The notes beneath the pieces are model-generated. The model was not told where the DNA came from. It ran no database searches and worked only from the letters and a program-made list of their open reading frames with translations. Both the position numbers and the translations under genes were made by a program. From the IMG/VR virus record IMGVR_UViG_3300014205_000001, positions 253,413 to 317,412 of that record: a stretch of DNA of 64,000 nucleotides, one strand, 5' to 3'. This document shows, piece after piece, positions 1 through 64,000 of this stretch; position 1 is the stretch's first letter; every line of letters begins with the position of its first letter. Source of the stretch: a virus. Taxonomy: Duplodnaviria > Heunggongvirae > Uroviricota > Caudoviricetes.

Positions 1-537
1 ACATATAATAGGTATCTGAAACAAAAATTCAACAAAATTTTATTAATACCTATTCATAATCATCCCCATTCTGATCGTGAAAATGGTCAAAAAGAAATTC
101 ATTTTCATGTTGATAGTAGATTTAAATTACCCTCACATTATAATATTGAGAAATATAGATTCTTTTATTCCCCTATACGTATAGTAAATTTTAAGGACGT
201 TAGGGAATATTATTTATGGAGTGATGCGGAAAAAACTCAAGAACATTTAGTAACTTGTGACGAATTAATTCATTATCATGATTTATATTGTTATCGTGAA
301 ACGGAAATGTTTCCCACACCGATTTCGCTAATTCAAAAAAGTAAACTTAAACACAAATGCATTCATAAAGGTAAATGTCCACACCGCGGTTACGATTTAA
401 GCTCTGTTCCCATGTTAGATGGCGTAATTACTTGTCCTTTACATGGATTAAAATTTGATTCAACAACCAAGAAAATATTAAATCACTGGGAATTAACTCC
501 TGAACAATTAGCAGAATATATAAATGACTCGAATTAA
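1..537 (+). CDS. Rieske [2Fe-2S] domain protein (5' partial; frame open from window start)
   Basis: Frame 1 has no stop from nt 1 to 537. C-terminal CPHRG-x16-CPLHG matches the CxH...CxxH Rieske box. The listed M at 307 is probably internal. Confidence 0.5.
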   Translation, partial: TYNRYLKQKFNKILLIPIHNHPHSDRENGQKEIHFHVDSRFKLPSHYNIEKYRFFYSPIRIVNFKDVREYYLWSDAEKTQEHLVTCDELIHYHDLYCYRETEMFPTPISLIQKSKLKHKCIHKGKCPHRGYDLSSVPMLDGVITCPLHGLKFDSTTKKILNHWELTPEQLAEYINDSN

Positions 538-970
538 TGCAAATATCGACCCGGCAGATTTGTGCGATCAACATCTATTAGCAGAATATCGCGAAATTGT
601 TCGTATACCTAACCATGTTCTTAAACATAAAATTAATTTTACACAAATTCCGGATACGTTTCGTTTAGGTACCGGTCACGTAAAATTCTTTTATAACAAA
701 ATCGGATTTTTGCATTATCGTTTCAATTTCTTAAAACGTAATTTAAATCATCGTGGTATAAAAAATAATATCGAAGATGATAGTTTCATTAAAGTGTTTC
801 AACAGCAACCGGAATGTTATTGTAATACAAACATAAATTACGGAAATTTAATTGTAGTTGATCGTATCATCGAACGTGTACTTTTAATGAAAAAAGTTAC
901 GATGAAGGGTATAGCAATTGATAAAGAAAAATATTGTAAAGAATTAAAAACTAAATATGGTAACACCTGA
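524..970 (+). CDS. denV: pyrimidine-dimer DNA glycosylase (T4 endonuclease V family)
   Basis: N-terminus MTRIN..DQHLLAEYRE..LGTGHVKFFYNKIGFL parallels T4 EndoV MTRIN..DQHLMAEYRE..LGAGHVTFFYDKLEFL. Confidence 0.85.
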   Translation: MTRINANIDPADLCDQHLLAEYREIVRIPNHVLKHKINFTQIPDTFRLGTGHVKFFYNKIGFLHYRFNFLKRNLNHRGIKNNIEDDSFIKVFQQQPECYCNTNINYGNLIVVDRIIERVLLMKKVTMKGIAIDKEKYCKELKTKYGNT

Positions 971-1241
971 AGATAAAGCCCAAAGAATTTTTATGATGTA
1001 TGTTCGAGCACTGGACCCAACTCATGGAATTTTAATAAAAACAGAAGTAAAAAATCAAGCATTAAAACTTGCTAAATTACATTGCAATACAATGTTAGAT
1101 GAAATTGATTTAATATTGGAAAAGCAAGGGTATAAAAAGAATGAAGGTAACTGTTACTATTTGGATTATCCTTTACAGAGACATGAATTGTATGAAGACA
1201 CGTTGATTCAGCTTGCAATCATGACTAAATCACTATCGTAA
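957..1241 (+). CDS. hypothetical protein
   Basis: ORF in co-directional tight array, start overlaps upstream stop. Confidence 0.4.
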   Translation: MVTPEDKAQRIFMMYVRALDPTHGILIKTEVKNQALKLAKLHCNTMLDEIDLILEKQGYKKNEGNCYYLDYPLQRHELYEDTLIQLAIMTKSLS

Positions 1242-1295
1242 ATAAATTTCCTAGATTCAAATAAAATACGTATATTTATAGTAAATAAAAACTAC

Positions 1296-3203
1296 ATGGC
1301 AAAGCAACAAAATCTTACTCCCGACGAGGAATTATACTTAAAAGCAAAACAAGCATATTATATCAAAGGGGAACCGATAATGACCGACCCTGAATTTGAT
1401 GCATTGGAAGAAAAACTTCGTGCAGAAGATTCATTCGTCCTTGATATTGTCGGTGCAGGTACCAAAAAGAAAAAAGATGTGTACACCCACAAAACAAAAA
1501 TGGGGTCACTTGCAAAAGTACAATTCAAACCTAACTTTACACCTTGGGACGAATTAGTCGATAAGTTCTTAAGTAAGGTACCTAAAACTGCAACCCTTAA
1601 CTGGGAACCTAAACTAGACGGTAATGCAATTAATATCATGTACGAAAATGAAATGCTGGTAAAAGTATTAAGTCGTGGTGATGGTGTCGAAGGTCAAGAT
1701 TATACCAAAAAATTACAAAAACATTTTCCAGCACGTATCAAAGGATTTTCTGGAGAAATTCGTGGGGAAGCAGTTGTTGATCAATACTTATTCGATTCCA
1801 AATATAAAAAGGACCCCAATGCAACGGAAGCTGATCCGATCAAAAAATATTCCAATGCACGTAACTGGGTTGCTGGTATCTTAGCAGCCGATTACAGTGA
1901 TAAAATTCCTTACGAAGAAATTGACATTGTATGTTTTGAAATTGTCGGTCATACTGGTGATACAAAAGCACAATTAAACAAATGGAATTTCAAAACACAC
2001 GATTTCATGCAATCGACTCCTGCAACAATTAATCAGGACGATTTGGAAACACTATACAAAAAATTTGTTAAGTACCGTGAAAATTGCAAATATCAATTGG
2101 ATGGTATCGTAATTAAAACAAGTGAAGATGTTCGTTCTTATATCGGACGTACTGATCATCATCCACTCTGGGCAATCGCAGTTAAATTTGTAACTCAGGA
2201 AGTTAAAACGACTATCATCAGAATTGAATGGGGAATGAGTAAACGTGGGGAACTTTGCCCCGTTGCAATTTTACAACCTGTCGATCTTTTAGGTAGTATT
2301 GTTACCAGGGCATCAGTTTACAATGCAAGTTGGATGTTGGCGAAAAAAGCTTATCCTGGTGCAGAAGTTACACTAATCAAATCGGGTGATATTATTCCAA
2401 AAATTGTGGACGTTGTAGTACCTGCACCCGGAACTTATACTTTACCTACTGAATATGATGGTAACGTATTAAAATACAACGGAGTTCATTTATTAGTTGA
2501 AGGTTTTGAAAATACGGCTGAATATAAAGCCAATAAATTACATTCAGCAGTTGTTGCATTAGGTATCGAAAATTTAGGACCTGCAACATGTGAACGTATT
2601 GCCAAAACAGGTTTAACTTTAAAAGATTTGTTAAATACAAATCCTGATGGTTTAAGGATGCAATTATTACAATCGAAAGAATTTAAAGATGGCCGGGAAT
2701 TAGAAATTTTAATTGAATCAGTATTCGCTATTACTAAAGTTCAGCTGTGGGAAGTTATTTATTGTTTACAATATCGTAACTGTGGTAAAACAATTTCTAA
2801 ACAATTAGCCAATTGGATGACAAAAATTCCACATGACTTTAAAGGTTTAGAAAAGGATGTCGTAAATGGTTTTGTCAACAATCCTGACCGTGTACAGGAG
2901 GTCAAAGAATTGGTTGGTATATTACTTAACCAAAACATACAGGTCGTTAAACCTGAACCTCCTAAACAGGGTATTATCACGTTCGAAATGACAGGTGATT
3001 GTACAACACATGGCAGCAAATCCGAATTTAAATTAGAATTGGAACAAACAGGTAAATTCATGCATTCGTCATTAGGTAAAGAAACAAATTATTTAGTAAC
3101 GAATACTTTAGTAAGTAACACTTCAAAAATGCAAAAAGCAACTAAATTTGGGGTTAAAATTGTTACTTACGAAGATATGTTAAACATTGCAAAAACAGTA
3201 TAA
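1296..3203 (+). CDS. ligA: NAD+-dependent DNA ligase
   Basis: N-terminal Ia-domain-like YYIKGEPIMTDPEFDALEEKL. Adenylation motif EPKLDGNAI and SRGDGVEGQD. C-terminal BRCT-like segment. Size and domain order fit LigA. Confidence 0.9.
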   Translation: MAKQQNLTPDEELYLKAKQAYYIKGEPIMTDPEFDALEEKLRAEDSFVLDIVGAGTKKKKDVYTHKTKMGSLAKVQFKPNFTPWDELVDKFLSKVPKTATLNWEPKLDGNAINIMYENEMLVKVLSRGDGVEGQDYTKKLQKHFPARIKGFSGEIRGEAVVDQYLFDSKYKKDPNATEADPIKKYSNARNWVAGILAADYSDKIPYEEIDIVCFEIVGHTGDTKAQLNKWNFKTHDFMQSTPATINQDDLETLYKKFVKYRENCKYQLDGIVIKTSEDVRSYIGRTDHHPLWAIAVKFVTQEVKTTIIRIEWGMSKRGELCPVAILQPVDLLGSIVTRASVYNASWMLAKKAYPGAEVTLIKSGDIIPKIVDVVVPAPGTYTLPTEYDGNVLKYNGVHLLVEGFENTAEYKANKLHSAVVALGIENLGPATCERIAKTGLTLKDLLNTNPDGLRMQLLQSKEFKDGRELEILIESVFAITKVQLWEVIYCLQYRNCGKTISKQLANWMTKIPHDFKGLEKDVVNGFVNNPDRVQEVKELVGILLNQNIQVVKPEPPKQGIITFEMTGDCTTHGSKSEFKLELEQTGKFMHSSLGKETNYLVTNTLVSNTSKMQKATKFGVKIVTYEDMLNIAKTV

Positions 3204-3598
3204 TGGACGATAAAATAGCACTTCAAAATATAAAAAATATTACTGTTACAATTACAGATAAAAACGGTAATGTTGCATCACTTGTTTCGACAGGTGATGA
3301 ATTGATTGAACGTATTAAAAGTATGATGTATCAATCTTTAGCTTATTCTTTGAATGCTGGTGTATCAGAAGTAATTGCTGTAATGAGTTTAGCGACAGTG
3401 AAAGATCAACCTGCTATTAAATACATGATGTTACAAAAGTATCGTCAGGATGTGTCCTATTCGTCAAGAGAAGGGTGGAAGAAAGATTGGTATTTTGAAA
3501 TTGACAAAGAACGATTTGAATTTACAAATAAAGTTGAAGCCAATTATGTTTTGGAACATGTACAACATATTAATAATCGTTTACCACTAAAAAAGTAA
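3203..3598 (+). CDS. hypothetical protein
   Basis: ORF, ATG overlaps ligase stop (TAATG). Confidence 0.45.
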   Translation: MDDKIALQNIKNITVTITDKNGNVASLVSTGDELIERIKSMMYQSLAYSLNAGVSEVIAVMSLATVKDQPAIKYMMLQKYRQDVSYSSREGWKKDWYFEIDKERFEFTNKVEANYVLEHVQHINNRLPLKK

Positions 3599-3600
3599 AA

Positions 3601-3789
3601 ATGAAACACAGAATTATCGGAAGTTTTATGTTACAGTTAGTAGAAACTACTCCTAACACAACTGCATATAAATTATTGCTGTTCAATATTCGTATTGTAA
3701 CATGGCATTTTACACTGCTACAAATCAATACAGCACTTTTCTCCATGTTCGGTGCTTTGTCTAACATAAAAAAATTAAAACATGTCTGA
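3601..3789 (+). CDS. hypothetical small protein
   Basis: 62-aa ORF filling the gap between neighbours, hydrophobic. Confidence 0.3.
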   Translation: MKHRIIGSFMLQLVETTPNTTAYKLLLFNIRIVTWHFTLLQINTALFSMFGALSNIKKLKHV

Positions 3790-4150
3790 ATATAAAATAG
3801 GTATCATTCTGGTTGATGTATTCAATCCATTTATTAAAATTGATATTGAAAGATGTCGTTGCAAAATTGTAGATGTAAGAACTCAAGGTAGTACTTCAGT
3901 TTGTGTACGTATTAGAAAATGGCCTGAAACAATTGACCCAGATAATGGAAACGAAACAAATCCTGTAGAGTCAAATCAGTGGATGCCTATTGATCGTGAT
4001 ATGAATGCACGATTTAAATTTGAATCAGAAGTTGATTTAACACAATTAAAAGTTTACGAACAATTAAGTAAACAGAAATGCGCAATGCATAAAAAACCAT
4101 TAAAATACAATTGGAACTCCAAAACAGTCGAAGGATTTAAAACTAAATAA
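3782..4150 (+). CDS. hypothetical protein
   Basis: ORF in operon-like array. Confidence 0.4.
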   Translation: MSEYKIGIILVDVFNPFIKIDIERCRCKIVDVRTQGSTSVCVRIRKWPETIDPDNGNETNPVESNQWMPIDRDMNARFKFESEVDLTQLKVYEQLSKQKCAMHKKPLKYNWNSKTVEGFKTK

Positions 4151-4151
4151 T

Positions 4152-4493
4152 ATGGTAACACCTGAAGAGTATAAAAAAGCAAAGAAAATTGTTGACGAAT
4201 ATGACAGACAACAAAATGATGTTCGGGATGCAAATTTAAAAGCACTTGAACAAGAACTGACAGAATTTTTCAAAACAAATAAATTGTGTTATGATCAATG
4301 TGAAATTAAAGAATTTTACTTGACTACAACCAGTGGATTTGGCGGGAAACATTATGCGTATATTCATTCAACAATTCCAATGTTCGATGAAGATTATTCA
4401 GAATCTGATAAAATGGAAAATGATCTAAATTTATTAGGAATGAAACATGGTTTTGCAGGTTGTAGTATGGAATCAGGAGCTTACGGTAAATAA
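4152..4493 (+). CDS. hypothetical protein
   Basis: ORF, coiled N-terminal half. Confidence 0.45.
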   Translation: MVTPEEYKKAKKIVDEYDRQQNDVRDANLKALEQELTEFFKTNKLCYDQCEIKEFYLTTTSGFGGKHYAYIHSTIPMFDEDYSESDKMENDLNLLGMKHGFAGCSMESGAYGK

Positions 4494-4510
4494 TTCCATT
4501 TTAAATATTT

Positions 4511-4542
4511 AAAAACGGATAGTAAATAGCTATCCGTTTTTT
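4511..4542 (+). terminator. rho-independent terminator hairpin
   Basis: acggatag..ctatccgt stem followed by TTTTTT. Confidence 0.6.
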
Positions 4543-4544
4543 AT

Positions 4545-5090
4545 TTGTGGCTCAATATGCATATAATTGTATTTGTGGCTACTATCATCGATATAAATAC
4601 AAAGCAAGAAATTGTAAAACCTCAATTTCTATGTGACGACAAGTTAACAGCCATTGATTATCCTTTTGGTGGTGCAGTAGTTCATAATATGAAATTAATC
4701 AATCGGTTAATTTCTAAATTTACAAAGTTTAAAAGCAAAAAATTTCCTAAACATCGTACATTACTATTTTGTCGAGGCAGTTCAGGTGCAATTGTTGCTG
4801 CTTTATTTGCTGCTAAATTATTAGGTGACACTCAAATAATTTACGTACGTAAAAGGGGTGAAAATCGTCATGGTGCTCAAAATTTTTTACTACAAGATAC
4901 AGATTTGATAGTATTTGTGGACGATTTTATATGTTCAGGTGAAACAATGCGTGCAATGTATGGAGATATTTTACCTCGATTAAAAAAGCAAAAGCGTGAA
5001 ACAATTGATTTTGTATGTGTGACAGGTTTTGTAAATTTAAAGGATTTGAATTTTAACGTAAAGCACATAATGTGCAAAGGACAATTATGA
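4545..5090 (+). CDS. type I phosphoribosyltransferase (APRT-like)
   Basis: IDYPFGG (APRT N-terminal DYPKPG-like). CRGSSGAIVAALFA..IYVRKRG matches the flexible-loop region. VFVDDFICSGETM is the PRPP-binding motif. Start ambiguous (TTG 4545, ATG 4557 or GTG 4578). Confidence 0.6.
   Translation: MWLNMHIIVFVATIIDINTKQEIVKPQFLCDDKLTAIDYPFGGAVVHNMKLINRLISKFTKFKSKKFPKHRTLLFCRGSSGAIVAALFAAKLLGDTQIIYVRKRGENRHGAQNFLLQDTDLIVFVDDFICSGETMRAMYGDILPRLKKQKRETIDFVCVTGFVNLKDLNFNVKHIMCKGQL
4560..4571 (+). promoter_or_regulatory. conserved motif CATATAATTGTA (copy 1)
   Basis: Exact 12-mer shared with five other loci. Extended -10-like. Confidence 0.5.
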
Positions 5091-5232
5091 GGATTATAAA
5101 ATCACAACCCGGTCGAAAATTATACTTTATTGCTAAAGGTTTCATAAAAATCATTGATGCAATTACACCAATATTGACATTAGGTTTCTATTGGACAGAT
5201 TTAGAATATAAATTTACTAGACGACAATTAAA

Positions 5233-5685
5233 ATGAAAGTATTAAATATAACAACTTACCGTGACGGTGGTACAATAAAACTGGAAACAACTGATGGTGT
5301 CTTTTGGAAAGACAATCGTATTTCATCTACGACCAAAGGTAAATTTTATCGTGGGGATTTCCCAGGGAAAGATAAATCAAAAATGTTAGATGATGAAAAA
5401 TACGAACGGGATTTATATTGGGCGTTAGAAGTCTATCAAAGCGGTAGTTCTAATGCTCGTGTCGAACCTTCATTAATGGCACGTCATTTGATTACAAAAT
5501 TTTCTTATAACGATAAAATTGACATTTCATTAGCACAATTGAGTGCAAAAATATACATTGAATTAATTTTAGAACAACATGTAACATCAATAAACGATGT
5601 TGAATATTGGAAGGAAGTAGAAATTCAATTAAATAATAAAAAATTAACGTTTAAAGAAAACCCAGAAATTGATCACGTAAACTAA
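5233..5685 (+). CDS. hypothetical protein
   Basis: 150-aa ORF. Confidence 0.45.
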   Translation: MKVLNITTYRDGGTIKLETTDGVFWKDNRISSTTKGKFYRGDFPGKDKSKMLDDEKYERDLYWALEVYQSGSSNARVEPSLMARHLITKFSYNDKIDISLAQLSAKIYIELILEQHVTSINDVEYWKEVEIQLNNKKLTFKENPEIDHVN

Positions 5686-5715
5686 ACAATTAACCTTTTA
5701 AAACATAAAATAGAT

Positions 5716-5904
5716 ATGGAAAACTTATACGGATATTACTTTCATTACAATCCTTTTACGAAAATATGGTCAGCAATTGAAATTGCAAAATTGCAGGACT
5801 ACAATGCAGGTAAATTGGATAAAAACGAAATCCTCAAAAATAAAAATATACAAGTGTTGATCGATTTTTTATCAAATCCCAACGCTAAAATTGAAAATGC
5901 ATAA
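5716..5904 (+). CDS. hypothetical small protein
   Basis: 62-aa ORF, weak. Confidence 0.25.
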   Translation: MENLYGYYFHYNPFTKIWSAIEIAKLQDYNAGKLDKNEILKNKNIQVLIDFLSNPNAKIENA

Positions 5905-6073
5905 AAAACTAATCGCTTTTGTACCTGTGTGGTTCTTATACTACACAGGTGAATTTTTTGGTAATTGGGATTGCACGTATGATAACATTTGGGCATATAA
6001 TATGTTCGAAAAGTGTATGTCACGTATGCAACAGTTACAAACTTGGGCTAATTTAAAACAACCGCAGATATGA
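5891..6073 (+). CDS. hypothetical small protein
   Basis: 60-aa ORF, weak. Confidence 0.25.
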   Translation: MKMHKKLIAFVPVWFLYYTGEFFGNWDCTYDNIWAYNMFEKCMSRMQQLQTWANLKQPQI

Positions 6074-6603
6074 AATCGGAATTAGAAATTGAACGTCGTT
6101 GGTTAATGCGTAAATTGCCTAACATTATAGCAAAAGAAAGTTTTAGTATACACCAATACTATACACCTGAAGGTCGATTTAGAAAATCGACTTCTTATAG
6201 TGAGACAGGTGATAAAAATTTTATTCCTGTGACAAAATATTATCACACGATTAAAAAGACAATTAGTCACGGTGTTAACGATGAACAAGAACGTGAAATC
6301 ACAGAAGTTGAATTTAATGAAGCCATTAAATCAGCAACAAAAATGATTAATAAATTACGTTTTATTCATACTCCTGATAAACAACCAGGATGGAATATGA
6401 AATTGAAATTTGAAGTGGATTTGATGTTGAATACGACTTATCACGAAAAACATCATTGTGATTTAATCATTTTAGAAGTTGAATTGGACGACATTAATCA
6501 AGAAATTGAATTTCCTTACTATATTGAAAACCGAATAATTAAAGAAATTACAGGTGATAGTAGTTTTTCAAATTATAATTTAGCGCAATTTTACAAATTT
6601 TAA
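6070..6603 (+). CDS. CYTH-like (triphosphate tunnel metalloenzyme) domain protein
   Basis: N-terminal LEIERRWL resembles the CYTH ExExK start. Alternating acidic strand LIILEVELDD near the C-terminus. Confidence 0.45.
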   Translation: MKSELEIERRWLMRKLPNIIAKESFSIHQYYTPEGRFRKSTSYSETGDKNFIPVTKYYHTIKKTISHGVNDEQEREITEVEFNEAIKSATKMINKLRFIHTPDKQPGWNMKLKFEVDLMLNTTYHEKHHCDLIILEVELDDINQEIEFPYYIENRIIKEITGDSSFSNYNLAQFYKF

Positions 6604-6613
6604 TTTTATCTCT

Positions 6614-7018
6614 ATGAAAGACACTCAAAATTACATTCCCGGTTATCAATTAGCTGAGGATGAATATTTACTAAAAATTCGTCATACAGAATCTAATGTA
6701 ACAGGATTTCTGACAAAATTAAATCAGAATGGAACTGTTCCCAAGAAATTTGAAGATTGGGGAATCTGGAAATATTCACGTGAACCACAAATACCATTGC
6801 CTATTTGTGTCTTTACTGAAAAATTTCGTGCATGTTGGAAATTAGATCATTTCAGAATTGGTGAATCACAACAATGGGCAGCATTAGTACACCCGTATGG
6901 TTTTATTTTAGAAATCTATTTAAGTGATTTTTTAGATATTTTAAAAACAAATTCTTTGATTGAAGGTGTTTTGCAGGGTGATTTTAAATGGCAAAACAAT
7001 AAGCTGATCAAGCAATAA
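6614..7018 (+). CDS. hypothetical protein
   Basis: 134-aa ORF. Confidence 0.4.
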   Translation: MKDTQNYIPGYQLAEDEYLLKIRHTESNVTGFLTKLNQNGTVPKKFEDWGIWKYSREPQIPLPICVFTEKFRACWKLDHFRIGESQQWAALVHPYGFILEIYLSDFLDILKTNSLIEGVLQGDFKWQNNKLIKQ

Positions 7019-7032
7019 ATGATATATAAATC

Positions 7033-7338
7033 ATGATAATTACTGATAAAAACTTTGAAAATCTTATTGCGAATAACAACGTAGTAATGAAATTAGGTGC
7101 AGTTTGGTGTGGACCTTGCCGCCAATTAGACCCCATCATTAAAAAAATGGAAGCTGAAGAAAACAAATTTATTGTAGGCAGCGTTGATATTGATGAAAAT
7201 TCTGTGATCTCAACTCGTTATGGAATTAGAAATATTCCCACAATTTTATTTTTTAAAGAAGGTCAATTAGTTGACAAAATTGTAGGCAATGTATCTGAGA
7301 TTCAGATACGTGAAAAAATTACAACAGCATTAAGCTAA
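7033..7338 (+). CDS. trx: thioredoxin
   Basis: WCGPC active site (AVWCGPCRQL). About 100 aa with thioredoxin fold spacing. Confidence 0.85.
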   Translation: MIITDKNFENLIANNNVVMKLGAVWCGPCRQLDPIIKKMEAEENKFIVGSVDIDENSVISTRYGIRNIPTILFFKEGQLVDKIVGNVSEIQIREKITTALS

Positions 7339-8240
7339 TGGATTACTTTACAAAATCTTTATTCAATTATAATAAACCGTTAATGTTTTTAACGAAACCG
7401 ACATACGTCATTTCGAATATGTTGAATGAAGATGGTAGTACAATGGTACCTCGTTTTCGTTTAAAGAACACAGATATTTTTGATGATTTTCCTTCCAATA
7501 CTGATATGAAGTTTAATCCTGAATTGATTAAACTTGCAATTACGTACGGAATGATTTTACAAATTGATTATAAAGGTGAAGCAGATGATACTCCGGGTGG
7601 ACATACACGTACAATTTATCCCATGGTCTTTGGTTACGGTAAAGAACAACAACCTTTGATTCGTGGATTTCATTTAAATGGTTGGAGTTCAAGTCAAGGT
7701 GGTGAATTAGATAAAACATGGAGAATGTTTCGTGGTGATCGTATTGAAAAAATGGTTTTTACTGGTGCTTTTTATCGTTTAGCTCCCGATGGTTACAATC
7801 CTGATGGAGATAAAGGTATACAACGTATTGTAAAACAAGCTGATTTTGATGAAATTCGTCGTAATCAAACTAAATTAATCAACACGCAACAAATCGATGT
7901 CTTAGATAGAGTTGTACTGAATAAAGTACGTACAATTGAAGCAGAAGACATGAAATTTACCTTAAAATTAAGCAATCCTTTTGCAGGTGATGTGATACCT
8001 AAGAAAGATGCAAAAAATATACGATTAACAATTGCTAAACCTTTAACAGGGCACGGACCTTACATTGTTGTAATTGGAACTAGTATTGGTAGAAATAATA
8101 CTTTCAAATTAAAATTGAATGGTCATGATTCAGGTTCATTTAGAGTAGTAAAATGGATGATGGCAGATAAGTTATCACAAGGTGCAGTTGATAATCAACA
8201 AGAATTTAAAGCTTACATGTTTAAACGTGCACGATTATAA
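7338..8240 (+). CDS. hypothetical protein
   Basis: 300-aa ORF, ATG overlaps trx stop. Confidence 0.45.
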   Translation: MDYFTKSLFNYNKPLMFLTKPTYVISNMLNEDGSTMVPRFRLKNTDIFDDFPSNTDMKFNPELIKLAITYGMILQIDYKGEADDTPGGHTRTIYPMVFGYGKEQQPLIRGFHLNGWSSSQGGELDKTWRMFRGDRIEKMVFTGAFYRLAPDGYNPDGDKGIQRIVKQADFDEIRRNQTKLINTQQIDVLDRVVLNKVRTIEAEDMKFTLKLSNPFAGDVIPKKDAKNIRLTIAKPLTGHGPYIVVIGTSIGRNNTFKLKLNGHDSGSFRVVKWMMADKLSQGAVDNQQEFKAYMFKRARL

Positions 8241-8692
8241 TGGAATTTGATGAATATAAAAAACAATTTGATGAATCTTTTGCTCAAGAAACACCTGAAG
8301 AATTTGTACAAAAAATGGAAGCACTAGGTTACAACTTTATTGATATGAAAACATATACATTTGAAAAAAACGAAAACGGCAAATGGTTTGTAGTACTGCC
8401 TGAGTTCTTGGAAATTTATCCAGGTCACGAAGGTGAACTTCAAATGGTCTTTGGTGCAGATACTATGTTAGACATCATGGCACAAGGCGAAAATATCGTA
8501 CATCTTACTTTAAGTTTACAAGAATTTGAAGGTTGCAATGTATTAAATAAAATGCATAATACACCTGATGTTGGTGGTGCAATGTATATGATGCCTAAAT
8601 ATCAAGGCTTTGAATACAATTTAGAAATGTGGTTATGTGGAGTTACTGAATTTGTTTTCGGTCACATGCCAGAAAAAATTTACTTAAAATAA
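8240..8692 (+). CDS. hypothetical protein
   Basis: 150-aa ORF. Confidence 0.45.
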   Translation: MEFDEYKKQFDESFAQETPEEFVQKMEALGYNFIDMKTYTFEKNENGKWFVVLPEFLEIYPGHEGELQMVFGADTMLDIMAQGENIVHLTLSLQEFEGCNVLNKMHNTPDVGGAMYMMPKYQGFEYNLEMWLCGVTEFVFGHMPEKIYLK

Positions 8693-8708
8693 AAACAACA
8701 AAAATATT

Positions 8709-8996
8709 ATGATTATCATCGTTTATAACACAGACAATTCAAATACAATTACAGGCGTATACAATACTGATTGTGTCAAACCTATTGCTGAATTAGAAGC
8801 AGAATACAAATTGTATTTAGAAGGAATTATTAGTTTAAGTTACGATTATATGGATAATGATCCGAATGATAATATTATTCGTAACAACTTATTAGCAACA
8901 ATGTGCGTAGGTATTACTTTTAATTCATGGTTCGTTCAAACATATCAACCTACAATTGAGACTTTTCAAATTATTACTGACCCTGTAAAAATCTAA
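8709..8996 (+). CDS. hypothetical protein
   Basis: 95-aa ORF. Confidence 0.35.
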   Translation: MIIIVYNTDNSNTITGVYNTDCVKPIAELEAEYKLYLEGIISLSYDYMDNDPNDNIIRNNLLATMCVGITFNSWFVQTYQPTIETFQIITDPVKI

Positions 8997-9000
8997 TTAC

Positions 9001-9573
9001 TTGGAATATTATAAAATAATTGATAATTTTTTATCGCCCTCAGAATGTCAAAAATTAATTGATGTATCTGAAAATATTGGATATTCACCTGCAGATATTA
9101 GTTTTCCTACATCACAAGGTGGTCCTCGCATGATTCCGAATTATCGTAACAACGATCGTGTCTTATATCAAAACGAAGATTTTCGAAAATTAATTGAATT
9201 TCGTTTAGCTGATAATATTCCGCAAACTTATAAACAACAATTAACGAATACTGAAATAGCAACTGCAAAATTTGCAGAAGTTTCAGGATTATTTCGTTTT
9301 TATCGATACGGTCCGGGACATTTCTTTAAAAAACATCGAGACACTACAGAACAATTAGCCAATGGGTTATCATGTATTACAATTTTGATATATTTAAATA
9401 CTGTAGAAAACAGCGGATATACAAATTTAATTGATAATTGTTTACCTAACAAAGTATCAGTACAACCTGTAGTCGGACGTCTTTTAATGTTCGATCATTG
9501 TGTATTACACGAAGGTGAAGAATTAAAAGAAGGTAACAAATATTTAATACGAACAGATTTAATTTATAAATGA
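9001..9573 (+). CDS. 2OG-Fe(II) oxygenase, prolyl-4-hydroxylase-like
   Basis: HRD (HxD) ... HEGEEL second His ... C-terminal R in KYLIRTDL. Fits the P4Hc jelly-roll motif order. TTG start. Confidence 0.6.
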   Translation: MEYYKIIDNFLSPSECQKLIDVSENIGYSPADISFPTSQGGPRMIPNYRNNDRVLYQNEDFRKLIEFRLADNIPQTYKQQLTNTEIATAKFAEVSGLFRFYRYGPGHFFKKHRDTTEQLANGLSCITILIYLNTVENSGYTNLIDNCLPNKVSVQPVVGRLLMFDHCVLHEGEELKEGNKYLIRTDLIYK

Positions 9574-9761
9574 GACCTATACAACAAGACGATATTCAAG
9601 ATTCGTTTAATCAACCGAAAAAAGAATTTCGTTGGATTCATGAATCTACTCGTAAAATTGTACGTGCCATTAATAAGAAAAAAGCTATTCAAAAATTTAA
9701 AGAAGTGTATAATTTATCAACATTAAAAGCTGACGTTCGTCAAGCACAAATGATAGAATGA
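9570..9761 (+). CDS. hypothetical small protein
   Basis: 63-aa basic ORF. Confidence 0.3.
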   Translation: MRPIQQDDIQDSFNQPKKEFRWIHESTRKIVRAINKKKAIQKFKEVYNLSTLKADVRQAQMIE

Positions 9762-10243
9762 AAAATAAAATAAAGAAATTTTTTGATGAGAACGATCAAG
9801 ATGAAGAAGTAATTTCAACATACGAAGAACCTAAAAGGAAAATTGACGAAATGTTATTTCACGGTTCAGGTGCATTTTCAGAAGTCATGTGGAAAATTGT
9901 AATGCGACGTCTTGATGAAGGTCATAGTATTTTATGTGGTTTACAACAAGGTGGAGATAAGAAGGAACAAAAACAAGGAGAAGAATGGATTAAAGATGTA
10001 ATACGAGACGTGTTAGCATCTTTTGGTTATTCAGATGCTGGATTAAAATTTCGTAAGTTACCTTATTTAAAAAGGAAACGACCTACATTAAATGATCTTT
10101 CTCTTAAACATGAACTTGATACATTTTACAAAGATAAAATTGGTGGACCCAATGGTGATCATTGGATAAAATACAAGAATCGTGAAGAGTTCCAAAGATT
10201 TCGTGCTTGGTTAGACAACAAAAATTACGACGAAGATATTTAA
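9758..10243 (+). CDS. hypothetical protein
   Basis: 161-aa ORF. Confidence 0.4.
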   Translation: MKNKIKKFFDENDQDEEVISTYEEPKRKIDEMLFHGSGAFSEVMWKIVMRRLDEGHSILCGLQQGGDKKEQKQGEEWIKDVIRDVLASFGYSDAGLKFRKLPYLKRKRPTLNDLSLKHELDTFYKDKIGGPNGDHWIKYKNREEFQRFRAWLDNKNYDEDI

Positions 10244-10612
10244 TTATTTGTAAAGAACAACTGTTGAAGCAATTCCTAAATTGACTTCAATCACACCTAC
10301 ATCTTGAGTTTTCCCAGGTAGAATATATACGTTTACTTTATAATCACGTGGATTTAATTCAGGAACATATTTTGTAATTTGATCCGTAATTTCATTTTGC
10401 AATGTCGATGCAGGAAATTTAGTTTTCCAAAGATATTTAGGTACATCAGCACCAAAATTTTCATCGCCTAATACTTCACCTTTATTTGTCATTAAAATCA
10501 TATAGATTTTTGCAATAACAGTTTCCAGAAAAGTTTGATTTTCTAATTTCAATTCATTGAAGCCTGGGTCTTTAGGACCTTTAACGTAAATATCTGATAA
10601 GTCTTTTGCCAT
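10244..10612 (-). CDS. baseplate wedge protein, T4 gp25 / GPW family
   Basis: TNKGEVLGDENFGADV ... YVPELNPRDYKVNVYILPG ... VIEVNL parallels T4 gp25 TRKGSRPFDPEFGCDL ... YEPRIDKLAVNVIPV ... IVEIRF. Confidence 0.65.
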   Translation of the reverse strand: MAKDLSDIYVKGPKDPGFNELKLENQTFLETVIAKIYMILMTNKGEVLGDENFGADVPKYLWKTKFPASTLQNEITDQITKYVPELNPRDYKVNVYILPGKTQDVGVIEVNLGIASTVVLYK

Positions 10613-10617
10613 GTGTT

Positions 10618-11592
10618 TTATATATTGTATTTAATATGAACACCTTGATCATCTTCAGTATCAAGAATATGTAATCCACCCATTTTGGTAATTTTAGGTA
10701 AGTTACGTAAAGTTTCCTCTAATGTTGTAAGCTGTGAGTTGTCTTTTAGTAAATAACATTCATCAGGAAAACGATTATAAATTTTGTAAAATAACATAAA
10801 GGATTGTTGTGACATACAATCAGCTGTGACTAATTTTACTAAAGGTTTTGTTTTAAGTATTTGTTGAACAACAGTTTTACCAAATCCTTGATTTTGAAAT
10901 TCAGGTAAAATTGTTAGATAAACAAATTTTATTTCTGTTTTTTCATCTAATATTTCGCAACTACCAATTAATTTATTTTTGTAAATGACATGAAAATCAT
11001 ATAAATTCGCTAATTTGAAATTTTGTTTAAGTGTAACTTCATTAGAATTTTGTAACTTCTCGGTAATATATCTGAACGCTTGAATGTTAGTTACTATACC
11101 TTCATGAATACCGATAAAAACTTTAAACCATTTTTCTAATACTGTTGGAGATAATGAATGACCATTGTCACCTTCAACGTCATCGATTTCAATAATATCA
11201 TCAGTAGGTATCATATCGTAAGTTTTATCGTTGTTGACAACTTTATCTTTCGTTGAAACAATTACCATTAAATCGTTAGGTACTAAAGTAGTATCAATAA
11301 TGTCAGGAATTGCTAATAATTTTTCGTTATTAGATTTAAATGAAGGCATGAATAATAAGCATTCAGTATTTGGTAATTGATTACATAAATGAAATGCTAA
11401 ACAACCACCTAAAGAATGACCAATAATTACATCGTAATGTGTTTCCTTGACTTTTTCTAAATACGTATTAAATATATTGGGTTGATTACGATAATCAATT
11501 AAAGGCATATCAAGACTTCCGTATTTAGATAAAATATCAATACGATCTTGAAAAGGTTTGGAATCTAATCCGTGTAAAAATAATATTTTCAT
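10618..11592 (-). CDS. alpha/beta-hydrolase (GHSLGG serine hydrolase) fused to GNAT acetyltransferase-like C-terminus
   Basis: N-terminal ILFLHGL..IIGHSLGG nucleophile elbow. C-terminal QNQGFGKTVVQQIL resembles the GNAT acetyl-CoA motif. Confidence 0.55.
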   Translation of the reverse strand: MKILFLHGLDSKPFQDRIDILSKYGSLDMPLIDYRNQPNIFNTYLEKVKETHYDVIIGHSLGGCLAFHLCNQLPNTECLLFMPSFKSNNEKLLAIPDIIDTTLVPNDLMVIVSTKDKVVNNDKTYDMIPTDDIIEIDDVEGDNGHSLSPTVLEKWFKVFIGIHEGIVTNIQAFRYITEKLQNSNEVTLKQNFKLANLYDFHVIYKNKLIGSCEILDEKTEIKFVYLTILPEFQNQGFGKTVVQQILKTKPLVKLVTADCMSQQSFMLFYKIYNRFPDECYLLKDNSQLTTLEETLRNLPKITKMGGLHILDTEDDQGVHIKYNI

Positions 11593-11595
11593 TAC

Positions 11596-12360
11596 TTATC
11601 GTGTTTTATTAAAGAAGAATCCACCAGCACCTTGCTGACCAATTTTTGTTAAGTATTCTTTTACTTCTGCAACCATTTCTTTACCTAATTCATAAATACG
11701 ATCTGTAGAAATTTTACTGTTACCAGCTAATTGCATATCTACAAATGATAAATGAATTGAATACGCCATCATTGTTTTACCTGTTACATAATTAATAAAA
11801 TATGGGTCACCAAATAAAGCTTCTTCACTAATATTGGCCCAAACTTCTAAAACTAAGTTACTACGTAATGAAGTTTGTACTTCAAAACGTTTACTGTTCG
11901 GATCGAAACTGAATTTAGTTGTGTTCTTATTGAAAGTCGATAAAGCATCCTGAAACGATTGCATCACTGCCATTGATTGAGCCCATTCACCTACATTGAC
12001 AGTTGCAATATAAGGTTGTGAAGTTAAACCAAAAGCTACACTATTTTGTGGTAATAAGTAACCTAATTGTTGCATCTCTTGATAGTTAACTAAATATACC
12101 CAACGTACTGCTTCCACTTCATCGGGCAATGTTAAAAACTTAATATCTGTACGACGATCACGATACATACCTTGTAAATCAACATAATAATATGTACGTT
12201 GATTGGCATATTTATATGCACGATAAAAGAAACGCATTGCATCATTTTTAATGATACGTTCAATATTATCATTACCTAATGTATAAGGTAATAAGCAATT
12301 TAATGTAACGTTATTACGAACGACATCAATTAATTCATCAAGTGCTAAACGTTTATCCAT
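11596..12360 (-). CDS. hypothetical protein (possible baseplate component)
   Basis: 254-aa ORF inside the gp25-containing module. Confidence 0.45.
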   Translation of the reverse strand: MDKRLALDELIDVVRNNVTLNCLLPYTLGNDNIERIIKNDAMRFFYRAYKYANQRTYYYVDLQGMYRDRRTDIKFLTLPDEVEAVRWVYLVNYQEMQQLGYLLPQNSVAFGLTSQPYIATVNVGEWAQSMAVMQSFQDALSTFNKNTTKFSFDPNSKRFEVQTSLRSNLVLEVWANISEEALFGDPYFINYVTGKTMMAYSIHLSFVDMQLAGNSKISTDRIYELGKEMVAEVKEYLTKIGQQGAGGFFFNKTR

Positions 12361-12361
12361 T

Positions 12362-13702
12362 TTATTTCTTAGTATCTTTTATAATTTTATCTGTAGGACT
12401 AACTTGCCAGAATGTATCTTTATTGCTCATTTTTACACTTACATCTAAATCAGCATTCTCTCCCATGTTACCTGAACGAAATACACCTTCAACCATTTTA
12501 CAATCAATTAATCCACCATCGAACATACAATTTTCTAATACAGAATCTTCTAATGCTTGACAGTTACTTAATTTCACATTATCAATATTGGATTCGTAAA
12601 TATTACTTGTATAGACGTGACCATTACTTACGTCGCAATTAATTAAATCGCAATTGAATAAAGTACATTCAGTAATTCTGCAGTTAATAAAATCAACATT
12701 CGATAAATCAACTTTATTCAAGATGCCATCTACAATTTCTAAACGACTAGTATCAGTATTGTAGTTAACACGAATACCTTCAAATTTTTCTACGTTTTTT
12801 ACAACTTCGAAAATTTTACCCTTAAATTTATCCCAGTTCGCACAGATAGTTCTGTAGTCACCTTCTTTATCCATTTCAACTTTAATATTATCAATGTTCG
12901 ATAAAAATTCGTTATAAGATGTGTATTGTTTGAACCAATTAATATTGTCTTCTAAATAAGAAAGTAATTTAATGTTATCTTCCGCGATTAATGGGTCAGT
13001 GATTGCTTTACGCGTTTCTAAGACAAAGTAATCCATTAACGTTAAGATACGATCAGTTTGTTTTTCGTAATTTTCACCTCCAATGTAACGATATTCTAAA
13101 TATCCTTTCCATTTTTTCTGCATATTAATACCGTAGTATTTAGTATCATCAGGTATTGTTAAGGATTCTAATGTATGACGTAAACCAACTTCGCTATCAT
13201 CAAAACCTTCGAATGGCATTATCCATTTAATAGAACGAGCATAAATATTGTTACGGCGATTTGGAAATTTTTCGTACACAAAATCTTCGTTAAAGTTTAG
13301 AATCAATTTTACTAGATTTACATCTAATACTTTCATATCATCAAATGATACATTGACATGGACTGAACAGTGATCATCAGTATAACCATTTTCATTAATC
13401 CAGTCTAACATTTTAATTGTAATGACTCTGGCATCCATCCATGTTAAAGGTCCTGTGACCATTTCTAACATATTAGGGCCACCTGAATAGTCAGGTTCGA
13501 TTTTGAATTTTTTGTCAGTAGGTGTAAAGTTACTATGATATTGGTTGAATCCCCAAATTTCAATTCCTTGAAAATGATTATTTAAAGATTCTAATGTTTT
13601 AATATAGTGATGATTTGAATACATTTCAAACTCAAGACCTACTTTCGCATTAACTAAATCTTTCCAATTACTGATAAAAGTACTATTTAAATTATTAGGC
13701 AT
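12362..13702 (-). CDS. glutamine-synthetase-fold amidoligase-like N-domain + pentapeptide-repeat beta-helix C-domain
   Basis: VGLEFEM and CSVHVNV resemble the GxExE / hHvHv signatures of GCS2/amidoligase enzymes. The C-terminus has clear 5-residue periodicity (INCRI TECTL FNCDL INCDV ...). Confidence 0.45.
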   Translation of the reverse strand: MPNNLNSTFISNWKDLVNAKVGLEFEMYSNHHYIKTLESLNNHFQGIEIWGFNQYHSNFTPTDKKFKIEPDYSGGPNMLEMVTGPLTWMDARVITIKMLDWINENGYTDDHCSVHVNVSFDDMKVLDVNLVKLILNFNEDFVYEKFPNRRNNIYARSIKWIMPFEGFDDSEVGLRHTLESLTIPDDTKYYGINMQKKWKGYLEYRYIGGENYEKQTDRILTLMDYFVLETRKAITDPLIAEDNIKLLSYLEDNINWFKQYTSYNEFLSNIDNIKVEMDKEGDYRTICANWDKFKGKIFEVVKNVEKFEGIRVNYNTDTSRLEIVDGILNKVDLSNVDFINCRITECTLFNCDLINCDVSNGHVYTSNIYESNIDNVKLSNCQALEDSVLENCMFDGGLIDCKMVEGVFRSGNMGENADLDVSVKMSNKDTFWQVSPTDKIIKDTKK

Positions 13703-14105
13703 ATATCTTAACTGTATTAATTATTTGTTTGTTGAAGATGATCAGTAAATTTTCACCATTTACTTTTAAAGCTTTGTACGAATTATTTAATACATAAGGT
13801 TTTACGTATTTATCTCCAAATTTCGTAGTTTTCCCAAATTTTGAAATATTTTGATTGGCTAAACTGTTGTTCATGACAGTTAATAAATCTTCAAAATTCT
13901 TTACAATTAGAACATCATCTAATGATTCTAATTTAACTTCTAGCAGAATATTTTTATTAATCGGTAATAACATATTACTGAGATTAAGAATAAGTCCTGT
14001 GCCATAAATTGACTGACTATCAAAATGTTCCAGACGTAATTTATTGGAAATTGCGCTTGAAACTTGATATAAATCTGTCTGATAGTAGTAATTCAGTTGT
14101 AGCAT
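13695..14105 (-). CDS. hypothetical protein
   Basis: 136-aa ORF. Confidence 0.4.
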   Translation of the reverse strand: MLQLNYYYQTDLYQVSSAISNKLRLEHFDSQSIYGTGLILNLSNMLLPINKNILLEVKLESLDDVLIVKNFEDLLTVMNNSLANQNISKFGKTTKFGDKYVKPYVLNNSYKALKVNGENLLIIFNKQIINTVKIYA

Positions 14106-14130
14106 GTATTATATATTAAATATATAAACT

Positions 14131-14868
14131 ATGGACACAAGATACAAATTTAAAGAAGTTGGAAGAATGTTTAAAGTACTTTATAATGATTATCATGATA
14201 AAGAATATCAAAATGCTGTAATTCCATCTAAACGTCAGAAATGGCAAGCATATTTACGTACAATCAAATGCTTATTAATATACTTATGGAATGGAATTTC
14301 AGCTCCTATATTTTATCCATTTTGGTATTTATTTAGAACTCAAATCTGTGCTAAGATTTATAAAAATACATCGTGGCAGGAGATTAATGATTTAGTCGAA
14401 AAGAATAAAAGAAAAGAAGTGAACGCATTACTTAAACCCAATGGTAAATTTTGGTATTGGTTGTGGACTTATGGTGATTTACGTGATCCGTTAGGTGAAG
14501 GCGAAATTGTGAATTATGGTGTGAAAAACAATTTTTGGAATCGTTATAAAGAAAACGGATTTCGAAATGCTAGATTTACTATTAATTTCATGAAATTTAA
14601 TACTGCAGACATTGTTAAAGTTGTACCTATTATTGATAAACAAAATCCACATGTGTTTGTTAAGTCATGGGGTTTAGGAGATAAAAAAGCAGGTGTTTAT
14701 TTTGCATGGATGCTGGATGAAGATAATGATTGGCATTTAATCTATCGCGATTTAAATGCAAACAATTATTTTTATTATGGGTATGTAGGTTTAGGTAGTT
14801 TCGGAAGAAAATACACTAGATTTGAAGTAAGTTATCGTGCAACTGATAGTACGTATACTAAATATTAA
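14131..14868 (+). CDS. hypothetical protein
   Basis: 245-aa ORF, Trp/Tyr-rich, lone + gene inside minus block. Confidence 0.45.
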   Translation: MDTRYKFKEVGRMFKVLYNDYHDKEYQNAVIPSKRQKWQAYLRTIKCLLIYLWNGISAPIFYPFWYLFRTQICAKIYKNTSWQEINDLVEKNKRKEVNALLKPNGKFWYWLWTYGDLRDPLGEGEIVNYGVKNNFWNRYKENGFRNARFTINFMKFNTADIVKVVPIIDKQNPHVFVKSWGLGDKKAGVYFAWMLDEDNDWHLIYRDLNANNYFYYGYVGLGSFGRKYTRFEVSYRATDSTYTKY

Positions 14869-15167
14869 TCGTTAACTGCAGTAGAATTTTTGGTAATTAC
14901 TGTTTCAGGCAAATTAGGTTTACCTTCTTTTAAATCATTCAACAAAGCAATTTTATCACGAATTGAATCCACTAAACATTCAGTAAGTTCTTTAGATTCG
15001 AACGTCACGCCTTCGATCGTAAGTTTACGATAAATTTTGTGATAGATCAAATTGTAATTAGCTTCGTCCAAGTTCAAATAGTTTAAGAACTGTTGTGGAG
15101 TTACGCCTTCAATTACATACGAATCTAAAAATTGATTAATAGCTTGATATATTTTTGTTTTGTTCAT
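14865..15167 (-). CDS. hypothetical protein
   Basis: 100-aa ORF. Confidence 0.4.
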   Translation of the reverse strand: MNKTKIYQAINQFLDSYVIEGVTPQQFLNYLNLDEANYNLIYHKIYRKLTIEGVTFESKELTECLVDSIRDKIALLNDLKEGKPNLPETVITKNSTAVND

Positions 15168-15724
15168 TAGTATTCCCCGTAATATTTATCACCAAATAAT
15201 GCTGTGATAAAATGCATTAAATTTTCATCAGCAAAACCATCAAATTCAGGATAAATTGAATTAGCTGCTTCTTTAAGAGTTTTACCAATTACTGAATCAG
15301 GAACGTTATCTTCTTCATCACCTTTTAATTCAGTAATATAATATTGATTTATTTTTTGAATATCTTCAGCTGTTAATACATGTTCCGCTTCAGGTACTGT
15401 ATTTACATTATCTAATGTTAATGCAGTTTTATCATCATTTGTAACAGGAGTTAATGTAGAACCACCATGACCTTCACCACCTTGAGGTGTTTCTTCACTT
15501 AAATGATTTTCTAAAAAATCATCCATGTCAGCTTTAATTTTTCCGAAAATAAATTCAATTTCTTCATTTGTAAAAGGTGCACTTAATTTTTCACCTAAGA
15601 AAGTTGAAACTTCAGAAGCTAATTCGTATAATTGCGCTGCACGTTCAGTATCAATTGATTCAACAATTTTATCGTTGTTTTCAACAATTTTATTTTCGTT
15701 TACTATATCTGTAAATTTTCTCAT
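15167..15724 (-). CDS. hypothetical acidic protein
   Basis: 185-aa ORF. Confidence 0.45.
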   Translation of the reverse strand: MRKFTDIVNENKIVENNDKIVESIDTERAAQLYELASEVSTFLGEKLSAPFTNEEIEFIFGKIKADMDDFLENHLSEETPQGGEGHGGSTLTPVTNDDKTALTLDNVNTVPEAEHVLTAEDIQKINQYYITELKGDEEDNVPDSVIGKTLKEAANSIYPEFDGFADENLMHFITALFGDKYYGEY

Positions 15725-15732
15725 TTTGATAA

Positions 15733-16431
15733 TTAGTTTTTATTTTGTATTAACATTTCATGCCAACGTTTTGTAATTTCTTCAGGTGTTAATTCTTCAC
15801 CTTCTTCCCAATTAAAATTATTTAAATCTTGAATATAATTTTGTGGTATTATATCTAAAAATAAATTATATTTTTTGTTGAAAGCGTTTAATTTTTGAAG
15901 AAAATCATCATAATTTGTCATCCCAGCATTCAACACATCTGATAAATCTTGATTTATTTCAGTACCTACACTATATTGAGGTGGATTAATTGGTCTTTTT
16001 TCTTTTGTAGGATTGAATTTATTAATTAATTGAGATACTGTTCTAATAATGTATAATTGTTCTTCAGATGAATATTCGTTTCTAAGAACAGTATTCATAA
16101 TATTATCTTTAAGTTCTTCAGCAATTAAATATAATTCACCTTCACGATCAGCATCTAAAGATTCTAATACTTTATTGTTATCAACATTTTCACCAACGCC
16201 TGTTGCTCCACCTTTAAAATGTTCAATCAAATCAATTGTATAATCAATCATTTTAATATGACCTCCATTATATGTATCAAGTGTATGTTGCATTAAATCA
16301 ATAGCTTTATCTGCTTCTTCACCTGCAGCACCTTCGTTTTCAGCAGCAACGTAACCTTCAAATTTCACTGATGCAGTGTATTTGAATTTGCTATTTAAAC
16401 TTTCTTTAATTAAATCGGTTAGTTTTCTCAT
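15733..16431 (-). CDS. hypothetical acidic protein
   Basis: 232-aa ORF. Confidence 0.45.
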   Translation of the reverse strand: MRKLTDLIKESLNSKFKYTASVKFEGYVAAENEGAAGEEADKAIDLMQHTLDTYNGGHIKMIDYTIDLIEHFKGGATGVGENVDNNKVLESLDADREGELYLIAEELKDNIMNTVLRNEYSSEEQLYIIRTVSQLINKFNPTKEKRPINPPQYSVGTEINQDLSDVLNAGMTNYDDFLQKLNAFNKKYNLFLDIIPQNYIQDLNNFNWEEGEELTPEEITKRWHEMLIQNKN

Positions 16432-16432
16432 A

Positions 16433-16888
16433 TTATTGTTTATTTAATTTATCTAATACATTTGTAACTGCTGTTGACATAGTATCATCAACAACAATAT
16501 GAAATTCATTAGTTCCGTCTTCAGTGTAATACTTTACATCGTCAATGATAATGTTGGTATTATATTCAGTATCTCCAGGAGTTGTATTTGTTTCAGGTGT
16601 TACTCGACCTCTTTCAATATAATTTGTCCAATTCACAATAATAGCAGTTTGATTAGTGCTATTCATAAAACTGATTTCATTTTCTTGTTTTGCAGATTCT
16701 TCTCCCATTTCTGGAAATAAGTTATAATCAACGTTACCTTCAATAACCCATTCACCTGCTTGTAAACTACCTTTGACAGCAGTTTCAGCAATTTTATGAA
16801 GTGCTTCTAATACAATTGGATAATATTTTTTATTATCGTCTTGAAACTCTTCAAAAGTTTTAACGTTTATGCTATAGTTCGTGCCCAT
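16433..16888 (-). CDS. hypothetical protein
   Basis: 151-aa ORF. Confidence 0.45.
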   Translation of the reverse strand: MGTNYSINVKTFEEFQDDNKKYYPIVLEALHKIAETAVKGSLQAGEWVIEGNVDYNLFPEMGEESAKQENEISFMNSTNQTAIIVNWTNYIERGRVTPETNTTPGDTEYNTNIIIDDVKYYTEDGTNEFHIVVDDTMSTAVTNVLDKLNKQ

Positions 16889-17412
16889 TTAAGTTGTGTT
16901 GATATATTTATTGCGTCTGCTAATTCTAAAGTTTTAACGACCACATTTTTATTGTATTCGTTTAATACATTTAAATTATTAATGTAAAAATATGAAGGTC
17001 CGTTTTCGTTATAAGCAGCAAATGTATAAAATTCTTCTTTTTTAATATTTTTATTAAGAGATTCAAATAATTTAATAACATTTGTTACTTTATCTTTTTC
17101 AACTGATACTATCAATTCAAAAGGATTTTTTGATTCTAATATTTTAGAACTGAAATTATATTCATATCCAAACATTGATTCATAAAATACTGCTAATTCA
17201 CTTTGAATTGCCTCAATATTATTCTTAACGAATTTTACACTTATTTCTTCAGGTGCTTTTGCTGGGTCAGTAAAAACTTTTTCAACTAATAAATTAGTTT
17301 GAAAACGGCTTAAACGACAATTAAGAGCTAACTCACAAATCTTTTGAATTTGTGTATCAGGTATTCTGTTTTCGTTCATTTTTTGCTTAAATTCGTTGAA
17401 GTTAGTTATCAT
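16867..17412 (-). CDS. hypothetical protein
   Basis: 181-aa ORF. Confidence 0.45.
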   Translation of the reverse strand: MITNFNEFKQKMNENRIPDTQIQKICELALNCRLSRFQTNLLVEKVFTDPAKAPEEISVKFVKNNIEAIQSELAVFYESMFGYEYNFSSKILESKNPFELIVSVEKDKVTNVIKLFESLNKNIKKEEFYTFAAYNENGPSYFYINNLNVLNEYNKNVVVKTLELADAINISTQLKWARTIA

Positions 17413-17430
17413 TAATGTTATATATTAAAG

Positions 17431-18513
17431 TTACAGTGCAAAACCACCAAAATCCTCATCTCCCATGTCTTGTTTGAAATTTCCGGACACATAATTCGTA
17501 ATTTCTTGTTCTTGAGGAGCAACCTGAACAGATTTCGATTCTGTCCATTTACTAATCCATGAAATAGGATTTTGCACCTTATCAAAAATTGGTTCCAATT
17601 TAATCATTTTCATTCTATTGTTCGTTAACCATTTCATGTACTGAGTTAAAATCTCAGCATTTAAGCCTAACATTGAACCATCCTTGAATAAATAATTAGC
17701 CCACTCAATTTCTTCCTGTGCAGCATCTTTAAACATTTGGATTACTAAATCTTCACATTCAGCAGCAACGTCTTTAAAACCTTCACTTGATTCGTCATTC
17801 AATGTTTTAATTAAAAAAGATGTGAACCCCATGTGTAAATTTTCATCTCTGTTAATCAATTCAATAATTGATGCATTACCTACCATTTTCTTATTTTCCG
17901 CAAAGCAATAAGAACATGCAAATGATACATAGAAACGAATACCTTCCAAGATATTTATCGACATTAGAGTTAAATACAAACGTTTTTTACGATTATGTAA
18001 TGTATCGTTAGGTATACCTTCAATTAAAGCATCATAATACTTAGTAACTGAAGTAGTACGTTTAATAATTTCTGTATCTTGTAGAATAGTATCTAACATT
18101 TCACTAGGATTGGGATAAATATTCTTAATAATATAAGTATAAGAATATGAATGTAAAGTTTCGAAAAATTCCCAAGTTTTTGCGAAGGCTTCGATTTCTG
18201 GATTTGAACAGTCTTCTAATAAATGACTGATACCACGACTTTGTACAGAGTCCAGAAGAATTTGATAACCTAAATTTTTAGTAAAGATAAATTTTTCATG
18301 GTCTAATAAAGACGAATAATCTCCTTTGTCTTTCGATACGTTAATTTCTTCAGGACGCCAAAAAAATCCGATTTGCTGTTTGAACAAACCAAAGATATTT
18401 GCATGACGGAATTTGTCATATCGTTGGAGTCCTAATTTTTCGCCAAAAAATGATGGCTCTTTTGTAAAATCGATGTTTTTTAAGTTTATTATACTCATAA
18501 TTTTATCCGGCAA
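17431..18513 (-). CDS. nrdB: ribonucleotide reductase class Ia small subunit
   Basis: R2 ferritin-like di-iron motifs (EAFAKTWEFFETLHSYSY ... ENLHMGF). Size and placement next to nrdA. Confidence 0.9.
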   Translation of the reverse strand: MPDKIMSIINLKNIDFTKEPSFFGEKLGLQRYDKFRHANIFGLFKQQIGFFWRPEEINVSKDKGDYSSLLDHEKFIFTKNLGYQILLDSVQSRGISHLLEDCSNPEIEAFAKTWEFFETLHSYSYTYIIKNIYPNPSEMLDTILQDTEIIKRTTSVTKYYDALIEGIPNDTLHNRKKRLYLTLMSINILEGIRFYVSFACSYCFAENKKMVGNASIIELINRDENLHMGFTSFLIKTLNDESSEGFKDVAAECEDLVIQMFKDAAQEEIEWANYLFKDGSMLGLNAEILTQYMKWLTNNRMKMIKLEPIFDKVQNPISWISKWTESKSVQVAPQEQEITNYVSGNFKQDMGDEDFGGFAL

Positions 18514-18588
18514 TATCCGGCAATTTTTAATTTGTTATGTTGTTGAAAATGATTTGATTTACTTTTCTATCCGGCAATATCCGGCAAT
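18505..18588. repeat. two copies of ATCCGGCAATATCCGGCAAT (decamer x2 each) 64 bp apart in the nrdA-nrdB intergenic region
   Basis: Exact 20-mer at 18505-18524 and 18569-18588. GC-rich relative to the surrounding AT-rich sequence. Confidence 0.6.
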
Positions 18589-20870
18589 TAAATTGAACAC
18601 GCACCTGATTCACAATCAGCACCTTGAGTTTCTTTTGTTGCTTCGTTATCACGATTATCATTTGTATTTGCATAATACAGAGTTTTAACTCCCATTGTGT
18701 ATGCATATAAAATGTCTTTAATTACACCAGCAATCGAAATTCCATCTTCAGTTGCATTGTAGTAATGATTAGCTGAGATAGATTGGTCCATCCATTTTTG
18801 CATGATCGCAACAATGTTAGTATCACCTGTATTATTGGGCATATCGAATGCCATTTCGTATTTATTTTTCAGTTTCGTAATTTCAGGAGCAACTTGTTTT
18901 ACAATACCTGATTTCGATTTTTTACTAATAATTAATGCACGTAAAATTTCTTTACCATTCGTTGCATTTTGAACTACTGCTGATGATTCGGCTGGCATTC
19001 CTGCAGATAAACAGCTGTTACGTAATCCCCACTGTTTAATATTAGGACGTAAACCTTCCCAATCACAACTGTATTTACGTTTTACAATTTTATCGACATT
19101 TTTATTGTAACGATCAATCGGTAAAATTCCTTGACTATATGTTGTTTGATCAAAATATCCACAAGGTCCTTTTTCTTTAGCTAATTTATTACTTGCTTTT
19201 AGTAAAGAGAATTGCATGTGTTCGAACCATTCATCAATGGCTTCTAAACCTGAATTGTCGCTGTACTTGAAATTATTTTTTGCCATCCAATAAGCCATAT
19301 TGGTTACACCAACTCCAATGGAACGACGTTGTAACATTTTCTTAGCTGCATTGATAGGATAATCCTGATGATCAATTACAAAGTCTTCTAAACGTACAAT
19401 ATATTCAGCTGCTTCATATAATTCTTCCCACGATTTAATTTGACCCATATTAAAAGCTGCTAATACACACAGTGCAATTTCACCTTCACTTAAGTGTTCA
19501 GTTTCTTTTTTATTATCAATGTCGTAAATAGATTTAATAGGTTTTGTAGGTAAACAAATTTCGACACATAAATTTGACATTCTAATTCTTTCAATGAAAG
19601 CTGAATTTTCATTTACATTGTCGATATTCATTACGTACATACGACCTGTACCAATACGTTCTTGTGCAAAGGTGTTCATTAAATCACGAGCCTTTACTAC
19701 TTTTTTACGAATCTTTTTATCTGCTTCGTATTTAAGATATAGTTCATCGAATTTTTTGTTATCACCAAACGCATCGTATAAACCTGGAACATCATTCGGA
19801 CTGAAGAGACAAATATCACCATTTGCAATGAAACGTTGATAGAACAATTTAGAGAATTGAATACCGTAATCAATATGACGAACACGATTATCATCAGTAC
19901 CTTTATTATTTTTAAGTACTAATACATCTTCAATTTCAAGATGCCACCAAGGGAAATATACTGTTGCAGAACCTTTTCTGATACCACCTTGACTACAACT
20001 GTGTAGTGTGGATTGAAACATTTTTAAGAAAGGAATTACTCCAGTATGTACAACTTCACCATTACGTATTTTAGAACCTAATGCACGAAGACTACCTGCG
20101 TTAATACCAATACCTGCACGTTTTGCAACGTACTGACCAATTGCAGTATTTGCATTGAAGATCGAATCTAAAGAATCTTCCACTTCAATTAATACACATG
20201 AACTATATTGGCGGTTTGGAGTTCTGATACCTGCAACGATTGGTGTAGGTAAACTTATTTTTTGTAAGGAAATTAAATCATATAATTTTTTTACGTGAAT
20301 TAAACGTTCATCTTTATCAACATGGTCCATAAACGTTGTCATTGCAATAAGCATATAAGCAAATTGAGGTGTTTCATACGTTTTACCAGTTGAACGATCT
20401 TTTACTAAATATTTATCGATCAATTGTTGTAGACCTGCATGAGTTAAATCGTAATCACGTTTGTGTTTAATGTAGAGATTAATTACAGAAATTTCTTCAG
20501 CTGTATATTTATCTAAAATTATCGGATCATAAAAACTTAATTGAACGTTACGAACAATTACTTCCCACAGATGTGGCATTTCAGTTTTAATTTCGAAAAC
20601 TTCTTTTCGAAGTAAATAATTTAAAAGGTTAGAAGCAACGTATTGATAGTTGGGATTTTTTTCACTAATTAAATTAACTGAGGATTCAATTAATACTTGA
20701 TGAATTTGTTTTGTTGTAATTCCAGGAAAGAATTGCAAATGAGCATTCATTGCAATATCGGATGCGGATACGTTGTTATATTCTTTGGTAGCCCATAAAA
20801 GGACTTTGTTGATTTTTTCTGCGTCAAAAATTGTTTTTTGACCGTCACGTTTGGTAACGTTTAATTCCAT
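18588..20870 (-). CDS. nrdA: ribonucleotide reductase class Ia large subunit
   Basis: N-terminal ATP-cone (VTKRDGQKTIFDAEKI). Catalytic-core size. C-terminal redox tail CESGACSI. Confidence 0.9.
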   Translation of the reverse strand: MELNVTKRDGQKTIFDAEKINKVLLWATKEYNNVSASDIAMNAHLQFFPGITTKQIHQVLIESSVNLISEKNPNYQYVASNLLNYLLRKEVFEIKTEMPHLWEVIVRNVQLSFYDPIILDKYTAEEISVINLYIKHKRDYDLTHAGLQQLIDKYLVKDRSTGKTYETPQFAYMLIAMTTFMDHVDKDERLIHVKKLYDLISLQKISLPTPIVAGIRTPNRQYSSCVLIEVEDSLDSIFNANTAIGQYVAKRAGIGINAGSLRALGSKIRNGEVVHTGVIPFLKMFQSTLHSCSQGGIRKGSATVYFPWWHLEIEDVLVLKNNKGTDDNRVRHIDYGIQFSKLFYQRFIANGDICLFSPNDVPGLYDAFGDNKKFDELYLKYEADKKIRKKVVKARDLMNTFAQERIGTGRMYVMNIDNVNENSAFIERIRMSNLCVEICLPTKPIKSIYDIDNKKETEHLSEGEIALCVLAAFNMGQIKSWEELYEAAEYIVRLEDFVIDHQDYPINAAKKMLQRRSIGVGVTNMAYWMAKNNFKYSDNSGLEAIDEWFEHMQFSLLKASNKLAKEKGPCGYFDQTTYSQGILPIDRYNKNVDKIVKRKYSCDWEGLRPNIKQWGLRNSCLSAGMPAESSAVVQNATNGKEILRALIISKKSKSGIVKQVAPEITKLKNKYEMAFDMPNNTGDTNIVAIMQKWMDQSISANHYYNATEDGISIAGVIKDILYAYTMGVKTLYYANTNDNRDNEATKETQGADCESGACSI

Positions 20871-20945
20871 AATTGTAGAGATAATTTTTATTTGTATGTT
20901 ATATATTGTGTCTACAGTAAATAGTTTTAAAAAATATTTACTTAC

Positions 20946-21137
20946 TTACAGTGTATTATGTGTCCCATTTTCTACGTTTTTGTTTTTGTCTGTATTTTGC
21001 GGAAGGGGTTTTAAGGTCCCGTTTGCTAACGCATCTTCGTAAACTTTCACTTGTCGATGCACTTCGGGCATTACTTCTTCTTCCCATCGTCTTTTAATTT
21101 CATCCCAATTGGGCCAAATGTCTTTAATTGTTTTCAT
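20946..21137 (-). CDS. hypothetical small protein
   Basis: 63-aa charged ORF continuing the minus block. The overlapping + ORF 20851-21042 looks spurious. Confidence 0.4.
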   Translation of the reverse strand: MKTIKDIWPNWDEIKRRWEEEVMPEVHRQVKVYEDALANGTLKPLPQNTDKNKNVENGTHNTL

Positions 21138-21307
21138 ACACTATATATTTATATACTGAAACTATCACTTTGTTTAATATTAAGTTGCAAGTTTTTGGGA
21201 CAGATATGATATAATTAAAAATAAATATAAAATTTATAAATTACGAACAGAAAACTTATAAATTAAGGGTCAGTAAAACTTTTAAAAAATATGTCTATAT
21301 AAGTAGT

Positions 21308-22663
21308 ATGAATAAAGAAGAAATATTTAGTCAGTTCGTATTAGACAGAGATAAAGAACAACTGTCACCAGCTGAAATAAAAATGTTAGACGCCTTATCT
21401 CTCGAAGAAGTTAAGGAATGTTTAGATCAATCCAGTAAACAGAAATATTACAATCAATCCTTAGACTTAGGTCGTAAATTAGCCCTCGTTTGCGTATATG
21501 GTGCGTTTGGTAATAATCACTTTGTAATTTCAACAAAAGAAATTGCGGGTGCAATTACAGCGATGGGTCGTGATACTATTAAATATATGGACACGATCAA
21601 TGAAACATATTGGTACGAATACTGGCATGAAGATACTGAGTTACACGAACACTTAGGTATTAAAACAGAAGACGTGAAAAAATTAGACGCTGCATGGATT
21701 CATCGTGAAACATTATCAGAATATGATGGTGAACCCACACAAGATGAAATTGATGAAGGTACTTATCAACGTAAATTTCCAGTTTCTATTTATATAGATA
21801 CTGACTCATTATTTGTGAGTTTTGATTATGGAATGAAATCCTGTAATTATCAAGGTAAGAAAGAAGATTTTGTATTGAAATGCGCAAAGTTTCGTTTGGA
21901 ACCTTTATTCAAACGTAAATTAGATACGTACGCTAAAAAATATGGTGTACCAAATATTCAAGATTTTGAATTAGAAAATATTAACGAATCCATTTTATTC
22001 GTATCCAAGAAAAAATATATTAAGCATACAGTATGGGAGGACGGTACAGTATTCCCACGTCTACAACAAGTAGTTTCCAAGGGTGTAAATTTAGTTCAAC
22101 GTGGTACTCCTAAATTTGCTAAACAAAAAATCATGGAGATTATCCATTACTTGTTTGATAACAGCGAAACATATAATATCAAGGACTTATTAAAATTCAT
22201 TCGTGATTTAAAGAAAGAATTTGAAATGCAAAATGTGGATGATATATGTCCAAGTTCAAATTTAAATATGTACTTGAGTCAAGGTAAAGTATTAGTGGAT
22301 GGTGTACTTGTGGACAGCCCAGGTATCTTAAACGATAAAACAGATTTAGTATTTGCGAAGGGTACATATTTTACAGTGAAGGCAGCAGGGTTGTATAATT
22401 TTATGTTACATAATAATCCAGAATGGATGAATGATTACGAAATTGTAAAACCTGGAACGAAAATTAAAGTATATCCCACAACACACGAAAAGAATAATAA
22501 ATTTGCGTATCCGATTGGACAATATCCTAAGGAATTTGCACCACCGATTGATTACGATGAATTGTTTGAAAAAACAATTTTGGATGGTGTGAATTATTAT
22601 ATTGAGGCATTGAATTTGCCTAAATTAAATAAACGTTTAAAAGTAGTAATGTCTTTATTTTAA
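21308..22663 (+). CDS. family-B DNA polymerase, C-terminal portion only (motif B, motif C, thumb)
   Basis: KLALVCVYGAFGN ~ T4/RB69 KxxxNSxYG motif B. YIDTDSLFV ~ YGDTDS motif C. KKKYIKH ~ KKRY. No exonuclease or motif A (DxxSLYPS) in or upstream of the ORF. Confidence 0.7.
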   Translation: MNKEEIFSQFVLDRDKEQLSPAEIKMLDALSLEEVKECLDQSSKQKYYNQSLDLGRKLALVCVYGAFGNNHFVISTKEIAGAITAMGRDTIKYMDTINETYWYEYWHEDTELHEHLGIKTEDVKKLDAAWIHRETLSEYDGEPTQDEIDEGTYQRKFPVSIYIDTDSLFVSFDYGMKSCNYQGKKEDFVLKCAKFRLEPLFKRKLDTYAKKYGVPNIQDFELENINESILFVSKKKYIKHTVWEDGTVFPRLQQVVSKGVNLVQRGTPKFAKQKIMEIIHYLFDNSETYNIKDLLKFIRDLKKEFEMQNVDDICPSSNLNMYLSQGKVLVDGVLVDSPGILNDKTDLVFAKGTYFTVKAAGLYNFMLHNNPEWMNDYEIVKPGTKIKVYPTTHEKNNKFAYPIGQYPKEFAPPIDYDELFEKTILDGVNYYIEALNLPKLNKRLKVVMSLF

Positions 22664-22666
22664 ATT

Positions 22667-22807
22667 ATGAAAATATCTTTCTTCACACTAATGGCAGTAC
22701 TGTCACAATTTGCTTTAGCACTTTTTGCTTTTATCGAACATGATTATATGGAAGCACTTGCGTGGTTTTCTTGTTTGCTGTATAATTTAACATCTGATGC
22801 TGATTGA
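22667..22807 (+). CDS. possible small membrane peptide (46 aa)
   Basis: Unannotated ATG ORF in 190-nt intergenic gap, single hydrophobic helix. Weak. Confidence 0.25.
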   Translation: MKISFFTLMAVLSQFALALFAFIEHDYMEALAWFSCLLYNLTSDAD

Positions 22808-22854
22808 TAAGGAAACGTTTAATCCATATATAACATAAATTAAACTGACCTTTT

Positions 22855-23985
22855 ATGAGTTTAAACTTTCAATTTCAAGCAACTCTCGACGAATATCTTT
22901 TAGCTCAAATTTATGAAAATGTACCTAAATTTTCAACAACTTATGTATCAATTGAAGTAAAACATCAACAATTTAATGAATTGTTCGAAAAGTACTTTGG
23001 TGAATTTGAAATTTTTGAAGCAACAAGTAGTTTCCATTCCAAAGTTACAAACAATTTAGAACCTTATATTGACAGATTATTAATTAGTAAATCGACGGCC
23101 GAAAATCCGTCGATTGCAGTTAAGTACAGTGTCACAAATATTAATGACGAATCAGATACTACAAAAGATTTTGATTACGAACAGTATGGTATTTATTCTG
23201 CAACAAATTTTAGTTTTTATTATCCGTATTCGAAACAAAGTTACGTTAATAAATTTATCAACGAACTGAAAACATTAATTCAAGACGAACGTATTACAAA
23301 TCGTTTCTTTACAATTGGTGTAGGTAATGGTGGATTTAAACTAGTAGCAGAAAAAGTTATGTCAATGCAGGATTTAGATATTAAAATGCATTATGGCAAA
23401 AAATTCGTCCCTGTATTAAATGAAATGATTGATAATTTAAAAACTAAATTTCACGGTTTATTTTTATTATATGGCGAACCTGGTACAGGTAAAACAACAT
23501 TGATTCGTTATTTGATTAATATCATGTGTAACGATAAAACTATTTTATACGTTCCGGCGTACATGGTAGAACAATTAGCCAATCCTGAATTTATTTCATT
23601 TTTACAATCACAAAAAGAAAGTATAATTATTTTAGAAGATGCAGAATTTGCACTTCAAGCACGAAGTGATGAATTTGGTCAACAAGCAGTTTCAAATTTA
23701 TTGAATATAACAAACGGTTTATTAAATGATGCAACGAAGATGCAAGTAATTGCGACTTTTAATATGGATAAGAAAAATATTGATAAAGCATTATTACGTC
23801 CAGGTAGATTATTAGGTGATTGTAAATTTGATAAATTGAACGTTGAAGATTCAAAAGCGTTAGCAGATTTTTTGAAAAAAGATATGGAAATTACAGTACC
23901 GATGACCGTTGCTGAAATTTATAATGGTAAAACACTTAACCGTAAAGGTACGAAGAAACGTATAGGAATTAAAGATGATGAATAA
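22855..23985 (+). CDS. classical AAA+ ATPase
   Basis: Walker A GEPGTGKTT, Walker B IIILEDAE, sensor ATFN, SRH-type ALLRPGR arginine finger. Confidence 0.7.
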   Translation: MSLNFQFQATLDEYLLAQIYENVPKFSTTYVSIEVKHQQFNELFEKYFGEFEIFEATSSFHSKVTNNLEPYIDRLLISKSTAENPSIAVKYSVTNINDESDTTKDFDYEQYGIYSATNFSFYYPYSKQSYVNKFINELKTLIQDERITNRFFTIGVGNGGFKLVAEKVMSMQDLDIKMHYGKKFVPVLNEMIDNLKTKFHGLFLLYGEPGTGKTTLIRYLINIMCNDKTILYVPAYMVEQLANPEFISFLQSQKESIIILEDAEFALQARSDEFGQQAVSNLLNITNGLLNDATKMQVIATFNMDKKNIDKALLRPGRLLGDCKFDKLNVEDSKALADFLKKDMEITVPMTVAEIYNGKTLNRKGTKKRIGIKDDE

Positions 23986-24259
23986 AGACCAAGTCTTACA
24001 TATAAATAATTTTAAAGATTATACTCATAATCAAATAACAGAAATGTTGAAAATCTTACAGATGGAAGTCAAAACATTGCGACATAGTCGTGATTATGAA
24101 ATTGAATCATTAAAGGATTTAATTCAAAAATTAGAATCGAAAACAACTCATCAGACAGAAGAAATTGAAAAATTACGCAAAAACAGTTTAACTTATTTAC
24201 AATTGCTGGAAAAACCACTAACTCTTAAAGAACGGGTGTTGGGTAAAAAAATTATCTAA
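23975..24259 (+). CDS. hypothetical coiled-coil protein
   Basis: 94-aa ORF. Confidence 0.4.
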   Translation: MMNKDQVLHINNFKDYTHNQITEMLKILQMEVKTLRHSRDYEIESLKDLIQKLESKTTHQTEEIEKLRKNSLTYLQLLEKPLTLKERVLGKKII

Positions 24260-24277
24260 ACTAATATATAAAAGGTC

Positions 24278-24838
24278 ATGATAACATCAATTGATCAGTT
24301 TAGAATCTTCGAAAATCAAAATCAAAAATTTTACATTTATGTAGGTCACGGTTCGGGCGAAGGTGTCGTTGAATTTTGGCCCGGTCATGAATTTTGGAAC
24401 CATGATGCAAATAAATCATGTCCCATGTCATTTGACATTCTAAATCCATTACACAAATATTCAATGGGAAAGGACAGATTTCCTATGACAATGAATATTG
24501 AACAAATTAGAGATGTATTATCTCGTGATTTTCAGTATTGTGAAGTCATTACAGCTGATGAAATTCCTAAATATTGTAAAAGATATGAACCTCAACCTAA
24601 AGAAATAAATTGGGTTAATATCCGAGCATGTTATCCAGCCATAAAACAATTTATAAAATTAGATGAACGTGATTGGCGAACTTTTGTGAAGGATTTTGAA
24701 CAACAGATCATCCAAAAACGAATTCAAAATGTAGATATGAAAGTATTATGTGAGACTTTCTTTTATAGTTTACAGACATTTAAAATGTTCTATTACCGTG
24801 ATTTGTGTGAAGTTATAGACAATCAATTTAAGCCTTAG
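24278..24838 (+). CDS. hypothetical protein
   Basis: 186-aa ORF. Confidence 0.45.
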   Translation: MITSIDQFRIFENQNQKFYIYVGHGSGEGVVEFWPGHEFWNHDANKSCPMSFDILNPLHKYSMGKDRFPMTMNIEQIRDVLSRDFQYCEVITADEIPKYCKRYEPQPKEINWVNIRACYPAIKQFIKLDERDWRTFVKDFEQQIIQKRIQNVDMKVLCETFFYSLQTFKMFYYRDLCEVIDNQFKP

Positions 24839-24883
24839 AAGACCTTAGTAAATAATATATACTGTATAATATACTGATTTACT

Positions 24884-27800
24884 ATGACAAATACCTCAAA
24901 AAAATACAATTCTATTAATGACGTAGCCGCACAATCGATGCGTAATGGTCAAAACGTTCTGGAATTACTAACAAAAATTGATCAAGCTTTAAACAGCAAT
25001 GACAGTTATGTTACTGCCAAGAATGTTGACGGTGCAGGTCAAGAAACTACTGTACAGATACCTACAATGGGATATGTAAAACAAAAATTGGACCAATTAT
25101 TTAAAATGGTTCGAATTTTAAGTGGTGTTGATGGTAACCCAGTTGCTTTACAATTAAGCGACAATGCATTCAAACGAATCGTTGTAGCTGATCTAAATTT
25201 AGAACCTAAAGCTATCCCTGCACTTGCTCCTGTTACAGTTTTTAAAGCTGACCCAAATCACTTTTTTGATTCCCTATTAAATCCTAAAATTAGTATTCAA
25301 TTAGACTTAACAGATAAAATTTCTACTGATACAAGATATATTGAAAGTAAACGTTTCATTGTTGAATTTGATCAAATCTTAACTGTTGATCCGAATACTG
25401 GTTCCGAATCCATTGCATTAACAACTGATGGTGCTTTACGTAAAGCAGAATTTGAAACTAAATATAAAGGTAAAGCAAATATCGACATGGTTGAATTTGC
25501 TACTTGGTTAGATACTCAAGGTTTAGTAAATCGTGTCGATGATACTTTATTAGATCAGGATTATTTTAGAATTGAACCTAATCGTTTACAAAAGAAAGGT
25601 AACTTTACAATTTTAAATACTGACACGGATGTTGAAAATAAAAAACTTTGGTATGTTTTAGATACATTAACTTATTACGATATTAGTGATTTATTAAATC
25701 CACCTAAAGCAGTTCAATTAAAAGTTGGTGATTTTATAAACGTAAATCCTAATGATACAAATGTAAAATCAACTACTGTTTATAAAGTAATTGAAATTTC
25801 GACAATCACTTCAGAGTTCCGTGTAAGATTCGAAGCTGTATATGGTGAAGAACCTATTCCAGTTCGTTTAGCAGCAATATCAATTTATTCAGATACAGTT
25901 AAAAACCGTACTTGTAAAATTAGTGTAGGATTCGATGAATATTGCGTTGTCTTTATTCGCCAAATTGATACTAACAATAATTTAGTTGGTTTAGATTGGA
26001 GTCCCGGTGTTGGTTTTTGGACTAACGAATTACGTTTAGATAATAGTAACGGTGCTGTATTTAGCGATTACTATACAAAAACTGTATATGATTATGGTAT
26101 TGTATTAGATGATTTAGTAGGTAAAAAAGTTCCGAATTATTATGGAGTTAAACCTAATGCTCCAGTATTAGATGCTAACAATTTTAAAGTAGTACAAATT
26201 AACGGTCACTTAACACAAACAGTAGAAGCTGAAAAAATTCGTGACTTACATAATCAAAAAAATACATTAGCAGCTGAAATTAGTCAAATTCAAACTGCAT
26301 TAGATAAACAAAATAAAATTATTCAAACAACAAGTTTTGCATCGACTGCTGATCGTAAACGTGCCGAAGATGAATTGACTTTATTAAATACAAAATTAAG
26401 TGGTAAATCTCAAAATAAATTTTCAGTAGTACAAGATATTTTATCAAGTAAAAAGAATTTAAATAAAATCGCAGCTGAATATCACGCACGTGGTTTTTTC
26501 CCGATGCCTGTTGCTGCTGAATCTACAAAAACTGTTCCACAGGAAGTAGTTCAATTTGAAATTTGGTATCGTAAACTTTCGAAATCAGGAACTGAAAATG
26601 AAATCTTAACAATTTCCGATATTGATAATAATTCAGCACGGTTAGCAAGTTCTGTTAATACAACTTCTCAAGATAATGTATCACGTCCTAAAACTGTGAA
26701 TGGTGCATTTAGTAATTGGACTAAATTTAAATCAGATGCGCGTAAACGTATTCAAGACCCAATATCAGGCGACTGGAGATGGGAAATTGAAGATGTAAGT
26801 GATGCAAATACACCTAATATTAATCAAATTGATATTGCAATTGAACCCGGTGAAGTTATTGAATTAAAAGTAAAATCATTATCTGAAGCAGGATGGCCTG
26901 AAACACCAACTGAATCGGATTTTTCTAATTCCATTCAAATTATATTTCCCGATGATTTAAATAGTGTATTAAATGAAGACGATTTCATCTTAAAAGAAGC
27001 GCAAGCTGATGATATGACAATTAAATTCGAACGTTCATTAGACGATCGTAATTTATCTTTACATTTAAATACTGGTTATCGTGTAGGCGACGTATATTAT
27101 GCTCATCGTACTCCACATATTGATTCAGGTTTTAAAGACGCTCAAGGTAACGTAATTAATTTATATGATCAGTTACTTGCAATGGTTGTAAAAATTACTT
27201 CTATTGAAGAATTAGTGAATCGTGCAAAAGGTGTATTGGAAGTATATTTAGATGAAAATGGAAATCGTATTCGTCTATTTAATGGTAGTAACTTAAATTT
27301 CAATTTAAATTTAGAAGATTATATGTCACCTACACAAATTGGTGTATCAGGTGCAGCTGTAGATTCTACATCTCGTACTTATAAAAATGATTTAATTGTT
27401 ATTCAACGTTATACATTAATTTTAAAGAACTCTGCAGAATCTGCACAATTAGGTTTATTATCTTATCGTGGTTATGGTGATGCTGCAGGTATGACTCCAT
27501 TCACAATGGCTTATGATGGTAAATATCGTTCAGCAACCAATCGTGGTATTCAAGCAATTTGGACAACTTCAGATTCTTCATTATTAACAACATCAGCAAC
27601 TGTTGACGAAAATAACGCTGGTGCATTAACAGTATTACAATCTCCTAAATATCGTGCAACACAAAAGAACAATCAATGGATTTGGTTAGTTACAAAAGAT
27701 TTAAATGGTAATTATATTTACGATTCTGATCAGGCACAAAACTCAGCAGCCAATACAGCCAATCAATCAACAAATAATGACTTATGGCAATTCACTACAG

Positions 27801-28822
27801 CAGCATTATTAAATAATGGTTCTAAAGTTCATAATACAATTACAAAACGTGATTATAATTTAGGATTTTTAACAGGAACAACTCAAGGAGCTCCTGTATT
27901 AGCAGATGGTATTGATAGCATTAGTGATTCATTAAATTGGAATGTAAGTGAAGCATATAATGCTGCATTAAATTTAGGAAGTAATGGTTACATGGCTTCA
28001 ACAATTCATCCAGTAGTTTCTGGATTTAGTTCAATTGTTGATACATCAACACAATTAGTAAAATTCTTAAAAGCAGGTGAAACAAATTTAATTTCAATTC
28101 CTATTTATATTTATGTAAAACCTTATACAGGTGCATTAGTAACTTCACAAGTTACAGGTGGTGCAGTATTTGATGATAGTAATTATCGTGGTATAAGTAC
28201 AGGTGATATGCCAGTTGTCGCAACAGCAAGTAATATTAAAAGAGTAGGTACTGTTTTACAAGTATTAATGGTTGACTCTTCTTCAAAAAATATATTTGTT
28301 GCAGGTGACCGTGTAGTATTTGATGGATTCACAGATAGTAATTTAACATCATCAACAAATAATATTAATGGTAAAGTTCTTACTGTTACATTAGTTACAG
28401 GTAACTTTATTCAAGTTAATTTTAATCCTGGTTCTTTATCAACAACAGCAGTAACAGACGCTGCAGGTGTTGTTGTTCAAGTTCATAAAAAATATAAACG
28501 TACTGCAGTACCTTCAGGTATTGGTTTACCTGTGTCTTTATCTAGTGAATATACTGGAATTGGTGCAGAATTAGAAGCATATAATGTTTTAGGTCGTGTT
28601 GGTTCCGATAATCGTGTAGTACCAAGTTATGTTGAAATTAAAACAACAACGTCAACTCCTTCACCTGCAAAACATAATAAGAAAATACGTTTCTATTTTG
28701 AAGAAGAAAATTCTGCACGACCTTTTGAAATGCAGTTACAATTTAATATAACACAGTACAAACCCGTTCAGATTCAATCTGGAGGAGGTGGTGGTGGATT
28801 TGGTGGTTTCAGTGGTTCATAA
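24884..28822 (+). CDS. large (1312 aa) putative virion structural protein
   Basis: Long ORF, Ser/Thr/Asn/Val-rich beta-type composition with one central coiled coil, Gly-rich tail QSGGGGGGFGGFSGS. Function unknown. Confidence 0.5.
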   Translation: MTNTSKKYNSINDVAAQSMRNGQNVLELLTKIDQALNSNDSYVTAKNVDGAGQETTVQIPTMGYVKQKLDQLFKMVRILSGVDGNPVALQLSDNAFKRIVVADLNLEPKAIPALAPVTVFKADPNHFFDSLLNPKISIQLDLTDKISTDTRYIESKRFIVEFDQILTVDPNTGSESIALTTDGALRKAEFETKYKGKANIDMVEFATWLDTQGLVNRVDDTLLDQDYFRIEPNRLQKKGNFTILNTDTDVENKKLWYVLDTLTYYDISDLLNPPKAVQLKVGDFINVNPNDTNVKSTTVYKVIEISTITSEFRVRFEAVYGEEPIPVRLAAISIYSDTVKNRTCKISVGFDEYCVVFIRQIDTNNNLVGLDWSPGVGFWTNELRLDNSNGAVFSDYYTKTVYDYGIVLDDLVGKKVPNYYGVKPNAPVLDANNFKVVQINGHLTQTVEAEKIRDLHNQKNTLAAEISQIQTALDKQNKIIQTTSFASTADRKRAEDELTLLNTKLSGKSQNKFSVVQDILSSKKNLNKIAAEYHARGFFPMPVAAESTKTVPQEVVQFEIWYRKLSKSGTENEILTISDIDNNSARLASSVNTTSQDNVSRPKTVNGAFSNWTKFKSDARKRIQDPISGDWRWEIEDVSDANTPNINQIDIAIEPGEVIELKVKSLSEAGWPETPTESDFSNSIQIIFPDDLNSVLNEDDFILKEAQADDMTIKFERSLDDRNLSLHLNTGYRVGDVYYAHRTPHIDSGFKDAQGNVINLYDQLLAMVVKITSIEELVNRAKGVLEVYLDENGNRIRLFNGSNLNFNLNLEDYMSPTQIGVSGAAVDSTSRTYKNDLIVIQRYTLILKNSAESAQLGLLSYRGYGDAAGMTPFTMAYDGKYRSATNRGIQAIWTTSDSSLLTTSATVDENNAGALTVLQSPKYRATQKNNQWIWLVTKDLNGNYIYDSDQAQNSAANTANQSTNNDLWQFTTAALLNNGSKVHNTITKRDYNLGFLTGTTQGAPVLADGIDSISDSLNWNVSEAYNAALNLGSNGYMASTIHPVVSGFSSIVDTSTQLVKFLKAGETNLISIPIYIYVKPYTGALVTSQVTGGAVFDDSNYRGISTGDMPVVATASNIKRVGTVLQVLMVDSSSKNIFVAGDRVVFDGFTDSNLTSSTNNINGKVLTVTLVTGNFIQVNFNPGSLSTTAVTDAAGVVVQVHKKYKRTAVPSGIGLPVSLSSEYTGIGAELEAYNVLGRVGSDNRVVPSYVEIKTTTSTPSPAKHNKKIRFYFEEENSARPFEMQLQFNITQYKPVQIQSGGGGGGFGGFSGS

Positions 28823-28951
28823 TCTTATAGTAATTCATAGTAAATTTAACTTATTGATTATCAACTAGTTAGCTTTACTATGAAAATTAAATTTTTAAGA
28901 TTCAAAAATTATGATTAATTATGTAGTATAAATTTAAAACTATATAAAATC

Positions 28952-29911
28952 ATGAAAAAATCAATCTATCTTATACTCTTCGTACTTATAAGTACTATGA
29001 GTTTTTCACAAACGTTTGTTTCAGTTGAAGGAAGTAAATATCAACTGTTAACAGCAACTAATCCAAGTGCACACGATACAATTATCACTGAAACATCCAA
29101 TTCCTATATTACATTCAGTGTAACTTTACCGGCAAATACTCAATATTCAATAAGTATTGGTGCTAATCTTATCCGAACAAAAACTTCAACAGGTGCTTCA
29201 AATGATACTATTAAAATCAAAGCCAAACCTGAATTAAGTTATTCATGGAATGTTAGTAACAATTTCCATTATCGAATTTACACAAGTAACGTGACAATCG
29301 GTCATTTTAGGGTGAAAAATAAAATAAATTTTTTAAATGTAAATTCCGGAATTTCTGGCAATACTATAAATTTCACACTTGATACTTTAAAAGGTTTGAA
29401 TTATCATATTAACAATTCAATATCGAAAAGTATTTATGAATATTCTTTTTCACAAACATCAACTCCGCCATTAAATGCTACGAATTTATCTACTCTTGTT
29501 GTTGGTCCTTTATCCATGCCAATTACTTCAAGCGGTACATATTATTTACATATTCGTGGTTACAGTTATTATCTTGATCCGAATGAAACTAATTTTGGTT
29601 TAACATTTACAGGTTGGATAACATATTCAGTAGCTGCAACCTATACACAAAGCACAGTTGGAATTTCTGAAAACACATTAAGTAATTTTAAGGTATATCC
29701 AAATCCAGCTAAGGACTTTATTACAGTGCAATACACATCAGCCAATAACATTGAAAATGTGTCACTATATAATATTGCCGGTCAGGAAATGACAACTCAG
29801 GCAGTCGAATCTATGGGTGATAACAAGGTAACCTTTAATTTGGAATCCTATCCACAAGGTATCTACTTTGCAAGGATTGGTTCAAGTACTTATAAATTCA
29901 TCAAACAATAA
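28952..29911 (+). CDS. secreted protein with type IX secretion system C-terminal sorting domain
   Basis: N-terminal signal peptide MKKSIYLILFVLISTMSFSQ. C-terminal ~80 aa (KVYPNPAKDFITVQ ... NIAGQEMTT ... GIYFARIG) match the Por_Secre_tail CTD pattern of Bacteroidetes. Confidence 0.75.
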   Translation: MKKSIYLILFVLISTMSFSQTFVSVEGSKYQLLTATNPSAHDTIITETSNSYITFSVTLPANTQYSISIGANLIRTKTSTGASNDTIKIKAKPELSYSWNVSNNFHYRIYTSNVTIGHFRVKNKINFLNVNSGISGNTINFTLDTLKGLNYHINNSISKSIYEYSFSQTSTPPLNATNLSTLVVGPLSMPITSSGTYYLHIRGYSYYLDPNETNFGLTFTGWITYSVAATYTQSTVGISENTLSNFKVYPNPAKDFITVQYTSANNIENVSLYNIAGQEMTTQAVESMGDNKVTFNLESYPQGIYFARIGSSTYKFIKQ

Positions 29912-29913
29912 GT

Positions 29914-29941
29914 AAAAGCCGGACATACATCCGGCTTTTTT
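29914..29941 (+). terminator. rho-independent terminator
   Basis: aaaagccgga/tccggctttt stem plus T-tract. Confidence 0.65.
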
Positions 29942-29963
29942 ATTCACTTTAAAAAATTTAACA

Positions 29964-30263
29964 ATGAACATTCAAGTATCAAACTGCTGCACTAAATGTC
30001 CCTTATTTAATTGGGATGGTGATAATGGGATTTGGGAATGTAAAGCCATTGATCAACAAATAGAATCTTGGGGCGTTCCACTTGAATCAGAATTACATCC
30101 AAATAATAAAATAGTATTTGAAGAATGTCCATTGAAAACAGGTCCCCTTACTATTGAATTAAATAATGAATTTCCACATATTAAAACACGGGAAGAAAAA
30201 CAACATCCCGAAATAACAAAAAGTTTGAACGAATTAAATTCAATGTTGGATAATCAAAAATAA
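29964..30263 (+). CDS. hypothetical Cys-rich small protein
   Basis: 99-aa ORF with CC..C..C and C..C pairs. Confidence 0.4.
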   Translation: MNIQVSNCCTKCPLFNWDGDNGIWECKAIDQQIESWGVPLESELHPNNKIVFEECPLKTGPLTIELNNEFPHIKTREEKQHPEITKSLNELNSMLDNQK

Positions 30264-30264
30264 T

Positions 30265-30915
30265 ATGAGCACAGAAAGAAAAATAATTACAGTTATCGAC
30301 CTGGCAAAAGATTTAGTTGAAAGGTTAGGCATTGAAGCAGCAATTGCGGAATTAAATAAACGTATCGCTGAATGGGAAGCTAAAAAAACAGGATTTGGTC
30401 CACATGATTTTCAAATTTTATGTAAAACTTCAGGTTTACAAACAGCGATACTTTTCATTCAGGAAAAATACTTAACGCAAAATCTTGCTATACCTTACAG
30501 GTTGCAAAAATATAAAGGTGTTGTTTCGGAAATTAAACGTTTATTTTCTGAATGGTTAAATCCAACCTACGGTAAAGAATTTCGTAGAATTTCGGAAGAT
30601 CAAATGAAAGTTACTTTAATGTTTCTATCATGTTTCAAATCTGAACATTACCCAAGTCTATTTGGTTACTGTGAAAGAAGTTATACATTGGATGACGATA
30701 ACTTTCAAAAATCAACAGTATTGGAAAATCCTTTCACAGTCGAATTTAAAAAATTTATTGCTAAACAAAACTTCAATGTCGAATTAACTGCAGGTATGAT
30801 CAGTTTCATTGACTGTGTGATTGAAGAAACAGTTAGTGTTGACCCAATGAATCAAACAGCTTTTGATGTTAAGGAATATCAGATTTTAGAAACTTTAAAT
30901 TACGACTTATTATAA
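30265..30915 (+). CDS. hypothetical protein
   Basis: 216-aa ORF. Confidence 0.45.
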   Translation: MSTERKIITVIDLAKDLVERLGIEAAIAELNKRIAEWEAKKTGFGPHDFQILCKTSGLQTAILFIQEKYLTQNLAIPYRLQKYKGVVSEIKRLFSEWLNPTYGKEFRRISEDQMKVTLMFLSCFKSEHYPSLFGYCERSYTLDDDNFQKSTVLENPFTVEFKKFIAKQNFNVELTAGMISFIDCVIEETVSVDPMNQTAFDVKEYQILETLNYDLL

Positions 30916-31253
30916 TGGTAAAAACAGCTTCTAAGAAACGGAAATCTAAAGACCCATTTATCCTTCATGTTGAAAAAGAAATGGATTGGAACAAAGCAAA
31001 AGTCACTGAATTAGTAAAAAATGTATTGACTATAAATATGGTCAAATGGGATTCAGATTTATTAAAGGATGATTGGACACGTGCATTTAATTATAAATGC
31101 CTTGCAGGTAGTAGTGTAAAATCAGCAATTCGTTCAGTAGTCAATAAATACTTCAAACAACATGAATTAAATTTCAATTTTACAGTTGTAGCTGACCTAT
31201 CCAATAACAGAGGTGATATTTATCACGAATACACAATAATCTTTTTAAAATGA
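30915..31253 (+). CDS. hypothetical protein
   Basis: 112-aa ORF. Confidence 0.4.
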   Translation: MVKTASKKRKSKDPFILHVEKEMDWNKAKVTELVKNVLTINMVKWDSDLLKDDWTRAFNYKCLAGSSVKSAIRSVVNKYFKQHELNFNFTVVADLSNNRGDIYHEYTIIFLK

Positions 31254-31576
31254 AAAATAATAAATGTCCATATTGCCAAGCAACTGTTGACCCAACTAAG
31301 TTCGATCAACATTTGGAAAGCTTAGGTTGTAGAATTGAAACTGAAATCAATTCCGATCCGACTTTACGTTTTAATTTACGCGAAGCCAAAATGGACTACC
31401 GAAATTTATCACATCAAGTTGATATTCAAATAGCAAATTTTAAAATTGCTTTACATCGTGCAATGCATCATAAATTTCCAACCTCTCATGGATTTGAATA
31501 TCGTAAAATTGTTGTACATCCTACACCACCTATTGGTGAACGACATATATTTCCACCACATTCAGATATAAAATAA
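31250..31576 (+). CDS. hypothetical protein
   Basis: 108-aa ORF. Confidence 0.4.
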   Translation: MKNNKCPYCQATVDPTKFDQHLESLGCRIETEINSDPTLRFNLREAKMDYRNLSHQVDIQIANFKIALHRAMHHKFPTSHGFEYRKIVVHPTPPIGERHIFPPHSDIK

Positions 31577-31604
31577 TATAAACCAAAAACAAAAAACAAA
31601 CAAC

Positions 31605-32432
31605 ATGAAAAAACAAATGCTGAGAATAGCAACAGTTGCCTTACTGGCAATATCCTTTTCATCCTGCAGTACAGAAACTGTCAAAGGAGGCGAAGAAGGT
31701 GTATTTATTAAACAACCCTATTTTTGGGGTAGTGATGGTGTCGATACGACAGACATTTTAACAGATGGTCGTGGAGTAAAATCGTGGACTACTGAATTTG
31801 AAAAATTCACAGTTACTCCTATTAATTACGAAGAAAAATTCGATAACATGGCGAGTAACGATAATACTCCTTTGGATTTTGAATCGCATTTGACTTTACA
31901 AATTTTACGCGGACGTTCACCACACCTGCTTAAATATTTCGGTAAAGAATGGTACGCAAATTCAGTGGCTCAGGTATATCGTGGAATGGTTCGTAAATAT
32001 GTAAGTCGTTACACAGCTAACGGATTAATTTCTAACGATAGTATTATCGCATTGATCGATTTACAAATGCAAAATGAATTACAAGAAAAATTGGATAAAA
32101 TGAAATTACCTGTAAAAGTAATTGTAGTAAATATTGGTAAGGCAGTTCCACCCGATGATGTATTACGTGAATCGGAAAGGACATCCGCACAGAAACAAGC
32201 CATCCTTACACAAAATGCTCGTAAAGATGCAGAGGATTCAAGGAAAGCTGCCGAAATTGCCAAAGCGAATGCGGATAAAGCTTATCGTGAGCAGATGGGA
32301 TTTTCTAATGGGGAATACTTACGGTCACAGGAATTATTGAATCAGACACTGTTAATTCAATCCGGTAAAAACATGAATGTCAGTTTCTTCATTGGTAGTA
32401 ATAACGCACAACCAGTAATCAACGCACGTTAA
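31605..32432 (+). CDS. SPFH/band-7 (prohibitin-like) domain lipoprotein
   Basis: Lipoprotein signal ...LLAISFSSC. SPFH-like core followed by Ala/Lys/Glu-rich coiled segment (AQKQAILTQNARKDAEDSRKAAEIAKANADKAYRE). Confidence 0.65.
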   Translation: MKKQMLRIATVALLAISFSSCSTETVKGGEEGVFIKQPYFWGSDGVDTTDILTDGRGVKSWTTEFEKFTVTPINYEEKFDNMASNDNTPLDFESHLTLQILRGRSPHLLKYFGKEWYANSVAQVYRGMVRKYVSRYTANGLISNDSIIALIDLQMQNELQEKLDKMKLPVKVIVVNIGKAVPPDDVLRESERTSAQKQAILTQNARKDAEDSRKAAEIAKANADKAYREQMGFSNGEYLRSQELLNQTLLIQSGKNMNVSFFIGSNNAQPVINAR

Positions 32433-32434
32433 TC

Positions 32435-32677
32435 ATGAAAAACTTAATTTGTATTTTATTAATTACAGTTTTAATATCTTGCGGACCTAGTAAAGAAGAA
32501 ATTGAACAGCGTGAAAAAGAAAAGGTCGAAGCAGCTGCAGCAGTAATCAAACCAAGTGAATATTTGAAAACAGTAGAAAGGACAAATGATTATATGATTC
32601 AAATATTAACAGTGGAAGGCAAAAAATTGGTTATTTATACAGATTTGCGCCGCGGAGTTGTAATGCAACCTTTATAA
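32435..32677 (+). CDS. small lipoprotein
   Basis: Signal peptide with lipobox LISCG. 80 aa. Confidence 0.5.
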   Translation: MKNLICILLITVLISCGPSKEEIEQREKEKVEAAAAVIKPSEYLKTVERTNDYMIQILTVEGKKLVIYTDLRRGVVMQPL

Positions 32678-32696
32678 AATAAACTTCAAAAATATC

Positions 32697-32724
32697 AAAA
32701 GCCCATCAGTAGATGGGCTTTTTT
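32697..32724 (+). terminator. rho-independent terminator
   Basis: gcccatc/gatgggc stem plus TTTTTT. Confidence 0.65.
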
Positions 32725-32766
32725 AGCGTTTATAGAATACCTTGCAAATAATATATAAATAATATT

Positions 32767-35700
32767 ATGAGCAAAGGTAGCATTTCATTAGTCCGCGCAA
32801 ATCCCCTTTTAACATCAAATGTTAAATTGGTAGTTGACACCCAATATAATCTTTATTTAGAATCGTATAATTCAAACTCAGAATTGAGTGATAAACGATT
32901 CAAAAAATATCTGATCACTAATAATTCATTTTTAAGTCAACGAATTGCATCTTTTTACAAAGATATTCCTACGGATATTGCCTTTGAAGTGCGTAATTTG
33001 ACTCAATCTGATGCAATTCAAATTGACTATGATAATCAATTTGATGATATTTATTATTCAGGTCCTCGTAACGTAGATGATACTCGATACACGGAAGAAT
33101 TTCAATACAACACATCTTTAAAATTATGTCCTGCAAATTTACCTAAATACTTCTTTATTTTTCGTATTGACGGACCTGGTGTTGACGCATTACGTAATTT
33201 AGATAATTTAACAGGCTCCAATATCGATAATATAAAAACAGATTATATTCAAAAATTTAAAGTTTGTTCAGTTTTTGATTTGACACCTAAATCTAATTTA
33301 GGAAAATTATGGAAGAAAAACTATATCGATGATGATGTACTTCCAGTATCGCCTGTAGAATTTGTAATGAAAAAATTTGAATTTTCAAAATGGAAAGGAT
33401 ATGATTATTATACAGGTGGTAGTGTTGAAAAATCGTTTATGTTAGACGATTTTATGGCAAATCAAACAACTCACTTTGAATTTGAAAAATTTATTACTGA
33501 AGGTTTTAAAAAGAATGCTGTAATATGTAGTAATATTGCTAATGTTTCGTTTTTATTCGATGATACAAATGCTAGTGTATTTTATAAATTAGGTGGAATT
33601 GCAACAGATATTCATTACTATGAAACTGACTATCCTTTTATTACTGATTGGATTCGCCAAGGTAAAATAACTGGTAGTCAGTACAATAAAGTTTATGATT
33701 CACTTTCTAATAGTAGTTACTATACCTTTAATGAACATGTACCTTATCGTCGTAAATGGACAATTAATCGTTATACAGGTTTTTATGTAGATGATATAAT
33801 TGCATTAGATCAAGTGTCACCTTACGTAACAGTACCTTTTAATATTGGTGCAGGAATCGTAATTGTGAATAATAAATTTGAAGATGGTTCATCTAATCCT
33901 AAAAGTCCTATTGTAGGTGTGTGGAATCCTAATTTACCTATCTATCTAAAAATTGCTAACAAGCATTATTTAATTGAACAACAAGGTGACGAATATTTAT
34001 TAATTTCAGATCAATTGTTTAATGGTACTTTAGATAGTATTGTTACTGCAGCACAGAAAACTGTAAAGATAGTATATGAAAATATCAAATTTAATCCCGC
34101 GTTAGCAATTCAAGTTGATGTTCCTGTATATCGTAGCACGTTAAAATATATTGATGATACATATTATACTAATTTGCAAATTACTAATTATATGGCTAAT
34201 TCAGTGTTAGTAATTAAAATTGCTGATCGTTACTATGCTTTAAAACAAGATGTTAAATTCAGTCAAACATATTATTATTTAGATACTGATGAATATATTA
34301 CATGTGATAGTGAAACTTTATATCGTAAAATAGCATTCAACGATGCTGAAACATTATCGATGCAAGTTTTGAATAAAGACACTCAGATTTCTTATTTTGA
34401 AATATTATTATTACAATTTACAACAGTAGCAGATTTTGATTTTCAACGTACGAATACTCGTTATTCCCAAATTGAAAATGAAAAATCTAATGAAGTTCCG
34501 TATCAACGTAGTTTTATACATTTATTAGATGTAAAAGATACTTCAGTTCCTATTGATTTGTACTATGAAAAATATTATAATATTTGGTTAGATTCTGCAA
34601 ATTTAAATGCTGCAGTTCCAAGTTATAGTCAATTGTTTTCAGGTACAAATCCTTATTTATTACCTTTAAATTCCGAATACGGAACAGGTGATTTATACAT
34701 GTTTGGTAATGATAGTAAGTTGACAAAAATATGGGATGTAAATCAATCCATTGCTAAATGGGGTATTCATAAATCAATTAACAATTCAAGTTATCCTTAC
34801 AAAATGAATAACAGTTTGGATGTTTCAGGTTTATTTAATTTCACGCCATCTATTTACGATGCAGTACCTAATTTACGTTCAATGAATTTAGATTATTTTT
34901 ATAGCCGTGGTTCAATTGGTGAAAACGTAATCAATCGTACGTTACTTGTACACAGTCCTGATTTCTTTGATATTGAATATTATAAAAATCCTAATTCAAA
35001 ATTAGATTTATTTGATTATTTCTTTAATATTCCATCACGATATACTTATGTTGATAATGGAGTAACAAAATTCCGTTATTACGAACATGAACGCATTTCT
35101 TATTTCAGTCAATCTGATTTAGTAAATGGACCTATGATCTTTCATAAAGGTTTATCTGCATATTTACAATATGTTGATACTGATAATCCTAACGTAGCAA
35201 AAACATACAAATATACACCTGCTGACGATTTACAAGATTATGGTTTTAGTATCTTGTTTAATACACGTTATACAGCGAATACTGCTTTACATGGTAAAGC
35301 AGGTATTGAAATTATTTTAAATAAGATTTACAAAAATCTATTAATTAATATTTACATGTATACTGATGGTTCATATTCTTGTGTTGATTATGCAAATCGT
35401 GATAATATTTACGCAATGACAAATTTAGTATTTAATACAGGTCAAATTGCTGTTACAGATACACCAACAGGAGAAAAAGTTTCAGAATTAACTACAAAAT
35501 CAATCACATTAAAAAATCTTACTAATATTTTAAACGGTACGCATTTAACATATCCTGAATTTAGTCAAGGTATACAATATACTGTTGTAGAAACAGTGAA
35601 GACATATACAGTAGCAACCATTGGTGTAACATTACAAGGAGCACAAACTAAAATACAATTTACTGTGTCGGAAGATGTTGAATTTAAAGAAGGTGATTGG

Positions 35701-36828
35701 ATTTATTTAACAAATACAGGTCAAGCTAATTTAGATAATAAAAATGTGCAGATTATTGAAAAATTAAATAATCGTACTTTTTCTTTTTACGAACAAGGAA
35801 ATTATGTAGTAAATATAATTGCACCTACAACAACATTTACCAAAGAAAAATCAATTTTACCATTTAGATTAAGTGTAATTAATCCCGACGAAATCAAAGT
35901 TAATCCGAATGTGAATACAGTTGCAGGTGATATTTCCTGTCCAGTTACTCCTACAAATAAATTCAACATTGATACTGACATTGTCATTAATATTAATAAT
36001 GAAGGTTCGGTACCTTATGTGTATGTAGATGATATTATATCGCGCCGTATAAAAATCAATCCTGAAAAAGAATTAATCTCTTATTCTGATATTGCAAAAT
36101 TAAATTCAATTTTACGTTACAGTGGACATTATGACCCAATTGTTAATAATATCACTTTATTCAAACGTACAAATTTAATTAATTATAATACACATTTAGG
36201 TACAACAGCACCCTATTTTGTAGAATCAGTGTTAGTGAACGGATTTTATTATTTAGTATTGCACTTTAAAGAAAACGTTTCAACAAATGTATTAACTACT
36301 TATTTAACAGTAGGTGATATTTTCCAAGTTATGACGACAATAAGTAATATTGATATTTTTAAATTTAAAACAGGTGAAGTTACGAAAGTTGAACCGTCAA
36401 CATATTTTAATATAGTAACACCTGGAACTAGTGGATATAAAGTTACTTTATCGAATCCGTATGTTACAAATCCATTATCAGGCATTACTTTTACAGCGAA
36501 TCCTGCATTATCTGCACCTGCCGTGATTGATTATGCTTATAATTCATTTACTCAATTCTCAGTAAAATTATTCAGCAAGGTATATAAAAATGTTGAATTT
36601 GCTTATGACTATGCACATTTTGCAACTAATCGTCACATGATTATTAGCAAAGTATATGAAGGTGTAAATCCTTTAAAAACAAGTAACGAAGTATTTAAAA
36701 CAACAAATAAATACCCAATGATTGATGAACATGGTGTAACTGAAGTGAGTCGTAACTTATTTAAAAGTAGTTGGGACCCTGAATTTTACTACAAAACTGT
36801 CAACAATAAATATAAATTAAAAACATAA
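32767..36828 (+). CDS. very large (1353 aa) putative virion protein
   Basis: Uninterrupted ORF, Tyr/Asn-rich beta composition. No recognisable catalytic motif. Confidence 0.5.
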   Translation: MSKGSISLVRANPLLTSNVKLVVDTQYNLYLESYNSNSELSDKRFKKYLITNNSFLSQRIASFYKDIPTDIAFEVRNLTQSDAIQIDYDNQFDDIYYSGPRNVDDTRYTEEFQYNTSLKLCPANLPKYFFIFRIDGPGVDALRNLDNLTGSNIDNIKTDYIQKFKVCSVFDLTPKSNLGKLWKKNYIDDDVLPVSPVEFVMKKFEFSKWKGYDYYTGGSVEKSFMLDDFMANQTTHFEFEKFITEGFKKNAVICSNIANVSFLFDDTNASVFYKLGGIATDIHYYETDYPFITDWIRQGKITGSQYNKVYDSLSNSSYYTFNEHVPYRRKWTINRYTGFYVDDIIALDQVSPYVTVPFNIGAGIVIVNNKFEDGSSNPKSPIVGVWNPNLPIYLKIANKHYLIEQQGDEYLLISDQLFNGTLDSIVTAAQKTVKIVYENIKFNPALAIQVDVPVYRSTLKYIDDTYYTNLQITNYMANSVLVIKIADRYYALKQDVKFSQTYYYLDTDEYITCDSETLYRKIAFNDAETLSMQVLNKDTQISYFEILLLQFTTVADFDFQRTNTRYSQIENEKSNEVPYQRSFIHLLDVKDTSVPIDLYYEKYYNIWLDSANLNAAVPSYSQLFSGTNPYLLPLNSEYGTGDLYMFGNDSKLTKIWDVNQSIAKWGIHKSINNSSYPYKMNNSLDVSGLFNFTPSIYDAVPNLRSMNLDYFYSRGSIGENVINRTLLVHSPDFFDIEYYKNPNSKLDLFDYFFNIPSRYTYVDNGVTKFRYYEHERISYFSQSDLVNGPMIFHKGLSAYLQYVDTDNPNVAKTYKYTPADDLQDYGFSILFNTRYTANTALHGKAGIEIILNKIYKNLLINIYMYTDGSYSCVDYANRDNIYAMTNLVFNTGQIAVTDTPTGEKVSELTTKSITLKNLTNILNGTHLTYPEFSQGIQYTVVETVKTYTVATIGVTLQGAQTKIQFTVSEDVEFKEGDWIYLTNTGQANLDNKNVQIIEKLNNRTFSFYEQGNYVVNIIAPTTTFTKEKSILPFRLSVINPDEIKVNPNVNTVAGDISCPVTPTNKFNIDTDIVININNEGSVPYVYVDDIISRRIKINPEKELISYSDIAKLNSILRYSGHYDPIVNNITLFKRTNLINYNTHLGTTAPYFVESVLVNGFYYLVLHFKENVSTNVLTTYLTVGDIFQVMTTISNIDIFKFKTGEVTKVEPSTYFNIVTPGTSGYKVTLSNPYVTNPLSGITFTANPALSAPAVIDYAYNSFTQFSVKLFSKVYKNVEFAYDYAHFATNRHMIISKVYEGVNPLKTSNEVFKTTNKYPMIDEHGVTEVSRNLFKSSWDPEFYYKTVNNKYKLKT

Positions 36829-37556
36829 TGCGTAAAGATACAATCGTCAGAGATTATTCTCAATTATTTATTAATGGTGTCGTTAACATGCGTGAAAAAA
36901 CTAACATGTTATGTGGCAAAATGATGGATGTTGAAGACGAAGTTAGAATTAGTTATAACTATACTGTAGATGATTTGACAAATATCAATACAGCATCTTC
37001 ATCTCATAATGTAAGTTACAATTTCATTAAAGAAAAAGCTATTAAAAATTTAATGCTTGACCCATCTCAAACAACTATTGATAAATCAAATTTAACGAAA
37101 TGGATTTTTGAATTAGATACAAAATATTTATTACGTGAATATTTATACAATGAAATATTCACAAATAATCCTCATTCAAGTTTTAGAGATATACGTGCAA
37201 ATGATGTACAAGGTAGTAAAATCAGTAAATCATGTTATGATTATATTGATAAAAACGTATTGTCGCGTTATCGTTTAAAAGATTTCATTTTATGGACGAC
37301 ATATTTTGAACTTAAATTAGGTTCAGTTCCTGGTTCAGGTTCGAATGTATTAAATCCTGAAATTAAGTTATTATATCAAACACCTGTGTATTCATTTAAT
37401 GCAATCCCAGCAATTGCTAATCCTGATACTCAACAAGAAACTGTTGCAATGAAACCTTACAATGATGGTTTAGTTGAAATATCCTATAAACAAAAGAAAT
37501 CTTCACAGTATTATACCTTCATTTGGTATTACGATGCTGTGTTTGAAAAGATATAA
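36828..37556 (+). CDS. hypothetical protein
   Basis: 242-aa ORF, start overlaps upstream stop. Confidence 0.45.
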   Translation: MRKDTIVRDYSQLFINGVVNMREKTNMLCGKMMDVEDEVRISYNYTVDDLTNINTASSSHNVSYNFIKEKAIKNLMLDPSQTTIDKSNLTKWIFELDTKYLLREYLYNEIFTNNPHSSFRDIRANDVQGSKISKSCYDYIDKNVLSRYRLKDFILWTTYFELKLGSVPGSGSNVLNPEIKLLYQTPVYSFNAIPAIANPDTQQETVAMKPYNDGLVEISYKQKKSSQYYTFIWYYDAVFEKI

Positions 37557-37589
37557 ACATTTACTTAAAATTGTCATATAATATCCTGT

Positions 37590-38093
37590 ATGGCAAAAAT
37601 TTCACGCTCCGAGTATAATGAATTGTTGATCGAACAGACTGACATGAAAAAAGCCGAATGGGCTGACGCAATCAAAAACATCGCTCCTTTAATTCGTACG
37701 AAAGACCCCAATGATATGACCGAGGCTTCTGCCTTAGGTTTAAGTTATCGTGTCAAATTGTTAGAAGATATTGGATTTTTTTTAAATGAATTAGTAGGTG
37801 AACAAAAAATTATCAAACAATTAAAACGTGATAAATTTTGTCTCTATGCAACAGGTTTAAATATCGACGGCACACGTCCTACAGGTGCAATCATGAATAA
37901 TCCTTTAATTGGTCTTAGTAAATTAAATGGTAGTCAACGTGATATGATTATTAGTGGAGATTTAGCTGAGTACGAACATAGCCAAGAAATTCTTACAAAC
38001 ACAATTGAACAATTACGTGAATATATCAAGACGATTGATTCGTTCATGTTTGCAATAAAAAATCGTTTAGAGATTTTTCAAATCTTAAAATAA
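37590..38093 (+). CDS. hypothetical protein
   Basis: 167-aa ORF. Confidence 0.45.
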   Translation: MAKISRSEYNELLIEQTDMKKAEWADAIKNIAPLIRTKDPNDMTEASALGLSYRVKLLEDIGFFLNELVGEQKIIKQLKRDKFCLYATGLNIDGTRPTGAIMNNPLIGLSKLNGSQRDMIISGDLAEYEHSQEILTNTIEQLREYIKTIDSFMFAIKNRLEIFQILK

Positions 38094-38674
38094 TGAATAC
38101 AGAATACAGAATAGACGGAAATAAAGTTTGGACATTTGAAGCATACAAACATGCATATTACGACTCTTTACCCGATGGTGGATTTGTAATGTTATGGGAA
38201 AAACTCCCGATCGTAGAAGTGTGTTACGACAGTACAGCAGATACTTTAAAACATATTAAAAAAGTAAATGAATATTTAATTGATGCAAGTCAAGAATTGT
38301 TAAATCGTGCAACGTGCCATGACAATAGTAAATTTTCAAATGTTGAAAAATTATTGTTTGATGAAATGACACCTAAACTTCAAACCTCTTCATACGGTAC
38401 AGAAGAATATCAAGCAATGTTGATGCAATTAAAAGTTGCATTAGATCATCATTATGCAAAGAATACGCATCATCCCGAACATTTTACAAACGGTATTGAC
38501 GGTATGAATTTATTCGATGTGGTGGAAATGTTATTGGATTGGAAAGCAAGTAGTGAAAGACATGATGATGGTGATATTTACAAATCAATTGAAATAAATA
38601 AAAAACGTTTCAAAATGAGTGAACAATTAGTGAATATTTATATCAATACAGCAAAATATTTATGGTCAAAATAA
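38093..38674 (+). CDS. possible HD-superfamily phosphohydrolase
   Basis: H..(25 aa)..CHDNSK then HHYAKNTHHPEH and LLDWKA. His/Asp spacing compatible with an HD domain. Weak. Confidence 0.35.
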   Translation: MNTEYRIDGNKVWTFEAYKHAYYDSLPDGGFVMLWEKLPIVEVCYDSTADTLKHIKKVNEYLIDASQELLNRATCHDNSKFSNVEKLLFDEMTPKLQTSSYGTEEYQAMLMQLKVALDHHYAKNTHHPEHFTNGIDGMNLFDVVEMLLDWKASSERHDDGDIYKSIEINKKRFKMSEQLVNIYINTAKYLWSK

Positions 38675-38997
38675 AAAAACAAATACTTATTGATTTTCAA
38701 TTTACTCAACTACAAATTGATGAGTATAATAAATTAGTTGAAACTACAGGACCTAGATATGGTAAAATAGGAAAATGTGAAAGTGAAACAGGTATGATGA
38801 GTCACAATGAAATTTCTCATCAAGTGATGGAAATTCATCAATGCAATACAGGATTACCTAATTCATATTATATTTATATTTTACAATGGGATAATAAAGT
38901 AGGGATTGATTTAGATTATGGACGGTTTGAATTTGAACCTCGCATAGTAGATGGTAAAATTGTATCGTTTGATGCAATTCGTAAAAAGGCATATTAA
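38662..38997 (+). CDS. hypothetical protein
   Basis: 111-aa ORF. Confidence 0.4.
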   Translation: MVKIKKQILIDFQFTQLQIDEYNKLVETTGPRYGKIGKCESETGMMSHNEISHQVMEIHQCNTGLPNSYYIYILQWDNKVGIDLDYGRFEFEPRIVDGKIVSFDAIRKKAY

Positions 38998-39003
38998 TTT
39001 TTA

Positions 39004-40584
39004 ATGCAATTAAAATATTTAAAGGACCAAGAACGTGTTAAAATAATTCCTGAAACAAAAACAGAACTTCGAGGTATTAAACAATACCTCAATCGTCATG
39101 TCGATGGGTACATGCACACACCACGTTTTAAAATGAAATTGTGGGACGGACGTGAAACTGAATATCGTAGTGAAGATGACACGATACCTCTAGGTTTATG
39201 GAAAGAAGTTTTTAAATGTTGTGAAGATTTTGGGTACCCATTTAATTTTTTAAATAAAGATGAATTTCCTATTAACAGAGATGTTAAAAAGAAAGAATTT
39301 ACAGAATTTATTGAAAATTTCTTTAAAGGTTTTACATTAAAAGGTAAGAACTTTGAAACTCGTGAATACCAATTGCGTTGTGCAATTAATATTCTTAAAA
39401 ATCGTTATTGTAATATGCGAGTTGCAACATCAGGTGGTAAAACACTGATCTATGCAATGTACATGTTTTATTTATTATCCAAATATCCCAAATTTAAATT
39501 TCTTTTAATTGTACCTTCAACTACTTTAGTTACACAATTTTATGACGATATAATGTTATTCAATTGGGATAAAAAATTACATATCAATGCTCAGGAAGTA
39601 TTTGCTGAAGGTAATAAACCTCGTACTACATTTCCTGATGAAGAACCTAATTTTGTAGTAGGAACGTATCAGTCATTGGTCATGCAAAAGAAAGAATACT
39701 TTAAAAAGTTTCATTCAGTTACAGTTGACGAAGGGCATAAAGCAAAAGCTAATTCCTATAGTAAAATATTAAAACATACAGTTAATAACGCAAAATATCG
39801 TTGGGGGATGTCAGGTACCTTTCCTGAAGATATTAGTTACGAAATGATGAAGATTATGTCAGTAACTGGACCTGTAGTTGATCGTGTTACTGCACGGGAA
39901 TTAATTGATGCAGGTTATATTACAGATGTTCACATCAAAGGAGTATTAATGTATCATAATGATTACGAATTTGCAGATCGATTAGAAATTGTTGCAAGTA
40001 GAGATCGTAAAACATGTTATGACTTAGAATGTGAAAAATTACAACAATCAGAAGAACGATTGAATGTAATTAATAAAATTGTGAGTCAATGTAAATCAAA
40101 TACATTAGTATTGTTTCATAACGAAGATTATGGAAATAAGATTTTTGAATATTTGCAAGAACGTAATCCTGATAAAGTATTTCACTTTATTAATGGAGGT
40201 GTAAGTAACAGAAAACGTACACCTATTAAAGCTGATATGGAAAATACAGATAAAGTTCGTGTATTAGTAGCCAGTTTTGGTACCTTATCCACAGGTGTTA
40301 GTATTGATGCGATCACGAATGTGGTATTTTGTCAGAGTTTCAAAAAAGAACAAGTCGTAATACAATCAATAGGACGTGCTTTAAGACTCTTAGAAGGTAA
40401 GACTAAGGCGTATATCTTTGATTTAGTGGATATATTCAATCAAGATAATTATAATAAACAAAAATACCGTCCTTTTCAAAATGTTTTATTTAATCATTGG
40501 AACAAGAGAATGAAAATATATACAGAAGAGGACTATAAGTTCGACTATTTAGAAGTACAATTAAAAGAAAGTCATCAAATATAA
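39004..40584 (+). CDS. SF2 DEAD/DEAH-box DNA/RNA helicase (UvsW-like role possible)
   Basis: Motif I ATSGGKTLI, motif II VTVDEGHKA, motif V FGTLSTGVSIDA, motif VI QSIGRALR. Confidence 0.8.
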   Translation: MQLKYLKDQERVKIIPETKTELRGIKQYLNRHVDGYMHTPRFKMKLWDGRETEYRSEDDTIPLGLWKEVFKCCEDFGYPFNFLNKDEFPINRDVKKKEFTEFIENFFKGFTLKGKNFETREYQLRCAINILKNRYCNMRVATSGGKTLIYAMYMFYLLSKYPKFKFLLIVPSTTLVTQFYDDIMLFNWDKKLHINAQEVFAEGNKPRTTFPDEEPNFVVGTYQSLVMQKKEYFKKFHSVTVDEGHKAKANSYSKILKHTVNNAKYRWGMSGTFPEDISYEMMKIMSVTGPVVDRVTARELIDAGYITDVHIKGVLMYHNDYEFADRLEIVASRDRKTCYDLECEKLQQSEERLNVINKIVSQCKSNTLVLFHNEDYGNKIFEYLQERNPDKVFHFINGGVSNRKRTPIKADMENTDKVRVLVASFGTLSTGVSIDAITNVVFCQSFKKEQVVIQSIGRALRLLEGKTKAYIFDLVDIFNQDNYNKQKYRPFQNVLFNHWNKRMKIYTEEDYKFDYLEVQLKESHQI

Positions 40585-40585
40585 T

Positions 40586-40810
40586 ATGGAAGCAAAGAAA
40601 ACATTTACAGTATCATATTTAATACCTATTGGTGAAAAATATTTACTCGATGAAAACGATCCTGATTCGTTTCATCAATTAACTCAGATTGAAAATACAC
40701 AACATGATATAATTTATTATGAATCGTGGAAGTCTTATTTGAAAAAACTTGGCAATAGAGTACCCACAAAACAAGAATACAATAATTGGATATGTGGTCT
40801 ACCGAACTAA
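40586..40810 (+). CDS. hypothetical small protein
   Basis: 74-aa ORF. Confidence 0.35.
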   Translation: MEAKKTFTVSYLIPIGEKYLLDENDPDSFHQLTQIENTQHDIIYYESWKSYLKKLGNRVPTKQEYNNWICGLPN

Positions 40811-41451
40811 TACAAATATACGATCGTCATTTAGAAAAAGGATATGAATCAATTTTTAAATTGAGTCCTTACTACGAAAATCAGCAAGGTTTACGTCGTG
40901 CAAATTTGCCTTTTGAATATACTATTGCTGAACAAGAAGCAATGAAAAACAATACACATCCATTATATCGTTATGGTGGTACAATGAATCAGCATCATCA
41001 TTTACACAATAATAATTATGTAGCTACTAAATTTTCTGTCTTAGATCGGAAATTATATGCTGCATTTATATTAGATTTTGTATGTAGATATGTAGATAGA
41101 ACAATTGTTGTTGCAGGTGACGAAAAATTTTATAAAGTTTTTTTAGAAACTTATCGATTAGTTCCCATGTATATGAAACCTGGAATTAAGATATGCAATA
41201 AAGATTCAATGATTTTTGATAATGGGAATGCAGTATATTTTCGTCCTTATTCAGATAAAATAATTAGTGGAATAACACCCAACGTTTTAATTATGTTGAA
41301 TTTTGATACCAATCGTTATCATTCACATTTGGAAAAAGTAATTTATCCTACAATGTTTGCACTTTCGAATCGTAAAGTTATTCTACATTCTGAAACAGAT
41401 ATTAATCCTAAGTTGTACGACATTAAGAAATTTACAAATTTGATTATTTAA
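40786..41451 (+). CDS. hypothetical protein
   Basis: 221-aa ORF. Confidence 0.4.
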   Translation: MDMWSTELIQIYDRHLEKGYESIFKLSPYYENQQGLRRANLPFEYTIAEQEAMKNNTHPLYRYGGTMNQHHHLHNNNYVATKFSVLDRKLYAAFILDFVCRYVDRTIVVAGDEKFYKVFLETYRLVPMYMKPGIKICNKDSMIFDNGNAVYFRPYSDKIISGITPNVLIMLNFDTNRYHSHLEKVIYPTMFALSNRKVILHSETDINPKLYDIKKFTNLII

Positions 41452-41466
41452 ACATATAATTGTAAC

Positions 41467-41703
41467 ATGCACCAGATAGATATGAATCACTTCGAATCAA
41501 ATTGGACAGTAGAATATGAATGTATTAAACTTGTTACCAATTTAATGTTACTCAGTATGAATCGTAGTAATATGGAAAAAATATCAGAAGCTGATTTATC
41601 TTCTGAAACAATGCAATATATTAAATCTGAATACTTAGGTCATTGTTTGATTTTAGGTGAAAAAATCAAACACGAACTACATAAAAATTACCGTCTTAAT
41701 TAA
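41467..41703 (+). CDS. hypothetical small protein
   Basis: 78-aa ORF. Confidence 0.35.
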   Translation: MHQIDMNHFESNWTVEYECIKLVTNLMLLSMNRSNMEKISEADLSSETMQYIKSEYLGHCLILGEKIKHELHKNYRLN

Positions 41704-42536
41704 TGAAGAACACATCTGATTACAAAATTACAAACATCGTAGCCGAATTTAAACAAAAATCAATCAAAGATAAAGATACATTCTTTAACCTTTTATTGCG
41801 TCTTAAACAAAGTTTAGAATTTAATTCCACAATTGATTGGTCAACTCTATACCAAGAAATGAGTGCTACATATAAAAATTATCGTCCTTTTTATGCTTCA
41901 GGTCGTTACACCGAAGAAAATATCGACCCTACAACATTTCCACCGAATGCCAGATTTGTATTTGGTAGTAATGATAAAGGTGAACATATTGGAGGTGCAG
42001 CAAAGTTTGCAGTAGATAATTTTGGTGCCATTTGGGGACAAAGTGAAGGTTTACAAGGTCAATCCTATGCAATACCTACATTATATTTTAATGACGATGA
42101 TATTTTAGATAAATTAGATATTATTGACATTGAAGAATCTATCAAAAAATTAATTAATTGTGCATTAGACAATCTTGATTTAGAATTTCATGTCACAAAA
42201 ATTGGATGTGGAATTGCTGGATTTGAAATTAAAGAAATCACATCATTATTTAAAGGAATGTTAATTCCTGAAAATGTAATTCTACCCAAAGAATTTGTTA
42301 ATCCACAAATGTATGAAGAATATTTGTATAATGCTGAACGTAAAAAATTCTTCCATGTTATCAATCCCAATCACGTAATCGTTGCATCAGTTGATGAAGA
42401 AGATATTTGCATTCGTGACATTAAAATGGAAGATGTTGTGAGTCATTTAGGCGATGAATGTGTAACGTGCGAAAAAGATGATTTTTTATTAGCATCTGAA
42501 CAAATTATTAAGAAACTTTATGGAGACAAAAAATAG
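41703..42536 (+). CDS. hypothetical protein with Gly-rich Rossmann-like motif
   Basis: ARFVFGSNDKGEHIGGAAKFA..FGAIWG pattern reminiscent of SLOG/DprA-type nucleotide-binding loops. Unassigned. Confidence 0.4.
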   Translation: MKNTSDYKITNIVAEFKQKSIKDKDTFFNLLLRLKQSLEFNSTIDWSTLYQEMSATYKNYRPFYASGRYTEENIDPTTFPPNARFVFGSNDKGEHIGGAAKFAVDNFGAIWGQSEGLQGQSYAIPTLYFNDDDILDKLDIIDIEESIKKLINCALDNLDLEFHVTKIGCGIAGFEIKEITSLFKGMLIPENVILPKEFVNPQMYEEYLYNAERKKFFHVINPNHVIVASVDEEDICIRDIKMEDVVSHLGDECVTCEKDDFLLASEQIIKKLYGDKK

Positions 42537-42774
42537 ACCTTTATTGATCATCCCACCTCAATTTTCTTCATTTGAAGAAATGTTCAATAGTCAACAGTAC
42601 AAAGATTTTTTAGAATCGGAAGAAGTTGCTGATATTTATATTCAGCAATATACTGATCGTATGCAAGGTATTCCACAAACTAAAGATGAATATACTATTT
42701 TAGTAGGGAAGTGTAACGAACCTTCGATTTTAGAAAAATTTATTGTAACTCACGGCGGACAAAAAATTGGATAG
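42520..42774 (+). CDS. hypothetical small protein
   Basis: 84-aa ORF. Confidence 0.35.
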   Translation: METKNRPLLIIPPQFSSFEEMFNSQQYKDFLESEEVADIYIQQYTDRMQGIPQTKDEYTILVGKCNEPSILEKFIVTHGGQKIG

Positions 42775-42798
42775 TAATTTCATTTATCATTTACTATA

Positions 42799-42810
42799 CA
42801 TATAATTGTA
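42799..42810 (+). promoter_or_regulatory. conserved motif CATATAATTGTA (copy 2)
   Basis: Exact 12-mer ending 1 nt before GTG start of 42812 ORF. Confidence 0.5.
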
Positions 42811-42811
42811 A

Positions 42812-43348
42812 GTGCTTCAAATAGAAACTATATTAGAATTTGACCCACCTCACTTAATTAAAAAACATGAAGTGCAAGGTGAATGGAAGAAAACAGCCAT
42901 TTGCAATGTAGGTGACGATATTGACCAATACTATTCTTGGTTTTTAAAGAAACGTTTTAATCTCAGTTTAATTAAACCGATGCGTGGCAGTCATATTACT
43001 ATCATTAATGATAAGTTGTACGACGAGCAAAAATATCTGCAAGCCAAACAAATATTTAATGGTAAAAAAATAGTATTTGATTACGACCCTGCTGAAATAC
43101 GTGGTGGTATTAATCCTAAAGGTGAAGGTTTTTGGTGGCTGAAAGTATATAATACTGACATCGAAGCAATTCGTGAATTTGCAGGTTTGAATCGCAAACC
43201 TTTTTTTAACTTACATTTAACTTTGGGTGCTGTTCAACAAGAATGGAAAAAAGGAATTAAAAATGGTCCGCCACCTTTAGAAGATATTCAAATACATCAA
43301 TTACATTCGGAATATATTGTCCGTCAAATGATAAAATTCGGTTTATGA
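42812..43348 (+). CDS. hypothetical protein
   Basis: 178-aa ORF, GTG start. Confidence 0.45.
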   Translation: MLQIETILEFDPPHLIKKHEVQGEWKKTAICNVGDDIDQYYSWFLKKRFNLSLIKPMRGSHITIINDKLYDEQKYLQAKQIFNGKKIVFDYDPAEIRGGINPKGEGFWWLKVYNTDIEAIREFAGLNRKPFFNLHLTLGAVQQEWKKGIKNGPPPLEDIQIHQLHSEYIVRQMIKFGL

Positions 43349-43653
43349 AAACAAAAGATAACTTTTTAGAAAATACTCCTGAAGCACTACACAATGTATT
43401 ATTGAAGATTGAAAAACTTCCAAAAAGATATTGGATTTCACAAATCAATGATGGTGATGGTGTGTGCATGCGTGTAAAAATAGGTCGTGGAATGTTCGAT
43501 GAATTACGTGTACATTCACCCCATGCTGCTAAATCATATTTAGTATCAGCTTATAAACAGATACAAACTGCAGGTAAGGGTGGAATATTAGAAATAATAT
43601 TAATTGAAGACAATTGGACAGGTGAAAATATCGGTGTAATAGAATTATTTTAA
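43345..43653 (+). CDS. hypothetical protein
   Basis: 102-aa ORF. Confidence 0.4.
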   Translation: MKTKDNFLENTPEALHNVLLKIEKLPKRYWISQINDGDGVCMRVKIGRGMFDELRVHSPHAAKSYLVSAYKQIQTAGKGGILEIILIEDNWTGENIGVIELF

Positions 43654-43669
43654 AAACAAAACAAATAAA

Positions 43670-44413
43670 ATGGACACAACAGTAAAAAGTATCGACCTTC
43701 GCAAGGGTGTTATTCAGCAAATCGCTGCAAATAAAAATATTGCTGGATTACGTGCACAAGTAGTACTTGTATTGGACCGTAGTGGTTCAATGGAGTCATT
43801 GTATAATTCAGGATTCGTTCAACGTTTATTAGAACGTTTAGTTCCTGTAGCAATGCAATTCGACGACAATGGTGAAATGGAAATGTACCTATTTCAAAAC
43901 AATTGTGTAAAACACGATAAAAACATTAACGAAAAAAATGTTGACGGATTAATTAATCGTGAGATCACTGAACGTAAATACAGTTACGGTGGAACTGCAT
44001 ACGCACCACCAATTCAACAAATCGTAAAAGATTATGTTCGTCATGAAACAATCGAAAAGAAAGGTGGATTTTTTGGATTCGGTAAAACAACAACCAACAC
44101 CAACATTACAAGTACTGACCCTGTGTATGTGATTTTTATCACTGACGGAGAAAACAGTGATCGTACAGCTGCAGAAAACGCAATTAAAGAAGCATCTAAA
44201 TTTGGTATCTTCTTCCAATTCGTGGGAATTGGAAATGCAAAATTTGCATTCCTTGACCAATTAGATACAATGGAAGGACGTACTGTGGATAACGCAAATT
44301 TCTTTCAAGCAAATGATCTTGACAAATTAAGTGACGAAGATTTGTACGGACGTTTACTTGCTGAATTTCCTGAATGGGTGCAAAAAGCACGTCAACTTTC
44401 AATCATTAAATAA
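43670..44413 (+). CDS. von Willebrand factor A (vWA) domain protein
   Basis: MIDAS DxSxS in VLVLDRSGSM. Downstream T (GGTAY) and D (FITDGENSD) motifs in canonical order. Confidence 0.7.
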   Translation: MDTTVKSIDLRKGVIQQIAANKNIAGLRAQVVLVLDRSGSMESLYNSGFVQRLLERLVPVAMQFDDNGEMEMYLFQNNCVKHDKNINEKNVDGLINREITERKYSYGGTAYAPPIQQIVKDYVRHETIEKKGGFFGFGKTTTNTNITSTDPVYVIFITDGENSDRTAAENAIKEASKFGIFFQFVGIGNAKFAFLDQLDTMEGRTVDNANFFQANDLDKLSDEDLYGRLLAEFPEWVQKARQLSIIK

Positions 44414-44416
44414 GTA

Positions 44417-45499
44417 ATGTCAAAATTCATTCTTAATTCATTTGAAAAAAGTCTATTAATTGACTGGTTCAATGAAAAAAATAACGAAAAGTATTATGCT
44501 TCAACATCCACTGGTGATGTTGAAGCAATAGTCGATGAGTATGATGATGATGTTACAGTCTGTTTTGATGCTTTAGGTAAATATAAAACACAATTAGGTT
44601 ATAGACTATCTACGACTATTTCTATTAAAGAAGAATATTTAACTGTAAAAGAATTTGAACATATTATTAATCGCCGTGTATCAGATAAAGGAAAACGGTT
44701 GTTACCACCAATAGTAAATCAGTCTATTGTTTTACACGATGCAGATAATTATAATCGTCTTGAAACAATTGCTGATGAATCAATCGTTGTGATTAAATAC
44801 TTCAACAAACGTGAAGATTATTCAGAATTATTGTCAATGACAGTAGGTAAATATTATATTGCACGAAAACGAATTGGGAGTTCAGGTTTACAATACGAAT
44901 TATTATCTCTTAATTCTTTTGAAAGAAAAGGTACAGGAATCATTGCAGTTAATGCTGATAAAAATCGTTTTCTTGAATTAAAAATAAAAGGATATGTAGG
45001 TAGAAATAATTTTAGTTCTGGAAACGATACTTTATTTCCTATTGTGCATGATATGTGTGACAATGTTATTTTGGATGTCTTTGAAGGTAAACTGATAAAA
45101 TATGAAGCACAACCGTTGATATTATGCAGGTATCGTTTAGCAGAAGTATTAAATCAATTATCAGAAGTAAGATTAAAAGGAACCTTTTTCGTTGAGCATT
45201 TAATCAGAAAATTTAATGTAAGGACTGGATGTGCTACTGGTAGTAGTTATGAAGATCATTTACAAACGGAAAGAAATTTTGAATATTTACAACATCAGAC
45301 ACATCGGCAAACAAATCCACCAGCATATCCTATGATTATGATTAATCAGCGTGATGGTGAATATAACGTGAACTTAATTGTAGATGAATTTGAACGTGTA
45401 CAAAAATTAGAATCAGCAATATTAAAAAATCATCCTAAACAAAATAACCATAAAACAGACTTACAATGTGGAATGGATTTAAACTTTTTATTAATTTAA
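44417..45499 (+). CDS. hypothetical protein
   Basis: 360-aa ORF immediately after the vWA gene. Confidence 0.45.
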   Translation: MSKFILNSFEKSLLIDWFNEKNNEKYYASTSTGDVEAIVDEYDDDVTVCFDALGKYKTQLGYRLSTTISIKEEYLTVKEFEHIINRRVSDKGKRLLPPIVNQSIVLHDADNYNRLETIADESIVVIKYFNKREDYSELLSMTVGKYYIARKRIGSSGLQYELLSLNSFERKGTGIIAVNADKNRFLELKIKGYVGRNNFSSGNDTLFPIVHDMCDNVILDVFEGKLIKYEAQPLILCRYRLAEVLNQLSEVRLKGTFFVEHLIRKFNVRTGCATGSSYEDHLQTERNFEYLQHQTHRQTNPPAYPMIMINQRDGEYNVNLIVDEFERVQKLESAILKNHPKQNNHKTDLQCGMDLNFLLI

Positions 45500-45519
45500 T
45501 CACTAAAAAAACAAAAACA

Positions 45520-45786
45520 ATGTCAAAACTAATCGACATCCTGAAATCAAGTAAGGAAAACGGCGAAGCTAAACAATTAGATCGTCAAGCTAAACAAGCT
45601 AACATTAACACTCAACAAGAAATTTTGGACATCCAAAATCAAATTGAGCAATCTGATGCTAAAATCGAACAAGTAATTTTAGCAAATCCATTTTCTGCTT
45701 CTAAATTATACGAAGCCAGAATGAATAAGGAACTATTGGAACGTAAATTAAAAGCCGTCCAAAGTATCTTAGCAGAATTGTTTTAA
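45520..45786 (+). CDS. hypothetical coiled-coil protein
   Basis: ATG at 45520 chosen (first ATG after upstream stop). Gln/Lys-rich heptads. Confidence 0.4.
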   Translation: MSKLIDILKSSKENGEAKQLDRQAKQANINTQQEILDIQNQIEQSDAKIEQVILANPFSASKLYEARMNKELLERKLKAVQSILAELF

Positions 45787-45792
45787 GACGTT

Positions 45793-45824
45793 GCCAGGAA
45801 AGTAAACATACTTGCTTTCCTGGC
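45793..45824 (+). terminator. 10-bp hairpin (gccaggaaag / ctttcctggc) without T-tract, abutting a TATAAT variant
   Basis: Perfect inverted repeat. Followed directly by CATATAATTAAC and ATG 45836. Confidence 0.4.
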
Positions 45825-45835
45825 ATATAATTAAC

Positions 45836-46159
45836 ATGCAAAGAAACGAAAAGACGTTATGGGAAATATTACAAAATTATTTTTGTAAACAACCCAATAA
45901 TTTATTTAAAGGTCAGGTAGGTATTTATCATTACATTTGGGCTACAGATACTATCCACGAAGATAGTCACGGAATGAAATATGACATTTACGCAAAAGTA
46001 AAAATCGCAGAAATTTATAAAGATTTAGTAGAAGTTGAAAGTGTTGATATAAAAATAAATGATTCTGCAAGTCAGGAAGTTATTAATATCATTAAAAACA
46101 ATTTTCCTAAATATGTTAATCCTAAATACGTAAAATGGCAGTTAGAAAAACAAAGTTAA
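45836..46159 (+). CDS. hypothetical protein
   Basis: Start moved to first ATG (track start 45812 is TTG inside the hairpin). Confidence 0.4.
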   Translation: MQRNEKTLWEILQNYFCKQPNNLFKGQVGIYHYIWATDTIHEDSHGMKYDIYAKVKIAEIYKDLVEVESVDIKINDSASQEVINIIKNNFPKYVNPKYVKWQLEKQS

Positions 46160-46500
46160 AAGAACCTGTTTCTTTCGAAAAAGAATATAAGAGAATCGGT
46201 AAAATCAATCTTAAAAAAGGTGTTACACCTGCTTTAGGTTTGTGTAAATTATTTGAAGAAGCTGGTGAACTTGCACAAGCCGTGAATGTACAGATTGGCA
46301 TTAAAAATGGCGATCCGAAACTCATTGTTGCAAATGTGAAAGAAGAATGTGCTGACGCGATGCAAAACATTATGTCAATTGCGAATTTATTTAAGATTAA
46401 ACCACAAGAACTTTTAGGTGAACTATTCCTTAAAAACGAAACGTGGGATAAAATAAAAAGAAAAGCTGACCCAAAAAAGGCGAAAGTGAAACATGATTAA
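46135..46500 (+). CDS. mazG: MazG-like nucleoside triphosphate pyrophosphohydrolase
   Basis: ALGLCKLFEEAGELAQA ... EECADAMQNI matches the MazG/HisE ExxE...ExxD four-helix metal-binding pattern. Confidence 0.65.
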   Translation: MAVRKTKLKEPVSFEKEYKRIGKINLKKGVTPALGLCKLFEEAGELAQAVNVQIGIKNGDPKLIVANVKEECADAMQNIMSIANLFKIKPQELLGELFLKNETWDKIKRKADPKKAKVKHD

Positions 46501-47020
46501 TATGAAACTGAAACTAATAATTGCTGTAGATAAAAACGGAGTAATGGGTGACAAAAATAAGTTGCCTTGGAAACTAAGTGACGATTTAAAGCAATTCAAA
46601 CAAGAAACATCAAATTCACCTCTTATTATGGGGTCTAATACATTTAATTCACTTCCTGGTATATTACCTAATCGTGAACATATTGTATTGAGTCGTAACA
46701 TGGAAGGTAATAAACACATGAGTGTTTTTACATCGATTAAAAATGCAATGGATTATTTAGCTGAAACTGAATATCAACATGCATTTGTAATTGGGGGCGC
46801 TAATGTTGTAAAGCAATTTGCGCATTTTAATATGTTTGATGAACTTATCATTACACATGTTAACTGTAAAATTAAGGGTGACACAATTTTAGATTTAGAC
46901 GATGATTTAAAATTAGAAAATTGGGACATTTATCGTTCCACTGAATACAAAAAATCTGACAAGAATCAGTATGATTTTGTAGTTAATCGTTATGTTAAAA
47001 AGAAAAAACGTTTTTATTAA
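46493..47020 (+). CDS. folA: dihydrofolate reductase
   Basis: LKLIIAVDKNGVMG..KLPWKLSDDLKQFK..PLIMGSNTF. Canonical DHFR N-terminal motifs and size. Confidence 0.85.
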   Translation: MINMKLKLIIAVDKNGVMGDKNKLPWKLSDDLKQFKQETSNSPLIMGSNTFNSLPGILPNREHIVLSRNMEGNKHMSVFTSIKNAMDYLAETEYQHAFVIGGANVVKQFAHFNMFDELIITHVNCKIKGDTILDLDDDLKLENWDIYRSTEYKKSDKNQYDFVVNRYVKKKKRFY

Positions 47021-47304
47021 TGAAAATTTCAGAATTAGAAAAAATATTAGCATTTGTACGTGAAAAACATGGAGATGTTGAAGTCTTGATTGAAGAATCA
47101 GGAATGGGTGGGTATGCAATGCATACAATTAATGTAAATGATCGCATTAATGAAATGGAATTAAGTTCATTAGACGAAAATGATGATGAAGATATAAAAA
47201 AGCAGTTATTCCCAAGTTGGGATGGTACAGAAGAAACCATTGATGATGTCCCATCTTTAAAGTATTTTGAAATTGGTATGGGTACTTTCTTATTTGCTAC
47301 ATAA
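47020..47304 (+). CDS. hypothetical acidic protein
   Basis: 94-aa ORF. Confidence 0.4.
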   Translation: MKISELEKILAFVREKHGDVEVLIEESGMGGYAMHTINVNDRINEMELSSLDENDDEDIKKQLFPSWDGTEETIDDVPSLKYFEIGMGTFLFAT

Positions 47305-47305
47305 A

Positions 47306-47449
47306 ATGGAAAATTTACCTGAAGGAATGAAAGCTGATCGTGATAATATAGTTTATTACGATACTGAAAAAGAACAATTTTACATTATACAATGGGAAGA
47401 TACTGGTAATGGTGATCGACCTACACGATATTATATTAATAAAAAATAA
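47306..47449 (+). CDS. hypothetical small protein
   Basis: Start set to ATG following upstream stop. Confidence 0.3.
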   Translation: MENLPEGMKADRDNIVYYDTEKEQFYIIQWEDTGNGDRPTRYYINKK

Positions 47450-47460
47450 ACAAAAATAAC

Positions 47461-47664
47461 ATGAGCTCACAAAAAGTACAAGCATCCCGTAATGGTTTAG
47501 GCCTGGGAACAATTCTTTTCTTAATTTTCTTAGTATTGAAATTAACTAATACTATTACATGGTCATGGTTATGGGTTACTGCACCTTTATGGATGCCAGT
47601 TGCGATAATCGTAGGTGTGATGATTGTTATTTTCATACTTGCCTTAATTTTCAATAAAAATTAA
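47461..47664 (+). CDS. small two-helix membrane protein (holin-like candidate)
   Basis: 67 aa, two hydrophobic spans flanked by charged ends. Confidence 0.45.
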   Translation: MSSQKVQASRNGLGLGTILFLIFLVLKLTNTITWSWLWVTAPLWMPVAIIVGVMIVIFILALIFNKN

Positions 47665-47680
47665 TGCGATTGAAAAAAAG

Positions 47681-47692
47681 CATATAATTGTT
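47681..47692 (+). promoter_or_regulatory. conserved motif CATATAATTGTT (copy 3)
   Basis: TATAAT 6 nt before ATG 47695. Confidence 0.5.
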
Positions 47693-47694
47693 AT

Positions 47695-47925
47695 ATGAAA
47701 CAAAGTTTAGAACTTAGGATTGAAATCAGTGGTACGATTGAAGCTGATCTTGAAAATCGTAAATTAGATTTACTGACGGGAATTGCAAAAGCACTTAAAG
47801 AAGTTCAAAGTAATTCTCGTCAATATGACGGAAGTGGTAGAGTTACTATCAAAAGTTCCTTTGCGTCTAATCTTGATTTGTTTAAAGAATTACCTAATAG
47901 TTTACAAAACGAAAACGAAAATTAA
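47695..47925 (+). CDS. hypothetical protein
   Basis: 76-aa ORF. Confidence 0.4.
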   Translation: MKQSLELRIEISGTIEADLENRKLDLLTGIAKALKEVQSNSRQYDGSGRVTIKSSFASNLDLFKELPNSLQNENEN

Positions 47926-47927
47926 AT

Positions 47928-49019
47928 ATGGGAAGCTGGTCAGTATACTGTGGCATCAGTCAAATTGCTATCACCTCAGGACATAAATGTGTCCTATTAC
48001 CGTTAAATCCACAAAAGTATCAGCATTATACTTATCAAACTCATTTACCTGCTACGCTTCCAATTTTTGGTACGTATGACGATTACGGTGGATTAGAAGA
48101 TATTGAAAAAGATGCGAATACAAAATTAATCGAAGAACATTTCAAATGTTCCATTGAAGATTTTTGCCAATTTTTTACAAGAGGTTGCATCCGTGATGAT
48201 GAAGATGATTTCCCGAAACAATTAAAGGAAGTTAAAGAAATGGAAAATTGGCAGTTCATGTTCATTGATCGCCAAGTATATGATTTCATGACAAGTCACG
48301 TAGATAAAAATACTAAAGGTGATCATGATTTTGGTAGAAAAGAAATTCTAACTTTATTAGGATTTGAATTTGTTCGTGAAGATGTTACGAAGAAAGGTAA
48401 TAAATGTTACGACCCAACACGTTATAAATACATTTGGAAATATGGAGAGAAAGAATTTCAAAGTGATGGGTCATATTTACATTGTGGTAAAGAATTAATT
48501 TATAACTTTAAACATTTATTGAATTTAATCCCTGATTTTCCAGAAGATAAAAAATGGATAGGTGAAAAAGCAGGTCATCAAATTTGGGAATATTTAAAAC
48601 CTAAAACGCAACAAGAAAAATTATCCTATATCCTAACAGGAGAACATTATTCAAGTATGGGTAGTTTTCTAGATGATTTTACTGACGAACAAATAGAACA
48701 ACTTTTAAAAGTTTCAGATGATGAAACTGTAAGTCCTGACCAAGTTGCAGCAATAAAAAGAACTATTGAAAAAACTAAAAAGAAAAATAGTAGTTTGCAG
48801 AAAAAGTATTTAGCTGATATTAAAACATTCGGTCAATATTTATCTGATTTAGTTTCGATGTTACAGAATTTTCATCCGATGTCAGGACATTTTGCACCTT
48901 ATGTTAATTATCTAACTCCTCAATGTGGTGAGCATCGTATGCATCAAACAATTTTAGAAAAGTTTGCGGAAATCAATAAAACATATATTGAAGAATACGA
49001 AGAGGACGATGAAGAATAA
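47928..49019 (+). CDS. hypothetical protein with acidic tail
   Basis: 363-aa ORF ending EEYEEDDEE. Confidence 0.5.
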   Translation: MGSWSVYCGISQIAITSGHKCVLLPLNPQKYQHYTYQTHLPATLPIFGTYDDYGGLEDIEKDANTKLIEEHFKCSIEDFCQFFTRGCIRDDEDDFPKQLKEVKEMENWQFMFIDRQVYDFMTSHVDKNTKGDHDFGRKEILTLLGFEFVREDVTKKGNKCYDPTRYKYIWKYGEKEFQSDGSYLHCGKELIYNFKHLLNLIPDFPEDKKWIGEKAGHQIWEYLKPKTQQEKLSYILTGEHYSSMGSFLDDFTDEQIEQLLKVSDDETVSPDQVAAIKRTIEKTKKKNSSLQKKYLADIKTFGQYLSDLVSMLQNFHPMSGHFAPYVNYLTPQCGEHRMHQTILEKFAEINKTYIEEYEEDDEE

Positions 49020-49041
49020 TTTTCAAAGTAAAAAAATTATT

Positions 49042-49053
49042 CATATAATTGTA
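49042..49053 (+). promoter_or_regulatory. conserved motif CATATAATTGTA (copy 4)
   Basis: Precedes GC-rich mini-ORF/RNA element and tRNA cluster. Confidence 0.5.
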
Positions 49054-49094
49054 AAACAAAAATAAACTTTTTAATATATAACCATATAACTAAT

Positions 49095-49193
49095 ATGAAA
49101 AATGTAACAGTTAATACAAGTTCGCGGTCGGCATCCTCAAGACGCCGTAGTAAATTTCTATTGCCTGGACTTATAAGTTAAATACATTGACAT
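49095..49193 (+). CDS. possible 32-aa basic peptide or structured RNA leader (GC-rich island)
   Basis: ATG ORF MKNVTVNTSSRSASSRRRSKFLLPGLIS. Contains ttcgcggtcggcatcctcaagacgccg, atypically GC-rich. Confidence 0.2.
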
Positions 49194-49202
49194 TGTTTTT
49201 TT

Positions 49203-49236
49203 AACTCCAGGTAATTTAATTTATCTGGAGTTTTTT
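49203..49236 (+). terminator. hairpin plus T-tract
   Basis: aactccag / ctggagtt stem then TTTTTT. Confidence 0.55.
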
Positions 49237-49250
49237 ATTGTTGTAAAATT

Positions 49251-49330
49251 GGAAGGTAGCGTACAAGGTGTACATCCCGCCTTGAAAGCGGGCGCGGTCT
49301 AACGACAGGGTTCGATTCCTATATCTTCCG
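49251..49330 (+). tRNA. atypical tRNA-like element (anticodon loop CTTGAAA gives UGA/Ser-type; weak T-stem)
   Basis: 7-bp acceptor GGAAGGT/ATCTTCC, D-arm GTAC/GTAC, perfect anticodon arm CCCGC-CTTGAAA-GCGGG, T-loop GTTCGATTC. Only 3 T-stem pairs. Confidence 0.35.
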
Positions 49331-49335
49331 CATTT

Positions 49336-49410
49336 GGTCCTTTAGTTTAATGGACAGAGCATGGGGATTCTACCCCCAGAGTGAGGGTTCGATTCCTTCA
49401 AGGACTACCA
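49336..49410 (+). tRNA. tRNA-Arg (anticodon TCT), CCA encoded
   Basis: Acceptor GGTCCTT/AAGGACT, anticodon arm TGGGG-ATTCTAC-CCCCA, T-arm GAGGG-TTCGATT-CCTTC, ends ACCA. Confidence 0.85.
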
Positions 49411-49507
49411 AATAAATAAGGAAGATCGACTCATCAGGCGATGGGAGTAGTTTGCTAAACTATCTGTGCATGAATTTGCACACGGGTCGGGACCGTGGTT
49501 TTCCTCT

Positions 49508-49582
49508 GCCTCTGTAGCTCAATTGGATTAGAGCACTCGCCTACGAAGCGAGAGGTTGCGCGTTCGAATCGCGTCAGAGGTA
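49508..49582 (+). tRNA. tRNA-Arg (anticodon ACG)
   Basis: Acceptor GCCTCTG/CAGAGGT, D-arm GCTC..GAGC, anticodon arm CTCGC-CTACGAA-GCGAG (identical loop to E. coli Arg-ACG), T-arm GCGCG-TTCGAAT-CGCGT. Confidence 0.85.
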
Positions 49583-49662
49583 CAGGAATATAATATGAGT
49601 TCGAGTCTCAGCAACGGAGATAGCTACCGTTAGAAGCATTTATGGTGATGCAGTTCCACTAT

Positions 49663-49735
49663 GCCTTCATAGTTCAATGGATTAGAATGTCGCGCTTCGG
49701 ACGCGATGATGTGGGTTCGAATCCTACTGAGGGTA
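49663..49735 (+). tRNA. tRNA-Arg (anticodon TCG)
   Basis: Acceptor GCCTTCA/TGAGGGT, anticodon arm TCGCG-CTTCGGA-CGCGA, T-arm GTGGG-TTCGAAT-CCTAC. Confidence 0.8.
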
Positions 49736-49745
49736 CTTTAAATTA

Positions 49746-51232
49746 TTATGAAATTGCAGTAGGGAAATAAGTAACATTAATAATAATTGTTATTGAAGCA
49801 CTATTCCAAGCAGTTACTGCTCCCACATACAATGTAGATGTACCTGTAGAATATCTTGCCGATAACGCACCTTCAACTGCTGAAACATTTGCATTCCCTG
49901 CTACAGCAATTGTTGCTAAATGTTCTGTTCCTCCATTTGTGGAACCTAATTTAATTCCACCTGTAACTACGTTAGCAGTATTATTTCTAATTACTACTGA
50001 ATCGAAATTATGATTTGGCGAAAAAGTAAATGATGTTGCAGCTGTAATACCTTTACATATTAATACTTCTTTTTGTCCTGTTAAAATTCTCATAATACCT
50101 CTTAATAAGGTTACACTTCCAGAATATAAATTATTAATATTAGTATTAACCATTGCTAAAATAGTATTTCCTAAGGTTGTACATGTAAAATTAATAGAAT
50201 TAGGAAAATTACAAGAAATAATAGTATATGATTGCTGAGGTTGTGTTACAGTTGTATCAGTAAAAACAAATTGATTAATAGTCGTATTAGTTAAACGGAA
50301 AGAATTATTATCCTTTGCATCACTTCTATTAATTGTTAAATATTGTAATTCAGATGAAGTTACAGCTACCTGTGGTGAATAAAATGTATATTGTTGTCCT
50401 GAAGTTACAGTACTGATATTACCAGTATCAGCAAAAATTGAACCTGTACCGGCAATACGAAATGCAATTACGCCTGCTGCGGCAATATTTCCACAGTTTC
50501 CTGATACAGAAATAATATTAACAGTATTATATGCATGTGCAATATTTGTACGCGTTGTTAAATTTCCTACAGTATTAACGTTTGTTATACTAATTGTTCC
50601 ACCTGTTTCAGTTTGGAATAATTCTTCATCGTAATTTCCACTTCTACCTCTAGTTACAGTAACTGCACCCACACTACAATTAATTGCATTACCTGTTATT
50701 ACAACTTCACCTGCTAAACTTCCTGTATTGCTAGGGTCATTAATAGAACAATTTATATTTCCAATTGATGCTGATGTAATATTTAAACGTACTGAACCTG
50801 ACATTTGAGTTCCAGTAACAGTTCCTGTATATTGATTATCAATAGTACCTATTGTAACATGTTTCAATGTACAAGTATAACTAATTTGATCAATTAAATA
50901 ACCGTCACCATCATATATGTAATTTGTATAACCTACACTGTAACCATTTCCTATTGAATTAGTACCAATAATGTTTCCTAAAACTGATTCTTGGCTATTT
51001 TTACCTATAATTTGAATGTTATGATTAAAATTAGATGTAAGTATCAAATTACCTGTATTTGCAGCTGTAGTTTCAGCAACATAAATAGTAACAGTTCCCC
51101 CCCATTTAATTGTTGCATTGTATTTGCACGATTATATGCAGCTTGGAAAGTCGAAAAAATGTTTTGACTTGGACCACCGTTTTTAGCAGCTACAAAGGGG
51201 TCTTGAATATAGACAGAATTAGTTGTTATCAT
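49746..51232 (-). pseudogene. tail-fibre-like beta-helix protein interrupted by frameshift at a G7 homopolymer (two ORFs 51232-51044 and 51047-49746)
   Basis: Upstream ORF ends in low-complexity out-of-frame text after GGGGGGG (plus-strand C7 at 51097-51103). Reading with 8 G joins ..TMQQLNGGG-TVTIYVAETTAANTGNL-ILTSNFNHN.. in one ~495-aa Thr/Asn/Gly-rich ORF. Confidence 0.55.
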
Positions 51233-51245
51233 AATGATTTATATA

Positions 51246-51518
51246 TTAATTTACATTTCCTAAATCACGTGATTTAAGAGGTTGTACGACTGATGTATCT
51301 ATTTTTTCGTTCTTAATCGATTTGGGTTCTGCTAAAGGTTGTTCATACAAATTAGGAAATTTTGCAGGTTCAATTGGTGCTTGACGATCTTCTTTATTGA
51401 CATTATCCTTTTCAGGGTCAATTTTATTTTCGTTCTTTACAATATTATCGTAAAGATTTTTTAAAGATGATGAATCACCTTTTTTGTTAAAGTCGGAGTA
51501 TAAGTTATCGATTGACAT
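51246..51518 (-). CDS. hypothetical protein
   Basis: 90-aa ORF. Confidence 0.4.
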   Translation of the reverse strand: MSIDNLYSDFNKKGDSSSLKNLYDNIVKNENKIDPEKDNVNKEDRQAPIEPAKFPNLYEQPLAEPKSIKNEKIDTSVVQPLKSRDLGNVN

Positions 51519-52353
51519 AATGTTTAAAGTTTAATATTTTTAAAGGGGCAATTGCAAGTTGTGATGTAGGTACATTACTAATAATACTTTTACGTAAAGC
51601 AGCATTCAAGATAATAACCATTTTTTTATCTTTCAACCATTCTAAGTCTTTTTTATTTTTAATAACACGACATAAAAAATTGTTGTAATAGATTTTTATA
51701 AAATCATTTGTCCAATGACATTTTAAATTTAATATTTTATTAGGGTCAACAAACCAACCGTGACCTACAGCACCTAAATTATAATGATTATCACCATTAC
51801 TGCCTAAGTGAATATTTGTTTCAATTCTGTTTTTGTATTTACCTTTTTCGTCAGTATACGCTTCTAATACATCAATTTCAGGTGGCCATGAATTAGAACT
51901 TGAAATCCATACGGCGGGCCATAAACCAACACCTAAGGGCAATTTAATATTCCATTCAAAAATACCATGACCATAATCATAATATGAAGTACATAATCCA
52001 ACACCGTGGGGAATTGTGATGGGTTCTTGATTTTCTAATAAAGTTTTACCATCTTTATCCATGTATGTTGTTACAGTTTTTGGATTATCTGTAATTGATA
52101 AATTTAAACCATCACGTAAATATACTCCTTTCGGATCGTACCATTGTTGTAAATCGTTTGGATGATAATCTCCCCATGCTTGGGACTTACGATAAAATTC
52201 ATCTAATTCAATTTCTGTCATGGTTGTAAAATCTTCAAAATTAGTTTCTACAAAAGAATCTGGAATTGAAAAAATGCCTTGTTTTTGACGAAAAACATGG
52301 TATAAAATCCAAATTTTGATGTTAATTAATTTATTAATTACTTTATCCTTCAT
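51505..52353 (-). CDS. glycoside hydrolase family 16 (beta-glucanase/laminarinase-like)
   Basis: GLWPAVWI and catalytic EIDVLE (ExDxxE) in canonical GH16 order and spacing. Confidence 0.7.
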   Translation of the reverse strand: MKDKVINKLINIKIWILYHVFRQKQGIFSIPDSFVETNFEDFTTMTEIELDEFYRKSQAWGDYHPNDLQQWYDPKGVYLRDGLNLSITDNPKTVTTYMDKDGKTLLENQEPITIPHGVGLCTSYYDYGHGIFEWNIKLPLGVGLWPAVWISSSNSWPPEIDVLEAYTDEKGKYKNRIETNIHLGSNGDNHYNLGAVGHGWFVDPNKILNLKCHWTNDFIKIYYNNFLCRVIKNKKDLEWLKDKKMVIILNAALRKSIISNVPTSQLAIAPLKILNFKHYVNR

Positions 52354-52397
52354 AAATTATATATTAAACTTTCGATAGTAGTGCTTATATAATAAGT

Positions 52398-53033
52398 ATG
52401 GCTAAAAAATCAACAATTAAAAAACCAGCACCTTCTAAACAAGAACTGGCGAAATCAGCAGTTAAATCTGCAGCAGCAAAAAGAGCTGCAATCACTAAAA
52501 AACTTAAAAAAGAAAGTGAAGTCATTTTAAATGATGAAAAAATCAAAGATTTATTGGATTCAATTGCTCAAATGACAGTGGATTTAGATTTGGTTACACA
52601 TCAACGCAATTTATTAGAACTTGATATATCAGCTTATATGTTAACTAATAACGATTTACGTAAAGAAGTTGAAAACTTACGTCGTGAAAAATTACATTGG
52701 GAAAGTACATGTAGTGATTTTCAACTTGAACTAGAAACACAAAAAGCTATGTTTCAAAATATTAGTAAAATGGCTGATGATGCGACTAAACAAAATGAAA
52801 ATTTAACTTCGATGTATTCGGATTCAATTACTATCAATTCTAGTTTACGTGAATCATTACAAAATCAACAAAACGAAATTGAAAATAATAAGATCAACTT
52901 TAGCCGATTGCAAAATGCATTTGACCGTGAAAAAAGTATATTAACTGCTATACAAGATAAACAAAATAATGTTTGGTATAAGAGACTTTATAAGTGGTTC
53001 GATAGTGGAAAATCTTTAGGTCCTAGACCTTAA
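52398..53033 (+). CDS. hypothetical coiled-coil protein
   Basis: 211-aa ORF, heptad-rich. Confidence 0.45.
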   Translation: MAKKSTIKKPAPSKQELAKSAVKSAAAKRAAITKKLKKESEVILNDEKIKDLLDSIAQMTVDLDLVTHQRNLLELDISAYMLTNNDLRKEVENLRREKLHWESTCSDFQLELETQKAMFQNISKMADDATKQNENLTSMYSDSITINSSLRESLQNQQNEIENNKINFSRLQNAFDREKSILTAIQDKQNNVWYKRLYKWFDSGKSLGPRP

Positions 53034-53869
53034 GCATCTATTTGAGCTAATACTAAAATATTATTTTGAAACCATTCGGAGCACTTATTTTTTATAAGTG
53101 CTTTGTTTGTGTTATATAGATCGCGAAAATATTGAACTAAACGTTCAGCTGAAGTTTCGATAATGTCAGGACGATATTCTGAAATAACACCAATCATTTG
53201 TAAATCTGTTTCGTTATCAGTAGGATAATCTAAAAAGGTATAAATACTTGTTTTATAATCATGATCAGAATTAGTAACATCAATTTCGTTATTTTCTGCA
53301 ATACTCATTATCGGTTTTTTAATTAAAGTACCTTTTTGTTTTTTAGCAGATTTACGATGATGTTTCATATTACTCTTACTTTGAATTTGTAACCCAAATT
53401 CTTTTTTAGGTACAATACCTAATTTAGTTGAACCATATTTTACAGGTGTTGCTAAATCGCCACTTCCCATACTTCCAATTTGACCAGGTACACCACTCAT
53501 CCCAGGATTAACTACTGCTCCCATCCCACCACCAGCACCCGCATTTGAAGCATCTTCTTTAATTGCTAAGGATTCTGCAAATTGCAGCATATCAGGTTCA
53601 TTTGCTAAGCGATTAATTAAACCACCAATTTGCAGCTTTAGACTGGGTTCATGAACCTTACATCGTACAATGAATTGATCTTTAATACAATCTTGAAAGA
53701 TGTTTATTGGTAATTTAAGGGTACGATACGTGTAATAATTCTTAGAAGGTGCTTCGTTATATTTCAAACGAACCTTGACTGAATCACCTTCTACTGATAA
53801 AACATCAAAATACCACTTATTATTAATAAATAATTGATCATTTGTTTGGATTACATAACTGCTTGTCAT
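53030..53869 (-). CDS. hypothetical protein with Gly-rich linker
   Basis: 279-aa ORF. Confidence 0.45.
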   Translation of the reverse strand: MTSSYVIQTNDQLFINNKWYFDVLSVEGDSVKVRLKYNEAPSKNYYTYRTLKLPINIFQDCIKDQFIVRCKVHEPSLKLQIGGLINRLANEPDMLQFAESLAIKEDASNAGAGGGMGAVVNPGMSGVPGQIGSMGSGDLATPVKYGSTKLGIVPKKEFGLQIQSKSNMKHHRKSAKKQKGTLIKKPIMSIAENNEIDVTNSDHDYKTSIYTFLDYPTDNETDLQMIGVISEYRPDIIETSAERLVQYFRDLYNTNKALIKNKCSEWFQNNILVLAQIDA

Positions 53870-53892
53870 ATTATTATATATTATTCTAAATG

Positions 53893-53904
53893 CATATAAT
53901 TGTT
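53893..53904 (+). promoter_or_regulatory. conserved motif CATATAATTGTT (copy 5) upstream of sigma factor gene
   Basis: Exact 12-mer 17 nt before ATG 53921. Confidence 0.5.
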
Positions 53905-53920
53905 ATGTAACACATACAAA

Positions 53921-54814
53921 ATGGCAGCAAAAGGGTTAATAATAGGTGACGTTATCATAGCTTTGGTGAATGATAAAAAGAATTACGGCAGATATTTAAA
54001 TGAAGTTGCAAAATTTGGTTTATTAACAATTGACGAAGAAGTCGAATATTTTCAAAAATTTCGCGCCGGTGAAACTAAGTATTACAATAAAATTGCAGAA
54101 CGCAATTTACGATTTGTAATATCTGTTGCCAAAAAATTTCAGAATGTTGTAGCGTTTACAACTGCATTAACATTAGAAGACTTAATCAGTGAAGGTAATT
54201 TAGGACTATGTGAAGCAATTCATAGATACGATGAAACTCGTGGGTTTAAATTCATTTCTTTTGCAGTACATTATATTCGTTCATATATCAATACTGCTAT
54301 TTATCGACATTTACGAACCATTAGAATGCCGCAAAATCGTCAAGTTGTATTATATAAGTTGACAAAATTAGAAAACGAATTACAACAAGAATATCACATT
54401 GATGAAATTCCTACTGAATTATTACAACAATACGCAGTTGAAAAAAATATAGAATCAGCTTCCATGATTTCGGATATTAAAAAATTTACTAATTCAGGCA
54501 CTAGTTTAGATGCATCAAATAGTAATGAAATATGTTTGAAAGACATGATTGAGGATGTTTCAATTGAAGGACCTTTTAGCACTTTATTAAATAAAGAAAA
54601 AGCTGATTATCTGAAAAGTATTTTAGATAAAATACCTGAACGCGTTGCTGAATATATTACATTGCACTACGGTTTAAATAATCAACCTGCATTAGAAATA
54701 AAAGAAATTGCGAAAATTCATAACGTAGGCAACGAAGTTGTTCGTTTTCAAATTAGGAGATGGACTGCAAAAATGTATCGTCCAAATGTAGAAGATTATA
54801 AACAATACAACTAA
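53921..54814 (+). CDS. sigma-70 family RNA polymerase sigma factor (regions 1.2, 2, 3, 4)
   Basis: KFGLLTIDEEVEYFQKFRAGE (1.2). RNLRFVISVAKKF (2.1). DLISEGNLGLCEAIHRYDETRGFKFISFAVHYIRSYI (2.2-2.4). EYITLHYGLNNQPALEIKEIAKIHNVGNEVVRFQIRR (region 4 HTH). Confidence 0.85.
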   Translation: MAAKGLIIGDVIIALVNDKKNYGRYLNEVAKFGLLTIDEEVEYFQKFRAGETKYYNKIAERNLRFVISVAKKFQNVVAFTTALTLEDLISEGNLGLCEAIHRYDETRGFKFISFAVHYIRSYINTAIYRHLRTIRMPQNRQVVLYKLTKLENELQQEYHIDEIPTELLQQYAVEKNIESASMISDIKKFTNSGTSLDASNSNEICLKDMIEDVSIEGPFSTLLNKEKADYLKSILDKIPERVAEYITLHYGLNNQPALEIKEIAKIHNVGNEVVRFQIRRWTAKMYRPNVEDYKQYN

Positions 54815-54831
54815 ACAACAATACAACTAAA

Positions 54832-55038
54832 ATGAAAACATACATTTTCGGTAATAAAGAAATTTTCAATAAAATATACGAACAATTCTTTGCAATGCGT
54901 ATCTTTCATCGTACTGATGAACATGGTCAAATTTTAATGAAATTTGCAACCAAAGGAATTGAAAAGGAATTAATGAAAATGAATTTCATCAAGGAACAAT
55001 TAACAGAATTTAAAGAAATTAAAAAAGATGAAAAATAG
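54832..55038 (+). CDS. hypothetical small protein
   Basis: 68-aa ORF directly after sigma gene. Confidence 0.35.
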   Translation: MKTYIFGNKEIFNKIYEQFFAMRIFHRTDEHGQILMKFATKGIEKELMKMNFIKEQLTEFKEIKKDEK

Positions 55039-55453
55039 AATTGTAATTATATTACGTGGAGTACCAGGAAACGGCAAAACGACTTTTGCAAAATTTTTAG
55101 AATTTATTTGTGACATCAGTGATATGACTTTCACTTTGTGTTGTGCAGATGAATGGTTTGAAGATGAAAAAGGTAACTATAACTTCAAAATGGAAGAACT
55201 GGGTAAAGCACACGCCTGGTGTAAAAATCAATTTAAAACATCATTGGATGGTTTAGTTGATGTTATTGTAGTTGCGAATACTAATGTTCGTACTGACGAT
55301 GTAAAAATGTATCGTAATTTAGCGATTGAAGCTGATTATCGTGTTTTTGTATTGACAGTTGAAAATTGGCACGAAGGTATCGATGTACATAACGTACCGA
55401 ACGATGTAAAAGAAAAAATGAAAAAAACTTTGTTATCAACAATTCGTCTGTAA
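55028..55453 (+). CDS. P-loop NTPase / small kinase (AAA_33- or dNMP-kinase-like)
   Basis: N-terminal IVIILRGVPGNGKTTFA Walker A within 15 residues of start. 141 aa. Confidence 0.5.
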   Translation: MKNRIVIILRGVPGNGKTTFAKFLEFICDISDMTFTLCCADEWFEDEKGNYNFKMEELGKAHAWCKNQFKTSLDGLVDVIVVANTNVRTDDVKMYRNLAIEADYRVFVLTVENWHEGIDVHNVPNDVKEKMKKTLLSTIRL

Positions 55454-55740
55454 TGCTTACAACTAAACAAATAATTGCGCATTTACAAGCTGATTTTTCT
55501 GCAAAAGAATTAGAAGCTATTGAGCTTATCATTGAAAAAATTGATGATTTCTTACTGAACAATTGTAATTATAGATATTGTACAATACGTACGGATATTT
55601 TGCATCCTATTTTAAATGAATTTGAAGTTTATTTAAATAGATACCATAAAATAAAAGAATATGTGTGCGGACAATATCAAGCATTAGGTTGGACAATTAA
55701 ATTAGAAGAAAATTATATTTCATTTGAAATCAAACAGTAA
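55453..55740 (+). CDS. hypothetical protein
   Basis: 95-aa ORF. Confidence 0.35.
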   Translation: MLTTKQIIAHLQADFSAKELEAIELIIEKIDDFLLNNCNYRYCTIRTDILHPILNEFEVYLNRYHKIKEYVCGQYQALGWTIKLEENYISFEIKQ

Positions 55741-55915
55741 ATCAGAAAAAGAAGCAAAATTACATATTTTAAAAGGTTCGCAATTAGAACATGATAAAAT
55801 ATGGAAAGATTTTAGTTACATCTATGGACCTGATAGTCCTCGAACAGTAGCTATACAAAACGAAAGAAATAAACTAACTGATGAAATCAATCAATTATTA
55901 AAAGAATTACAATGA
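55724..55915 (+). CDS. hypothetical small protein
   Basis: 63-aa ORF. Confidence 0.3.
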   Translation: MKSNSKSEKEAKLHILKGSQLEHDKIWKDFSYIYGPDSPRTVAIQNERNKLTDEINQLLKELQ

Positions 55916-56163
55916 CAACAGTAGAATTATTACAACAAAGTTTAATAGGTAAAAAATTACGCCACACAAATCAATGGCATCGTGAAGTTGTATTGACAGT
56001 TGAAAGTATTAAATCCAATTCATATACTAGACAAATTACTCCAGATACTCGTGAAAACGATTGGTATGGTGAAACATCAACATCATATTGGTACGATGTT
56101 ACTTTTAATGATGGTTCAGTTGTAAAGTTTGATATAAACGCTAAATGGGATATTGTAGAATAA
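55912..56163 (+). CDS. hypothetical protein
   Basis: 83-aa ORF. Confidence 0.35.
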   Translation: MTTVELLQQSLIGKKLRHTNQWHREVVLTVESIKSNSYTRQITPDTRENDWYGETSTSYWYDVTFNDGSVVKFDINAKWDIVE

Positions 56164-56179
56164 AAATAAAAACACAAAT

Positions 56180-56812
56180 ATGAAACAAATTTTAATTTAT
56201 TGGTTTTGGTACTGGAAGTATCGTTACCATATTTGGAAAGATCGTAACAATTACGCTAAAAAATATCCTAATCATACAAACGTTGCATTTTATGATGCAA
56301 TGCGTTGGGCATTGGATATACATCATAACGTACGTCAAAGATATGACAAAATTTATCCCTATTTCTTTCACTTGAATGAAGTAAGTAAAGTTGCTATTAT
56401 GTTTCGACATTTAGTAAATGGTAATCCTTTGACTTTTTTAATTGCATTGTTTCACGATGTAATTGAAGATGCAAGGTTGACTTATAACGATGTGAAAGAT
56501 GCATGGGGAAAAGAAGTTGCAGATGGTGTATATGCATGTACTGAATTAAGGGGTAGAAACAGAAGTGAACGTCATGGTCCTGAATATTTTAAGGAATTAA
56601 AATTAAATATGTTAGGACGTTTTGTAAAGATATGTGATGTGATTGCTAATATGGAACGTGGATTAAAAACAGGTTCTTCAATGTTAGATAAATATGTGAA
56701 GGAATATCCTCACTTTAAAGAAGAACTTTATTGTGAAGAATATAAAACAATGTTCACGTATATTGAAGAAGTAATCATCAAAAAATATCACGAAAAGAAA
56801 GCTGCAAAATAA
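56180..56812 (+). CDS. HD-domain hydrolase resembling SpoT/Mesh1-type (p)ppGpp hydrolases
   Basis: YFFHLNEVSKVA (H..EV motif) followed by LFHDVIEDARLT, matching the HDVVEDT box of RelA/SpoT HD domains. Confidence 0.5.
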   Translation: MKQILIYWFWYWKYRYHIWKDRNNYAKKYPNHTNVAFYDAMRWALDIHHNVRQRYDKIYPYFFHLNEVSKVAIMFRHLVNGNPLTFLIALFHDVIEDARLTYNDVKDAWGKEVADGVYACTELRGRNRSERHGPEYFKELKLNMLGRFVKICDVIANMERGLKTGSSMLDKYVKEYPHFKEELYCEEYKTMFTYIEEVIIKKYHEKKAAK

Positions 56813-56813
56813 T

Positions 56814-57209
56814 ATGGAAGAAAAATTTATCCCTAAATCATTAGACGAAGCAGTCGAGTATTTAGTAAAACAAAACGACGAAAAAACATTAGCTGAAATC
56901 AAAAGCATGAATGAAAGACAATTCATGTCAGCAGTTCATCACGGTATGGGAACTGCAATTCGCAATGAATGGAATCTATGGTGGCATGGAATTAAAGGCA
57001 TCGAAGGTGTTCCTAAAGAAAAACCTGAACTGATTGCTGAATTTGAAAAGTTAGGTATTCTGCATGGTGACGATATTTCAGGAATAATTTTAACTTCGAC
57101 TTATCGACAAATTAAAGGTTTAGATCGTGATTTACAAAATCAAATTAAAGAATATCACGATCATTGGAAAGAAAACGGTTTTGCGGATGGTATTTTCAGA
57201 ACAAATTAA
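56814..57209 (+). CDS. hypothetical protein
   Basis: 131-aa ORF. Confidence 0.4.
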   Translation: MEEKFIPKSLDEAVEYLVKQNDEKTLAEIKSMNERQFMSAVHHGMGTAIRNEWNLWWHGIKGIEGVPKEKPELIAEFEKLGILHGDDISGIILTSTYRQIKGLDRDLQNQIKEYHDHWKENGFADGIFRTN

Positions 57210-57612
57210 ACAGAACTTTATAACTTATAGTCACGAAATTATTCAAGGGTATGACTTTGGTAATTTTCGTGGCTATTTTCTATCATTGAAACGTTTGGAT
57301 TCTTATGAACTTATCAAAGAATTATACAAACTTAAAGATGAAGATGAAACATACATTATCGCATTATTAGATTTAATTTGTCAATTAAAAGAAATTACAG
57401 ATTTAGATGTTTTATTGATACCTGTTGAAAGTTACTATCGGCAAAATCAAATCACTCGTAAAATGGCACTCAGCTGTTTTAAATACTGGGAAGATAAAGT
57501 TGCTTTATTTTTTCTGTATCAATTACTTCCTGATTCAGCAGAATATGTTGAATCTTATCGAGTTGCAGTATTATACAATTTACAACAAAAACTTGATATA
57601 ACTCATTGGTAA
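57187..57612 (+). CDS. hypothetical protein
   Basis: Start trimmed to internal ATG to limit overlap. Confidence 0.4.
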   Translation: MVFSEQIKQNFITYSHEIIQGYDFGNFRGYFLSLKRLDSYELIKELYKLKDEDETYIIALLDLICQLKEITDLDVLLIPVESYYRQNQITRKMALSCFKYWEDKVALFFLYQLLPDSAEYVESYRVAVLYNLQQKLDITHW

Positions 57613-57683
57613 TCAACTAGTTATAAATAAATTTCTTTTTGCAAATATAATTAGTTATATTTGTTCTACACAAACTTTACTTT

Positions 57684-57989
57684 ATGACAAGAATTACTCA
57701 AGGCGCTTCTGTACGTCTGAATTTAGAAAATTTGTTCGAAATTCGTGAAAAATTTATTGGTGATCGATACAATAAAATTTTACAGAAAGTTGATGAAAAG
57801 CAACTCAAAAAAGAATTAACATTTCTTACTTACGAAAGTCCAGCTTACATTGATAATGTAAGACATGAATTATGTCGTGTTAGAGGTTTACAACTTTGCG
57901 ACGACCAAGGTCGTAAATTCGACATCTGTGATTTATTAATTCCTGAAGCATCCTTAATTATAATTCAACAACAATATCAACATAAATAA
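57684..57989 (+). CDS. hypothetical protein
   Basis: 101-aa ORF. Confidence 0.4.
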   Translation: MTRITQGASVRLNLENLFEIREKFIGDRYNKILQKVDEKQLKKELTFLTYESPAYIDNVRHELCRVRGLQLCDDQGRKFDICDLLIPEASLIIIQQQYQHK

Positions 57990-58000
57990 AACCAAATAAC

Positions 58001-58342
58001 ATGACAGCAACTACAAAAAATTGTCCCAGCACAATTCAAATGCATCAAGATGTAACCAATTTGATTTTTGAAGCGAAAAAATTCGAAAATAAAAATCCTG
58101 ATCTTGCTAAACAGAAATATGAAGAAGCGTTTTCACTTGCAAAAGAAGCAGCACAACTTTTAAAACAAGAAGTAAATGCTGAACCAATTCGTTCAGAACT
58201 TTACTACAGTGCTAGTTGTTTAGCTTTAAAATTACGTAACAACAGAGAAGCATTTGAATTGGCAGTTGAAGGTAAAAGGTTTTGTCAAAGTTCACCTTTG
58301 TTAGAAGAACTTGAAGAATTACGAATTAAAGCACAATTTTAA
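58001..58342 (+). CDS. hypothetical protein
   Basis: 113-aa ORF. Confidence 0.4.
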   Translation: MTATTKNCPSTIQMHQDVTNLIFEAKKFENKNPDLAKQKYEEAFSLAKEAAQLLKQEVNAEPIRSELYYSASCLALKLRNNREAFELAVEGKRFCQSSPLLEELEELRIKAQF

Positions 58343-58677
58343 TGAAAAAGTTTTTGCAAATATTAAGTTCAATAATGTTGATCTTAAATCCAACTTGTGG
58401 TTTAATGATTGTTGCAAGTATTATACATAGTTGTAAAACAGGAACATATTGGTGGATTATCGCGATAGCATTTTCGTTTGTTATTGTGTATTTTGTTTTA
58501 AAATTCAATGCTTATATGTATCGTGATGAAAACAAAAAACGATACACTGAATATTTGAAATGGAAAGCAAAATTCAGTTTAACACACGATTTAATACAAG
58601 AATATTGTACTGATTATGGCGGTGCTGATTATCAATTATGGCGGAATAAATTAACTGGTAAATACATAGAAATATAA
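58342..58677 (+). CDS. small membrane protein
   Basis: Two hydrophobic helices in N-terminal 60 aa. Confidence 0.4.
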   Translation: MKKFLQILSSIMLILNPTCGLMIVASIIHSCKTGTYWWIIAIAFSFVIVYFVLKFNAYMYRDENKKRYTEYLKWKAKFSLTHDLIQEYCTDYGGADYQLWRNKLTGKYIEI

Positions 58678-59489
58678 TGAATATACATTTTACAGATAAA
58701 GACTTCTTTGAAGATTTAAAAGCTGCAACTCTCGCTAAAGTAAGAGTAGGTTCTCATTTATATGGGACTAATAACGAAAATTCTGATGAAGATTTTCTGT
58801 ATATTTATGCTACATCTAAAGCAGAATTAGGCAGTGTATTTTCAACGAATCATCAATTACAATACAAAGAAAACAATATTGATCATAATTTTGTTTCGTT
58901 ACATCAATTCATTAAGAATTGTATTAACGGTGATAGTCCCATTAATTTTGAAGTAATTCAATCAGATGAATTAGTGGGAAGCGATGTAGAATTTTTAACA
59001 GTACATCAGGATTATTTTCGCACCTATGCAATTATTCGTAGCTATAATGGTTTGGTAAAACGCGACATCAAACATTACAATAAAGCAACTACGGATTATG
59101 AAAAACGTAAACGATTAGGTCATATTGTTCGTGGCATATTGTATACACATTTGTTATTGGATAATAACTTTAATTTCAAACAAGCAAATTTATCCTTTAT
59201 CCAAACACAGCAAAAATATGCTGAATTAGACCTCGACCCAAGAATTGTGAATCCTGAACTACAACGTTTAAATTCCATTGCTGAAGAACAGCGTAAATTG
59301 CTGAATGAAAAATTAGACAACGGCACGTTGGGTTATGCAAAAACAATGGATGTTAAAGGTGGTGTGATAATTACCCAGGATTTACAGCATCTAATGAACT
59401 CTTTATTCTTTCAGGTAAAACAGGACAAGTTAAAGAATTTCGATCTGTCTTATTTCATAAAAGCCTTCGAAAACTGGGTCCAATATTAA
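58677..59489 (+). CDS. Pol-beta-superfamily nucleotidyltransferase (RlaP/PF10127-like)
   Basis: VRVGSHLYGTNNENSDEDFLYIY carries the GS-x9-SDxD NTase signature near the N-terminus. 270 aa. Confidence 0.6.
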   Translation: MNIHFTDKDFFEDLKAATLAKVRVGSHLYGTNNENSDEDFLYIYATSKAELGSVFSTNHQLQYKENNIDHNFVSLHQFIKNCINGDSPINFEVIQSDELVGSDVEFLTVHQDYFRTYAIIRSYNGLVKRDIKHYNKATTDYEKRKRLGHIVRGILYTHLLLDNNFNFKQANLSFIQTQQKYAELDLDPRIVNPELQRLNSIAEEQRKLLNEKLDNGTLGYAKTMDVKGGVIITQDLQHLMNSLFFQVKQDKLKNFDLSYFIKAFENWVQY

Positions 59490-59498
59490 ATTTTAAAG

Positions 59499-59510
59499 CA
59501 TATAATTGTA
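59499..59510 (+). promoter_or_regulatory. conserved motif CATATAATTGTA (copy 6)
   Basis: TATAAT 6 nt before ATG 59513. Confidence 0.5.
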
Positions 59511-59512
59511 TC

Positions 59513-60079
59513 ATGTTAAGAATTAAAGACTGTAAACCTGAAGTAGGCACTTTTGGAAGTGCTGAAGAATTTCCAGTATTGGAATGTATTATCGATCAAG
59601 TTAAATTATTAGAAGTGAAACATCGAATTGCTGTATGTCGGACTTTAAATAAAGTAAATGATCTTGTCGCATTATGTAACAAAATACCTAATGTGCAATT
59701 TCGGATGAATGTGAAACGTAAATTTGAAAAAGAATTACGTGAATCTATTCGTAAGGATTTCAGTTCGATTAATAATAAAATGGCAACTCACATGGAAAAC
59801 TTTGTGCATGCAAAGTTCAATAGCCGTGACGAATTAAAACAACATATTCAAGATTTGAAAAACGATAAATTACGGCAACAGAAACAATCCGCAATTAAAG
59901 ATGTAAAGTTACCTAAATTTTACATTTTTGGTAGTAAATCTTCACAAGATTACGATGTGATTTGTTTTCCTGAGGCTTTACTTAGTATTGCATATAACGC
60001 ACAACTTTGTAAAAATACGAATATGTATTGGAAGATTTGTTTGAACGTGAATCGATGCCTAAAAAGAAAATCAATGTGA
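59513..60079 (+). CDS. hypothetical protein with second GS...DxD-like motif
   Basis: YIFGSKSSQDYDVICF near C-terminus. 188 aa. Confidence 0.45.
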   Translation: MLRIKDCKPEVGTFGSAEEFPVLECIIDQVKLLEVKHRIAVCRTLNKVNDLVALCNKIPNVQFRMNVKRKFEKELRESIRKDFSSINNKMATHMENFVHAKFNSRDELKQHIQDLKNDKLRQQKQSAIKDVKLPKFYIFGSKSSQDYDVICFPEALLSIAYNAQLCKNTNMYWKICLNVNRCLKRKSM

Positions 60080-60660
60080 ATTTAGGTTTTGTGATTGATA
60101 ATAGTATCGGTCATGTTCATAAAGGAACATTTGATGAAGTACATAATAGTGTAATGTGTACATATAAAAATCATAAACAGTTTCACCCATTAACATTACA
60201 ACACTATTATATTCGTGGTGGTGGTGAAAATCAATATACTCATTTAAAAATCAAACGTTGTTTAAGATTTATATTATCTTTCTTTTCTCGTGTTCCTGAA
60301 TTACGCCCATTTGTTAAACCAGCACTTAAAGGTAACATAAATATGAGATTAGATGCTTTGTGTAAAATTGATTTAACAAAACATATAAATTTTGAAGGTA
60401 AGAAAGAAAAGGTGGAAGATATTTATAAAGTGTTAGCCTTTCAATTAGCACAGACACATTTATTAATTCAACGTACTGAAATCTTTTCTAAAGAAGAAGC
60501 AATTAATCATTGCCCAGAATTTACACATGCTTTAAAACGTGAACCTTTAACTTTTTATGATTTGGAAGCATTACAGGAATCATTAACAATGTTGATTGTT
60601 AATACAAAAAATTTAATTCCTAAAATGGAGTCATTAGATGAACCCATTTTCAATACATAA
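60055..60660 (+). CDS. hypothetical protein
   Basis: Track ORF starts at TTG 60028. First ATG is 60055. Overlaps upstream gene by 25 nt in another frame. Confidence 0.4.
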   Translation: MPKKKINVNLGFVIDNSIGHVHKGTFDEVHNSVMCTYKNHKQFHPLTLQHYYIRGGGENQYTHLKIKRCLRFILSFFSRVPELRPFVKPALKGNINMRLDALCKIDLTKHINFEGKKEKVEDIYKVLAFQLAQTHLLIQRTEIFSKEEAINHCPEFTHALKREPLTFYDLEALQESLTMLIVNTKNLIPKMESLDEPIFNT

Positions 60661-60679
60661 GGTTATTACGTTAAAATTA

Positions 60680-60706
60680 AAAGGACAGCTTATTTGCTGT
60701 CCTTTT
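60680..60706. terminator. bidirectional terminator hairpin between convergent genes
   Basis: aaaggacagc / gctgtccttt stem flanked by A- and T-tracts. Confidence 0.6.
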
Positions 60707-60709
60707 CAG

Positions 60710-61237
60710 TTATATATCGAATTTACCTTCTAAATCTCTTGCTAAAATAATGTTTTCAATTAATTGGGGTAAAATTATTTCCGTCACACCCAATACATAC
60801 ACATAAAAATCATATTCTTCAATAGCGTTGAAAGGTAATGCAGCTGGTTGGACGGGTGCAGCAGGTTCAATTGGTGGATTTCCAATTGGAGGTTCGTTTG
60901 AATTATATTCAGTTAATAAAATATTATATGTAATCATATTTTGATTATAGATTGCTAATAAATTATTGTAATTATCAATCAATTTTTTAGCAGCTACAAA
61001 CTGTGTAGTTTCTTGAGTTGTTAATAATCTACCTGTTGGTAAAATTACTAATGAATCAGAAGCTGTTAATGCGCGTTGATAACTAACAATACGCGCATTA
61101 TTAACTTTGTTGTTGTTTACATCGTAGTGTTCAATTGTACACATAATTACAATTTTACGTTGGCTTTGTAACCAATAAAAATCATAAGTTAATTTACGTT
61201 GTAAATCTGTAATAGGGCAATTTGATATTGTGATCAT
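60710..61237 (-). CDS. hypothetical protein (tail-fibre associated?)
   Basis: 175-aa ORF downstream of long fibre-like gene. Confidence 0.45.
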   Translation of the reverse strand: MITISNCPITDLQRKLTYDFYWLQSQRKIVIMCTIEHYDVNNNKVNNARIVSYQRALTASDSLVILPTGRLLTTQETTQFVAAKKLIDNYNNLLAIYNQNMITYNILLTEYNSNEPPIGNPPIEPAAPVQPAALPFNAIEEYDFYVYVLGVTEIILPQLIENIILARDLEGKFDI

Positions 61238-61241
61238 AATT

Positions 61242-63458
61242 TTAGTTGTAGTAGTTTTTTATATTTTTATATATTCCTGTGCGTGTATTTATTTTATTTG
61301 TATCATAACAAATAGTTTCTTGTAAATAACCAATTAAACGATATCCTGCAGATTCACCATATAAATTAGTAATTAAAAATTCATTTACAGAACCCGGACC
61401 TATTTGAAACATCCCTGAAACAATACCATTAACAGCATTGCTGATTACAGTATTACTTCTGTGTATTTCAAGTACGTTAGGAATATTTAATGATATACTA
61501 CCAGGACCTTGTGCAAAAGTACCTAGACTGCCAGTAAGTGTACTATTGTACCCATGATATAATGTACCACTTCCATTTACTTGATATATTCCATAATTAT
61601 TTCCACCACCACCCAACCATTCAGTACCTGTTGTATTGAATTGTACCACACCAATTAAACTATAATCTTTTAAAAAATTTGTTAAAGGTGTTTCTAAATA
61701 TTTACTGTTAGTGTCACTATATATTGCCGGTTTGTTATTTCGAGTAATTAATACACCAGCGTTAACTATTTGTGGTTGATTTGCATTAACAATTTGTGTA
61801 GCATCTAAACCACTTTCAGATTGATCGTACCATGTTACAACATAAGCACTATTATTTCCTACAAATGTCATAAGACTTGTAGTATCTAAATCTCCTTTCC
61901 AATCAAAACCAATATCTATTTCCGCATCATCGTTACTTCGTCTTACACGTAAGCAATAACCACGATATTTACTTCTTAATTTTCTTACTGAGTAAGCCAT
62001 TTTTGCGTTACGTTCTTGATCTAATATAAAAGGATTTGAAACCTTAACAGCATTATAAAATGGATATGTTAAACCAACACCACCATTATATAAAGACAAA
62101 ACATCAGCAGAGGATAAAATACGATTCCAAAAACCTACTTCATCCATGTTACCAGTTAAATTAGAACCAATAAATAAATCGTTTACACTAGCATTGATTG
62201 TTGTAGGCATTGTAGGTAAATGTAAACCTAAAGGTTGTTCAGTAACACATTGAACAGCATCAATATAAATTTTTAATTTATTAATATCTAAAGCTTCCGT
62301 ACCATCATACGTCACAACAATGTGACTCCATTTACCTGGCGTCATGGTACGTGTAACATTACGAGTATAATGATAATCAGCCCCACTTGATTCATAAATA
62401 TATACACCAACACCATATTGATATGAACCATCGTATCGAATTTGGAAACAGTTCAATTTATAAATCCAATATGGAAAAAATAAATCAGGAGATTTTGCCC
62501 AAAATGCAATTGATAATTTATTTATACCTGAAAGTTCTGGCATTGCACCTACGTTGATATTACTACTTGGAGTATATTGTGCAGCTTGGTCTATCTTGCC
62601 ACTCACATAAGATATAGAAGTATCTGTTCCATTATTGCTTCCTACAACATCATTTGAATTATTTTGCATAGGATAATATGAAAATAAACTGTTTGTAAAT
62701 GCTGCAGAATTTTGCATTAATACTCTTTGTTCAGCGTCATTTCGGAATCCTTCTATATTTAAACCAATACCATTATTGTATAAATCAATTGTATCATTGA
62801 TACTTAATTGTCGTTCCCAGATACTAAATTCGTCAATTGTCCCAATCATTGTTGATATAGCTTCAAAAGCTCCACTAATTCCTAAACAACCAATAGAGCT
62901 ATATGACGTAGGAGTATCATTTAAAGTATTTAACCATTTGCCATGATTAACTCCTAATAAAACTATTAACTTGCATAATTTCCCATTAACAGTTAATTGA
63001 TATTGACTACCATTACTTGACCAAGTAACATAGTACCATGTATTTAACAATATAGGAGTATCGTTGTCGTACATTTGACAAAAATTTGCAAATGAATTAT
63101 CACGATATGTGATAGCAAGACGTGCAGTATTGGGACCTGACCCTATATTGTTTCTAACTTCGTACGAAAAAATACTTGAATCACCAAAACCATAATTAAA
63201 AATTCGGTTTGCAGCATTGTAACCTGTTAAATAAATCCATGCACCTATCGTACCTGTAGAAGAATTACTTAAACTTCCTGGAATATACATACGTGAAGTT
63301 GTACCGTTGAATTGTGCACCATTATTTATTTTACCAACAACATGAGAAATATCTATACTAGTCATGTCAGATGTATTGACATAATCATCACCATTTGTAT
63401 CTAATTTATAATGGTGTGCTATATTAGGCGCTATATTATTTCCGTTTTTTAAAATCAT
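61242..63458 (-). CDS. tail fibre / receptor-binding-like protein
   Basis: 738 aa, Asn/Gly/Ser/Thr/Tyr-rich beta composition typical of fibres or lectin-like domains. No enzymatic motif. Confidence 0.45.
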   Translation of the reverse strand: MILKNGNNIAPNIAHHYKLDTNGDDYVNTSDMTSIDISHVVGKINNGAQFNGTTSRMYIPGSLSNSSTGTIGAWIYLTGYNAANRIFNYGFGDSSIFSYEVRNNIGSGPNTARLAITYRDNSFANFCQMYDNDTPILLNTWYYVTWSSNGSQYQLTVNGKLCKLIVLLGVNHGKWLNTLNDTPTSYSSIGCLGISGAFEAISTMIGTIDEFSIWERQLSINDTIDLYNNGIGLNIEGFRNDAEQRVLMQNSAAFTNSLFSYYPMQNNSNDVVGSNNGTDTSISYVSGKIDQAAQYTPSSNINVGAMPELSGINKLSIAFWAKSPDLFFPYWIYKLNCFQIRYDGSYQYGVGVYIYESSGADYHYTRNVTRTMTPGKWSHIVVTYDGTEALDINKLKIYIDAVQCVTEQPLGLHLPTMPTTINASVNDLFIGSNLTGNMDEVGFWNRILSSADVLSLYNGGVGLTYPFYNAVKVSNPFILDQERNAKMAYSVRKLRSKYRGYCLRVRRSNDDAEIDIGFDWKGDLDTTSLMTFVGNNSAYVVTWYDQSESGLDATQIVNANQPQIVNAGVLITRNNKPAIYSDTNSKYLETPLTNFLKDYSLIGVVQFNTTGTEWLGGGGNNYGIYQVNGSGTLYHGYNSTLTGSLGTFAQGPGSISLNIPNVLEIHRSNTVISNAVNGIVSGMFQIGPGSVNEFLITNLYGESAGYRLIGYLQETICYDTNKINTRTGIYKNIKNYYN

Positions 63459-63459
63459 T

Positions 63460-64000
63460 TTATACTAGTGCTATTCTTATCCATTCATCATTTTCGACAC
63501 AGATAAATAAATAATCAGCATCATAATGTTTTTGTGATTGAAAAGTATTTGTAATTGCAGGTCCTGTGTACACTTTACTTGTCCAATTACCTGTGTCTTC
63601 TAAATTTGCACGAGTTGTAGTATCACTAATCCAATCATTGATTAATAATTTTGATGCACTTTGTACACCGCTACTGTTTGATTCTACAATTCTATTACCT
63701 GTACCTGATTGATCAGTAACTTGTAAGTCACCTACTACTTCTAATGTATGACCTGTATTAAAGTTAGAATCACCAATACGGCTTTTACCATTTGCTACAA
63801 TACCTGATTGTTCAATAAATACTCCATATTTATTTGTTCCTGCTAATGCTCCACGAATATATAATCCTGCAGATACACCATACATAAAATAATCTGTAGT
63901 CCCACCACCATAACCAATACCTAATGAAAGTCCACTACCATCATTTACATGTATAGTAGATTGTCCCGCTAAATTATAAGAATTGCTTGTTGCAGCAAAA
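63460..64000 (-). CDS. structural protein, 5' end beyond window
   Basis: Minus-strand frame remains open from 63885 to the window end. Confidence 0.45.
   Translation of the reverse strand, partial: FAATSNSYNLAGQSTIHVNDGSGLSLGIGYGGGTTDYFMYGVSAGLYIRGALAGTNKYGVFIEQSGIVANGKSRIGDSNFNTGHTLEVVGDLQVTDQSGTGNRIVESNSSGVQSASKLLINDWISDTTTRANLEDTGNWTSKVYTGPAITNTFQSQKHYDADYLFICVENDEWIRIALV

Follow-up and report, generated by a model that had tools for sequence, protein, structure and literature searches.

The window, i.e., the whole 64-kb stretch of DNA analyzed here, covers 16% of a phage genome of about 391 kb. Its + strand carries arrays of small ORFs, RNA-repair genes, nucleotide-metabolism genes, a sigma factor gene and a leader/tRNA unit, headed by copies of a 12-mer composed of CA, TATAAT and TGTA (CATATAATTGTA, class A). 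The sites and adjoining features are as follows:

4511..4542, +, intrinsic-terminator-like hairpin with T run (stem 4516-4536), adjoining the class A copy at 4560
4560..4571, +, class A exact copy CATATAATTGTA, TATAAT at 4562-4567, N7 to GTG 4575
4575-5090, +, PRTase-like ORF, GTG 4575 in frame with ORF 4545-5090
37575..37586, +, class A variant CATATAATATCC, N7 to ATG 37590 (start independently called)
41453..41464, +, class A exact copy, N6 to ATG 41467
42799..42810, +, class A exact copy, N5 to GTG 42812 (2H phosphoesterase)
45794..45823, +, hairpin abutting the class A variant at 45824
45824..45835, +, class A variant CATATAATTAAC, N4 to ATG 45836
47681..47692, +, class A exact copy, N6 to ATG 47695
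49042..49053, +, class A exact copy heading the leader ORF/tRNA unit, 41 nt to the leader ORF start
53893..53904, +, class A exact copy, 16 nt before the sigma ATG 53921
53921..54814, +, phage sigma factor, full length, sigma-A-like
59499..59510, +, class A exact copy, N6 to ATG 59513

Exact copies of CATATAATTGTW were found seven times in the window, all on the + strand (7/7), with 0.19 copies expected; this number was reached in 0/100 dinucleotide shuffles. CATATAATTGT also occurred 7 times (0.17 expected), and the most over-represented 8-mer of the window was CATATAAT (27 observed, 6.6 expected). Together with the two variants, at 37575 and 45824, nine sites were obtained. The preliminary description had placed the 12-mer at six loci, all of which are real, and had missed the copy at 41453. 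Its near-variant at 45824 is present; the one it gave at 37577 exists but begins at 37575, with 37577 marking its TATAAT. Intergenic DNA makes up only 4.1% of the window, yet it holds all seven exact copies (p ~2e-10). None was found in coding sequence or on the − strand of the 64-kb window.

A called start lay within 4 nt of the 11-mer at 5/7 copies, as compared to a background of 1% (p 2e-9). At 7/9 sites, TATAAT was followed by ATG or GTG after 4–7 nt (mode 6), and the same N4-7 spacing, with N6 as mode, was observed across 14 sites from five phages. An independent gene caller picked the same starts, and several of them are backed by conserved N-termini of orthologues, including GTG 42812, for which the N-termini VLQI.TILEFDPP agree. 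Elsewhere, the distance to the start varied, with 16–22 nt before sigma genes, 34 nt before the 2H phosphoesterase orthologue of the related phage L009 and 41 nt at 49042. Thus, the earlier claim that a start codon follows closely in every case does not extend to 49042 (41 nt) and 53893 (16 nt), and the variable distance fits a promoter rather than a translation signal.

In the information profile, similarity among the copies stopped at the 12-mer, without shared flanks, and a leading G preceded it at only 5/9 sites. A conserved -35 element was not found in this profile, in agreement with the preliminary description. With the hexamer TATAAT placed at -12 to -7, C-14 and A-13 are invariant upstream and T-6 G-5 T-4 A-3 form a downstream extension. 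Positions -15 to -13 read GCA rather than TGn, which speaks against the extended -10 mode considered previously, if taken in the strict sense. Terminator-like hairpins lie immediately upstream of 2/9 sites (4511 and 45794) and would mark transcription-unit boundaries ahead of class A sites; the hairpin at 4511-4542 and the copy at 4560 form a composite terminator/promoter. A counterpart of hairpin 45794-45823 occupies the same place in phage L006 with a different sequence.

A second, clade-wide motif, TTAATATATAA (class B), is typically located 3–8 nt before ATG and heads replication and virion genes:

7023..7029, +, class B, 3 nt before ATG 7033
10618..10624, −, class B, 5 nt before ATG 10612, baseplate-wedge-like gene
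14109..14127, both strands, class B, divergent overlapping pair, ATG 14105 (−) and ATG 14131 (+)
17418..17424, −, class B, 5 nt before ATG 17412
20899..20905, −, class B, 28 nt before ATG 20870, ribonucleotide reductase large subunit
21296..21302, +, class B-like, 5 nt before ATG 21308, DNA polymerase B
24265..24271, +, class B, 6 nt before ATG 24278
28941..28947, +, class B-like, 4 nt before ATG 28952, product with T9SS sorting domain
32752..32758, +, class B, 8 nt before ATG 32767, 1353-aa protein
51239..51245, −, class B, 6 nt before ATG 51232
52357..52392, both strands, class B, divergent pair, ATG 52353 (−) and ATG 52398 (+)
53874..53880, −, class B motif of the divergent gene 53030-53869, TATATAA, 4 nt, ATG
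61267..61273, −, class B, 29 nt before ATG 61237, heads virion-protein operon

The looser TATATAA family noted earlier, represented by ATATATAA, was indeed found before starts on both strands, with a co-oriented start within 8 nt in 10/17 cases (background 1%, p ~1e-16). Its total count of 17 did not exceed chance (16 expected).

The closest cellular relatives of the phage sigma factor are Bacteroidota primary sigmas (RpoD/SigA), while its promoter-contacting residues have diverged. The 51-bp intergenic region upstream of its gene contains only class A and the divergent class B motif, and the class A copy lies within a bidirectional core of 36 bp that does not change among seven lineages, with a variable leader. 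In 7/7 lineages, class A is the only promoter-like element upstream of the sigma gene, and the neighboring gene is divergent.

Motif and spacing were also kept at orthologous positions in phages whose sigma proteins are 42–53% identical. Class A precedes the orthologues of the 2H phosphoesterase gene, of the 41467 gene (TATAATAGTAAC-ATG in L006) and of the 59513 gene, where the arrangement is repeated in L006 (with TACAAT), L008 and L010. The 49042 copy is conserved in L006 and L009, and its L008 orthologue is CATATATTTGTC (TATATTTG), an exact host -7 box. In L006, the orthologue of the 47695 gene (MAKQSLELRIE) has no class A promoter; the putative promoter at 47681 was gained or lost between relatives. 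Outside the subclade with an orthologue of the 53921 sigma, the exact 12-mer was not seen; 41-kb samples of LR756502.1 and LR756500.1 lacked it but contained class B-like motifs. L009, with the most divergent sigma, has A in place of C at -14. The distant relatives L015 and L016 have canonical TTTG-N19-TAnnTTTG promoters; no canonical host-type promoter was found in the 64-kb window. The predicted host belongs to the Bacteroidota, for which the sigma relatives, the T9SS domain and the L015/L016 promoters count.

Class A is probably a -10-only promoter of a sigma-70-family holoenzyme that yields leaderless mRNAs. Leaderless genes have as their signature a -10 box that lies a short, constant distance ahead of AUG or GUG (PMC4007540). 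Since the start codon begins 4–7 nt past TATAAT at 7/9 sites, +1 would be the A or G of ATG/GTG or lie within 1–2 nt of it; thus, these copies very probably put the transcription start at or beside the start codon. The earlier reading of TATAAT as a -10 element is strengthened by the N4-7 spacing in 14 sites of five phages and by the orthologue N-termini. The first cistron behind these copies would then be translated from a leaderless mRNA. Two of the candidates start with GTG, which counts against this reading, as GTG is a poor leaderless start in E. coli. In Deinococcus, it is used as a leaderless start (PMC4007540). A further point against it is the rarity of leaderless mRNAs in B. thetaiotaomicron, the one Bacteroidota transcriptome compared, in which 5'UTRs below 10 nt make up about 3.7% (PMC7366714). 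Leaderless phage promoters as such are of an already known kind.

Class A is a variant of the Bacteroidota -7 box TAnnTTTG with a single base changed, nearly all copies departing from the host consensus at one position. The -33 TTTG, which host-type promoters of related phages carry, is missing. Due to the mismatch and the missing TTTG, recognition by unmodified host sigma-A is not assured. We infer promoter activity, the exact +1 and the identity of the motif reader from the sequences compared, and favor as reader a holoenzyme already present ahead of phage sigma synthesis. Host sigma-A is quite possibly this reader, with a chance not far below even, while another phage factor is unlikely. 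If an earlier holoenzyme reads class A, the phage sigma would then serve class B.

The preliminary description had proposed recognition by the sigma factor encoded at 53921-54814. On this view, the sigma would activate its own gene, class A would be a phage-sigma-specific (middle) regulon, and class B would be left to another factor, e.g., a late sigma resembling T4 gp55 with its gene beyond the window. Several observations are consistent with this. The sigma derives from Bacteroidota sigma-A as class A does from the sigma-A -7 box, its region 4.2 is variable and has lost the equivalent of E. coli R584, matching promoters without -33, and it differs from host sigma-A at the equivalents of W433/W434/Q437 and H455/E458, as would fit altered contacts at -12 to -15, where C-14 and A-13 are invariant. 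The restriction of the exact 12-mer to the subclade with this sigma, the lack of canonical host-type promoters in the window and the A at -14 in L009 point the same way. However, class A is the sole upstream element of the sigma gene and the upstream gene is divergent in all seven lineages, so that no read-through supplies the first sigma; another holoenzyme must therefore read class A at least weakly for sigma to be synthesized, and self-recognition is the less likely option. Moreover, known phage sigma genes belong to the preceding transcription class, as is the case for T4 gene 55, SPO1 gene 28 and phiEco32 gene 36. Region 2.4 differs among the relatives (HY, WY, WQ, WH, NV), while the class A core is constant, and the motif is one base from the host -7 box, to which the orthologous L008 site has reverted exactly. 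Taken together, the sigma at 53921 is a rather unlikely reader of class A, and the proposal was not sustained.

The exact identity of the copies might alternatively stem mainly from a mobile terminator/promoter cassette that has spread, comparable to the PeSLs known from T4-like phages (PMC4122927). Such cassettes mediate recombination between small-ORF arrays, and this origin would be compatible with promoter function. The hairpin–promoter composites at 4511-4571 and 45794-45835, the location of copies in arrays of small unknown ORFs and the promoter missing before the L006 orthologue of the 47695 gene fit such a cassette, but only 2/9 sites have a hairpin, the copies share the 12-mer without flanks, and most sites are kept at orthologous positions; this origin is improbable. 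A sigma-independent phage RNAP, either of the phiKZ/AR9 virion type or single-subunit, is considered very unlikely as the reader. Huge phages frequently encode their own RNAP, such enzymes recognize long, nearly invariant motifs, and the 12 nearly invariant bases of class A exceed a usual -10 element. AR9/phiKZ early promoters are extended, AT-rich and start transcription 6 nt downstream (PMC5312081). Against this, Pfam, PHROGs and PDB sequence searches found no RNAP subunit among the window proteins, including two of more than 1300 aa, a negative of little weight as the window covers only 16% of the genome, and the phage encodes a sigma factor, which implies the use of a bacterial-type core. 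Canonical TATAAT, sigma-70 geometry and interchangeability with the host -7 box also disagree with it. Hardly credible is an action of the motif in RNA, as a translation enhancer or an operator over the start codon similar to T4 RegA targets, with transcripts beginning further upstream. The motif adjoins start codons, Bacteroidota favor an A/U-rich upstream context over Shine-Dalgarno sequences, and the RegA SELEX consensus, reportedly AAAAUUGUUAUGUAA, is similar to the sigma leader AATTGTTATGTAA. Yet, the distance to the start is not fixed (4–7, 16–22, 34 and 41 nt), the ATG-TAA of the sigma leader occurs in only 2/7 lineages, terminator hairpins abut two copies with no space for another promoter, the 51-bp sigma region holds just class A and the divergent class B motif, and the core is a perfect TATAAT. 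The -10-only promoter remains the preferred reading of class A.

Behind the 49042 copy lies a unit of the following features:

49075..49081, +, class B (TTAATATATAA core), in tandem with class A 49042, 13 nt before the leader ORF
49095..49181, +, leader ORF MKNVTVNTSSRSASSRRRSKFLLPGLIS, 28 codons
49160..49169, +, region 2 AUUGCCUGGA, can pair with the terminator 5' arm
49203..49239, +, intrinsic terminator, 12-bp stem and T run, 12 nt before the first tRNA
49251..49736, +, tRNA cluster, Ser(TGA), Arg(TCT), Arg(ACG), Arg(TCG)

An uncalled tRNA Ser(GCT) is probable at ~49420-49507. Ser or Arg accounts for 12/28 leader codons, and the terminator counterpart in L006 shows two compensatory pairs. 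Pairing of region 2 with the terminator 5' arm would form an antiterminator; the predicted order is class A, Ser/Arg-rich leader ORF, antiterminator/terminator pair and tRNA-Ser/Arg genes. The unit resembles a tRNA operon under ribosome-mediated attenuation. It shares with the trp, his, pheA and pheST attenuators a short ORF in which regulatory codons abound, the possible alternative pairings 1:2, 2:3 and 3:4, an intrinsic terminator right before the regulated genes and a stop codon positioned such that a terminating ribosome covers region 2. Unlike these, it would regulate tRNA genes decoding the leader's own Ser/Arg codons, and it sits in a phage. No described case of an attenuator regulating tRNA genes in a phage was found in the literature or Rfam; the predicted switch over the phage's own tRNA genes, headed by a class A copy, is apparently undescribed.

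Among known promoters, that of the Bacteroidota primary sigma (-7 TAnnTTTG, -33 TTTG) is close to class A, as TATAATTG matches TAnnTTTG at 5/6 specified positions, the G at -5 or -4 puts the start on or beside ATG, the L008 site is an exact box and the host phylum fits. Class A differs by A for T at -8 in nearly all copies, the missing -33 TTTG, the additional invariance of C-14 A-13 and T-4 A-3, and a predicted 5'UTR of 0–2 nt instead of the usual 20–30 nt (PMC7366714). With leaderless genes of Deinococcus, mycobacteria, actinobacteria and archaea and with lambda cI, it shares TATAAT N4-7 before the start, AUG and GUG starts and no Shine-Dalgarno sequence, whereas its phage infects a phylum in which leaderless mRNAs are rare, and its putative -10 lies within an invariant 12-mer. 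T4-type PeSLs similarly comprise a stem-loop followed by a promoter between small ORFs of variable regions, and one promoter gain or loss between relatives was seen here, but a stem-loop is present at only 2/9 class A copies and the promoter has no -35. The AR9/phiKZ virion-RNAP early promoters (AAATATATATTAT-N6-G) resemble class B TTAATATATAA, which is likewise extended and AT-rich with a presumed start a few nt downstream; in contrast, searches of the window turned up no phage multisubunit RNAP, and AR9/phiKZ transcripts have leaders of 26 or more nt, none being leaderless as predicted for class A. The -35-less middle/late promoters compared were the extended -10 of Thermus phage P23-45, which reportedly yields leaderless transcripts, TAATGTATA of phiEco32 gp36 and T4 late TATAAATA with gp55. 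As in class A, the motif is confined to the -10 region and shows strong conservation across a single phage genome, the phage supplies its own sigma or remodels that of the host, and the promoters mark temporal or functional modules. The class A consensus differs from theirs and lacks TGn, and the phage sigma is a full-length sigma-A homologue rather than gp55-like or ECF-like.

The repeated 12-mer with a TATAAT core (class A; CA + TATAAT + TGTA) was confirmed, and the preliminary description needed small corrections only. Seven copies of CATATAATTGTW were found in the window, at 4560, 41453, 42799, 47681, 49042, 53893 and 59499, all on the + strand. The expected count was 0.19, and none of 100 dinucleotide-preserving shuffles reached seven. 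The copy at 41453 had been overlooked, while the other six positions were right; of the two near-variants named, 45824 stood, and 37577 proved to be the TATAAT of a variant starting at 37575. Both variants (37575 and 45824) retain CATATAAT, the top over-represented 8-mer of the window, with 27 occurrences versus 6.6 expected. In a third-order model of the window, 0.17 copies of CATATAATTGT were expected and seven were present. Relaxing the 11-mer to two mismatches yielded 92 matches versus 87 expected, i.e., chance level. Class A is therefore tightly defined rather than a loose AT-rich pattern. All seven exact copies lie in intergenic DNA, which makes up 4.1% of the window (p about 2e-10). Class A heads arrays of small ORFs on the + strand, at 37–49 kb, at 54–60 kb and at 4.5 kb.

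A perfect TATAAT was present at all nine window sites and at most orthologous sites. At seven of the nine, it precedes a start codon by 4–7 nt.

Start codons adjacent to class A, with the gap from TATAAT
41467, + strand: ATG, gap of 6 nt
47695, + strand: ATG, gap of 6 nt
59513, + strand: ATG, gap of 6 nt
42812, + strand: GTG, gap of 5 nt
4575, + strand: GTG in frame with ORF 4545-5090, gap of 7 nt
37590, + strand: ATG, gap of 7 nt
45836, + strand: ATG, gap of 4 nt

The mode over 14 sites from five phages was N6. A co-oriented start within 10 nt downstream was found for five of the seven 11-mer copies versus about 1% of random positions (p 2e-9). The earlier statement that a start codon closely follows in every case fails at 53893, 16 nt upstream of the ATG at 53921 of the phage sigma factor gene, and at 49042, where no ORF is adjacent. 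If the hexamer occupies -12 to -7, as in sigma-70 promoters, N6 would place +1 on the A of the ATG. An independent gene caller picked identical motif-adjacent starts, and the PRTase-like gene probably begins at GTG 4575 and not at TTG 4545.

Sigma orthologues of 42–53% identity gave syntenic loci in related phages (L006/L007, L008, L009, L010, L023 and L024). The region 5' of sigma contains a 36-bp core, TTATTATATATTAWTCWAAAWGCATATAATTGTWWT, that is almost unchanged across seven lineages, and the 16–22 nt from this core to the sigma ATG vary in sequence and length. The region is bidirectional: class A faces sigma, and TTAATATATAAT stands on the opposite strand, where the divergent gene starts with an ATG 3–4 nt further on. 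An ATG TAA mini-ORF was not accepted as conserved in the sigma leader, being present in only two of the seven lineages. At N5–6, either the 12-mer or a variant differing by one base precedes the orthologues of 41467, 42812 and 59513, and those of 41467 and 59513 retain ATG at N6. Orthologue N-termini align from 42812 (VLQIETILEFDPP / VLQIRTILEFDPP / VLEIKTILEFDPV), from 47695 (MKQSLELRIE / MAKQSLELRIE) and, loosely, from 45836, showing that the start codon beside the motif is the true start. In L009, the motif lies 34 nt upstream of the orthologue of the GTG 42812 gene, and in L006 no class A motif precedes the 47695 orthologue. A distance that is variable at some sites and strictly held at others, together with one non-adjacent unit, argues for a promoter under selection and not for a translation signal. 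A RegA-like translational operator over the start codon was also rejected. No Shine-Dalgarno sequences were seen upstream of the window genes. Placement, spacing and phylogenetic footprinting support well the earlier reading of class A as a putative leaderless promoter. The sigma upstream regions of the distant phages L001, L002 and L014 were uninformative, a megablast search of 20 kb against phage records returned no match, and IMG/VR scans seeded with the sigma and UvsW proteins gave distant relatives only, or none.

The information profile of the class A sites consisted of an invariant C-14 and A-13, then TATAAT, then T-6 G-5 T-4. No conserved element near -35 appeared in it, as had been described before; a TTTaCA-like hexamer at the proper distance was sporadic (3–4 sites only) and was rejected as a conserved -35/-33. 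The proposed extended -10 mode did not hold in its strict sense, since TGn is absent from -15 to -13, where the window reads (G)CA.

It is known that the primary sigma factor of Bacteroidota reads a box centred at -7 (TAnnTTTG) together with TTTG near -33, and that 5'UTRs of B. thetaiotaomicron are typically about 23 nt, with only about 3.7% shorter than 10 nt (PMC7366714). Class A TATAATTG matches five of the six specified positions of TAnnTTTG, and this alignment, with the G at -5, again places the start on the ATG. The L008 orthologue of the 49042 site, CATATATTTGTC, contains the exact host box (TATATTTG). In contrast to the host promoter, class A lacks a -33 TTTG 17–21 nt upstream of the -7 box. 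The full host pattern (-33 TTTG plus -7 box) occurred five times in the window versus 5.6 expected, with no occurrence at class A sites or gene starts. Canonical host promoters in the window were therefore rejected on the basis of the chance-level count and wrong places. The more distant relatives L015 and L016, found via the neighbouring DUF8385 protein, carry 6–7 textbook TTTG-N19-TAnnTTTG promoters in 12–13 kb, with roughly 20-nt leaders. Because of the near match to the box, its exact form in L008 and the missing -33, the predicted class A promoter is best regarded as derived from the host -7 box, in an extended form and with no -33 element.

Class A may be read by host sigma-A, a reading to which we give somewhat less than an even chance. 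Recognition by the phage sigma itself is unlikely and was judged the less likely option. This 297-aa protein aligns with primary sigmas of known structure from region 1.2 to region 4.2, and its closest cellular relatives are Bacteroidota primary sigmas of 286–288 aa (35–40% identity, about 90% coverage). It is changed at the equivalents of E. coli W433/W434/Q437 (region 2.4), H455/E458 (3.0) and R584 (4.2), whereas Bacteroidota sigma-A retains WW..Q in region 2.4. Derivation from sigma-A speaks for the phage sigma as the reader, and the altered residues would fit a promoter that does without the -33 and is newly contacted at -14/-13. However, the sigma gene has class A alone upstream in seven lineages, with no read-through possible, so that some other holoenzyme must read class A. 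Moreover, the relatives differ in region 2.4 but share the motif, and class A is interchangeable with the host box at the L008 site. In the known phage cases, transcription of the sigma gene depends on the preceding class, which also argues against self-recognition. Another phage factor or RNA polymerase is quite unlikely as the reader; no RNA polymerase or second sigma gene turned up in the window (64 kb of about 391 kb), nor did scans of about 50 of its proteins yield a gp55-like or gp33-like one.

Within the phage sigma clade (53921-54814 and orthologues P0002-P0009), a five-residue insertion follows region 2.1, the W433/W434/Q437 positions are highly variable, the R584 equivalent is lost and the core-binding segments are conserved.

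The second AT-rich motif, TTAATATATAA (class B), lies on both strands 0–8 nt ahead of the ATG of about 13 genes; a few further starts have it 11–31 nt upstream.

Positions of class B
7023, 14121, 21296, 22827, 24265, 28941, 32752, 52386, + strand: class B motif
10624, 14115, 17424, 20905, 51245, 52363, 53880, 61273, - strand: class B motif
L013, L014: class B motif also present

A start lies within 8 nt of 10 of the 17 copies of ATATATAA (p 1e-16). Thus, the association of the looser TATATAA family with starts, which had been pointed out before, is real, but the total count of the family is not above chance. Class B often occurs in divergent overlapping pairs and precedes the genes for ribonucleotide reductase, DNA polymerase, the clamp-loader region, baseplate, neck, virion and large proteins. 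Of 46 upstream regions in the 41 kb sampled from the 642-kb phage LR756502.1, 14 contain TAATATAT, a strong enrichment, and LR756500.1 carries class B in the form GATATATAA. Since the class A 11-mer was absent from both samples, class B as a predicted promoter motif is clade-wide and class A is specific to a subclade. For 13695-14105 (- strand), the public gene call is a 92-aa ORF (13695-13973). However, ATG 14105 has a class B motif 3 nt upstream, which suggests that the 136-aa form from this ATG is the real one.

The most novel item of the interval is the attenuator-like tRNA unit behind the class A copy at 49042. Its layout is conserved in four phages.

Candidate attenuator units
49042-49736 of the window: candidate attenuator unit
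L006, 7497-8195: candidate attenuator unit
L008, 134-1166: candidate attenuator unit
L009, 6003-7580: candidate attenuator unit

Class A at 49042 and class B at 49075 stand in tandem, followed by ORF 49095-49181 (MKNVTVNTSSRSASSRRRSKFLLPGLIS). An intrinsic terminator at 49203-49239 (12-bp stem plus T run) ends 12 nt before tRNA-Ser, and after it come the genes for tRNA-Ser(TGA), Arg(TCT), Arg(ACG) and Arg(TCG). The idea that class A drives the tRNA genes directly was revised, as the leader ORF and the terminator intervene. Ser or Arg is encoded by 12 of the 28 leader codons versus 9.3% of window codons. The ORF is open in all four phages (window, L006, L008 and L009), with 25–30 codons and a Ser/Arg block, and its Ser/Arg codons (UCR, AGY, AGA, CGY, CGR) are those read by the tRNAs encoded downstream. 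The window leader has CGG, along with a tRNA-Arg(TCG) gene; L006 has CGA in place of this codon, two Arg(ACG) genes and no Arg(TCG). Two spacers were noted within the tRNA cluster. The one at about 49420-49507 aligns with the L006 tRNA-Ser(GCT), with an identical anticodon loop (TTTGCTAAA), and is probably a tRNA-Ser(GCT) missed by ARAGORN and Rfam; the other spans 49584-49662.

RNAalifold returned a leader hairpin and the terminator as conserved in the four phages, with two compensatory pairs in the terminator. Near the end of the ORF, AUUGCCUGGA is able to base-pair with the terminator's 5' arm (49160-49169 with 49206-49215), forming an antiterminator of 8–10 bp. The antiterminator (2:3) was calculated at -14.5, -9.7, -13.6 and -14.0 kcal/mol in the four phages versus -15.0 to -19.5 kcal/mol for the terminator. 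Whole-leader folding always retained the terminator and hence says nothing on attenuation; nascent-RNA folding was used instead. With the ribosome held on the Ser/Arg codons, the antiterminator was the in silico minimum free energy fold of the nascent RNA in four of four phages. The stop codon follows CCUGGA (region 2) by 3–9 nt, so a terminating ribosome would mask it. CCUGGA is kept in L006 despite a differing reading frame. In silico, every element of a classical attenuator can be recognised in the four sequences. Rfam contained no family matching the 49042 leader unit, a literature search found no description of tRNA-operon attenuation, and IMG/VR DNA scans with the leader ORF and the terminator loop gave nothing, or unrelated terminators only.

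We tentatively propose, at not quite an even chance, that class A at 49042 and class B at 49075 drive a leader-peptide attenuator of a phage tRNA operon. Scarce Ser/Arg decoders would stall the ribosome on the leader and open the terminator. The phage tRNAs would then be made only when the host cannot decode the CGU- and UCA-rich phage genes, and tRNA supply would be autoregulated by translation itself.

The tRNA cluster adjoins class A modules (41703-45499 and 54832-59489) with many functions in RNA repair or related to tRNA: 2H phosphoesterase, AAA_33 kinase-like, RlaP nucleotidyltransferase and vWA-TerF-like proteins, with an HD-domain protein in relatives. Together they may serve as a counter-defence against host systems that cleave tRNA. 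ATCCGGCAATATCCGGCAA occurs twice in 89 bp (18499-18587, - strand), in the gap that separates the genes for the small and large subunits of ribonucleotide reductase. The repeats give four CCGGCAAT units, at 18507, 18517, 18571 and 18581; this 8-mer and its complement occur seven times in the window versus 0.6 expected. In the nrd operon, the repeat may serve for protein binding or act as an RNA element.

The sigma protein is encoded on a metagenomic contig of 390,959 bp. The window also encodes DNA polymerase B, ribonucleotide reductase, an NAD-dependent ligase, a clamp-loader-like ATPase, and gp13-like and baseplate-wedge-like proteins. Its UvsW-like helicase is 44% identical to those of uncultured phages of 634–642 kb, a huge-phage clade predicted to infect Bacteroidetes (PMC7162821). 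At 28952-29911, with a class B motif upstream, a protein with a C-terminal T9SS sorting domain (Por_Secre_tail) is encoded. The domain implies that this product would be exported through the host type IX secretion system, and it supports a Bacteroidota host.

In huge uncultivated phages, transcription is essentially unmapped. Here, two sequence rules, CATATAATTGTA + N2 + ATG for class A and TTAATATATAA + N3-8 + ATG for class B, divide the 64-kb window into regulatory modules. They improve start calls, e.g., GTG 4575, GTG 42812 and ATG 14105, and predict that most first cistrons are leaderless. The interest is moderate, because leaderless promoters would be systematic in a huge phage of a phylum that seldom uses leaderless mRNAs. 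The translation-initiation pathway of the phage thereby becomes directly testable, and a clean in vitro question is posed, namely how host sigma-A and the phage sigma each act on templates of the two classes. The attenuator, if real, would add tRNA genes as a new target class for ribosome-mediated attenuation and explain how phages dose their tRNAs.

Among known systems, the gp55-dependent late promoter of T4-type phages has TATAAATA at -10, which class A CATATAATTGTA does not match and which class B TTAATATATAA resembles in style only. Promoters of the phiKZ/AR9 type need a multisubunit phage virion RNA polymerase, and the window proteins contain no RNA polymerase domains. Terminator-like hairpins lie directly 5' of class A at two of the nine sites (4511-4542 and 45794-45823), and L006 has a hairpin of other sequence at the 45794 position. 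These composites of hairpin and promoter, with gain or loss at 47681 relative to L006, resemble the PeSLs of T4-type phages, which are composite terminator/promoter cassettes (PMC4122927). As a predicted promoter, class A belongs to a known kind, the -10-only phage promoters giving leaderless mRNAs.

Follow-up and report, generated by a model that had tools for sequence, protein, structure and literature searches.

A stand-alone C-terminal half of a gp43-type DNA polymerase and its probable partner from a distant gene in a huge T4-like phage

The stretch of viral DNA analysed here, 64,000 nucleotides of the Caudoviricetes record IMGVR_UViG_3300014205_000001 (the window), contains on its plus strand an open reading frame with an ATG start (21308–22663) whose 451 codons cover only part of a family B DNA polymerase. 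This raises the question of where the remainder of the enzyme is encoded, and of how a polymerase might be built from such a gene. The surroundings are those of a T4-like jumbo phage, with a G+C content of about 30% and genes for both ribonucleotide reductase subunits (nrdA and nrdB), an NAD-dependent ligase, a UvsW-type helicase (39004–40584), a gp13-like neck protein, and a sigma factor. An earlier note on this DNA proposed that the polymerase is made in separately encoded parts, as with the 43A/43B genes of T4-related phages, with the N-terminal part located elsewhere; it offered an intron or intein as the alternative.

The C-terminal half and its surroundings

The 451-aa product is the C-terminal half of a family B DNA polymerase of the gp43/RB69 type, present here as a protein of its own. 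The reading frame, Pfam and PHROG matches, alignment to RB69 gp43, and an AlphaFold2 model show that it comprises the second fingers helix, the remainder of the palm, and the thumb. The Pfam DNA_pol_B profile is matched at positions 138–357 of 453 only (E = 1.4e-14). PHROG 1918 (annotated 'DNA polymerase', 382 positions) is aligned over its full length (E = 1.2e-43), and because this profile is matched end to end, stand-alone C-terminal halves already constitute a recognised protein family. The second fingers helix, equivalent to helix P of RB69, is placed at aa 32–68 (21401–21511) by the model and the RB69 mapping, and motif B (KLALVCVYGAFGN, aa 57–69; 21476–21514) lies at its end. Motif C, YIDTDS (aa 162–167; 21791–21808), provides one catalytic aspartate and corresponds to RB69 D621-T622-D623. 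A motif scan also located KKKY (aa 234–237; 22007–22018), a form of the KKxY primer-terminus-binding motif found at the border of palm and thumb. The earlier description of a lone C-terminal half with motifs B, C, and KKxY is therefore accurate for this window.

Alignment of 69 homologues shows that both the start and the end of the protein are conserved; the N-terminus (MNKEEIFSQFVLDR...) is kept from the first methionine in relatives, and K57, Y64, G65, the four residues D164–S167 (D164, T165, D166, S167), K234, K235, and Y237 are invariant. Comparison with one 85%-identical relative indicates purifying selection (pN 0.112 and pS 0.639; pN/pS 0.18). The extreme C-terminal tail, LNKRLKVVMSLF (22625–22660), is kept at the C-terminus of nearly all aligned C-terminal halves. 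In T4 and RB69, the C-terminal tail of gp43 binds the sliding clamp; given its resemblance to that tail, the conserved peptide is a putative sliding-clamp-binding element.

Upstream of the ATG lies an AT-rich intergenic region of 170 nt (21138–21307), in which the closest in-frame stop is at 21212, leaving no hidden upstream exon; stops break all three frames across 437 nt. The closed upstream frames and the start kept in relatives agree with the proposal that the half begins at its own ATG. The gap had further been described as facing a divergent nrdA, and this needs correction: its length holds, but it borders a 63-aa ORF on the minus strand (20946–21137), and the start of nrdA (20870) is 437 nt from the ATG. 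The source assembly lists this 63-aa ORF as a gene; it matches no family, and no counterpart was detected in the 85%-identical relative (L166). A regulatory scan was uninformative, with 10 sigma-70 promoter-like sites against 13.2 expected and one terminator-like site against 0.9 expected. Two copies of the T4-late-like TATAAATT precede the ATG; with 25 copies in the window against 23.6 expected, this element is not enriched.

The neighbouring genes have features of their own. In the window nrdA (18588–20870) is intact. In an IMG/VR relative with a 60% identical C-terminal half (L007:4502-7386), nrdA is found in two pieces, aa 1–629 and aa 592–760, separated by about 500 nt, which suggests that the gene is interrupted there. 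On the 3' side the polymerase half is followed by an AAA ATPase (22855–23985, plus strand; 376 aa, PHROG 14322, function unknown), a small ORF (23975–24259, plus strand), and a 1,312-aa protein (24884–28822, plus strand). The pairing of C-terminal half and AAA ATPase recurs in four relatives (L007, L173, L009, and L010), two of which (L007 and L173) also have the 1,312-aa protein next. The ATPase was considered as a clamp loader; the matches to such proteins were weak, and it looks like a classical AAA protein of the CDC48/proteasomal type.

The N-terminal partner and the position of the break

The window does not contain the missing half. Searching it by tblastn with the N-terminal half of Chryseobacterium phage MA9V-1 gave noise only (E > 6), and a profile built from three N-terminal halves gave a best E of 0.36 against 1,119 six-frame stop-to-stop segments, which upholds the statement that exonuclease motifs and motif A are absent from the window. 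The 10 kb flanking each side likewise contained no N-terminal half and no polymerase gene. The ORF with Exo I–III and motif A that the earlier note had advised looking for was located through protein cluster look-ups: a 498-aa protein, P0560, on contig ERZ27247358 k141_1155954 (390,959 bp). On this contig P0560 is encoded at record positions 372,635–374,131 (plus strand; also L174:10001-11497) and the C-terminal half at 102,965–104,320 on the same strand. Window positions equal record positions minus 81,657, so that P0560 lies outside the window, at an equivalent coordinate of about 290,978–292,474. On the linear contig the distance from the C-terminal half downstream to P0560 is 268,314 bp; if the genome is circular, the other way round measures about 119,792 bp. 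Both halves are also recorded on a contig of 391,061 bp (JGI, Logan, and ENA sources). P0560 is surrounded by genes for a dUTPase, a NUDIX protein, the gp23 major capsid protein, a prohead protease, and a portal protein, and where the interval between the halves was sampled (window and flanks), genes occur on both strands.

P0560 has the motifs that the 451-aa protein lacks: Exo I (FCDIEVE), Exo II (GWNFVNYDW), Exo III (YNCIDT), and motif A (DFSSLYPT). Its Pfam matches are DNA_pol_B_exo1 (E = 1.6e-11) and DNA_pol_B at profile positions 38–153, abutting the segment 138–357 matched by the C-terminal half. When aligned to RB69 gp43, a check also suggested earlier, the halves are co-linear. Residues 98–490 of P0560 correspond to RB69 114–502, and the protein ends 8 residues further on; in the C-terminal half, aa 26–99 correspond to RB69 529–603 and aa 161–320 to 618–786, and its start projects near residue 504. 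Jointly the two span RB69 gp43 from 114 to at least 786 of 903, all catalytic motifs included, except for residues 503–528. Since the N-terminal half aligns up to 502 and the C-terminal half from 529, the break falls within RB69 503–528, in the fingers. In the RB69 structure this segment forms the tip at which the long antiparallel helix pair of the fingers domain (residues 469–572) is joined. By its place in the alignment, the split position is the fingertip, as in the bicistronic gp43 of T4-like phages, and the proposed likeness to 43A/43B extends to the break itself. A fused homologue of 949 aa (P0130) is aligned by the N-terminal half over residues 1–487 and by the C-terminal half over 521–902.

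Structure models of the single chains point in the same direction. The AlphaFold2 model of the C-terminal half (pLDDT 87.7) has a long motif B helix near its N-terminus (H32–68), and its best structural matches in the PDB are all RB69 gp43 (probability 1.00, TMq 0.50–0.59, TMt about 0.3). That of P0560 (pLDDT 85.6) ends in a 40-residue C-terminal helix (H458–497), and RB69 gp43 chains are again its best PDB matches (probability 1.00); the motif A region (363–399) is poorly determined when this half is modelled alone.

A probable polymerase from two polypeptides and its alternatives

Taken together, these data make it very probable that the family B DNA polymerase of this phage, which is of gp43 type, is built from two polypeptides whose genes are unlinked. 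In this arrangement P0560 would supply the N-terminal domain, the 3'-5' exonuclease with Exo I–III, the palm strand of motif A, which bears one catalytic aspartate, and the first of the long fingers helices, whose Arg/Lys residues bind the dNTP phosphates. The 451-aa subunit would contribute motif B on the second fingers helix, the other catalytic aspartate in motif C, KKxY, the thumb, and the C-terminal tail. Because the motif A and motif C aspartates sit on different chains, neither half can act as a polymerase alone. The subunits are expected to associate non-covalently as a heterodimer, in which the 40-residue C-terminal helix of P0560 and the helix at aa 32–68 of its partner would pair as an intermolecular fingers hairpin, while a palm sheet completed from both chains would rebuild one active site. 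Association and activity of this particular pair are inferred by analogy with several precedents. In phage 25, the gp43A and gp43B proteins purify together and have activity (PMC2988022), a Pfu polymerase cut at the fingertip performs like the wild-type enzyme (PMC3061061), and the PhiKZ proteins gp82 and gp50 assemble into a stable polymerase of 1:1 composition (PMC13648687). The identities to the closest relatives run in parallel for the two halves (96, 83, 83, 83, and 72% for the N-terminal half; 86, 85, 83, 82, and 75% for the C-terminal half), which is consistent with co-inheritance.

Among the other explanations, the one that survives best accepts the split enzyme as real but assigns genome replication to a different polymerase, the pair being used in repair or in some specialised role. 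A minimal, split Pol III alpha has been reported as an additional enzyme in jumbo phages of the broad group (PMC7824862), and the altered motif B described below could suit a specialised enzyme. The inspected portion of the contig (391 kb) amounts to about 105 kb, of which 83 kb include and flank the window and 21.5 kb surround the N-terminal half; no other family B polymerase was seen there. Against an accessory role, both halves are strongly conserved, and every relative examined has this split gp43-type enzyme in a T4-like context, so that this explanation is considered unlikely.

Considerably less probable is a joining of the halves after their synthesis, either by protein trans-splicing through a split intein or by RNA trans-splicing. 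There is precedent for such events, as split inteins and 'fractured genes' are known in replication genes of environmental phages (PMC2677866). Within the present family, three relatives of the C-terminal half (P0302, P0318, and P0323; 609–621 aa) carry an ordinary Pfam Intein_splicing domain, so inteins do enter this gene family, though not the gene in the window. The proteins studied here leave no room for one: beyond the RB69 alignment there are 8 residues at the end of the N-terminal half and 25 at the start of the C-terminal half, where neither an N-intein of about 100 aa nor a C-intein of about 35 aa can fit. Pfam finds no intein or Hint domain in either half, and an HN[CST] junction is absent from the first 80 residues of the C-terminal half. 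An intron on one transcript is likewise difficult to reconcile with the separate, conserved ATG of the C-terminal half and an N-terminal half at least 120 kb away, and Rfam detects no group I or group II intron above threshold in the window. The intron or intein alternative of the earlier note accordingly finds no support in these observations.

The least credible explanation regards the ORF as a remnant in decay, or as the product of a faulty assembly in which one contiguous gene was broken: a half-gene alone in 64 kb could give this impression, and one Logan contig (SRR6484325_10077) stops 113 nt 5' of the ATG, but the same protein is found on the contigs of 390,959 bp (ENA) and 391,061 bp (JGI/Logan/ENA), the 85% relative shows the same divergent nrdA/C-terminal half junction on five separate contigs, the ORF start and end are conserved in the 69 homologues, the catalytic residues are all kept, and pN/pS is well below one.

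Relatives, the motif B variant, and other split polymerases

A polymerase made from two unlinked genes, the reading preferred here, is also indicated by the relatives. The halves are separate ORFs in seven of them, namely six huge phages in which they are 101–618 kb apart in linear coordinates (IMGVR 3300002143_000235, GCA_040959605.1, LR745206, LR756502, LR756504, and LR756501) and Chryseobacterium phage MA9V-1, in which the distance is 2.2 kb. Two of the huge phages belong to the window's own clade: in IMG/VR 3300002143_000235 (313,708 bp) the N-terminal half is at 89,002–90,438 and the C-terminal half at 241,484–242,869, and in GCA_040959605.1 (JBFOML010000026.1; 451,936 bp) the halves are at 179,685–181,175 and 370,178–371,521. 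In MA9V-1, two ORFs lie between the gene of a 495-aa 'DNA polymerase II', which has the Exo motifs and motif A, and that of a 425-aa 'DNA polymerase family B'. The C-terminal half of the window is 27% identical to that of MA9V-1 and 33–45% identical to those of the huge phages LR745206 and LR756501–LR756504. All of the relatives examined have the split gp43-type enzyme and a T4-like context (gp23, portal, UvsW, nrdAB, and ligase). Among the best 150 cluster representatives matched by the N-terminal half (50% clustering), 104 are 440–580 aa long, the size of stand-alone halves, and 23 have at least 800 aa, the size of full-length enzymes, which makes the split form a widespread one. This arrangement is conserved in a large clade of huge phages, whose hosts are probably Bacteroidota.

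The motif B of the window protein is unusual. It reads KLALVCVYG, as against the consensus KxxxNSxYG: the Lys, Tyr, and Gly are present, and the Asn-Ser pair (RB69 N564/S565) is replaced by Val-Cys. Valine is found at this position in 6 of the 69 aligned C-terminal halves (P0274–P0279), namely the window protein and its five closest relatives, and asparagine in the other 63. In RB69, N564 contacts the beta-phosphate (PMC3061061), and with a motif B lacking Asn-Ser the catalytic properties may be atypical. The first fingers helix in the partner N-terminal halves of the Val-Cys sub-lineage reads RK[YF]FK[HF]Q, and that of the rest of the clade RKxNKN. From these alignments, polar residues facing the triphosphate appear to have been lost on both fingers helices, in two unlinked genes, in what look like correlated changes. 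As they are confined to one lineage, they are a lead and not a result. It is possible, though rather doubtful, that the unlinked genes co-evolve and that the sub-lineage has remodelled the triphosphate-binding face on both subunits. If so, nucleotide selectivity might be altered, for example toward a non-canonical or modified dNTP, or fidelity changed, and the split fingertip may ease such retuning; an engineered split Pfu polymerase gained tolerance of gamma-phosphate-modified nucleotides (PMC3061061). The Val-Cys motif B would then represent a naturally altered dNTP-binding face that is open to testing.

The enzyme is of a known kind, since family B polymerases that are split in nature have been described before. 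As a protein it resembles the T4-like 43A/43B, and in genome organisation the polymerases of PhiKZ and Methanothermobacter thermautotrophicus. Bicistronic gp43 genes are described in the T4-related phages 25, 44RR, 31, 65, and 133 (Petrov et al., 2006, 2010, via PMC3061061 and PMC2988022). In these accounts, the T4-related 43A/43B proteins are likewise of gp43/RB69 type and broken in the fingertip between the fingers helices, with a start codon for each part. Unlike the present case, the cistrons they describe are adjacent, 2 bp to 3 kb apart, with an untranslated spacer or a homing-endonuclease gene between them, whereas in the window genome 120–268 kb and many genes lie between the halves.

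The arrangement in the chimallivirus PhiKZ is similar in that its DNAP-N (gp82) and DNAP-C (gp50), of which the first carries motif A and the second motif C, are the products of two unlinked genes; their 1:1 complex resembles RB69 gp43 (PMC13648687). However, the PhiKZ enzyme is split inside a large palm-insertion domain, totals 1,369 aa, has a 'little finger' and extra domains, and works with an Rhc partner (PMC13648687), whereas the enzyme described here totals 949 aa, near the 903 of RB69 gp43, lacks large insertions, and is split at the fingertip. PolB of M. thermautotrophicus is also formed from halves of one family B polymerase encoded by distant genes, 85 kb apart (Kelman et al., 1999, via PMC3061061); it differs in being archaeal and in having a palm split, about 83 residues C-terminal of the fingertip position. 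The engineered split Pfu polymerase has a break near the fingertip, and its reconstituted fragments are wild-type-like, so this position tolerates a break; in contrast to the natural pair, that enzyme is artificial and bicistronic, with coupled translation (PMC3061061). The Chryseobacterium phages MA9V-1 and MA9V-2, together with LR745206 and LR756501–LR756504, have the same protein families for both halves, each as a separate ORF, but are distant relatives in which the canonical motif B asparagine is kept throughout.

A description of an unlinked, fingertip-split gp43 in huge phages was not found in the open-access literature; one survey of large aquatic phages has 'DNA-directed DNA polymerase' as two separate orthologue groups and does not comment on this (PMC12619734). 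The present genomes carry the T4-like 43A/43B phenomenon beyond adjacent cistrons, to loci that are fully unlinked, and show that a replicative-type polymerase can persist as two unlinked genes across a large and diverse clade of huge phages. The family may provide natural pairs for the study of fingertip-split tolerance. There is also a practical consequence for annotation, as pipelines will label the C-terminal half truncated or partial, and knowledge of a partner 120–268 kb away averts a false 'pseudogene' call.

Several minor observations concern the rest of the genome. An ORF at the window edge (63460–63885) is not on record as a called gene. Just upstream of the window, at about 77.5 kb of the record, a 189-aa gene (L122:5298-5867) encodes a phage homologue of translation initiation factor 3, in which Pfam recognises the domains IF3_N and IF3_C. 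Downstream of the UvsW-type helicase are genes for a vWA-TerF-like protein (43670–44413, plus strand; E = 2.7e-63) and a dihydrofolate reductase (46493–47020, plus strand; E = 2.8e-43). Three clustered tRNA genes are located at 49336–49735 (plus strand), with Rfam tRNA scores of 56.7–65.3 bits. A 319-aa protein (28952–29911, plus strand) contains a Por_Secre_tail domain, the C-terminal sorting signal of type IX secretion, and this domain hints at a Bacteroidota host.

Follow-up and report, generated by a model that had tools for sequence, protein, structure and literature searches.

Proteins that carry a C-terminal sorting domain (CTD) for the host type IX secretion system (T9SS) have been noticed in phage genomes before. 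In 2019, de Jonge et al. (Viruses, PMC6949934) found T9SS sorting-domain proteins in gut phage genomes, one of them fused to BACON repeats. Bellas et al. 2020 (Nat Commun, PMC7468147) described the 'Cryophage', with three variable T9SS-CTD cargo genes encoding endoglucanase, GH39 and PA14 proteins, and proposed that the host T9SS is hijacked, possibly in competition or superinfection. Both reports are metagenomic annotations; experiments on a phage-encoded T9SS substrate did not turn up in our literature search, and phages go unmentioned in the main review on T9SS effectors (PMC10202324). A related observation was made by Matrishin et al. 2023 (PMC10367356) in phages of Porphyromonas gingivalis, where genes of unknown function encode signal peptides obeying the Q-rule, and the exposure of an N-terminal Gln was read as an adaptation to the Bacteroidetes secretion machinery. 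These phages are temperate and infect an oral pathogen, and the paper contains no mention of T9SS, type IX secretion or CTDs. The original prediction for the gene described here, which treated a phage-encoded T9SS CTD as unusual, therefore overstated its rarity, the more so as two further, unrelated examples emerged from our searches. One is a 457-aa signal-peptide and CTD protein whose gene neighbours a tape-measure-like gene on a contig from IMG/VR (L005); the other is a 186-aa protein of the same architecture in the huge phage LR756502.1 (L007). Both pass the TIGR04183 profile.

In bacteria, type A CTDs are recognised via PorV and the translocon and cut by PorU, and the cargo is anchored or released (PMC10202324, PMC4804311, PMC8545088); their surface motifs B, D and E and the definition of the family are described in PMC10202324. 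Bacterial cargos of this type, such as RemA of Flavobacterium johnsoniae and mirolase of Tannerella forsythia, are composed of a signal peptide, a passenger and the sorting domain, which is a seven-strand Ig-like domain with YPNP and GxYF motifs. The distribution of such CTDs correlates with that of the T9SS core components. On the phage side, superinfection is blocked by small phage-encoded envelope proteins such as Llp of T5, Cor and Ltp, which are typically accessory and moron-like and have their own transcription signals. All are lipoproteins of the Sec/SPII route, come from phages of Proteobacteria or Firmicutes and act at the cell surface.

The gene analysed here lies in a 64-kb window, by which we mean the whole stretch of DNA under analysis (64,000 nucleotides). 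Its product has the architecture and the motifs of the bacterial type A cargos, but it is phage-encoded, its passenger is short (~225 aa), and the passenger family occurs only in phage loci. The Cryophage cargos likewise carry type A CTDs, and their genes are variable 'metagenomic island' genes that differ between near-identical phage variants (PMC7468147); here, too, the cargo gene belongs to a bona fide phage genome and varies between similar phage variants. In place of the three Cryophage cargos, however, the window encodes a small tandem Ig/FN3-like module that matches no enzyme or known binding family, and the phage is a jumbo phage (~391 kb) in which two cassette types are bounded precisely by the signal peptide and by the linker and CTD. 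The gut phages of 'cluster 2' (PMC6949934) share the T9SS sorting domain in Bacteroidetes phages and have beta-sandwich passengers of the carbohydrate-binding type, the crAss-BACON ORFs. While the cluster 2 genes adjoin the head module and carry BACON repeats, the window passenger has neither BACON nor any other Pfam domain, and its gene lies among replication genes. To Llp, Cor and Ltp there is no sequence or fold relationship, and the predicted route of the window protein is the T9SS; the likeness consists in the host export signals. What is new here is a family with a predicted non-enzymatic tandem beta-sandwich passenger in a jumbo-phage lineage, together with a clean two-type cassette pattern.

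The window has ~30% GC and tightly packed ORFs. PHROG matches identify an NAD-dependent DNA ligase, the large and small subunits of RNR, a DNA polymerase, a UvsW-like helicase, a phage sigma factor and a virion structural protein, and there is a cluster of four tRNAs. A protein identical to the CTD protein (P0001) is encoded on a JGI contig of 391,061 bp. The gene directly upstream encodes a 1312-aa protein with homologues only in jumbo or huge phages: those of LR745206 and LR756502 show 36% identity over 81% of the protein, and others occur in Tenacibaculum PTm1/PTm5, Flavobacterium MaF61, Chryseobacterium phages, the Prevotella Lak megaphages and Sphingomonas PAU. Since a megablast search of positions 24000-34000 against GenBank phages returned no match, the phage has no close cultured relative there. 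The source is thus, from its gene content and size, a jumbo phage (~391 kb) whose host is most probably a member of the Bacteroidota. The proposal of a T9SS-bearing Bacteroidota host was strengthened by the Gln at +1 of the predicted cleavage site, by the ~30% GC and by the phage relatives, which infect Tenacibaculum, Flavobacterium, Chryseobacterium and Prevotella or are huge metagenomic phages. We also considered the closest bacterial CTD as a guide to the host, and the best match, to a Saprospiraceae MAG at 36%, was uninformative.

The proposed open reading frame was recovered exactly, with an ATG start (Table 1), and contains both of the strings originally quoted from it, YPNPAKDFITVQ at aa 249-260 and GIYFARIG at aa 303-310. 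The expected Sec signal peptide was borne out by rule-based features and by conservation in the family. The n-region begins with MKK and has a charge of +2, the hydrophobic core comprises 10 residues with a Kyte-Doolittle value of ~3, and the putative cleavage site has S-x-S at -3/-1 (SFS) and Gln at +1, with no lipobox Cys; this call was made by heuristic rules and not by SignalP or another trained predictor. Gln at +1 corresponds to the Bacteroidetes 'Q-rule' (PMC5837995). All relatives share S17, S19 and Q20, and the signal peptide is 95% identical to that of the related locus L001, nucleotide identity running through the whole signal-peptide segment. In the JGI gene call of the identical protein, translation begins at Met16, giving 304 aa and removing the signal peptide. 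The 15 residues before Met16 are nevertheless conserved at the protein level in relatives whose passengers are just 23-34% identical, P0010 has no Met at the position of Met16, and L004 has the full MKKS... start. Because the upstream residues are conserved and P0010 lacks this Met, the 319-aa ORF, as judged from these comparisons, is the real gene, and the 304-aa call is not.

Table 1. Features of the CTD gene and its borders (positions in the window)
Feature	Position	Strand	Remarks
Terminator-like AT-rich long hairpin with U-tract	28831..28897	+	In the 129-nt spacer after the 1312-aa gene
Complete CTD gene	28952..29911	+	319-aa precursor: signal peptide, two beta-sandwich domains, type A T9SS CTD; stop codon
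Sec/SPI signal peptide, aa 1-19 (MKKSIYLILFVLISTMSFS)	28952..29008	+	Rule-based features; cleavage predicted before Gln20 (Q-rule)
Passenger domain 1, aa 20-123	29009..29320	+	All-beta, Ig-like sandwich; most variable part of the protein
Passenger domain 2, aa 129-229	29336..29638	+	FN3-like beta-sandwich with conserved core residues
Linker, aa 230-247 (...TYTQSTVGISENTLSNFK), joining passenger to CTD	29639..29692	+	Presumed PorU-type cleavage region
Type A T9SS C-terminal sorting domain, aa 248-319	29693..29908	+	
Intrinsic terminator, GC-rich 10-bp stem (AAAAGCCGGA / TCCGGCTTTT) with U-run	29914..29941	+	3 nt past the stop codon

The C-terminal segment, which had been assigned to the T9SS from its consensus, gave significant matches to both available profiles: TIGR04183 scored 47.8 bits (cut-off 23, E=1e-12) and PF18962 scored 48.3 bits (cut-off 27, E=1.3e-12). 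The TIGR04183 match covers model positions 1-72 of 72 and ends at the last residue of the protein. All six relatives tested also exceed the TIGR04183 cut-off, and every one of the seven family clusters carries the PF18962/TIGR04183 domain. With a locally built CTD HMM, no other CTD was found among the 255 six-frame ORFs of the window, and the match is therefore specific and not compositional. The type A motifs are KVYPNPAKDFITV (motif B, YPNP), NIAGQEM (motif D, with the pattern G-x-x-hydrophobic) and QGIYFARIG (motif E, G-x-Y-F), and all three are invariant in the family. A PDB sequence search found the CTD-bearing entries 7pzj_A, 8glj_D, 8qb1_A and 5uyt_A, aligned through YPNP, G-Q-x-x and G-x-Y-F, and the CTD is predicted to adopt the Ig-like beta-sandwich fold of type A sorting domains, matching solved CTDs in structure as well as in sequence. 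Pairwise dN/dS values for the CTD are 0.067 (7 synonymous and 2 non-synonymous substitutions) and 0.096 (8 and 3), small counts of 9-11 substitutions per pair, as compared with 0.07-0.19 for the flanking genes. These values indicate that the CTD is under purifying selection. By every criterion that could be tested on its sequence, the window protein is a genuine type A T9SS CTD cargo, its export being a prediction.

The passenger was modelled with AF2 from a six-sequence alignment, at moderate confidence (mean pLDDT 64.7). In agreement with the beta-rich N-terminal part that had been proposed, the model consists of two tandem beta-sandwiches, Ig/FN3-like. The strands of domain 1 extend from E20 to E123 with pLDDT of ~50-73; its mean pairwise identity in the family is 24%, and the two cassette types, A and B, are not alignable there. 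Domain 2 retains core residues that are invariant in the family, Y198, H200, R202, W222, T224 and Y225. Residues 235-253, which span most of the linker and the first residues of the CTD, have low pLDDT, and by analogy with the processing of type A CTDs, the PorU-type cleavage site presumably lies in the linker. The passenger fold resembles FN3/Ig arrays, adhesins and the FN3 domains of phage tail tips, T5 and lambda being among the matches. No Pfam, PHROG or PADLOC family matched the passenger, the passenger profile retrieved no significant sequence match from the PDB, and no enzyme or catalytic signature was found in it. No PADLOC or PHROG match linked it to a known superinfection-exclusion or defence family, which makes membership of such a family less likely without lowering the probability of an exclusion function. 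From this moderate-confidence model and the lack of family matches, the passenger looks like a binding module and not an enzyme. With no catalytic signature in the passenger, capsule modification, one of the roles first suggested, is unlikely.

Given the folds that the passenger resembles, we considered that the product could be a virion-associated Ig-like decoration or fibre accessory protein, with sandwiches, the CTD-like one included, that bind carbohydrate on the virion or on the host surface, and with a hydrophobic N-terminal segment that is no functional export signal. Ig/FN3-like domains are common on phage structural proteins, as the T5 and lambda matches illustrate, the gene adjoins a large conserved jumbo-phage protein, and the JGI call from Met16 has no signal peptide. 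However, the first 20 residues form a canonical SPI signal whose S-x-S|Q site is invariant even in divergent members, one of which lacks Met16, and the T9SS sorting model, as opposed to some generic Ig family, is matched in full by the C-terminal domain, right at the end of the protein. There is also no match to a PHROG structural family, and the neighbours are replication and nucleotide-metabolism genes and a flexible island, with the gene standing alone and having its own terminator. Decorations of the type described by Fraser et al. 2006 are Ig domains on a structural protein without export signal, a description that the window protein does not fit. We therefore regard a role in the virion as very unlikely.

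The borders of the gene are in line with an independent unit. The RNA fold of positions 28823-28905, around the upstream hairpin, has -19.4 kcal/mol (z = -4.35 against shuffles); from its form, this terminator-like element may mark the boundary between the 1312-aa gene and the CTD gene. The same hairpin also showed up as an inverted blastn match against L001. The downstream terminator, at -14.8 kcal/mol and z = -6.6, is the sole terminator-like site found in 28600-30300. L001 and L002 have equivalent hairpins at the corresponding position, where the stem in L003 differs in sequence. Bounded in this way on either side, the CTD gene looks like an independent, moron-like unit. A scan for sigma-70 promoters gave counts close to the shuffled expectation, this promoter type being the wrong one for Bacteroidota or jumbo phages. 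Downstream, the CTD gene stands at the edge of a flexible island that reaches to the next large conserved gene (1353 aa) and whose small genes are replaced or missing in related loci, while neighbouring genes are 76-94% identical across these loci. Among the products of this island are a Band_7/SPFH protein that bears a lipoprotein signal and a lipoprotein of 80 aa, so that three products with predicted envelope targeting cluster at the CTD gene and the island.

The family is rare, with seven clusters recovered from 5.8 billion proteins and, when just the passenger served as query, from 1.84 billion cluster representatives: the window protein (P0001), P0002, P0006, P0007, P0009, P0010 and P0011. 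IMG/VR, 185,579 species genomes (GTDB) and the JGI metagenomes contained no further full-length members and yielded only generic CTD matches. Three candidates were set aside: P0008, found by an exhaustive HMMER search with the passenger only, is a spurious repeat protein; the tblastn match in LR756502.1, obtained among the phages searched, is confined to the CTD of the different protein L007; and L008, which matches slightly past the CTD, is an unrelated 519-aa CTD protein. All loci for which context is available place the family gene in one and the same jumbo-phage backbone: it immediately follows the 1312-aa gene in L001, L002 and L003, and L004 is rearranged here.

These searches bear on whether the gene was recently captured from a host and is carried as a neutral hitch-hiker with no role in the phage life cycle. 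The signal peptide, the Q-rule site and the CTD are all features of host type, and the gene adjoins an island in which small genes come and go. Against a recent neutral capture stand the intact state and conserved position of the gene in no fewer than five related phage loci, with backbone proteins that diverge by as much as 17%, the low dN/dS of its CTD (~0.07-0.10), and the failure of searches of the 1.84 billion representatives and the 185,579 species genomes to turn up a close bacterial homologue of the passenger. A passive passenger of this kind seems to us an even more remote prospect than a virion protein.

The comparison of the loci revealed a sharp mosaic. Between the window and L001, blastn identity of ~89% runs through the upstream gene and the signal peptide and ends at 29013, in codon 21 just beyond the predicted cleavage site; it restarts at 29654 (codon 235, in the linker) at 94%, which defines the 3' breakpoint of the cassette. 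The 640-676 nt between the breakpoints show no detectable DNA similarity, and at the protein level only domain 2 aligns across the cassette, at 29%. For this pair (the window protein and P0002) identity is 94% in the 1312-aa backbone protein, 97% in the CTD and 25% in the passenger; for L002 (P0010) and L004 (P0006), the corresponding values are 92%, 96% and 26%. In the other, more distant pairs of backbones, the backbone protein is 83-84% identical and the CTD 58-72%, so that the CTD is there less conserved than the core genes. The CTDs of P0006 and P0007 are 100% identical, their passengers just 33%. Two types of passenger can be distinguished: type A in the window protein, P0006, P0007 and P0009 (31-61% identity inside the type), and type B in P0002, P0010 and P0011 (38-54%), with 22-26% identity between the types. 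Each close pair of backbones holds one passenger of type A and one of type B.

The backbone and CTD trees agree, and the passenger types cross the backbone groups; in these alignments, signal peptide and CTD have the same relationships as the phage backbone, against which the passenger is distributed. Because the passenger types cross backbone groups while the CTD follows the backbone, the simplest reading is that the mature passenger (aa 21-234) has been exchanged as a cassette by recombination, with the signal-peptide and linker-CTD segments probably serving as recombination arms. Conserved arms around an exchangeable cassette would thus account for the very different passenger types of closely related phages, and by the simplest reading of their distribution at least two passenger types have been kept long-term. 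Synonymous sites are saturated across the passengers, at 25-60% amino-acid identity, and the hypervariability of the passenger could reflect relaxed constraint instead of an arms race.

Huge phages often carry DGRs, and we considered whether the hypervariable passenger is a DGR target that owes its variability to mutagenic retrohoming and not to recombination. The variable part is not C-terminal. Over ~640 nt it differs by numerous indels and retains no DNA similarity, whereas a DGR leaves adenine-specific substitutions, and no second copy of any stretch of the gene that might serve as a template repeat was found in the 64-kb window; in the window as searched, the protein does not have the characters of a DGR variable protein. 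A DGR origin of the variability thus appears extremely improbable, and we retain cassette exchange as the reading of the passenger pattern.

We consider it probable, though by no means secure, that the CTD gene is a moron-like gene whose product uses Sec and then the T9SS and has a role at the surface of the infected cell. The precursor would cross the inner membrane by the host Sec system, and signal peptidase I would cut at SFS|Q; glutaminyl cyclase of the host would then probably cyclise the exposed Gln20. Recognition of the type A CTD by the host T9SS (PorV/SprA route) would be followed by removal of this domain by a PorU-type sortase, after which the infected cell would either carry the two-domain Ig/FN3-like passenger anchored on its surface or release it. 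The passenger may alter the cell surface by masking or occupying a receptor, or by changing adhesion; masking of a receptor could exclude superinfection, or keep progeny from adsorbing to infected cells and debris. In flavobacteria, mutations in T9SS and gliding genes are the usual route to phage resistance (PMC12781566, PMC9804748), and T9SS-dependent surface components therefore matter for phage adsorption. Given that such mutations confer resistance, and with a polymorphic, cassette-like passenger, the most plausible role is to mask the surface or exclude superinfection, or else to change adhesion.

The same resistance data would also suit a decoy that jams the T9SS, an abundant cargo saturating PorV/SprA so that host cargo is left undelivered, with the passenger mostly filler. 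The cargo thus blocked would be surface adhesins or enzymes that competing phages use as receptors, or gliding adhesins. The CTD and the signal peptide are the best-conserved parts of the protein, the former under purifying selection, and the passenger has no recognisable function. Filler would not, however, be expected to keep the invariant beta-sandwich core of domain 2, nor to persist as two distinct, intact and ancient types, and we hold jamming to be unlikely. If, instead, the passenger acts at the cell surface, a more specific proposal can be made, to which we give limited credence: that the protein is a polymorphic, T9SS-displayed determinant in phage-phage competition, with its specificity in the two-domain Ig/FN3 cassette, traded across the signal-peptide and CTD arms, and at least two ancient types maintained under frequency-dependent selection. 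If true, this would be the first superinfection-exclusion or receptor-masking system dependent on type IX secretion.

Should the function prove trivial, the finding stays a routine annotation. In either case, the combination of a CTD with a Q-rule signal peptide is a practical marker for predicting the hosts of uncultured huge phages. The family is also a convenient test case, being a small protein with clear export signals under purifying selection and with two swappable passenger types that occur in otherwise near-identical phages. Bacteroidota matter in the oceans, in aquaculture disease and in the gut, and this family could show whether their phages remodel the surface of the infected cell through the T9SS, and to what end.

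The T9SS cargo gene, which encodes the 319-aa protein with a signal peptide and a type A sorting domain (CTD), shares its flexible island with a gene for a Band_7/SPFH-domain protein. The N-terminus of the latter product is of the lipoprotein type (MKKQMLRIATVALLAISFSSC|S), and we predict a phage-encoded, envelope-anchored SPFH protein, which is kept in the related jumbo-phage loci L001 and L002. In L002, L003 and L004, the four small genes at window 29964-31576 are absent or substituted, which delimits a flexible island bounded by the conserved genes for the 1312-aa and 1353-aa proteins. The products of these four genes gave no match in family searches; those of 99 and 108 aa are Cys-rich or contain CxxC. 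The 80-aa ORF with the lipobox MKNLICILLITVLISC|G is a small lipoprotein gene, inserted or flexible, since it is missing from L001 although that locus is otherwise 87-90% identical.

Other genes occupy the flexible island in L002. One product, of 184 aa, carries a membrane anchor at its N-terminus, and another, of 385 aa, has hydrophobic segments at its termini, suggesting that the island generally codes for envelope-associated proteins. Both conserved proteins on the flanks are very large. The 1312-aa protein, which closes with a Gly-rich tail (GGGGGGFGGFSGS), recurs in jumbo and huge phages spanning several phyla (PAU gp264, PTm1, Lak and LR7565xx), and the 1353-aa protein had no match in Pfam and PHROG searches.

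Several other phage genes were located in the window. The 738-aa protein, whose Laminin_G_3 domain is of the concanavalin A-like lectin type, may be a receptor-binding or fibre protein. In longer polymerase profiles, the DNA polymerase B-like ORF matches no more than the C-terminal portion, and it may therefore represent a split polymerase.

Features of the window and of the loci compared with it
Feature	Location	Strand	Match or motif
451-aa DNA polymerase B-like ORF	window 21308-22663	+	
1312-aa conserved protein	window 24884-28822	+	phrog_29329 (PHROG category: unknown function)
Four small genes (99, 216, 112, 108 aa)	window 29964-31576	+	
Band_7/SPFH-domain protein	window 31605-32432	+	PF01145, 55 bits
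80-aa ORF	window 32435-32677	+	lipobox
1353-aa conserved protein	window 32767-36828	+	
Four-tRNA cluster: Ser(tga), Arg(tct), Arg(acg), Arg(tcg)	window 49251-49736	+	
RNA polymerase sigma factor, phage-encoded	window 53900-54814	+	phrog_351
738-aa protein	window 61242-63458	-	Laminin_G_3; PHROG 'virion structural protein'
Island genes of L002	L002 7113-8827	+	
457-aa protein, signal peptide and type A CTD	L005 1248-2621 (IMG/VR UViG_3300023059_000059)		TIGR04183, 50.2 bits
186-aa protein, signal peptide and type A CTD	L007 3824-4384 (LR756502.1)		TIGR04183, 46.3 bits

Further CTD proteins were found in two other phage loci, L005 and L007. Both are phage-encoded and unrelated, and the gene in L005 has as neighbours a tape-measure-like gene of 1341 aa and one for a lipoprotein. 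Because these loci hold two unrelated proteins combining a signal peptide with a CTD, T9SS cargo genes are recurrent in phages of Bacteroidota.

Follow-up and report, generated by a model that had tools for sequence, protein, structure and literature searches.

A G7 tract interrupts a β-helix gene of a huge phage: a candidate slippage-generated OFF allele

Two reading frames that meet at a run of seven G

The locus described here lies in a 64-kb window, by which we mean the whole stretch of DNA that was analyzed, corresponding to positions 81658-145657 of the 390,959-bp contig ena:ERZ27247358:k141_1155954 (30% GC). Its minus strand carries an open reading frame (ORF) of 62 aa with an ATG start (51232-51044), followed by an ORF of 433 aa (51047-49746) for which the ORF finder chose TTG as the start. 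The two are in different frames, the downstream one being −1 relative to the upstream one, and both frames overlap over 51131-51044, an interval that contains a run of seven G (C7 on the plus strand, 51097-51103; 132754-132760 in k141_1155954). A sequence-only reading of this DNA had described the two ORFs and had named the run as the bridge between them, proposing phase variation, a programmed slip or a sequencing error without preferring any of the three. Both ORFs are present as it described them, and the run does lie at the frame change.

In the upstream ORF, the run takes up codons 44 and 45 (GGG GGG) and extends one base into codon 46; the upstream (zero) frame here reads AAT GGG GGG GAA. 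Codons 1-43 (MITTN...MQQLN, 51104-51232, minus strand) form the native 5′ part, which encodes an N-terminal strand and a cap helix. Past the run, the zero frame decays, as the sequence-only reading had noted: it yields ELLLFMLLKLQLQIQVI and then stops at a TGA (51044-51096, minus strand). This tail of the 62-aa product has no homology, whereas the −1 frame of the same bases matches a protein family and is conserved coding sequence. The −1 frame is open from 51131, but homology starts only at the ACT codon at 51095-51093, from where the 3′ part (TVTIYVAETTAANTGNLILT..., 49746-51095, minus strand) runs to the stop codon and encodes the β-helix body.

Changing the length of the run in silico restores a single reading frame. 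With one G inserted (G8), the two parts become one ORF of 495 aa that reads ..QQLNGGGTVTIYVAETTAANTGNLILTSNFNHN.. across the site, and with two G fewer (G5) they become one ORF of 494 aa; both proteins are collinear with their homologues, while G7 gives 62 aa. The peptides at the site differ accordingly, ..QQLNGGGTVTIYVAETTAANTGNLILTSNFNHNIQIIGK in the fused (G8) reading and ..GGELLLFMLLK in the nonsense tail. The repeat is thus in frame and 5′-proximal, at codons 44-46 of a gene of ~495 codons.

Directly upstream, on the same strand, are a putative 90-aa ORF without a Pfam or PHROG match (51246-51518) and, overlapping it, a GH16 glycoside hydrolase gene (51505-52353; PF00722, E 1.6e-11), whose product has a hydrophobic N-terminus. 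The GH16 gene may be co-transcribed with the β-helix gene, and the two proteins might constitute a glycan-degrading pair. Downstream and convergent with the β-helix gene are four tRNA genes on the plus strand (49251-49736), for Ser(TGA), Arg(TCT), Arg(ACG) and Arg(TCG), which places three different Arg isoacceptors next to each other. A sigma-70-like factor with regions 1.2 and 2 is encoded on the plus strand at 53900-54814.

A single ancestral gene in a family of β-helix proteins

One relative of the G8 reading, P0002, is a protein of 475 aa encoded on a 67.5-kb phage contig. In BLASTP, residues 9-195 of the G8 reading align with it across the tract, with 34% identity and an E-value of 7e-19. 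Seven further loci, six from metagenomes (L006-L011) and P0002's own locus (L001), contain a continuous ORF with the same N-terminal module, which can be written as RYVYLVQD.SDA.RMGG...N.YTTFQ.AYNAA..LQ..LGG[TS]N.V.I.VG..TAA.VGNL.LT.N.N.

To keep the comparison of the two frames non-circular, we used a profile (A3) built from four relatives, with the window sequence left out. With this profile, the upstream frame gives a match at positions 64-104 (E 4.7e-9) and the downstream frame one at positions 105-205 (E 3.4e-11), so that the two matches abut exactly at the G run. The sequence-only reading had held that an eighth G would join the protein seamlessly; the 495-aa ORF, the homologues and the profile of the relatives all join the frames at this point and bear this out.

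Searched exhaustively with a profile, a set of 1.84 billion representative proteins yielded a family of ~147 members, 130 of them at E ≤1e-10. In all ~147 other family representatives the match begins before the site, and only the window's own ORF (P0001/P0004) begins its match at profile position 65. In the seven relatives examined at the DNA level, the Gly-Gly pair is encoded by GGA GGA, GGT GGT or GGC GGA, or is absent, and a G run at the site is seen in none of them. At the protein level, the glycine loop contains GG in 89 of 148 family members and GGG in one. By our own count, the loops produced by G5, G8 and G11 are, relative to the commonest spacing between AYN and NLxLT, two residues short, one residue short and equal, respectively; since the loop is not of constant length across the family, any of the three could plausibly be an ON state.

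These comparisons indicate that a single gene, for a protein of ~495 aa, underlies both ORFs and is broken at the tract. The split is derived and specific to this genome, and the ancestral state is a single ORF, because the ~147 relatives are unsplit and the seven with DNA have no G run. As both halves are still open and both still match the family, the break is recent or reversible. We also considered an alternative genetic code, given that the relatives include Lak-like huge phages, and rejected it: homology tracks the −1 frame and not a read-through of the zero frame.

The family itself, as delineated in our alignments (A2, A3, A5), comprises ~147 clusters at 50% identity, with a conserved N-terminal module followed by a β-helix. 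In proteins of 450-600 aa the module lies at the N-terminus, and in those of 800-1400 aa it is internal. Pfam and PHROGs offer no model for the family, and neither gave a significant match to the fused protein or to P0002; a PDB sequence search with the family profile was likewise without a match. Single or few members carry K1-lyase_C, tail-fiber or baseplate segments, and the family is otherwise almost unannotated. Megablast and tblastn searches of GenBank phages found no match to the region or to the fused protein, IMG/VR contained nothing with the protein, the alignment or the tract-flanking DNA pattern at any tract length, and GTDB genomes had no family match. By these searches, the family would be confined to metagenomes.

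We modeled the G8 form as a monomer with AlphaFold. An alignment of only two sequences gave a pLDDT of just 40, whereas an alignment of 90 sequences gave a mean pLDDT of 77 and a pTM of 0.77, with pLDDT >90 for most of residues 1-200 and 96-98 across the junction. In the model, a strand (residues 6-9) and two helices (12-17 and 20-23) precede a cap helix (29-42, pLDDT 96-98), which is followed by the glycine loop (44-46) and by a strand (48-52) that leads into a long stack of β-strands. The tract therefore separates the coding sequence of the cap helix, upstream, from that of the first coil, downstream. The model agrees with the β-helix body that the sequence-only reading had proposed, and the gene product is predicted to be a right-handed β-helix with a putative tailspike- or depolymerase-like architecture.

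Calling the gene tail-fiber-like, as the same reading did, is reasonable as a description of the fold, and the gene for P0002 lies two genes after a tail-fiber gene (phrog_8745) and upstream of a holin gene. The fold is, however, a generic β-helix, and the neighbors of the gene in the window (the GH16 gene, the 90-aa ORF, the sigma-70-like factor and the four tRNAs) include no recognizable tail module. While its architecture is of the kind seen in the β-helix tailspikes and depolymerases of P22, Sf6, CBA120 and Acinetobacter and Klebsiella phages, the protein has no sequence-level membership in these groups, and its fold matches bacterial adhesins and polysaccharide lyases as well as it matches phage tailspikes and depolymerases. 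Further, unlike phage tailspikes and depolymerases, it has no recognizable N-terminal virion-anchor domain, the conserved module beginning at residue 6.

Origin of the frame break

The sequence-only reading had considered a homopolymer of this length rare in an AT-rich genome. This holds for the window, where G7 is the sole G/C homopolymer of at least six bases. The ~18 kb of flanking contig that we examined contain no G/C run of at least five, and there is no second G/C tract across the ~82 kb of genome formed by window and flanks. GGGGG matches at 6 positions in the window, three of which are within the G7 run, against 11.4 expected, so that G5 is depleted. In the window's long ORFs, GGG is the glycine codon used least (4.4%), and GGG-GGG encodes 0 of the 52 Gly-Gly pairs. 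The rarity is nevertheless within reach of chance: when the window was shuffled 100 times with dinucleotide counts preserved, 17 of the shuffled sequences had one or more G7/C7 runs (mean 0.21), and this mean, scaled to the 391-kb genome, gives an expectation of ~1.3. The run is conspicuous, but by composition alone it is therefore not statistically exceptional; what is non-random is that it coincides precisely with the point where a conserved gene changes frame. Asking which homopolymers join ORFs upon an indel of ±1 was not discriminating, since runs near gene ends join neighboring genes trivially.

The break is best explained, in our view and with a confidence somewhat above even, by a real OFF allele generated by slippage, which makes the tract a candidate contingency locus. 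The allele would have arisen from an in-frame G8 state by deletion of one base within the G tract at codons 44-46, most likely through slipped-strand mispairing during replication of the phage DNA. From the G7 allele, a peptide of 62 aa (44 native and 18 nonsense residues) would be translated, and the full-length protein would not be made, save through rare slippage, so that the gene would be OFF in the prevailing genotype. If the tract gained a G, possibly at the rate of a mutational hot spot, the two halves would be in frame again, and the tract is in this respect a candidate for a reversible switch of the contingency type.

Three alternatives have to be weighed against a slippage-generated OFF allele. 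One is an error in sequencing or consensus calling: the true genome would have G8 (or G5 or G11), the gene would be intact and the tract biologically inert. Homopolymers concentrate indel errors, and the G8 reading is a perfect, conserved and confidently folded protein, as would be expected if it were the true one. Yet the exact 62-aa product, and with it G7, is found on three contigs, the ENA contig of 390,959 bp, a JGI/IMG contig of 391,061 bp and a Logan contig of 45.5 kb (SRR6484325), which makes an artefact of one assembler unlikely. The Logan and ENA contigs are 100% identical over the 15.5 kb of DNA compared; this stretch of the Logan contig ends 10 bases short of the gene, and G7 is read from the record of the exact product in both the Logan and the JGI assembly. 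The three contigs are probably assemblies of one sample and not independent replication, and they may even share the same reads.

The contig name (k141_) presumably denotes a MEGAHIT short-read assembly, and a run of seven bases is normally called correctly in a short-read consensus. In addition, ORFs of 1312 and 1353 aa run through without interruption in a window that contains 24 A/T runs of 7-8 bases, and the assembly thus gives no indication of systematic homopolymer error. Sequencing error, one of the explanations offered in the sequence-only reading, thus loses ground, and we regard it as rather unlikely.

A programmed slip, also offered there, would keep G7 as the template and produce the full-length protein by recoding, through either −1 ribosomal frameshifting or a G added by the polymerase, with a short and a long product as the outcome. 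Recoding is common in phage tail genes, the shift needed here is −1, the usual direction in programmed frameshifts of phages, and a tRNA-Gly in the P-site on GGG (51100-51098) could re-pair perfectly with GGG at 51101-51099. The intactness of both halves would also be accounted for. The site itself, however, is a poor one. Its zero-frame heptamer, T GGG GGG, is not of the form X XXY YYZ, and G-rich A-site codons make poor slippery sites; transcriptional slippage, for its part, is efficient mainly on A/T runs of ~9 or longer. We found no significant structure that could act as a stimulator: the 107 nt downstream fold with a z-score of −1.09, a stability that 29 of 200 shuffles reached, the z-score is −0.61 when upstream context is included, and there is no Rfam match.

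The comparison with relatives points the same way. The split arrangement is absent from all ~147, those with DNA have no G run, and the 62-aa product has neither a conserved C-terminus nor an evident role. In the lambda G/GT tail assembly chaperone, which is made by a programmed −1 shift, two overlapping frames with a −1 relationship likewise occur in a gene of structural type; in contrast to G/GT, the window gene lacks a canonical heptamer and a stimulator, its split is not conserved and its ancestor is a single ORF. Taken as an account of this locus, recoding is quite improbable.

Finally, it is extremely improbable that the ORFs are two genuine genes, a 62-aa peptide and a 433-aa protein translated from TTG 51047, for instance by termination-reinitiation, as annotated by the ORF finder and public gene callers and as the two-base overlap of the TTG with the upstream TGA (TTGA) might suggest, for this TTG is a leucine codon within the conserved strand motif GNL(I/T)LT, no family member starts there, the stretch of the −1 frame between it and the tract is conserved and coding, and the 433-aa product would miss the conserved cap helix and first strand.

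Known homopolymer switches, host and genome

A slippage-generated OFF allele would have parallels in other phages. The sequence-only reading had referred to homopolymer tracts in receptor-binding genes as classic slipped-strand switches, and precedent for slippage of this kind exists (PMC12633550, PMC11959909). Campylobacter phages of the genus Fletchervirus carry tracts of 7-11 G in receptor-binding proteins (Sorensen et al. 2021, Cell Rep 35:109214, as summarized in PMC12633550 and PMC11959909). In T2 and T4, reversion at mononucleotide repeats of at least six bases is 1,000 to 10,000 times faster than at point mutations, and ~3e-4 of reads show indels at these repeats (PMC12633550, PMC11959909); in tail-fiber genes of coliphages, such repeats are under-represented (PMC12633550).

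The window gene resembles the Fletchervirus tracts in having a G run within the frame of a phage gene of surface or receptor-binding type, where a change of ±1 base toggles the full-length protein, in the AT-rich genome from which the tract stands out, and in a length of seven, within the range of 7-11. For Fletchervirus, heterogeneity in tract length and its phenotypic effects are reported to have been shown, whereas the window gene is represented by one length only. The phages differ as well, the one studied here being a huge phage with a probable Bacteroidota host, a different protein family and one tract in ~82 kb.

With the contingency loci of T2, T4 and other phages (Gomez, Barrick and Waters, bioRxiv 2025, PMC12633550) the locus shares a mononucleotide repeat of at least six bases within an ORF, a large phage with its own family-B DNA polymerase, and the property that an indel of ±1 inactivates the gene while the same repeat allows reversion. 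Those loci are, however, mostly runs of A with minority variants (~3e-4 of reads) on an ON background, whereas in the window phage OFF is the consensus. PolyG switches in phage surface genes being already known, what is new here would at best be the phage clade and the protein family of a candidate.

A separate question is whether the tract evolved as an adaptive switch or is simply a chance hot spot in a gene that the phage can do without; we consider an adaptive origin possible but less likely than not. In its full form, the proposal would be that a 391-kb huge phage, probably infecting Bacteroidota, uses a reversible ON/OFF switch to bet-hedge the display of an accessory β-helix protein, from a family not described before, for receptor binding or depolymerization; we put this forward only tentatively. 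G7 arises by chance ~0.2 times per window, no second G/C tract exists in ~82 kb, unlike in Fletchervirus phages, and seven G are at the short end of known phase-variable tracts. Only G7 was found, with no ON variant or variant cluster among the homologues, and the full-length products of G5, G8 and G11 are absent from a collection of 15 billion proteins, in which probably one sample carries this phage. The three assemblies, probably being of one sample, do not show persistence across populations.

A G7 run also occurs in P0002's phage (33% GC), in its tail-fiber gene (phrog_8745; L001, 7014-8747). It is in frame (7131-7137), 117 nt into the gene, and has two G5 runs within 60 nt. The run is unchanged in a 99.9%-identical contig from a different sample (L003), so such tracts are not necessarily unstable at the consensus level.

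If the tract in the window varies in length, it would represent a contingency locus in an environmental, uncultivated huge phage, in a surface-type protein and with the OFF allele dominant, and would lend weight to the recent claim that homopolymer switches serve phages generally as a means of bet-hedging; tract length could then serve as a marker for host-range or depolymerase switching in metagenomic time series. A true switch would add a huge-phage clade to the Campylobacter and T-even phages in which contingency loci are known, with the OFF state caught as the majority genotype in nature. If the tract is invariant, the public gene calls of 62 and 433 aa should still be combined into a single gene that carries a frameshift flag. 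Independently of this outcome, the analysis delineates a β-helix family of ~147 clusters with a conserved N-terminal module.

The window encodes both subunits of ribonucleotide reductase, an NAD-dependent ligase, a UvsW-type helicase, a fragment of a family-B polymerase, a sigma factor and tRNAs. Its nearest protein relatives are in uncultured huge phages of 462-735 kb (LR745206, LR7565xx), and more distant ones are in phages of Tenacibaculum, Flavobacterium and Chryseobacterium and in Prevotella Lak phages. On the plus strand of the window, at 28952-29911, a protein of 319 aa ends in Por_Secre_tail, the C-terminal sorting domain of type IX secretion (E 1.3e-12), which points to its export by the host secretion system during infection. 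Because of this sorting domain and of the phage relatives, we infer that the host is likely a member of the Bacteroidota.

About 5.5 kb to the left of the window (L014, 4526-5095), a homologue of translation initiation factor IF3 (IF3_N and IF3_C) is encoded near an aminotransferase, a Rieske protein, a thioredoxin and a 2OG-Fe(II) oxygenase; IF3 and its neighboring enzymes are typical of the host-takeover cargo of huge phages. The family-B DNA polymerase ORF (21308-22663, plus strand) is 451 aa long and covers positions 138-357 of the 453 in the Pfam profile. The ORF that follows it (22855-23985) encodes an AAA ATPase and not the remainder of the polymerase, which may be split or divergent. 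On the minus strand at 12362-13702, the window further encodes a pentapeptide-repeat protein of 446 aa.
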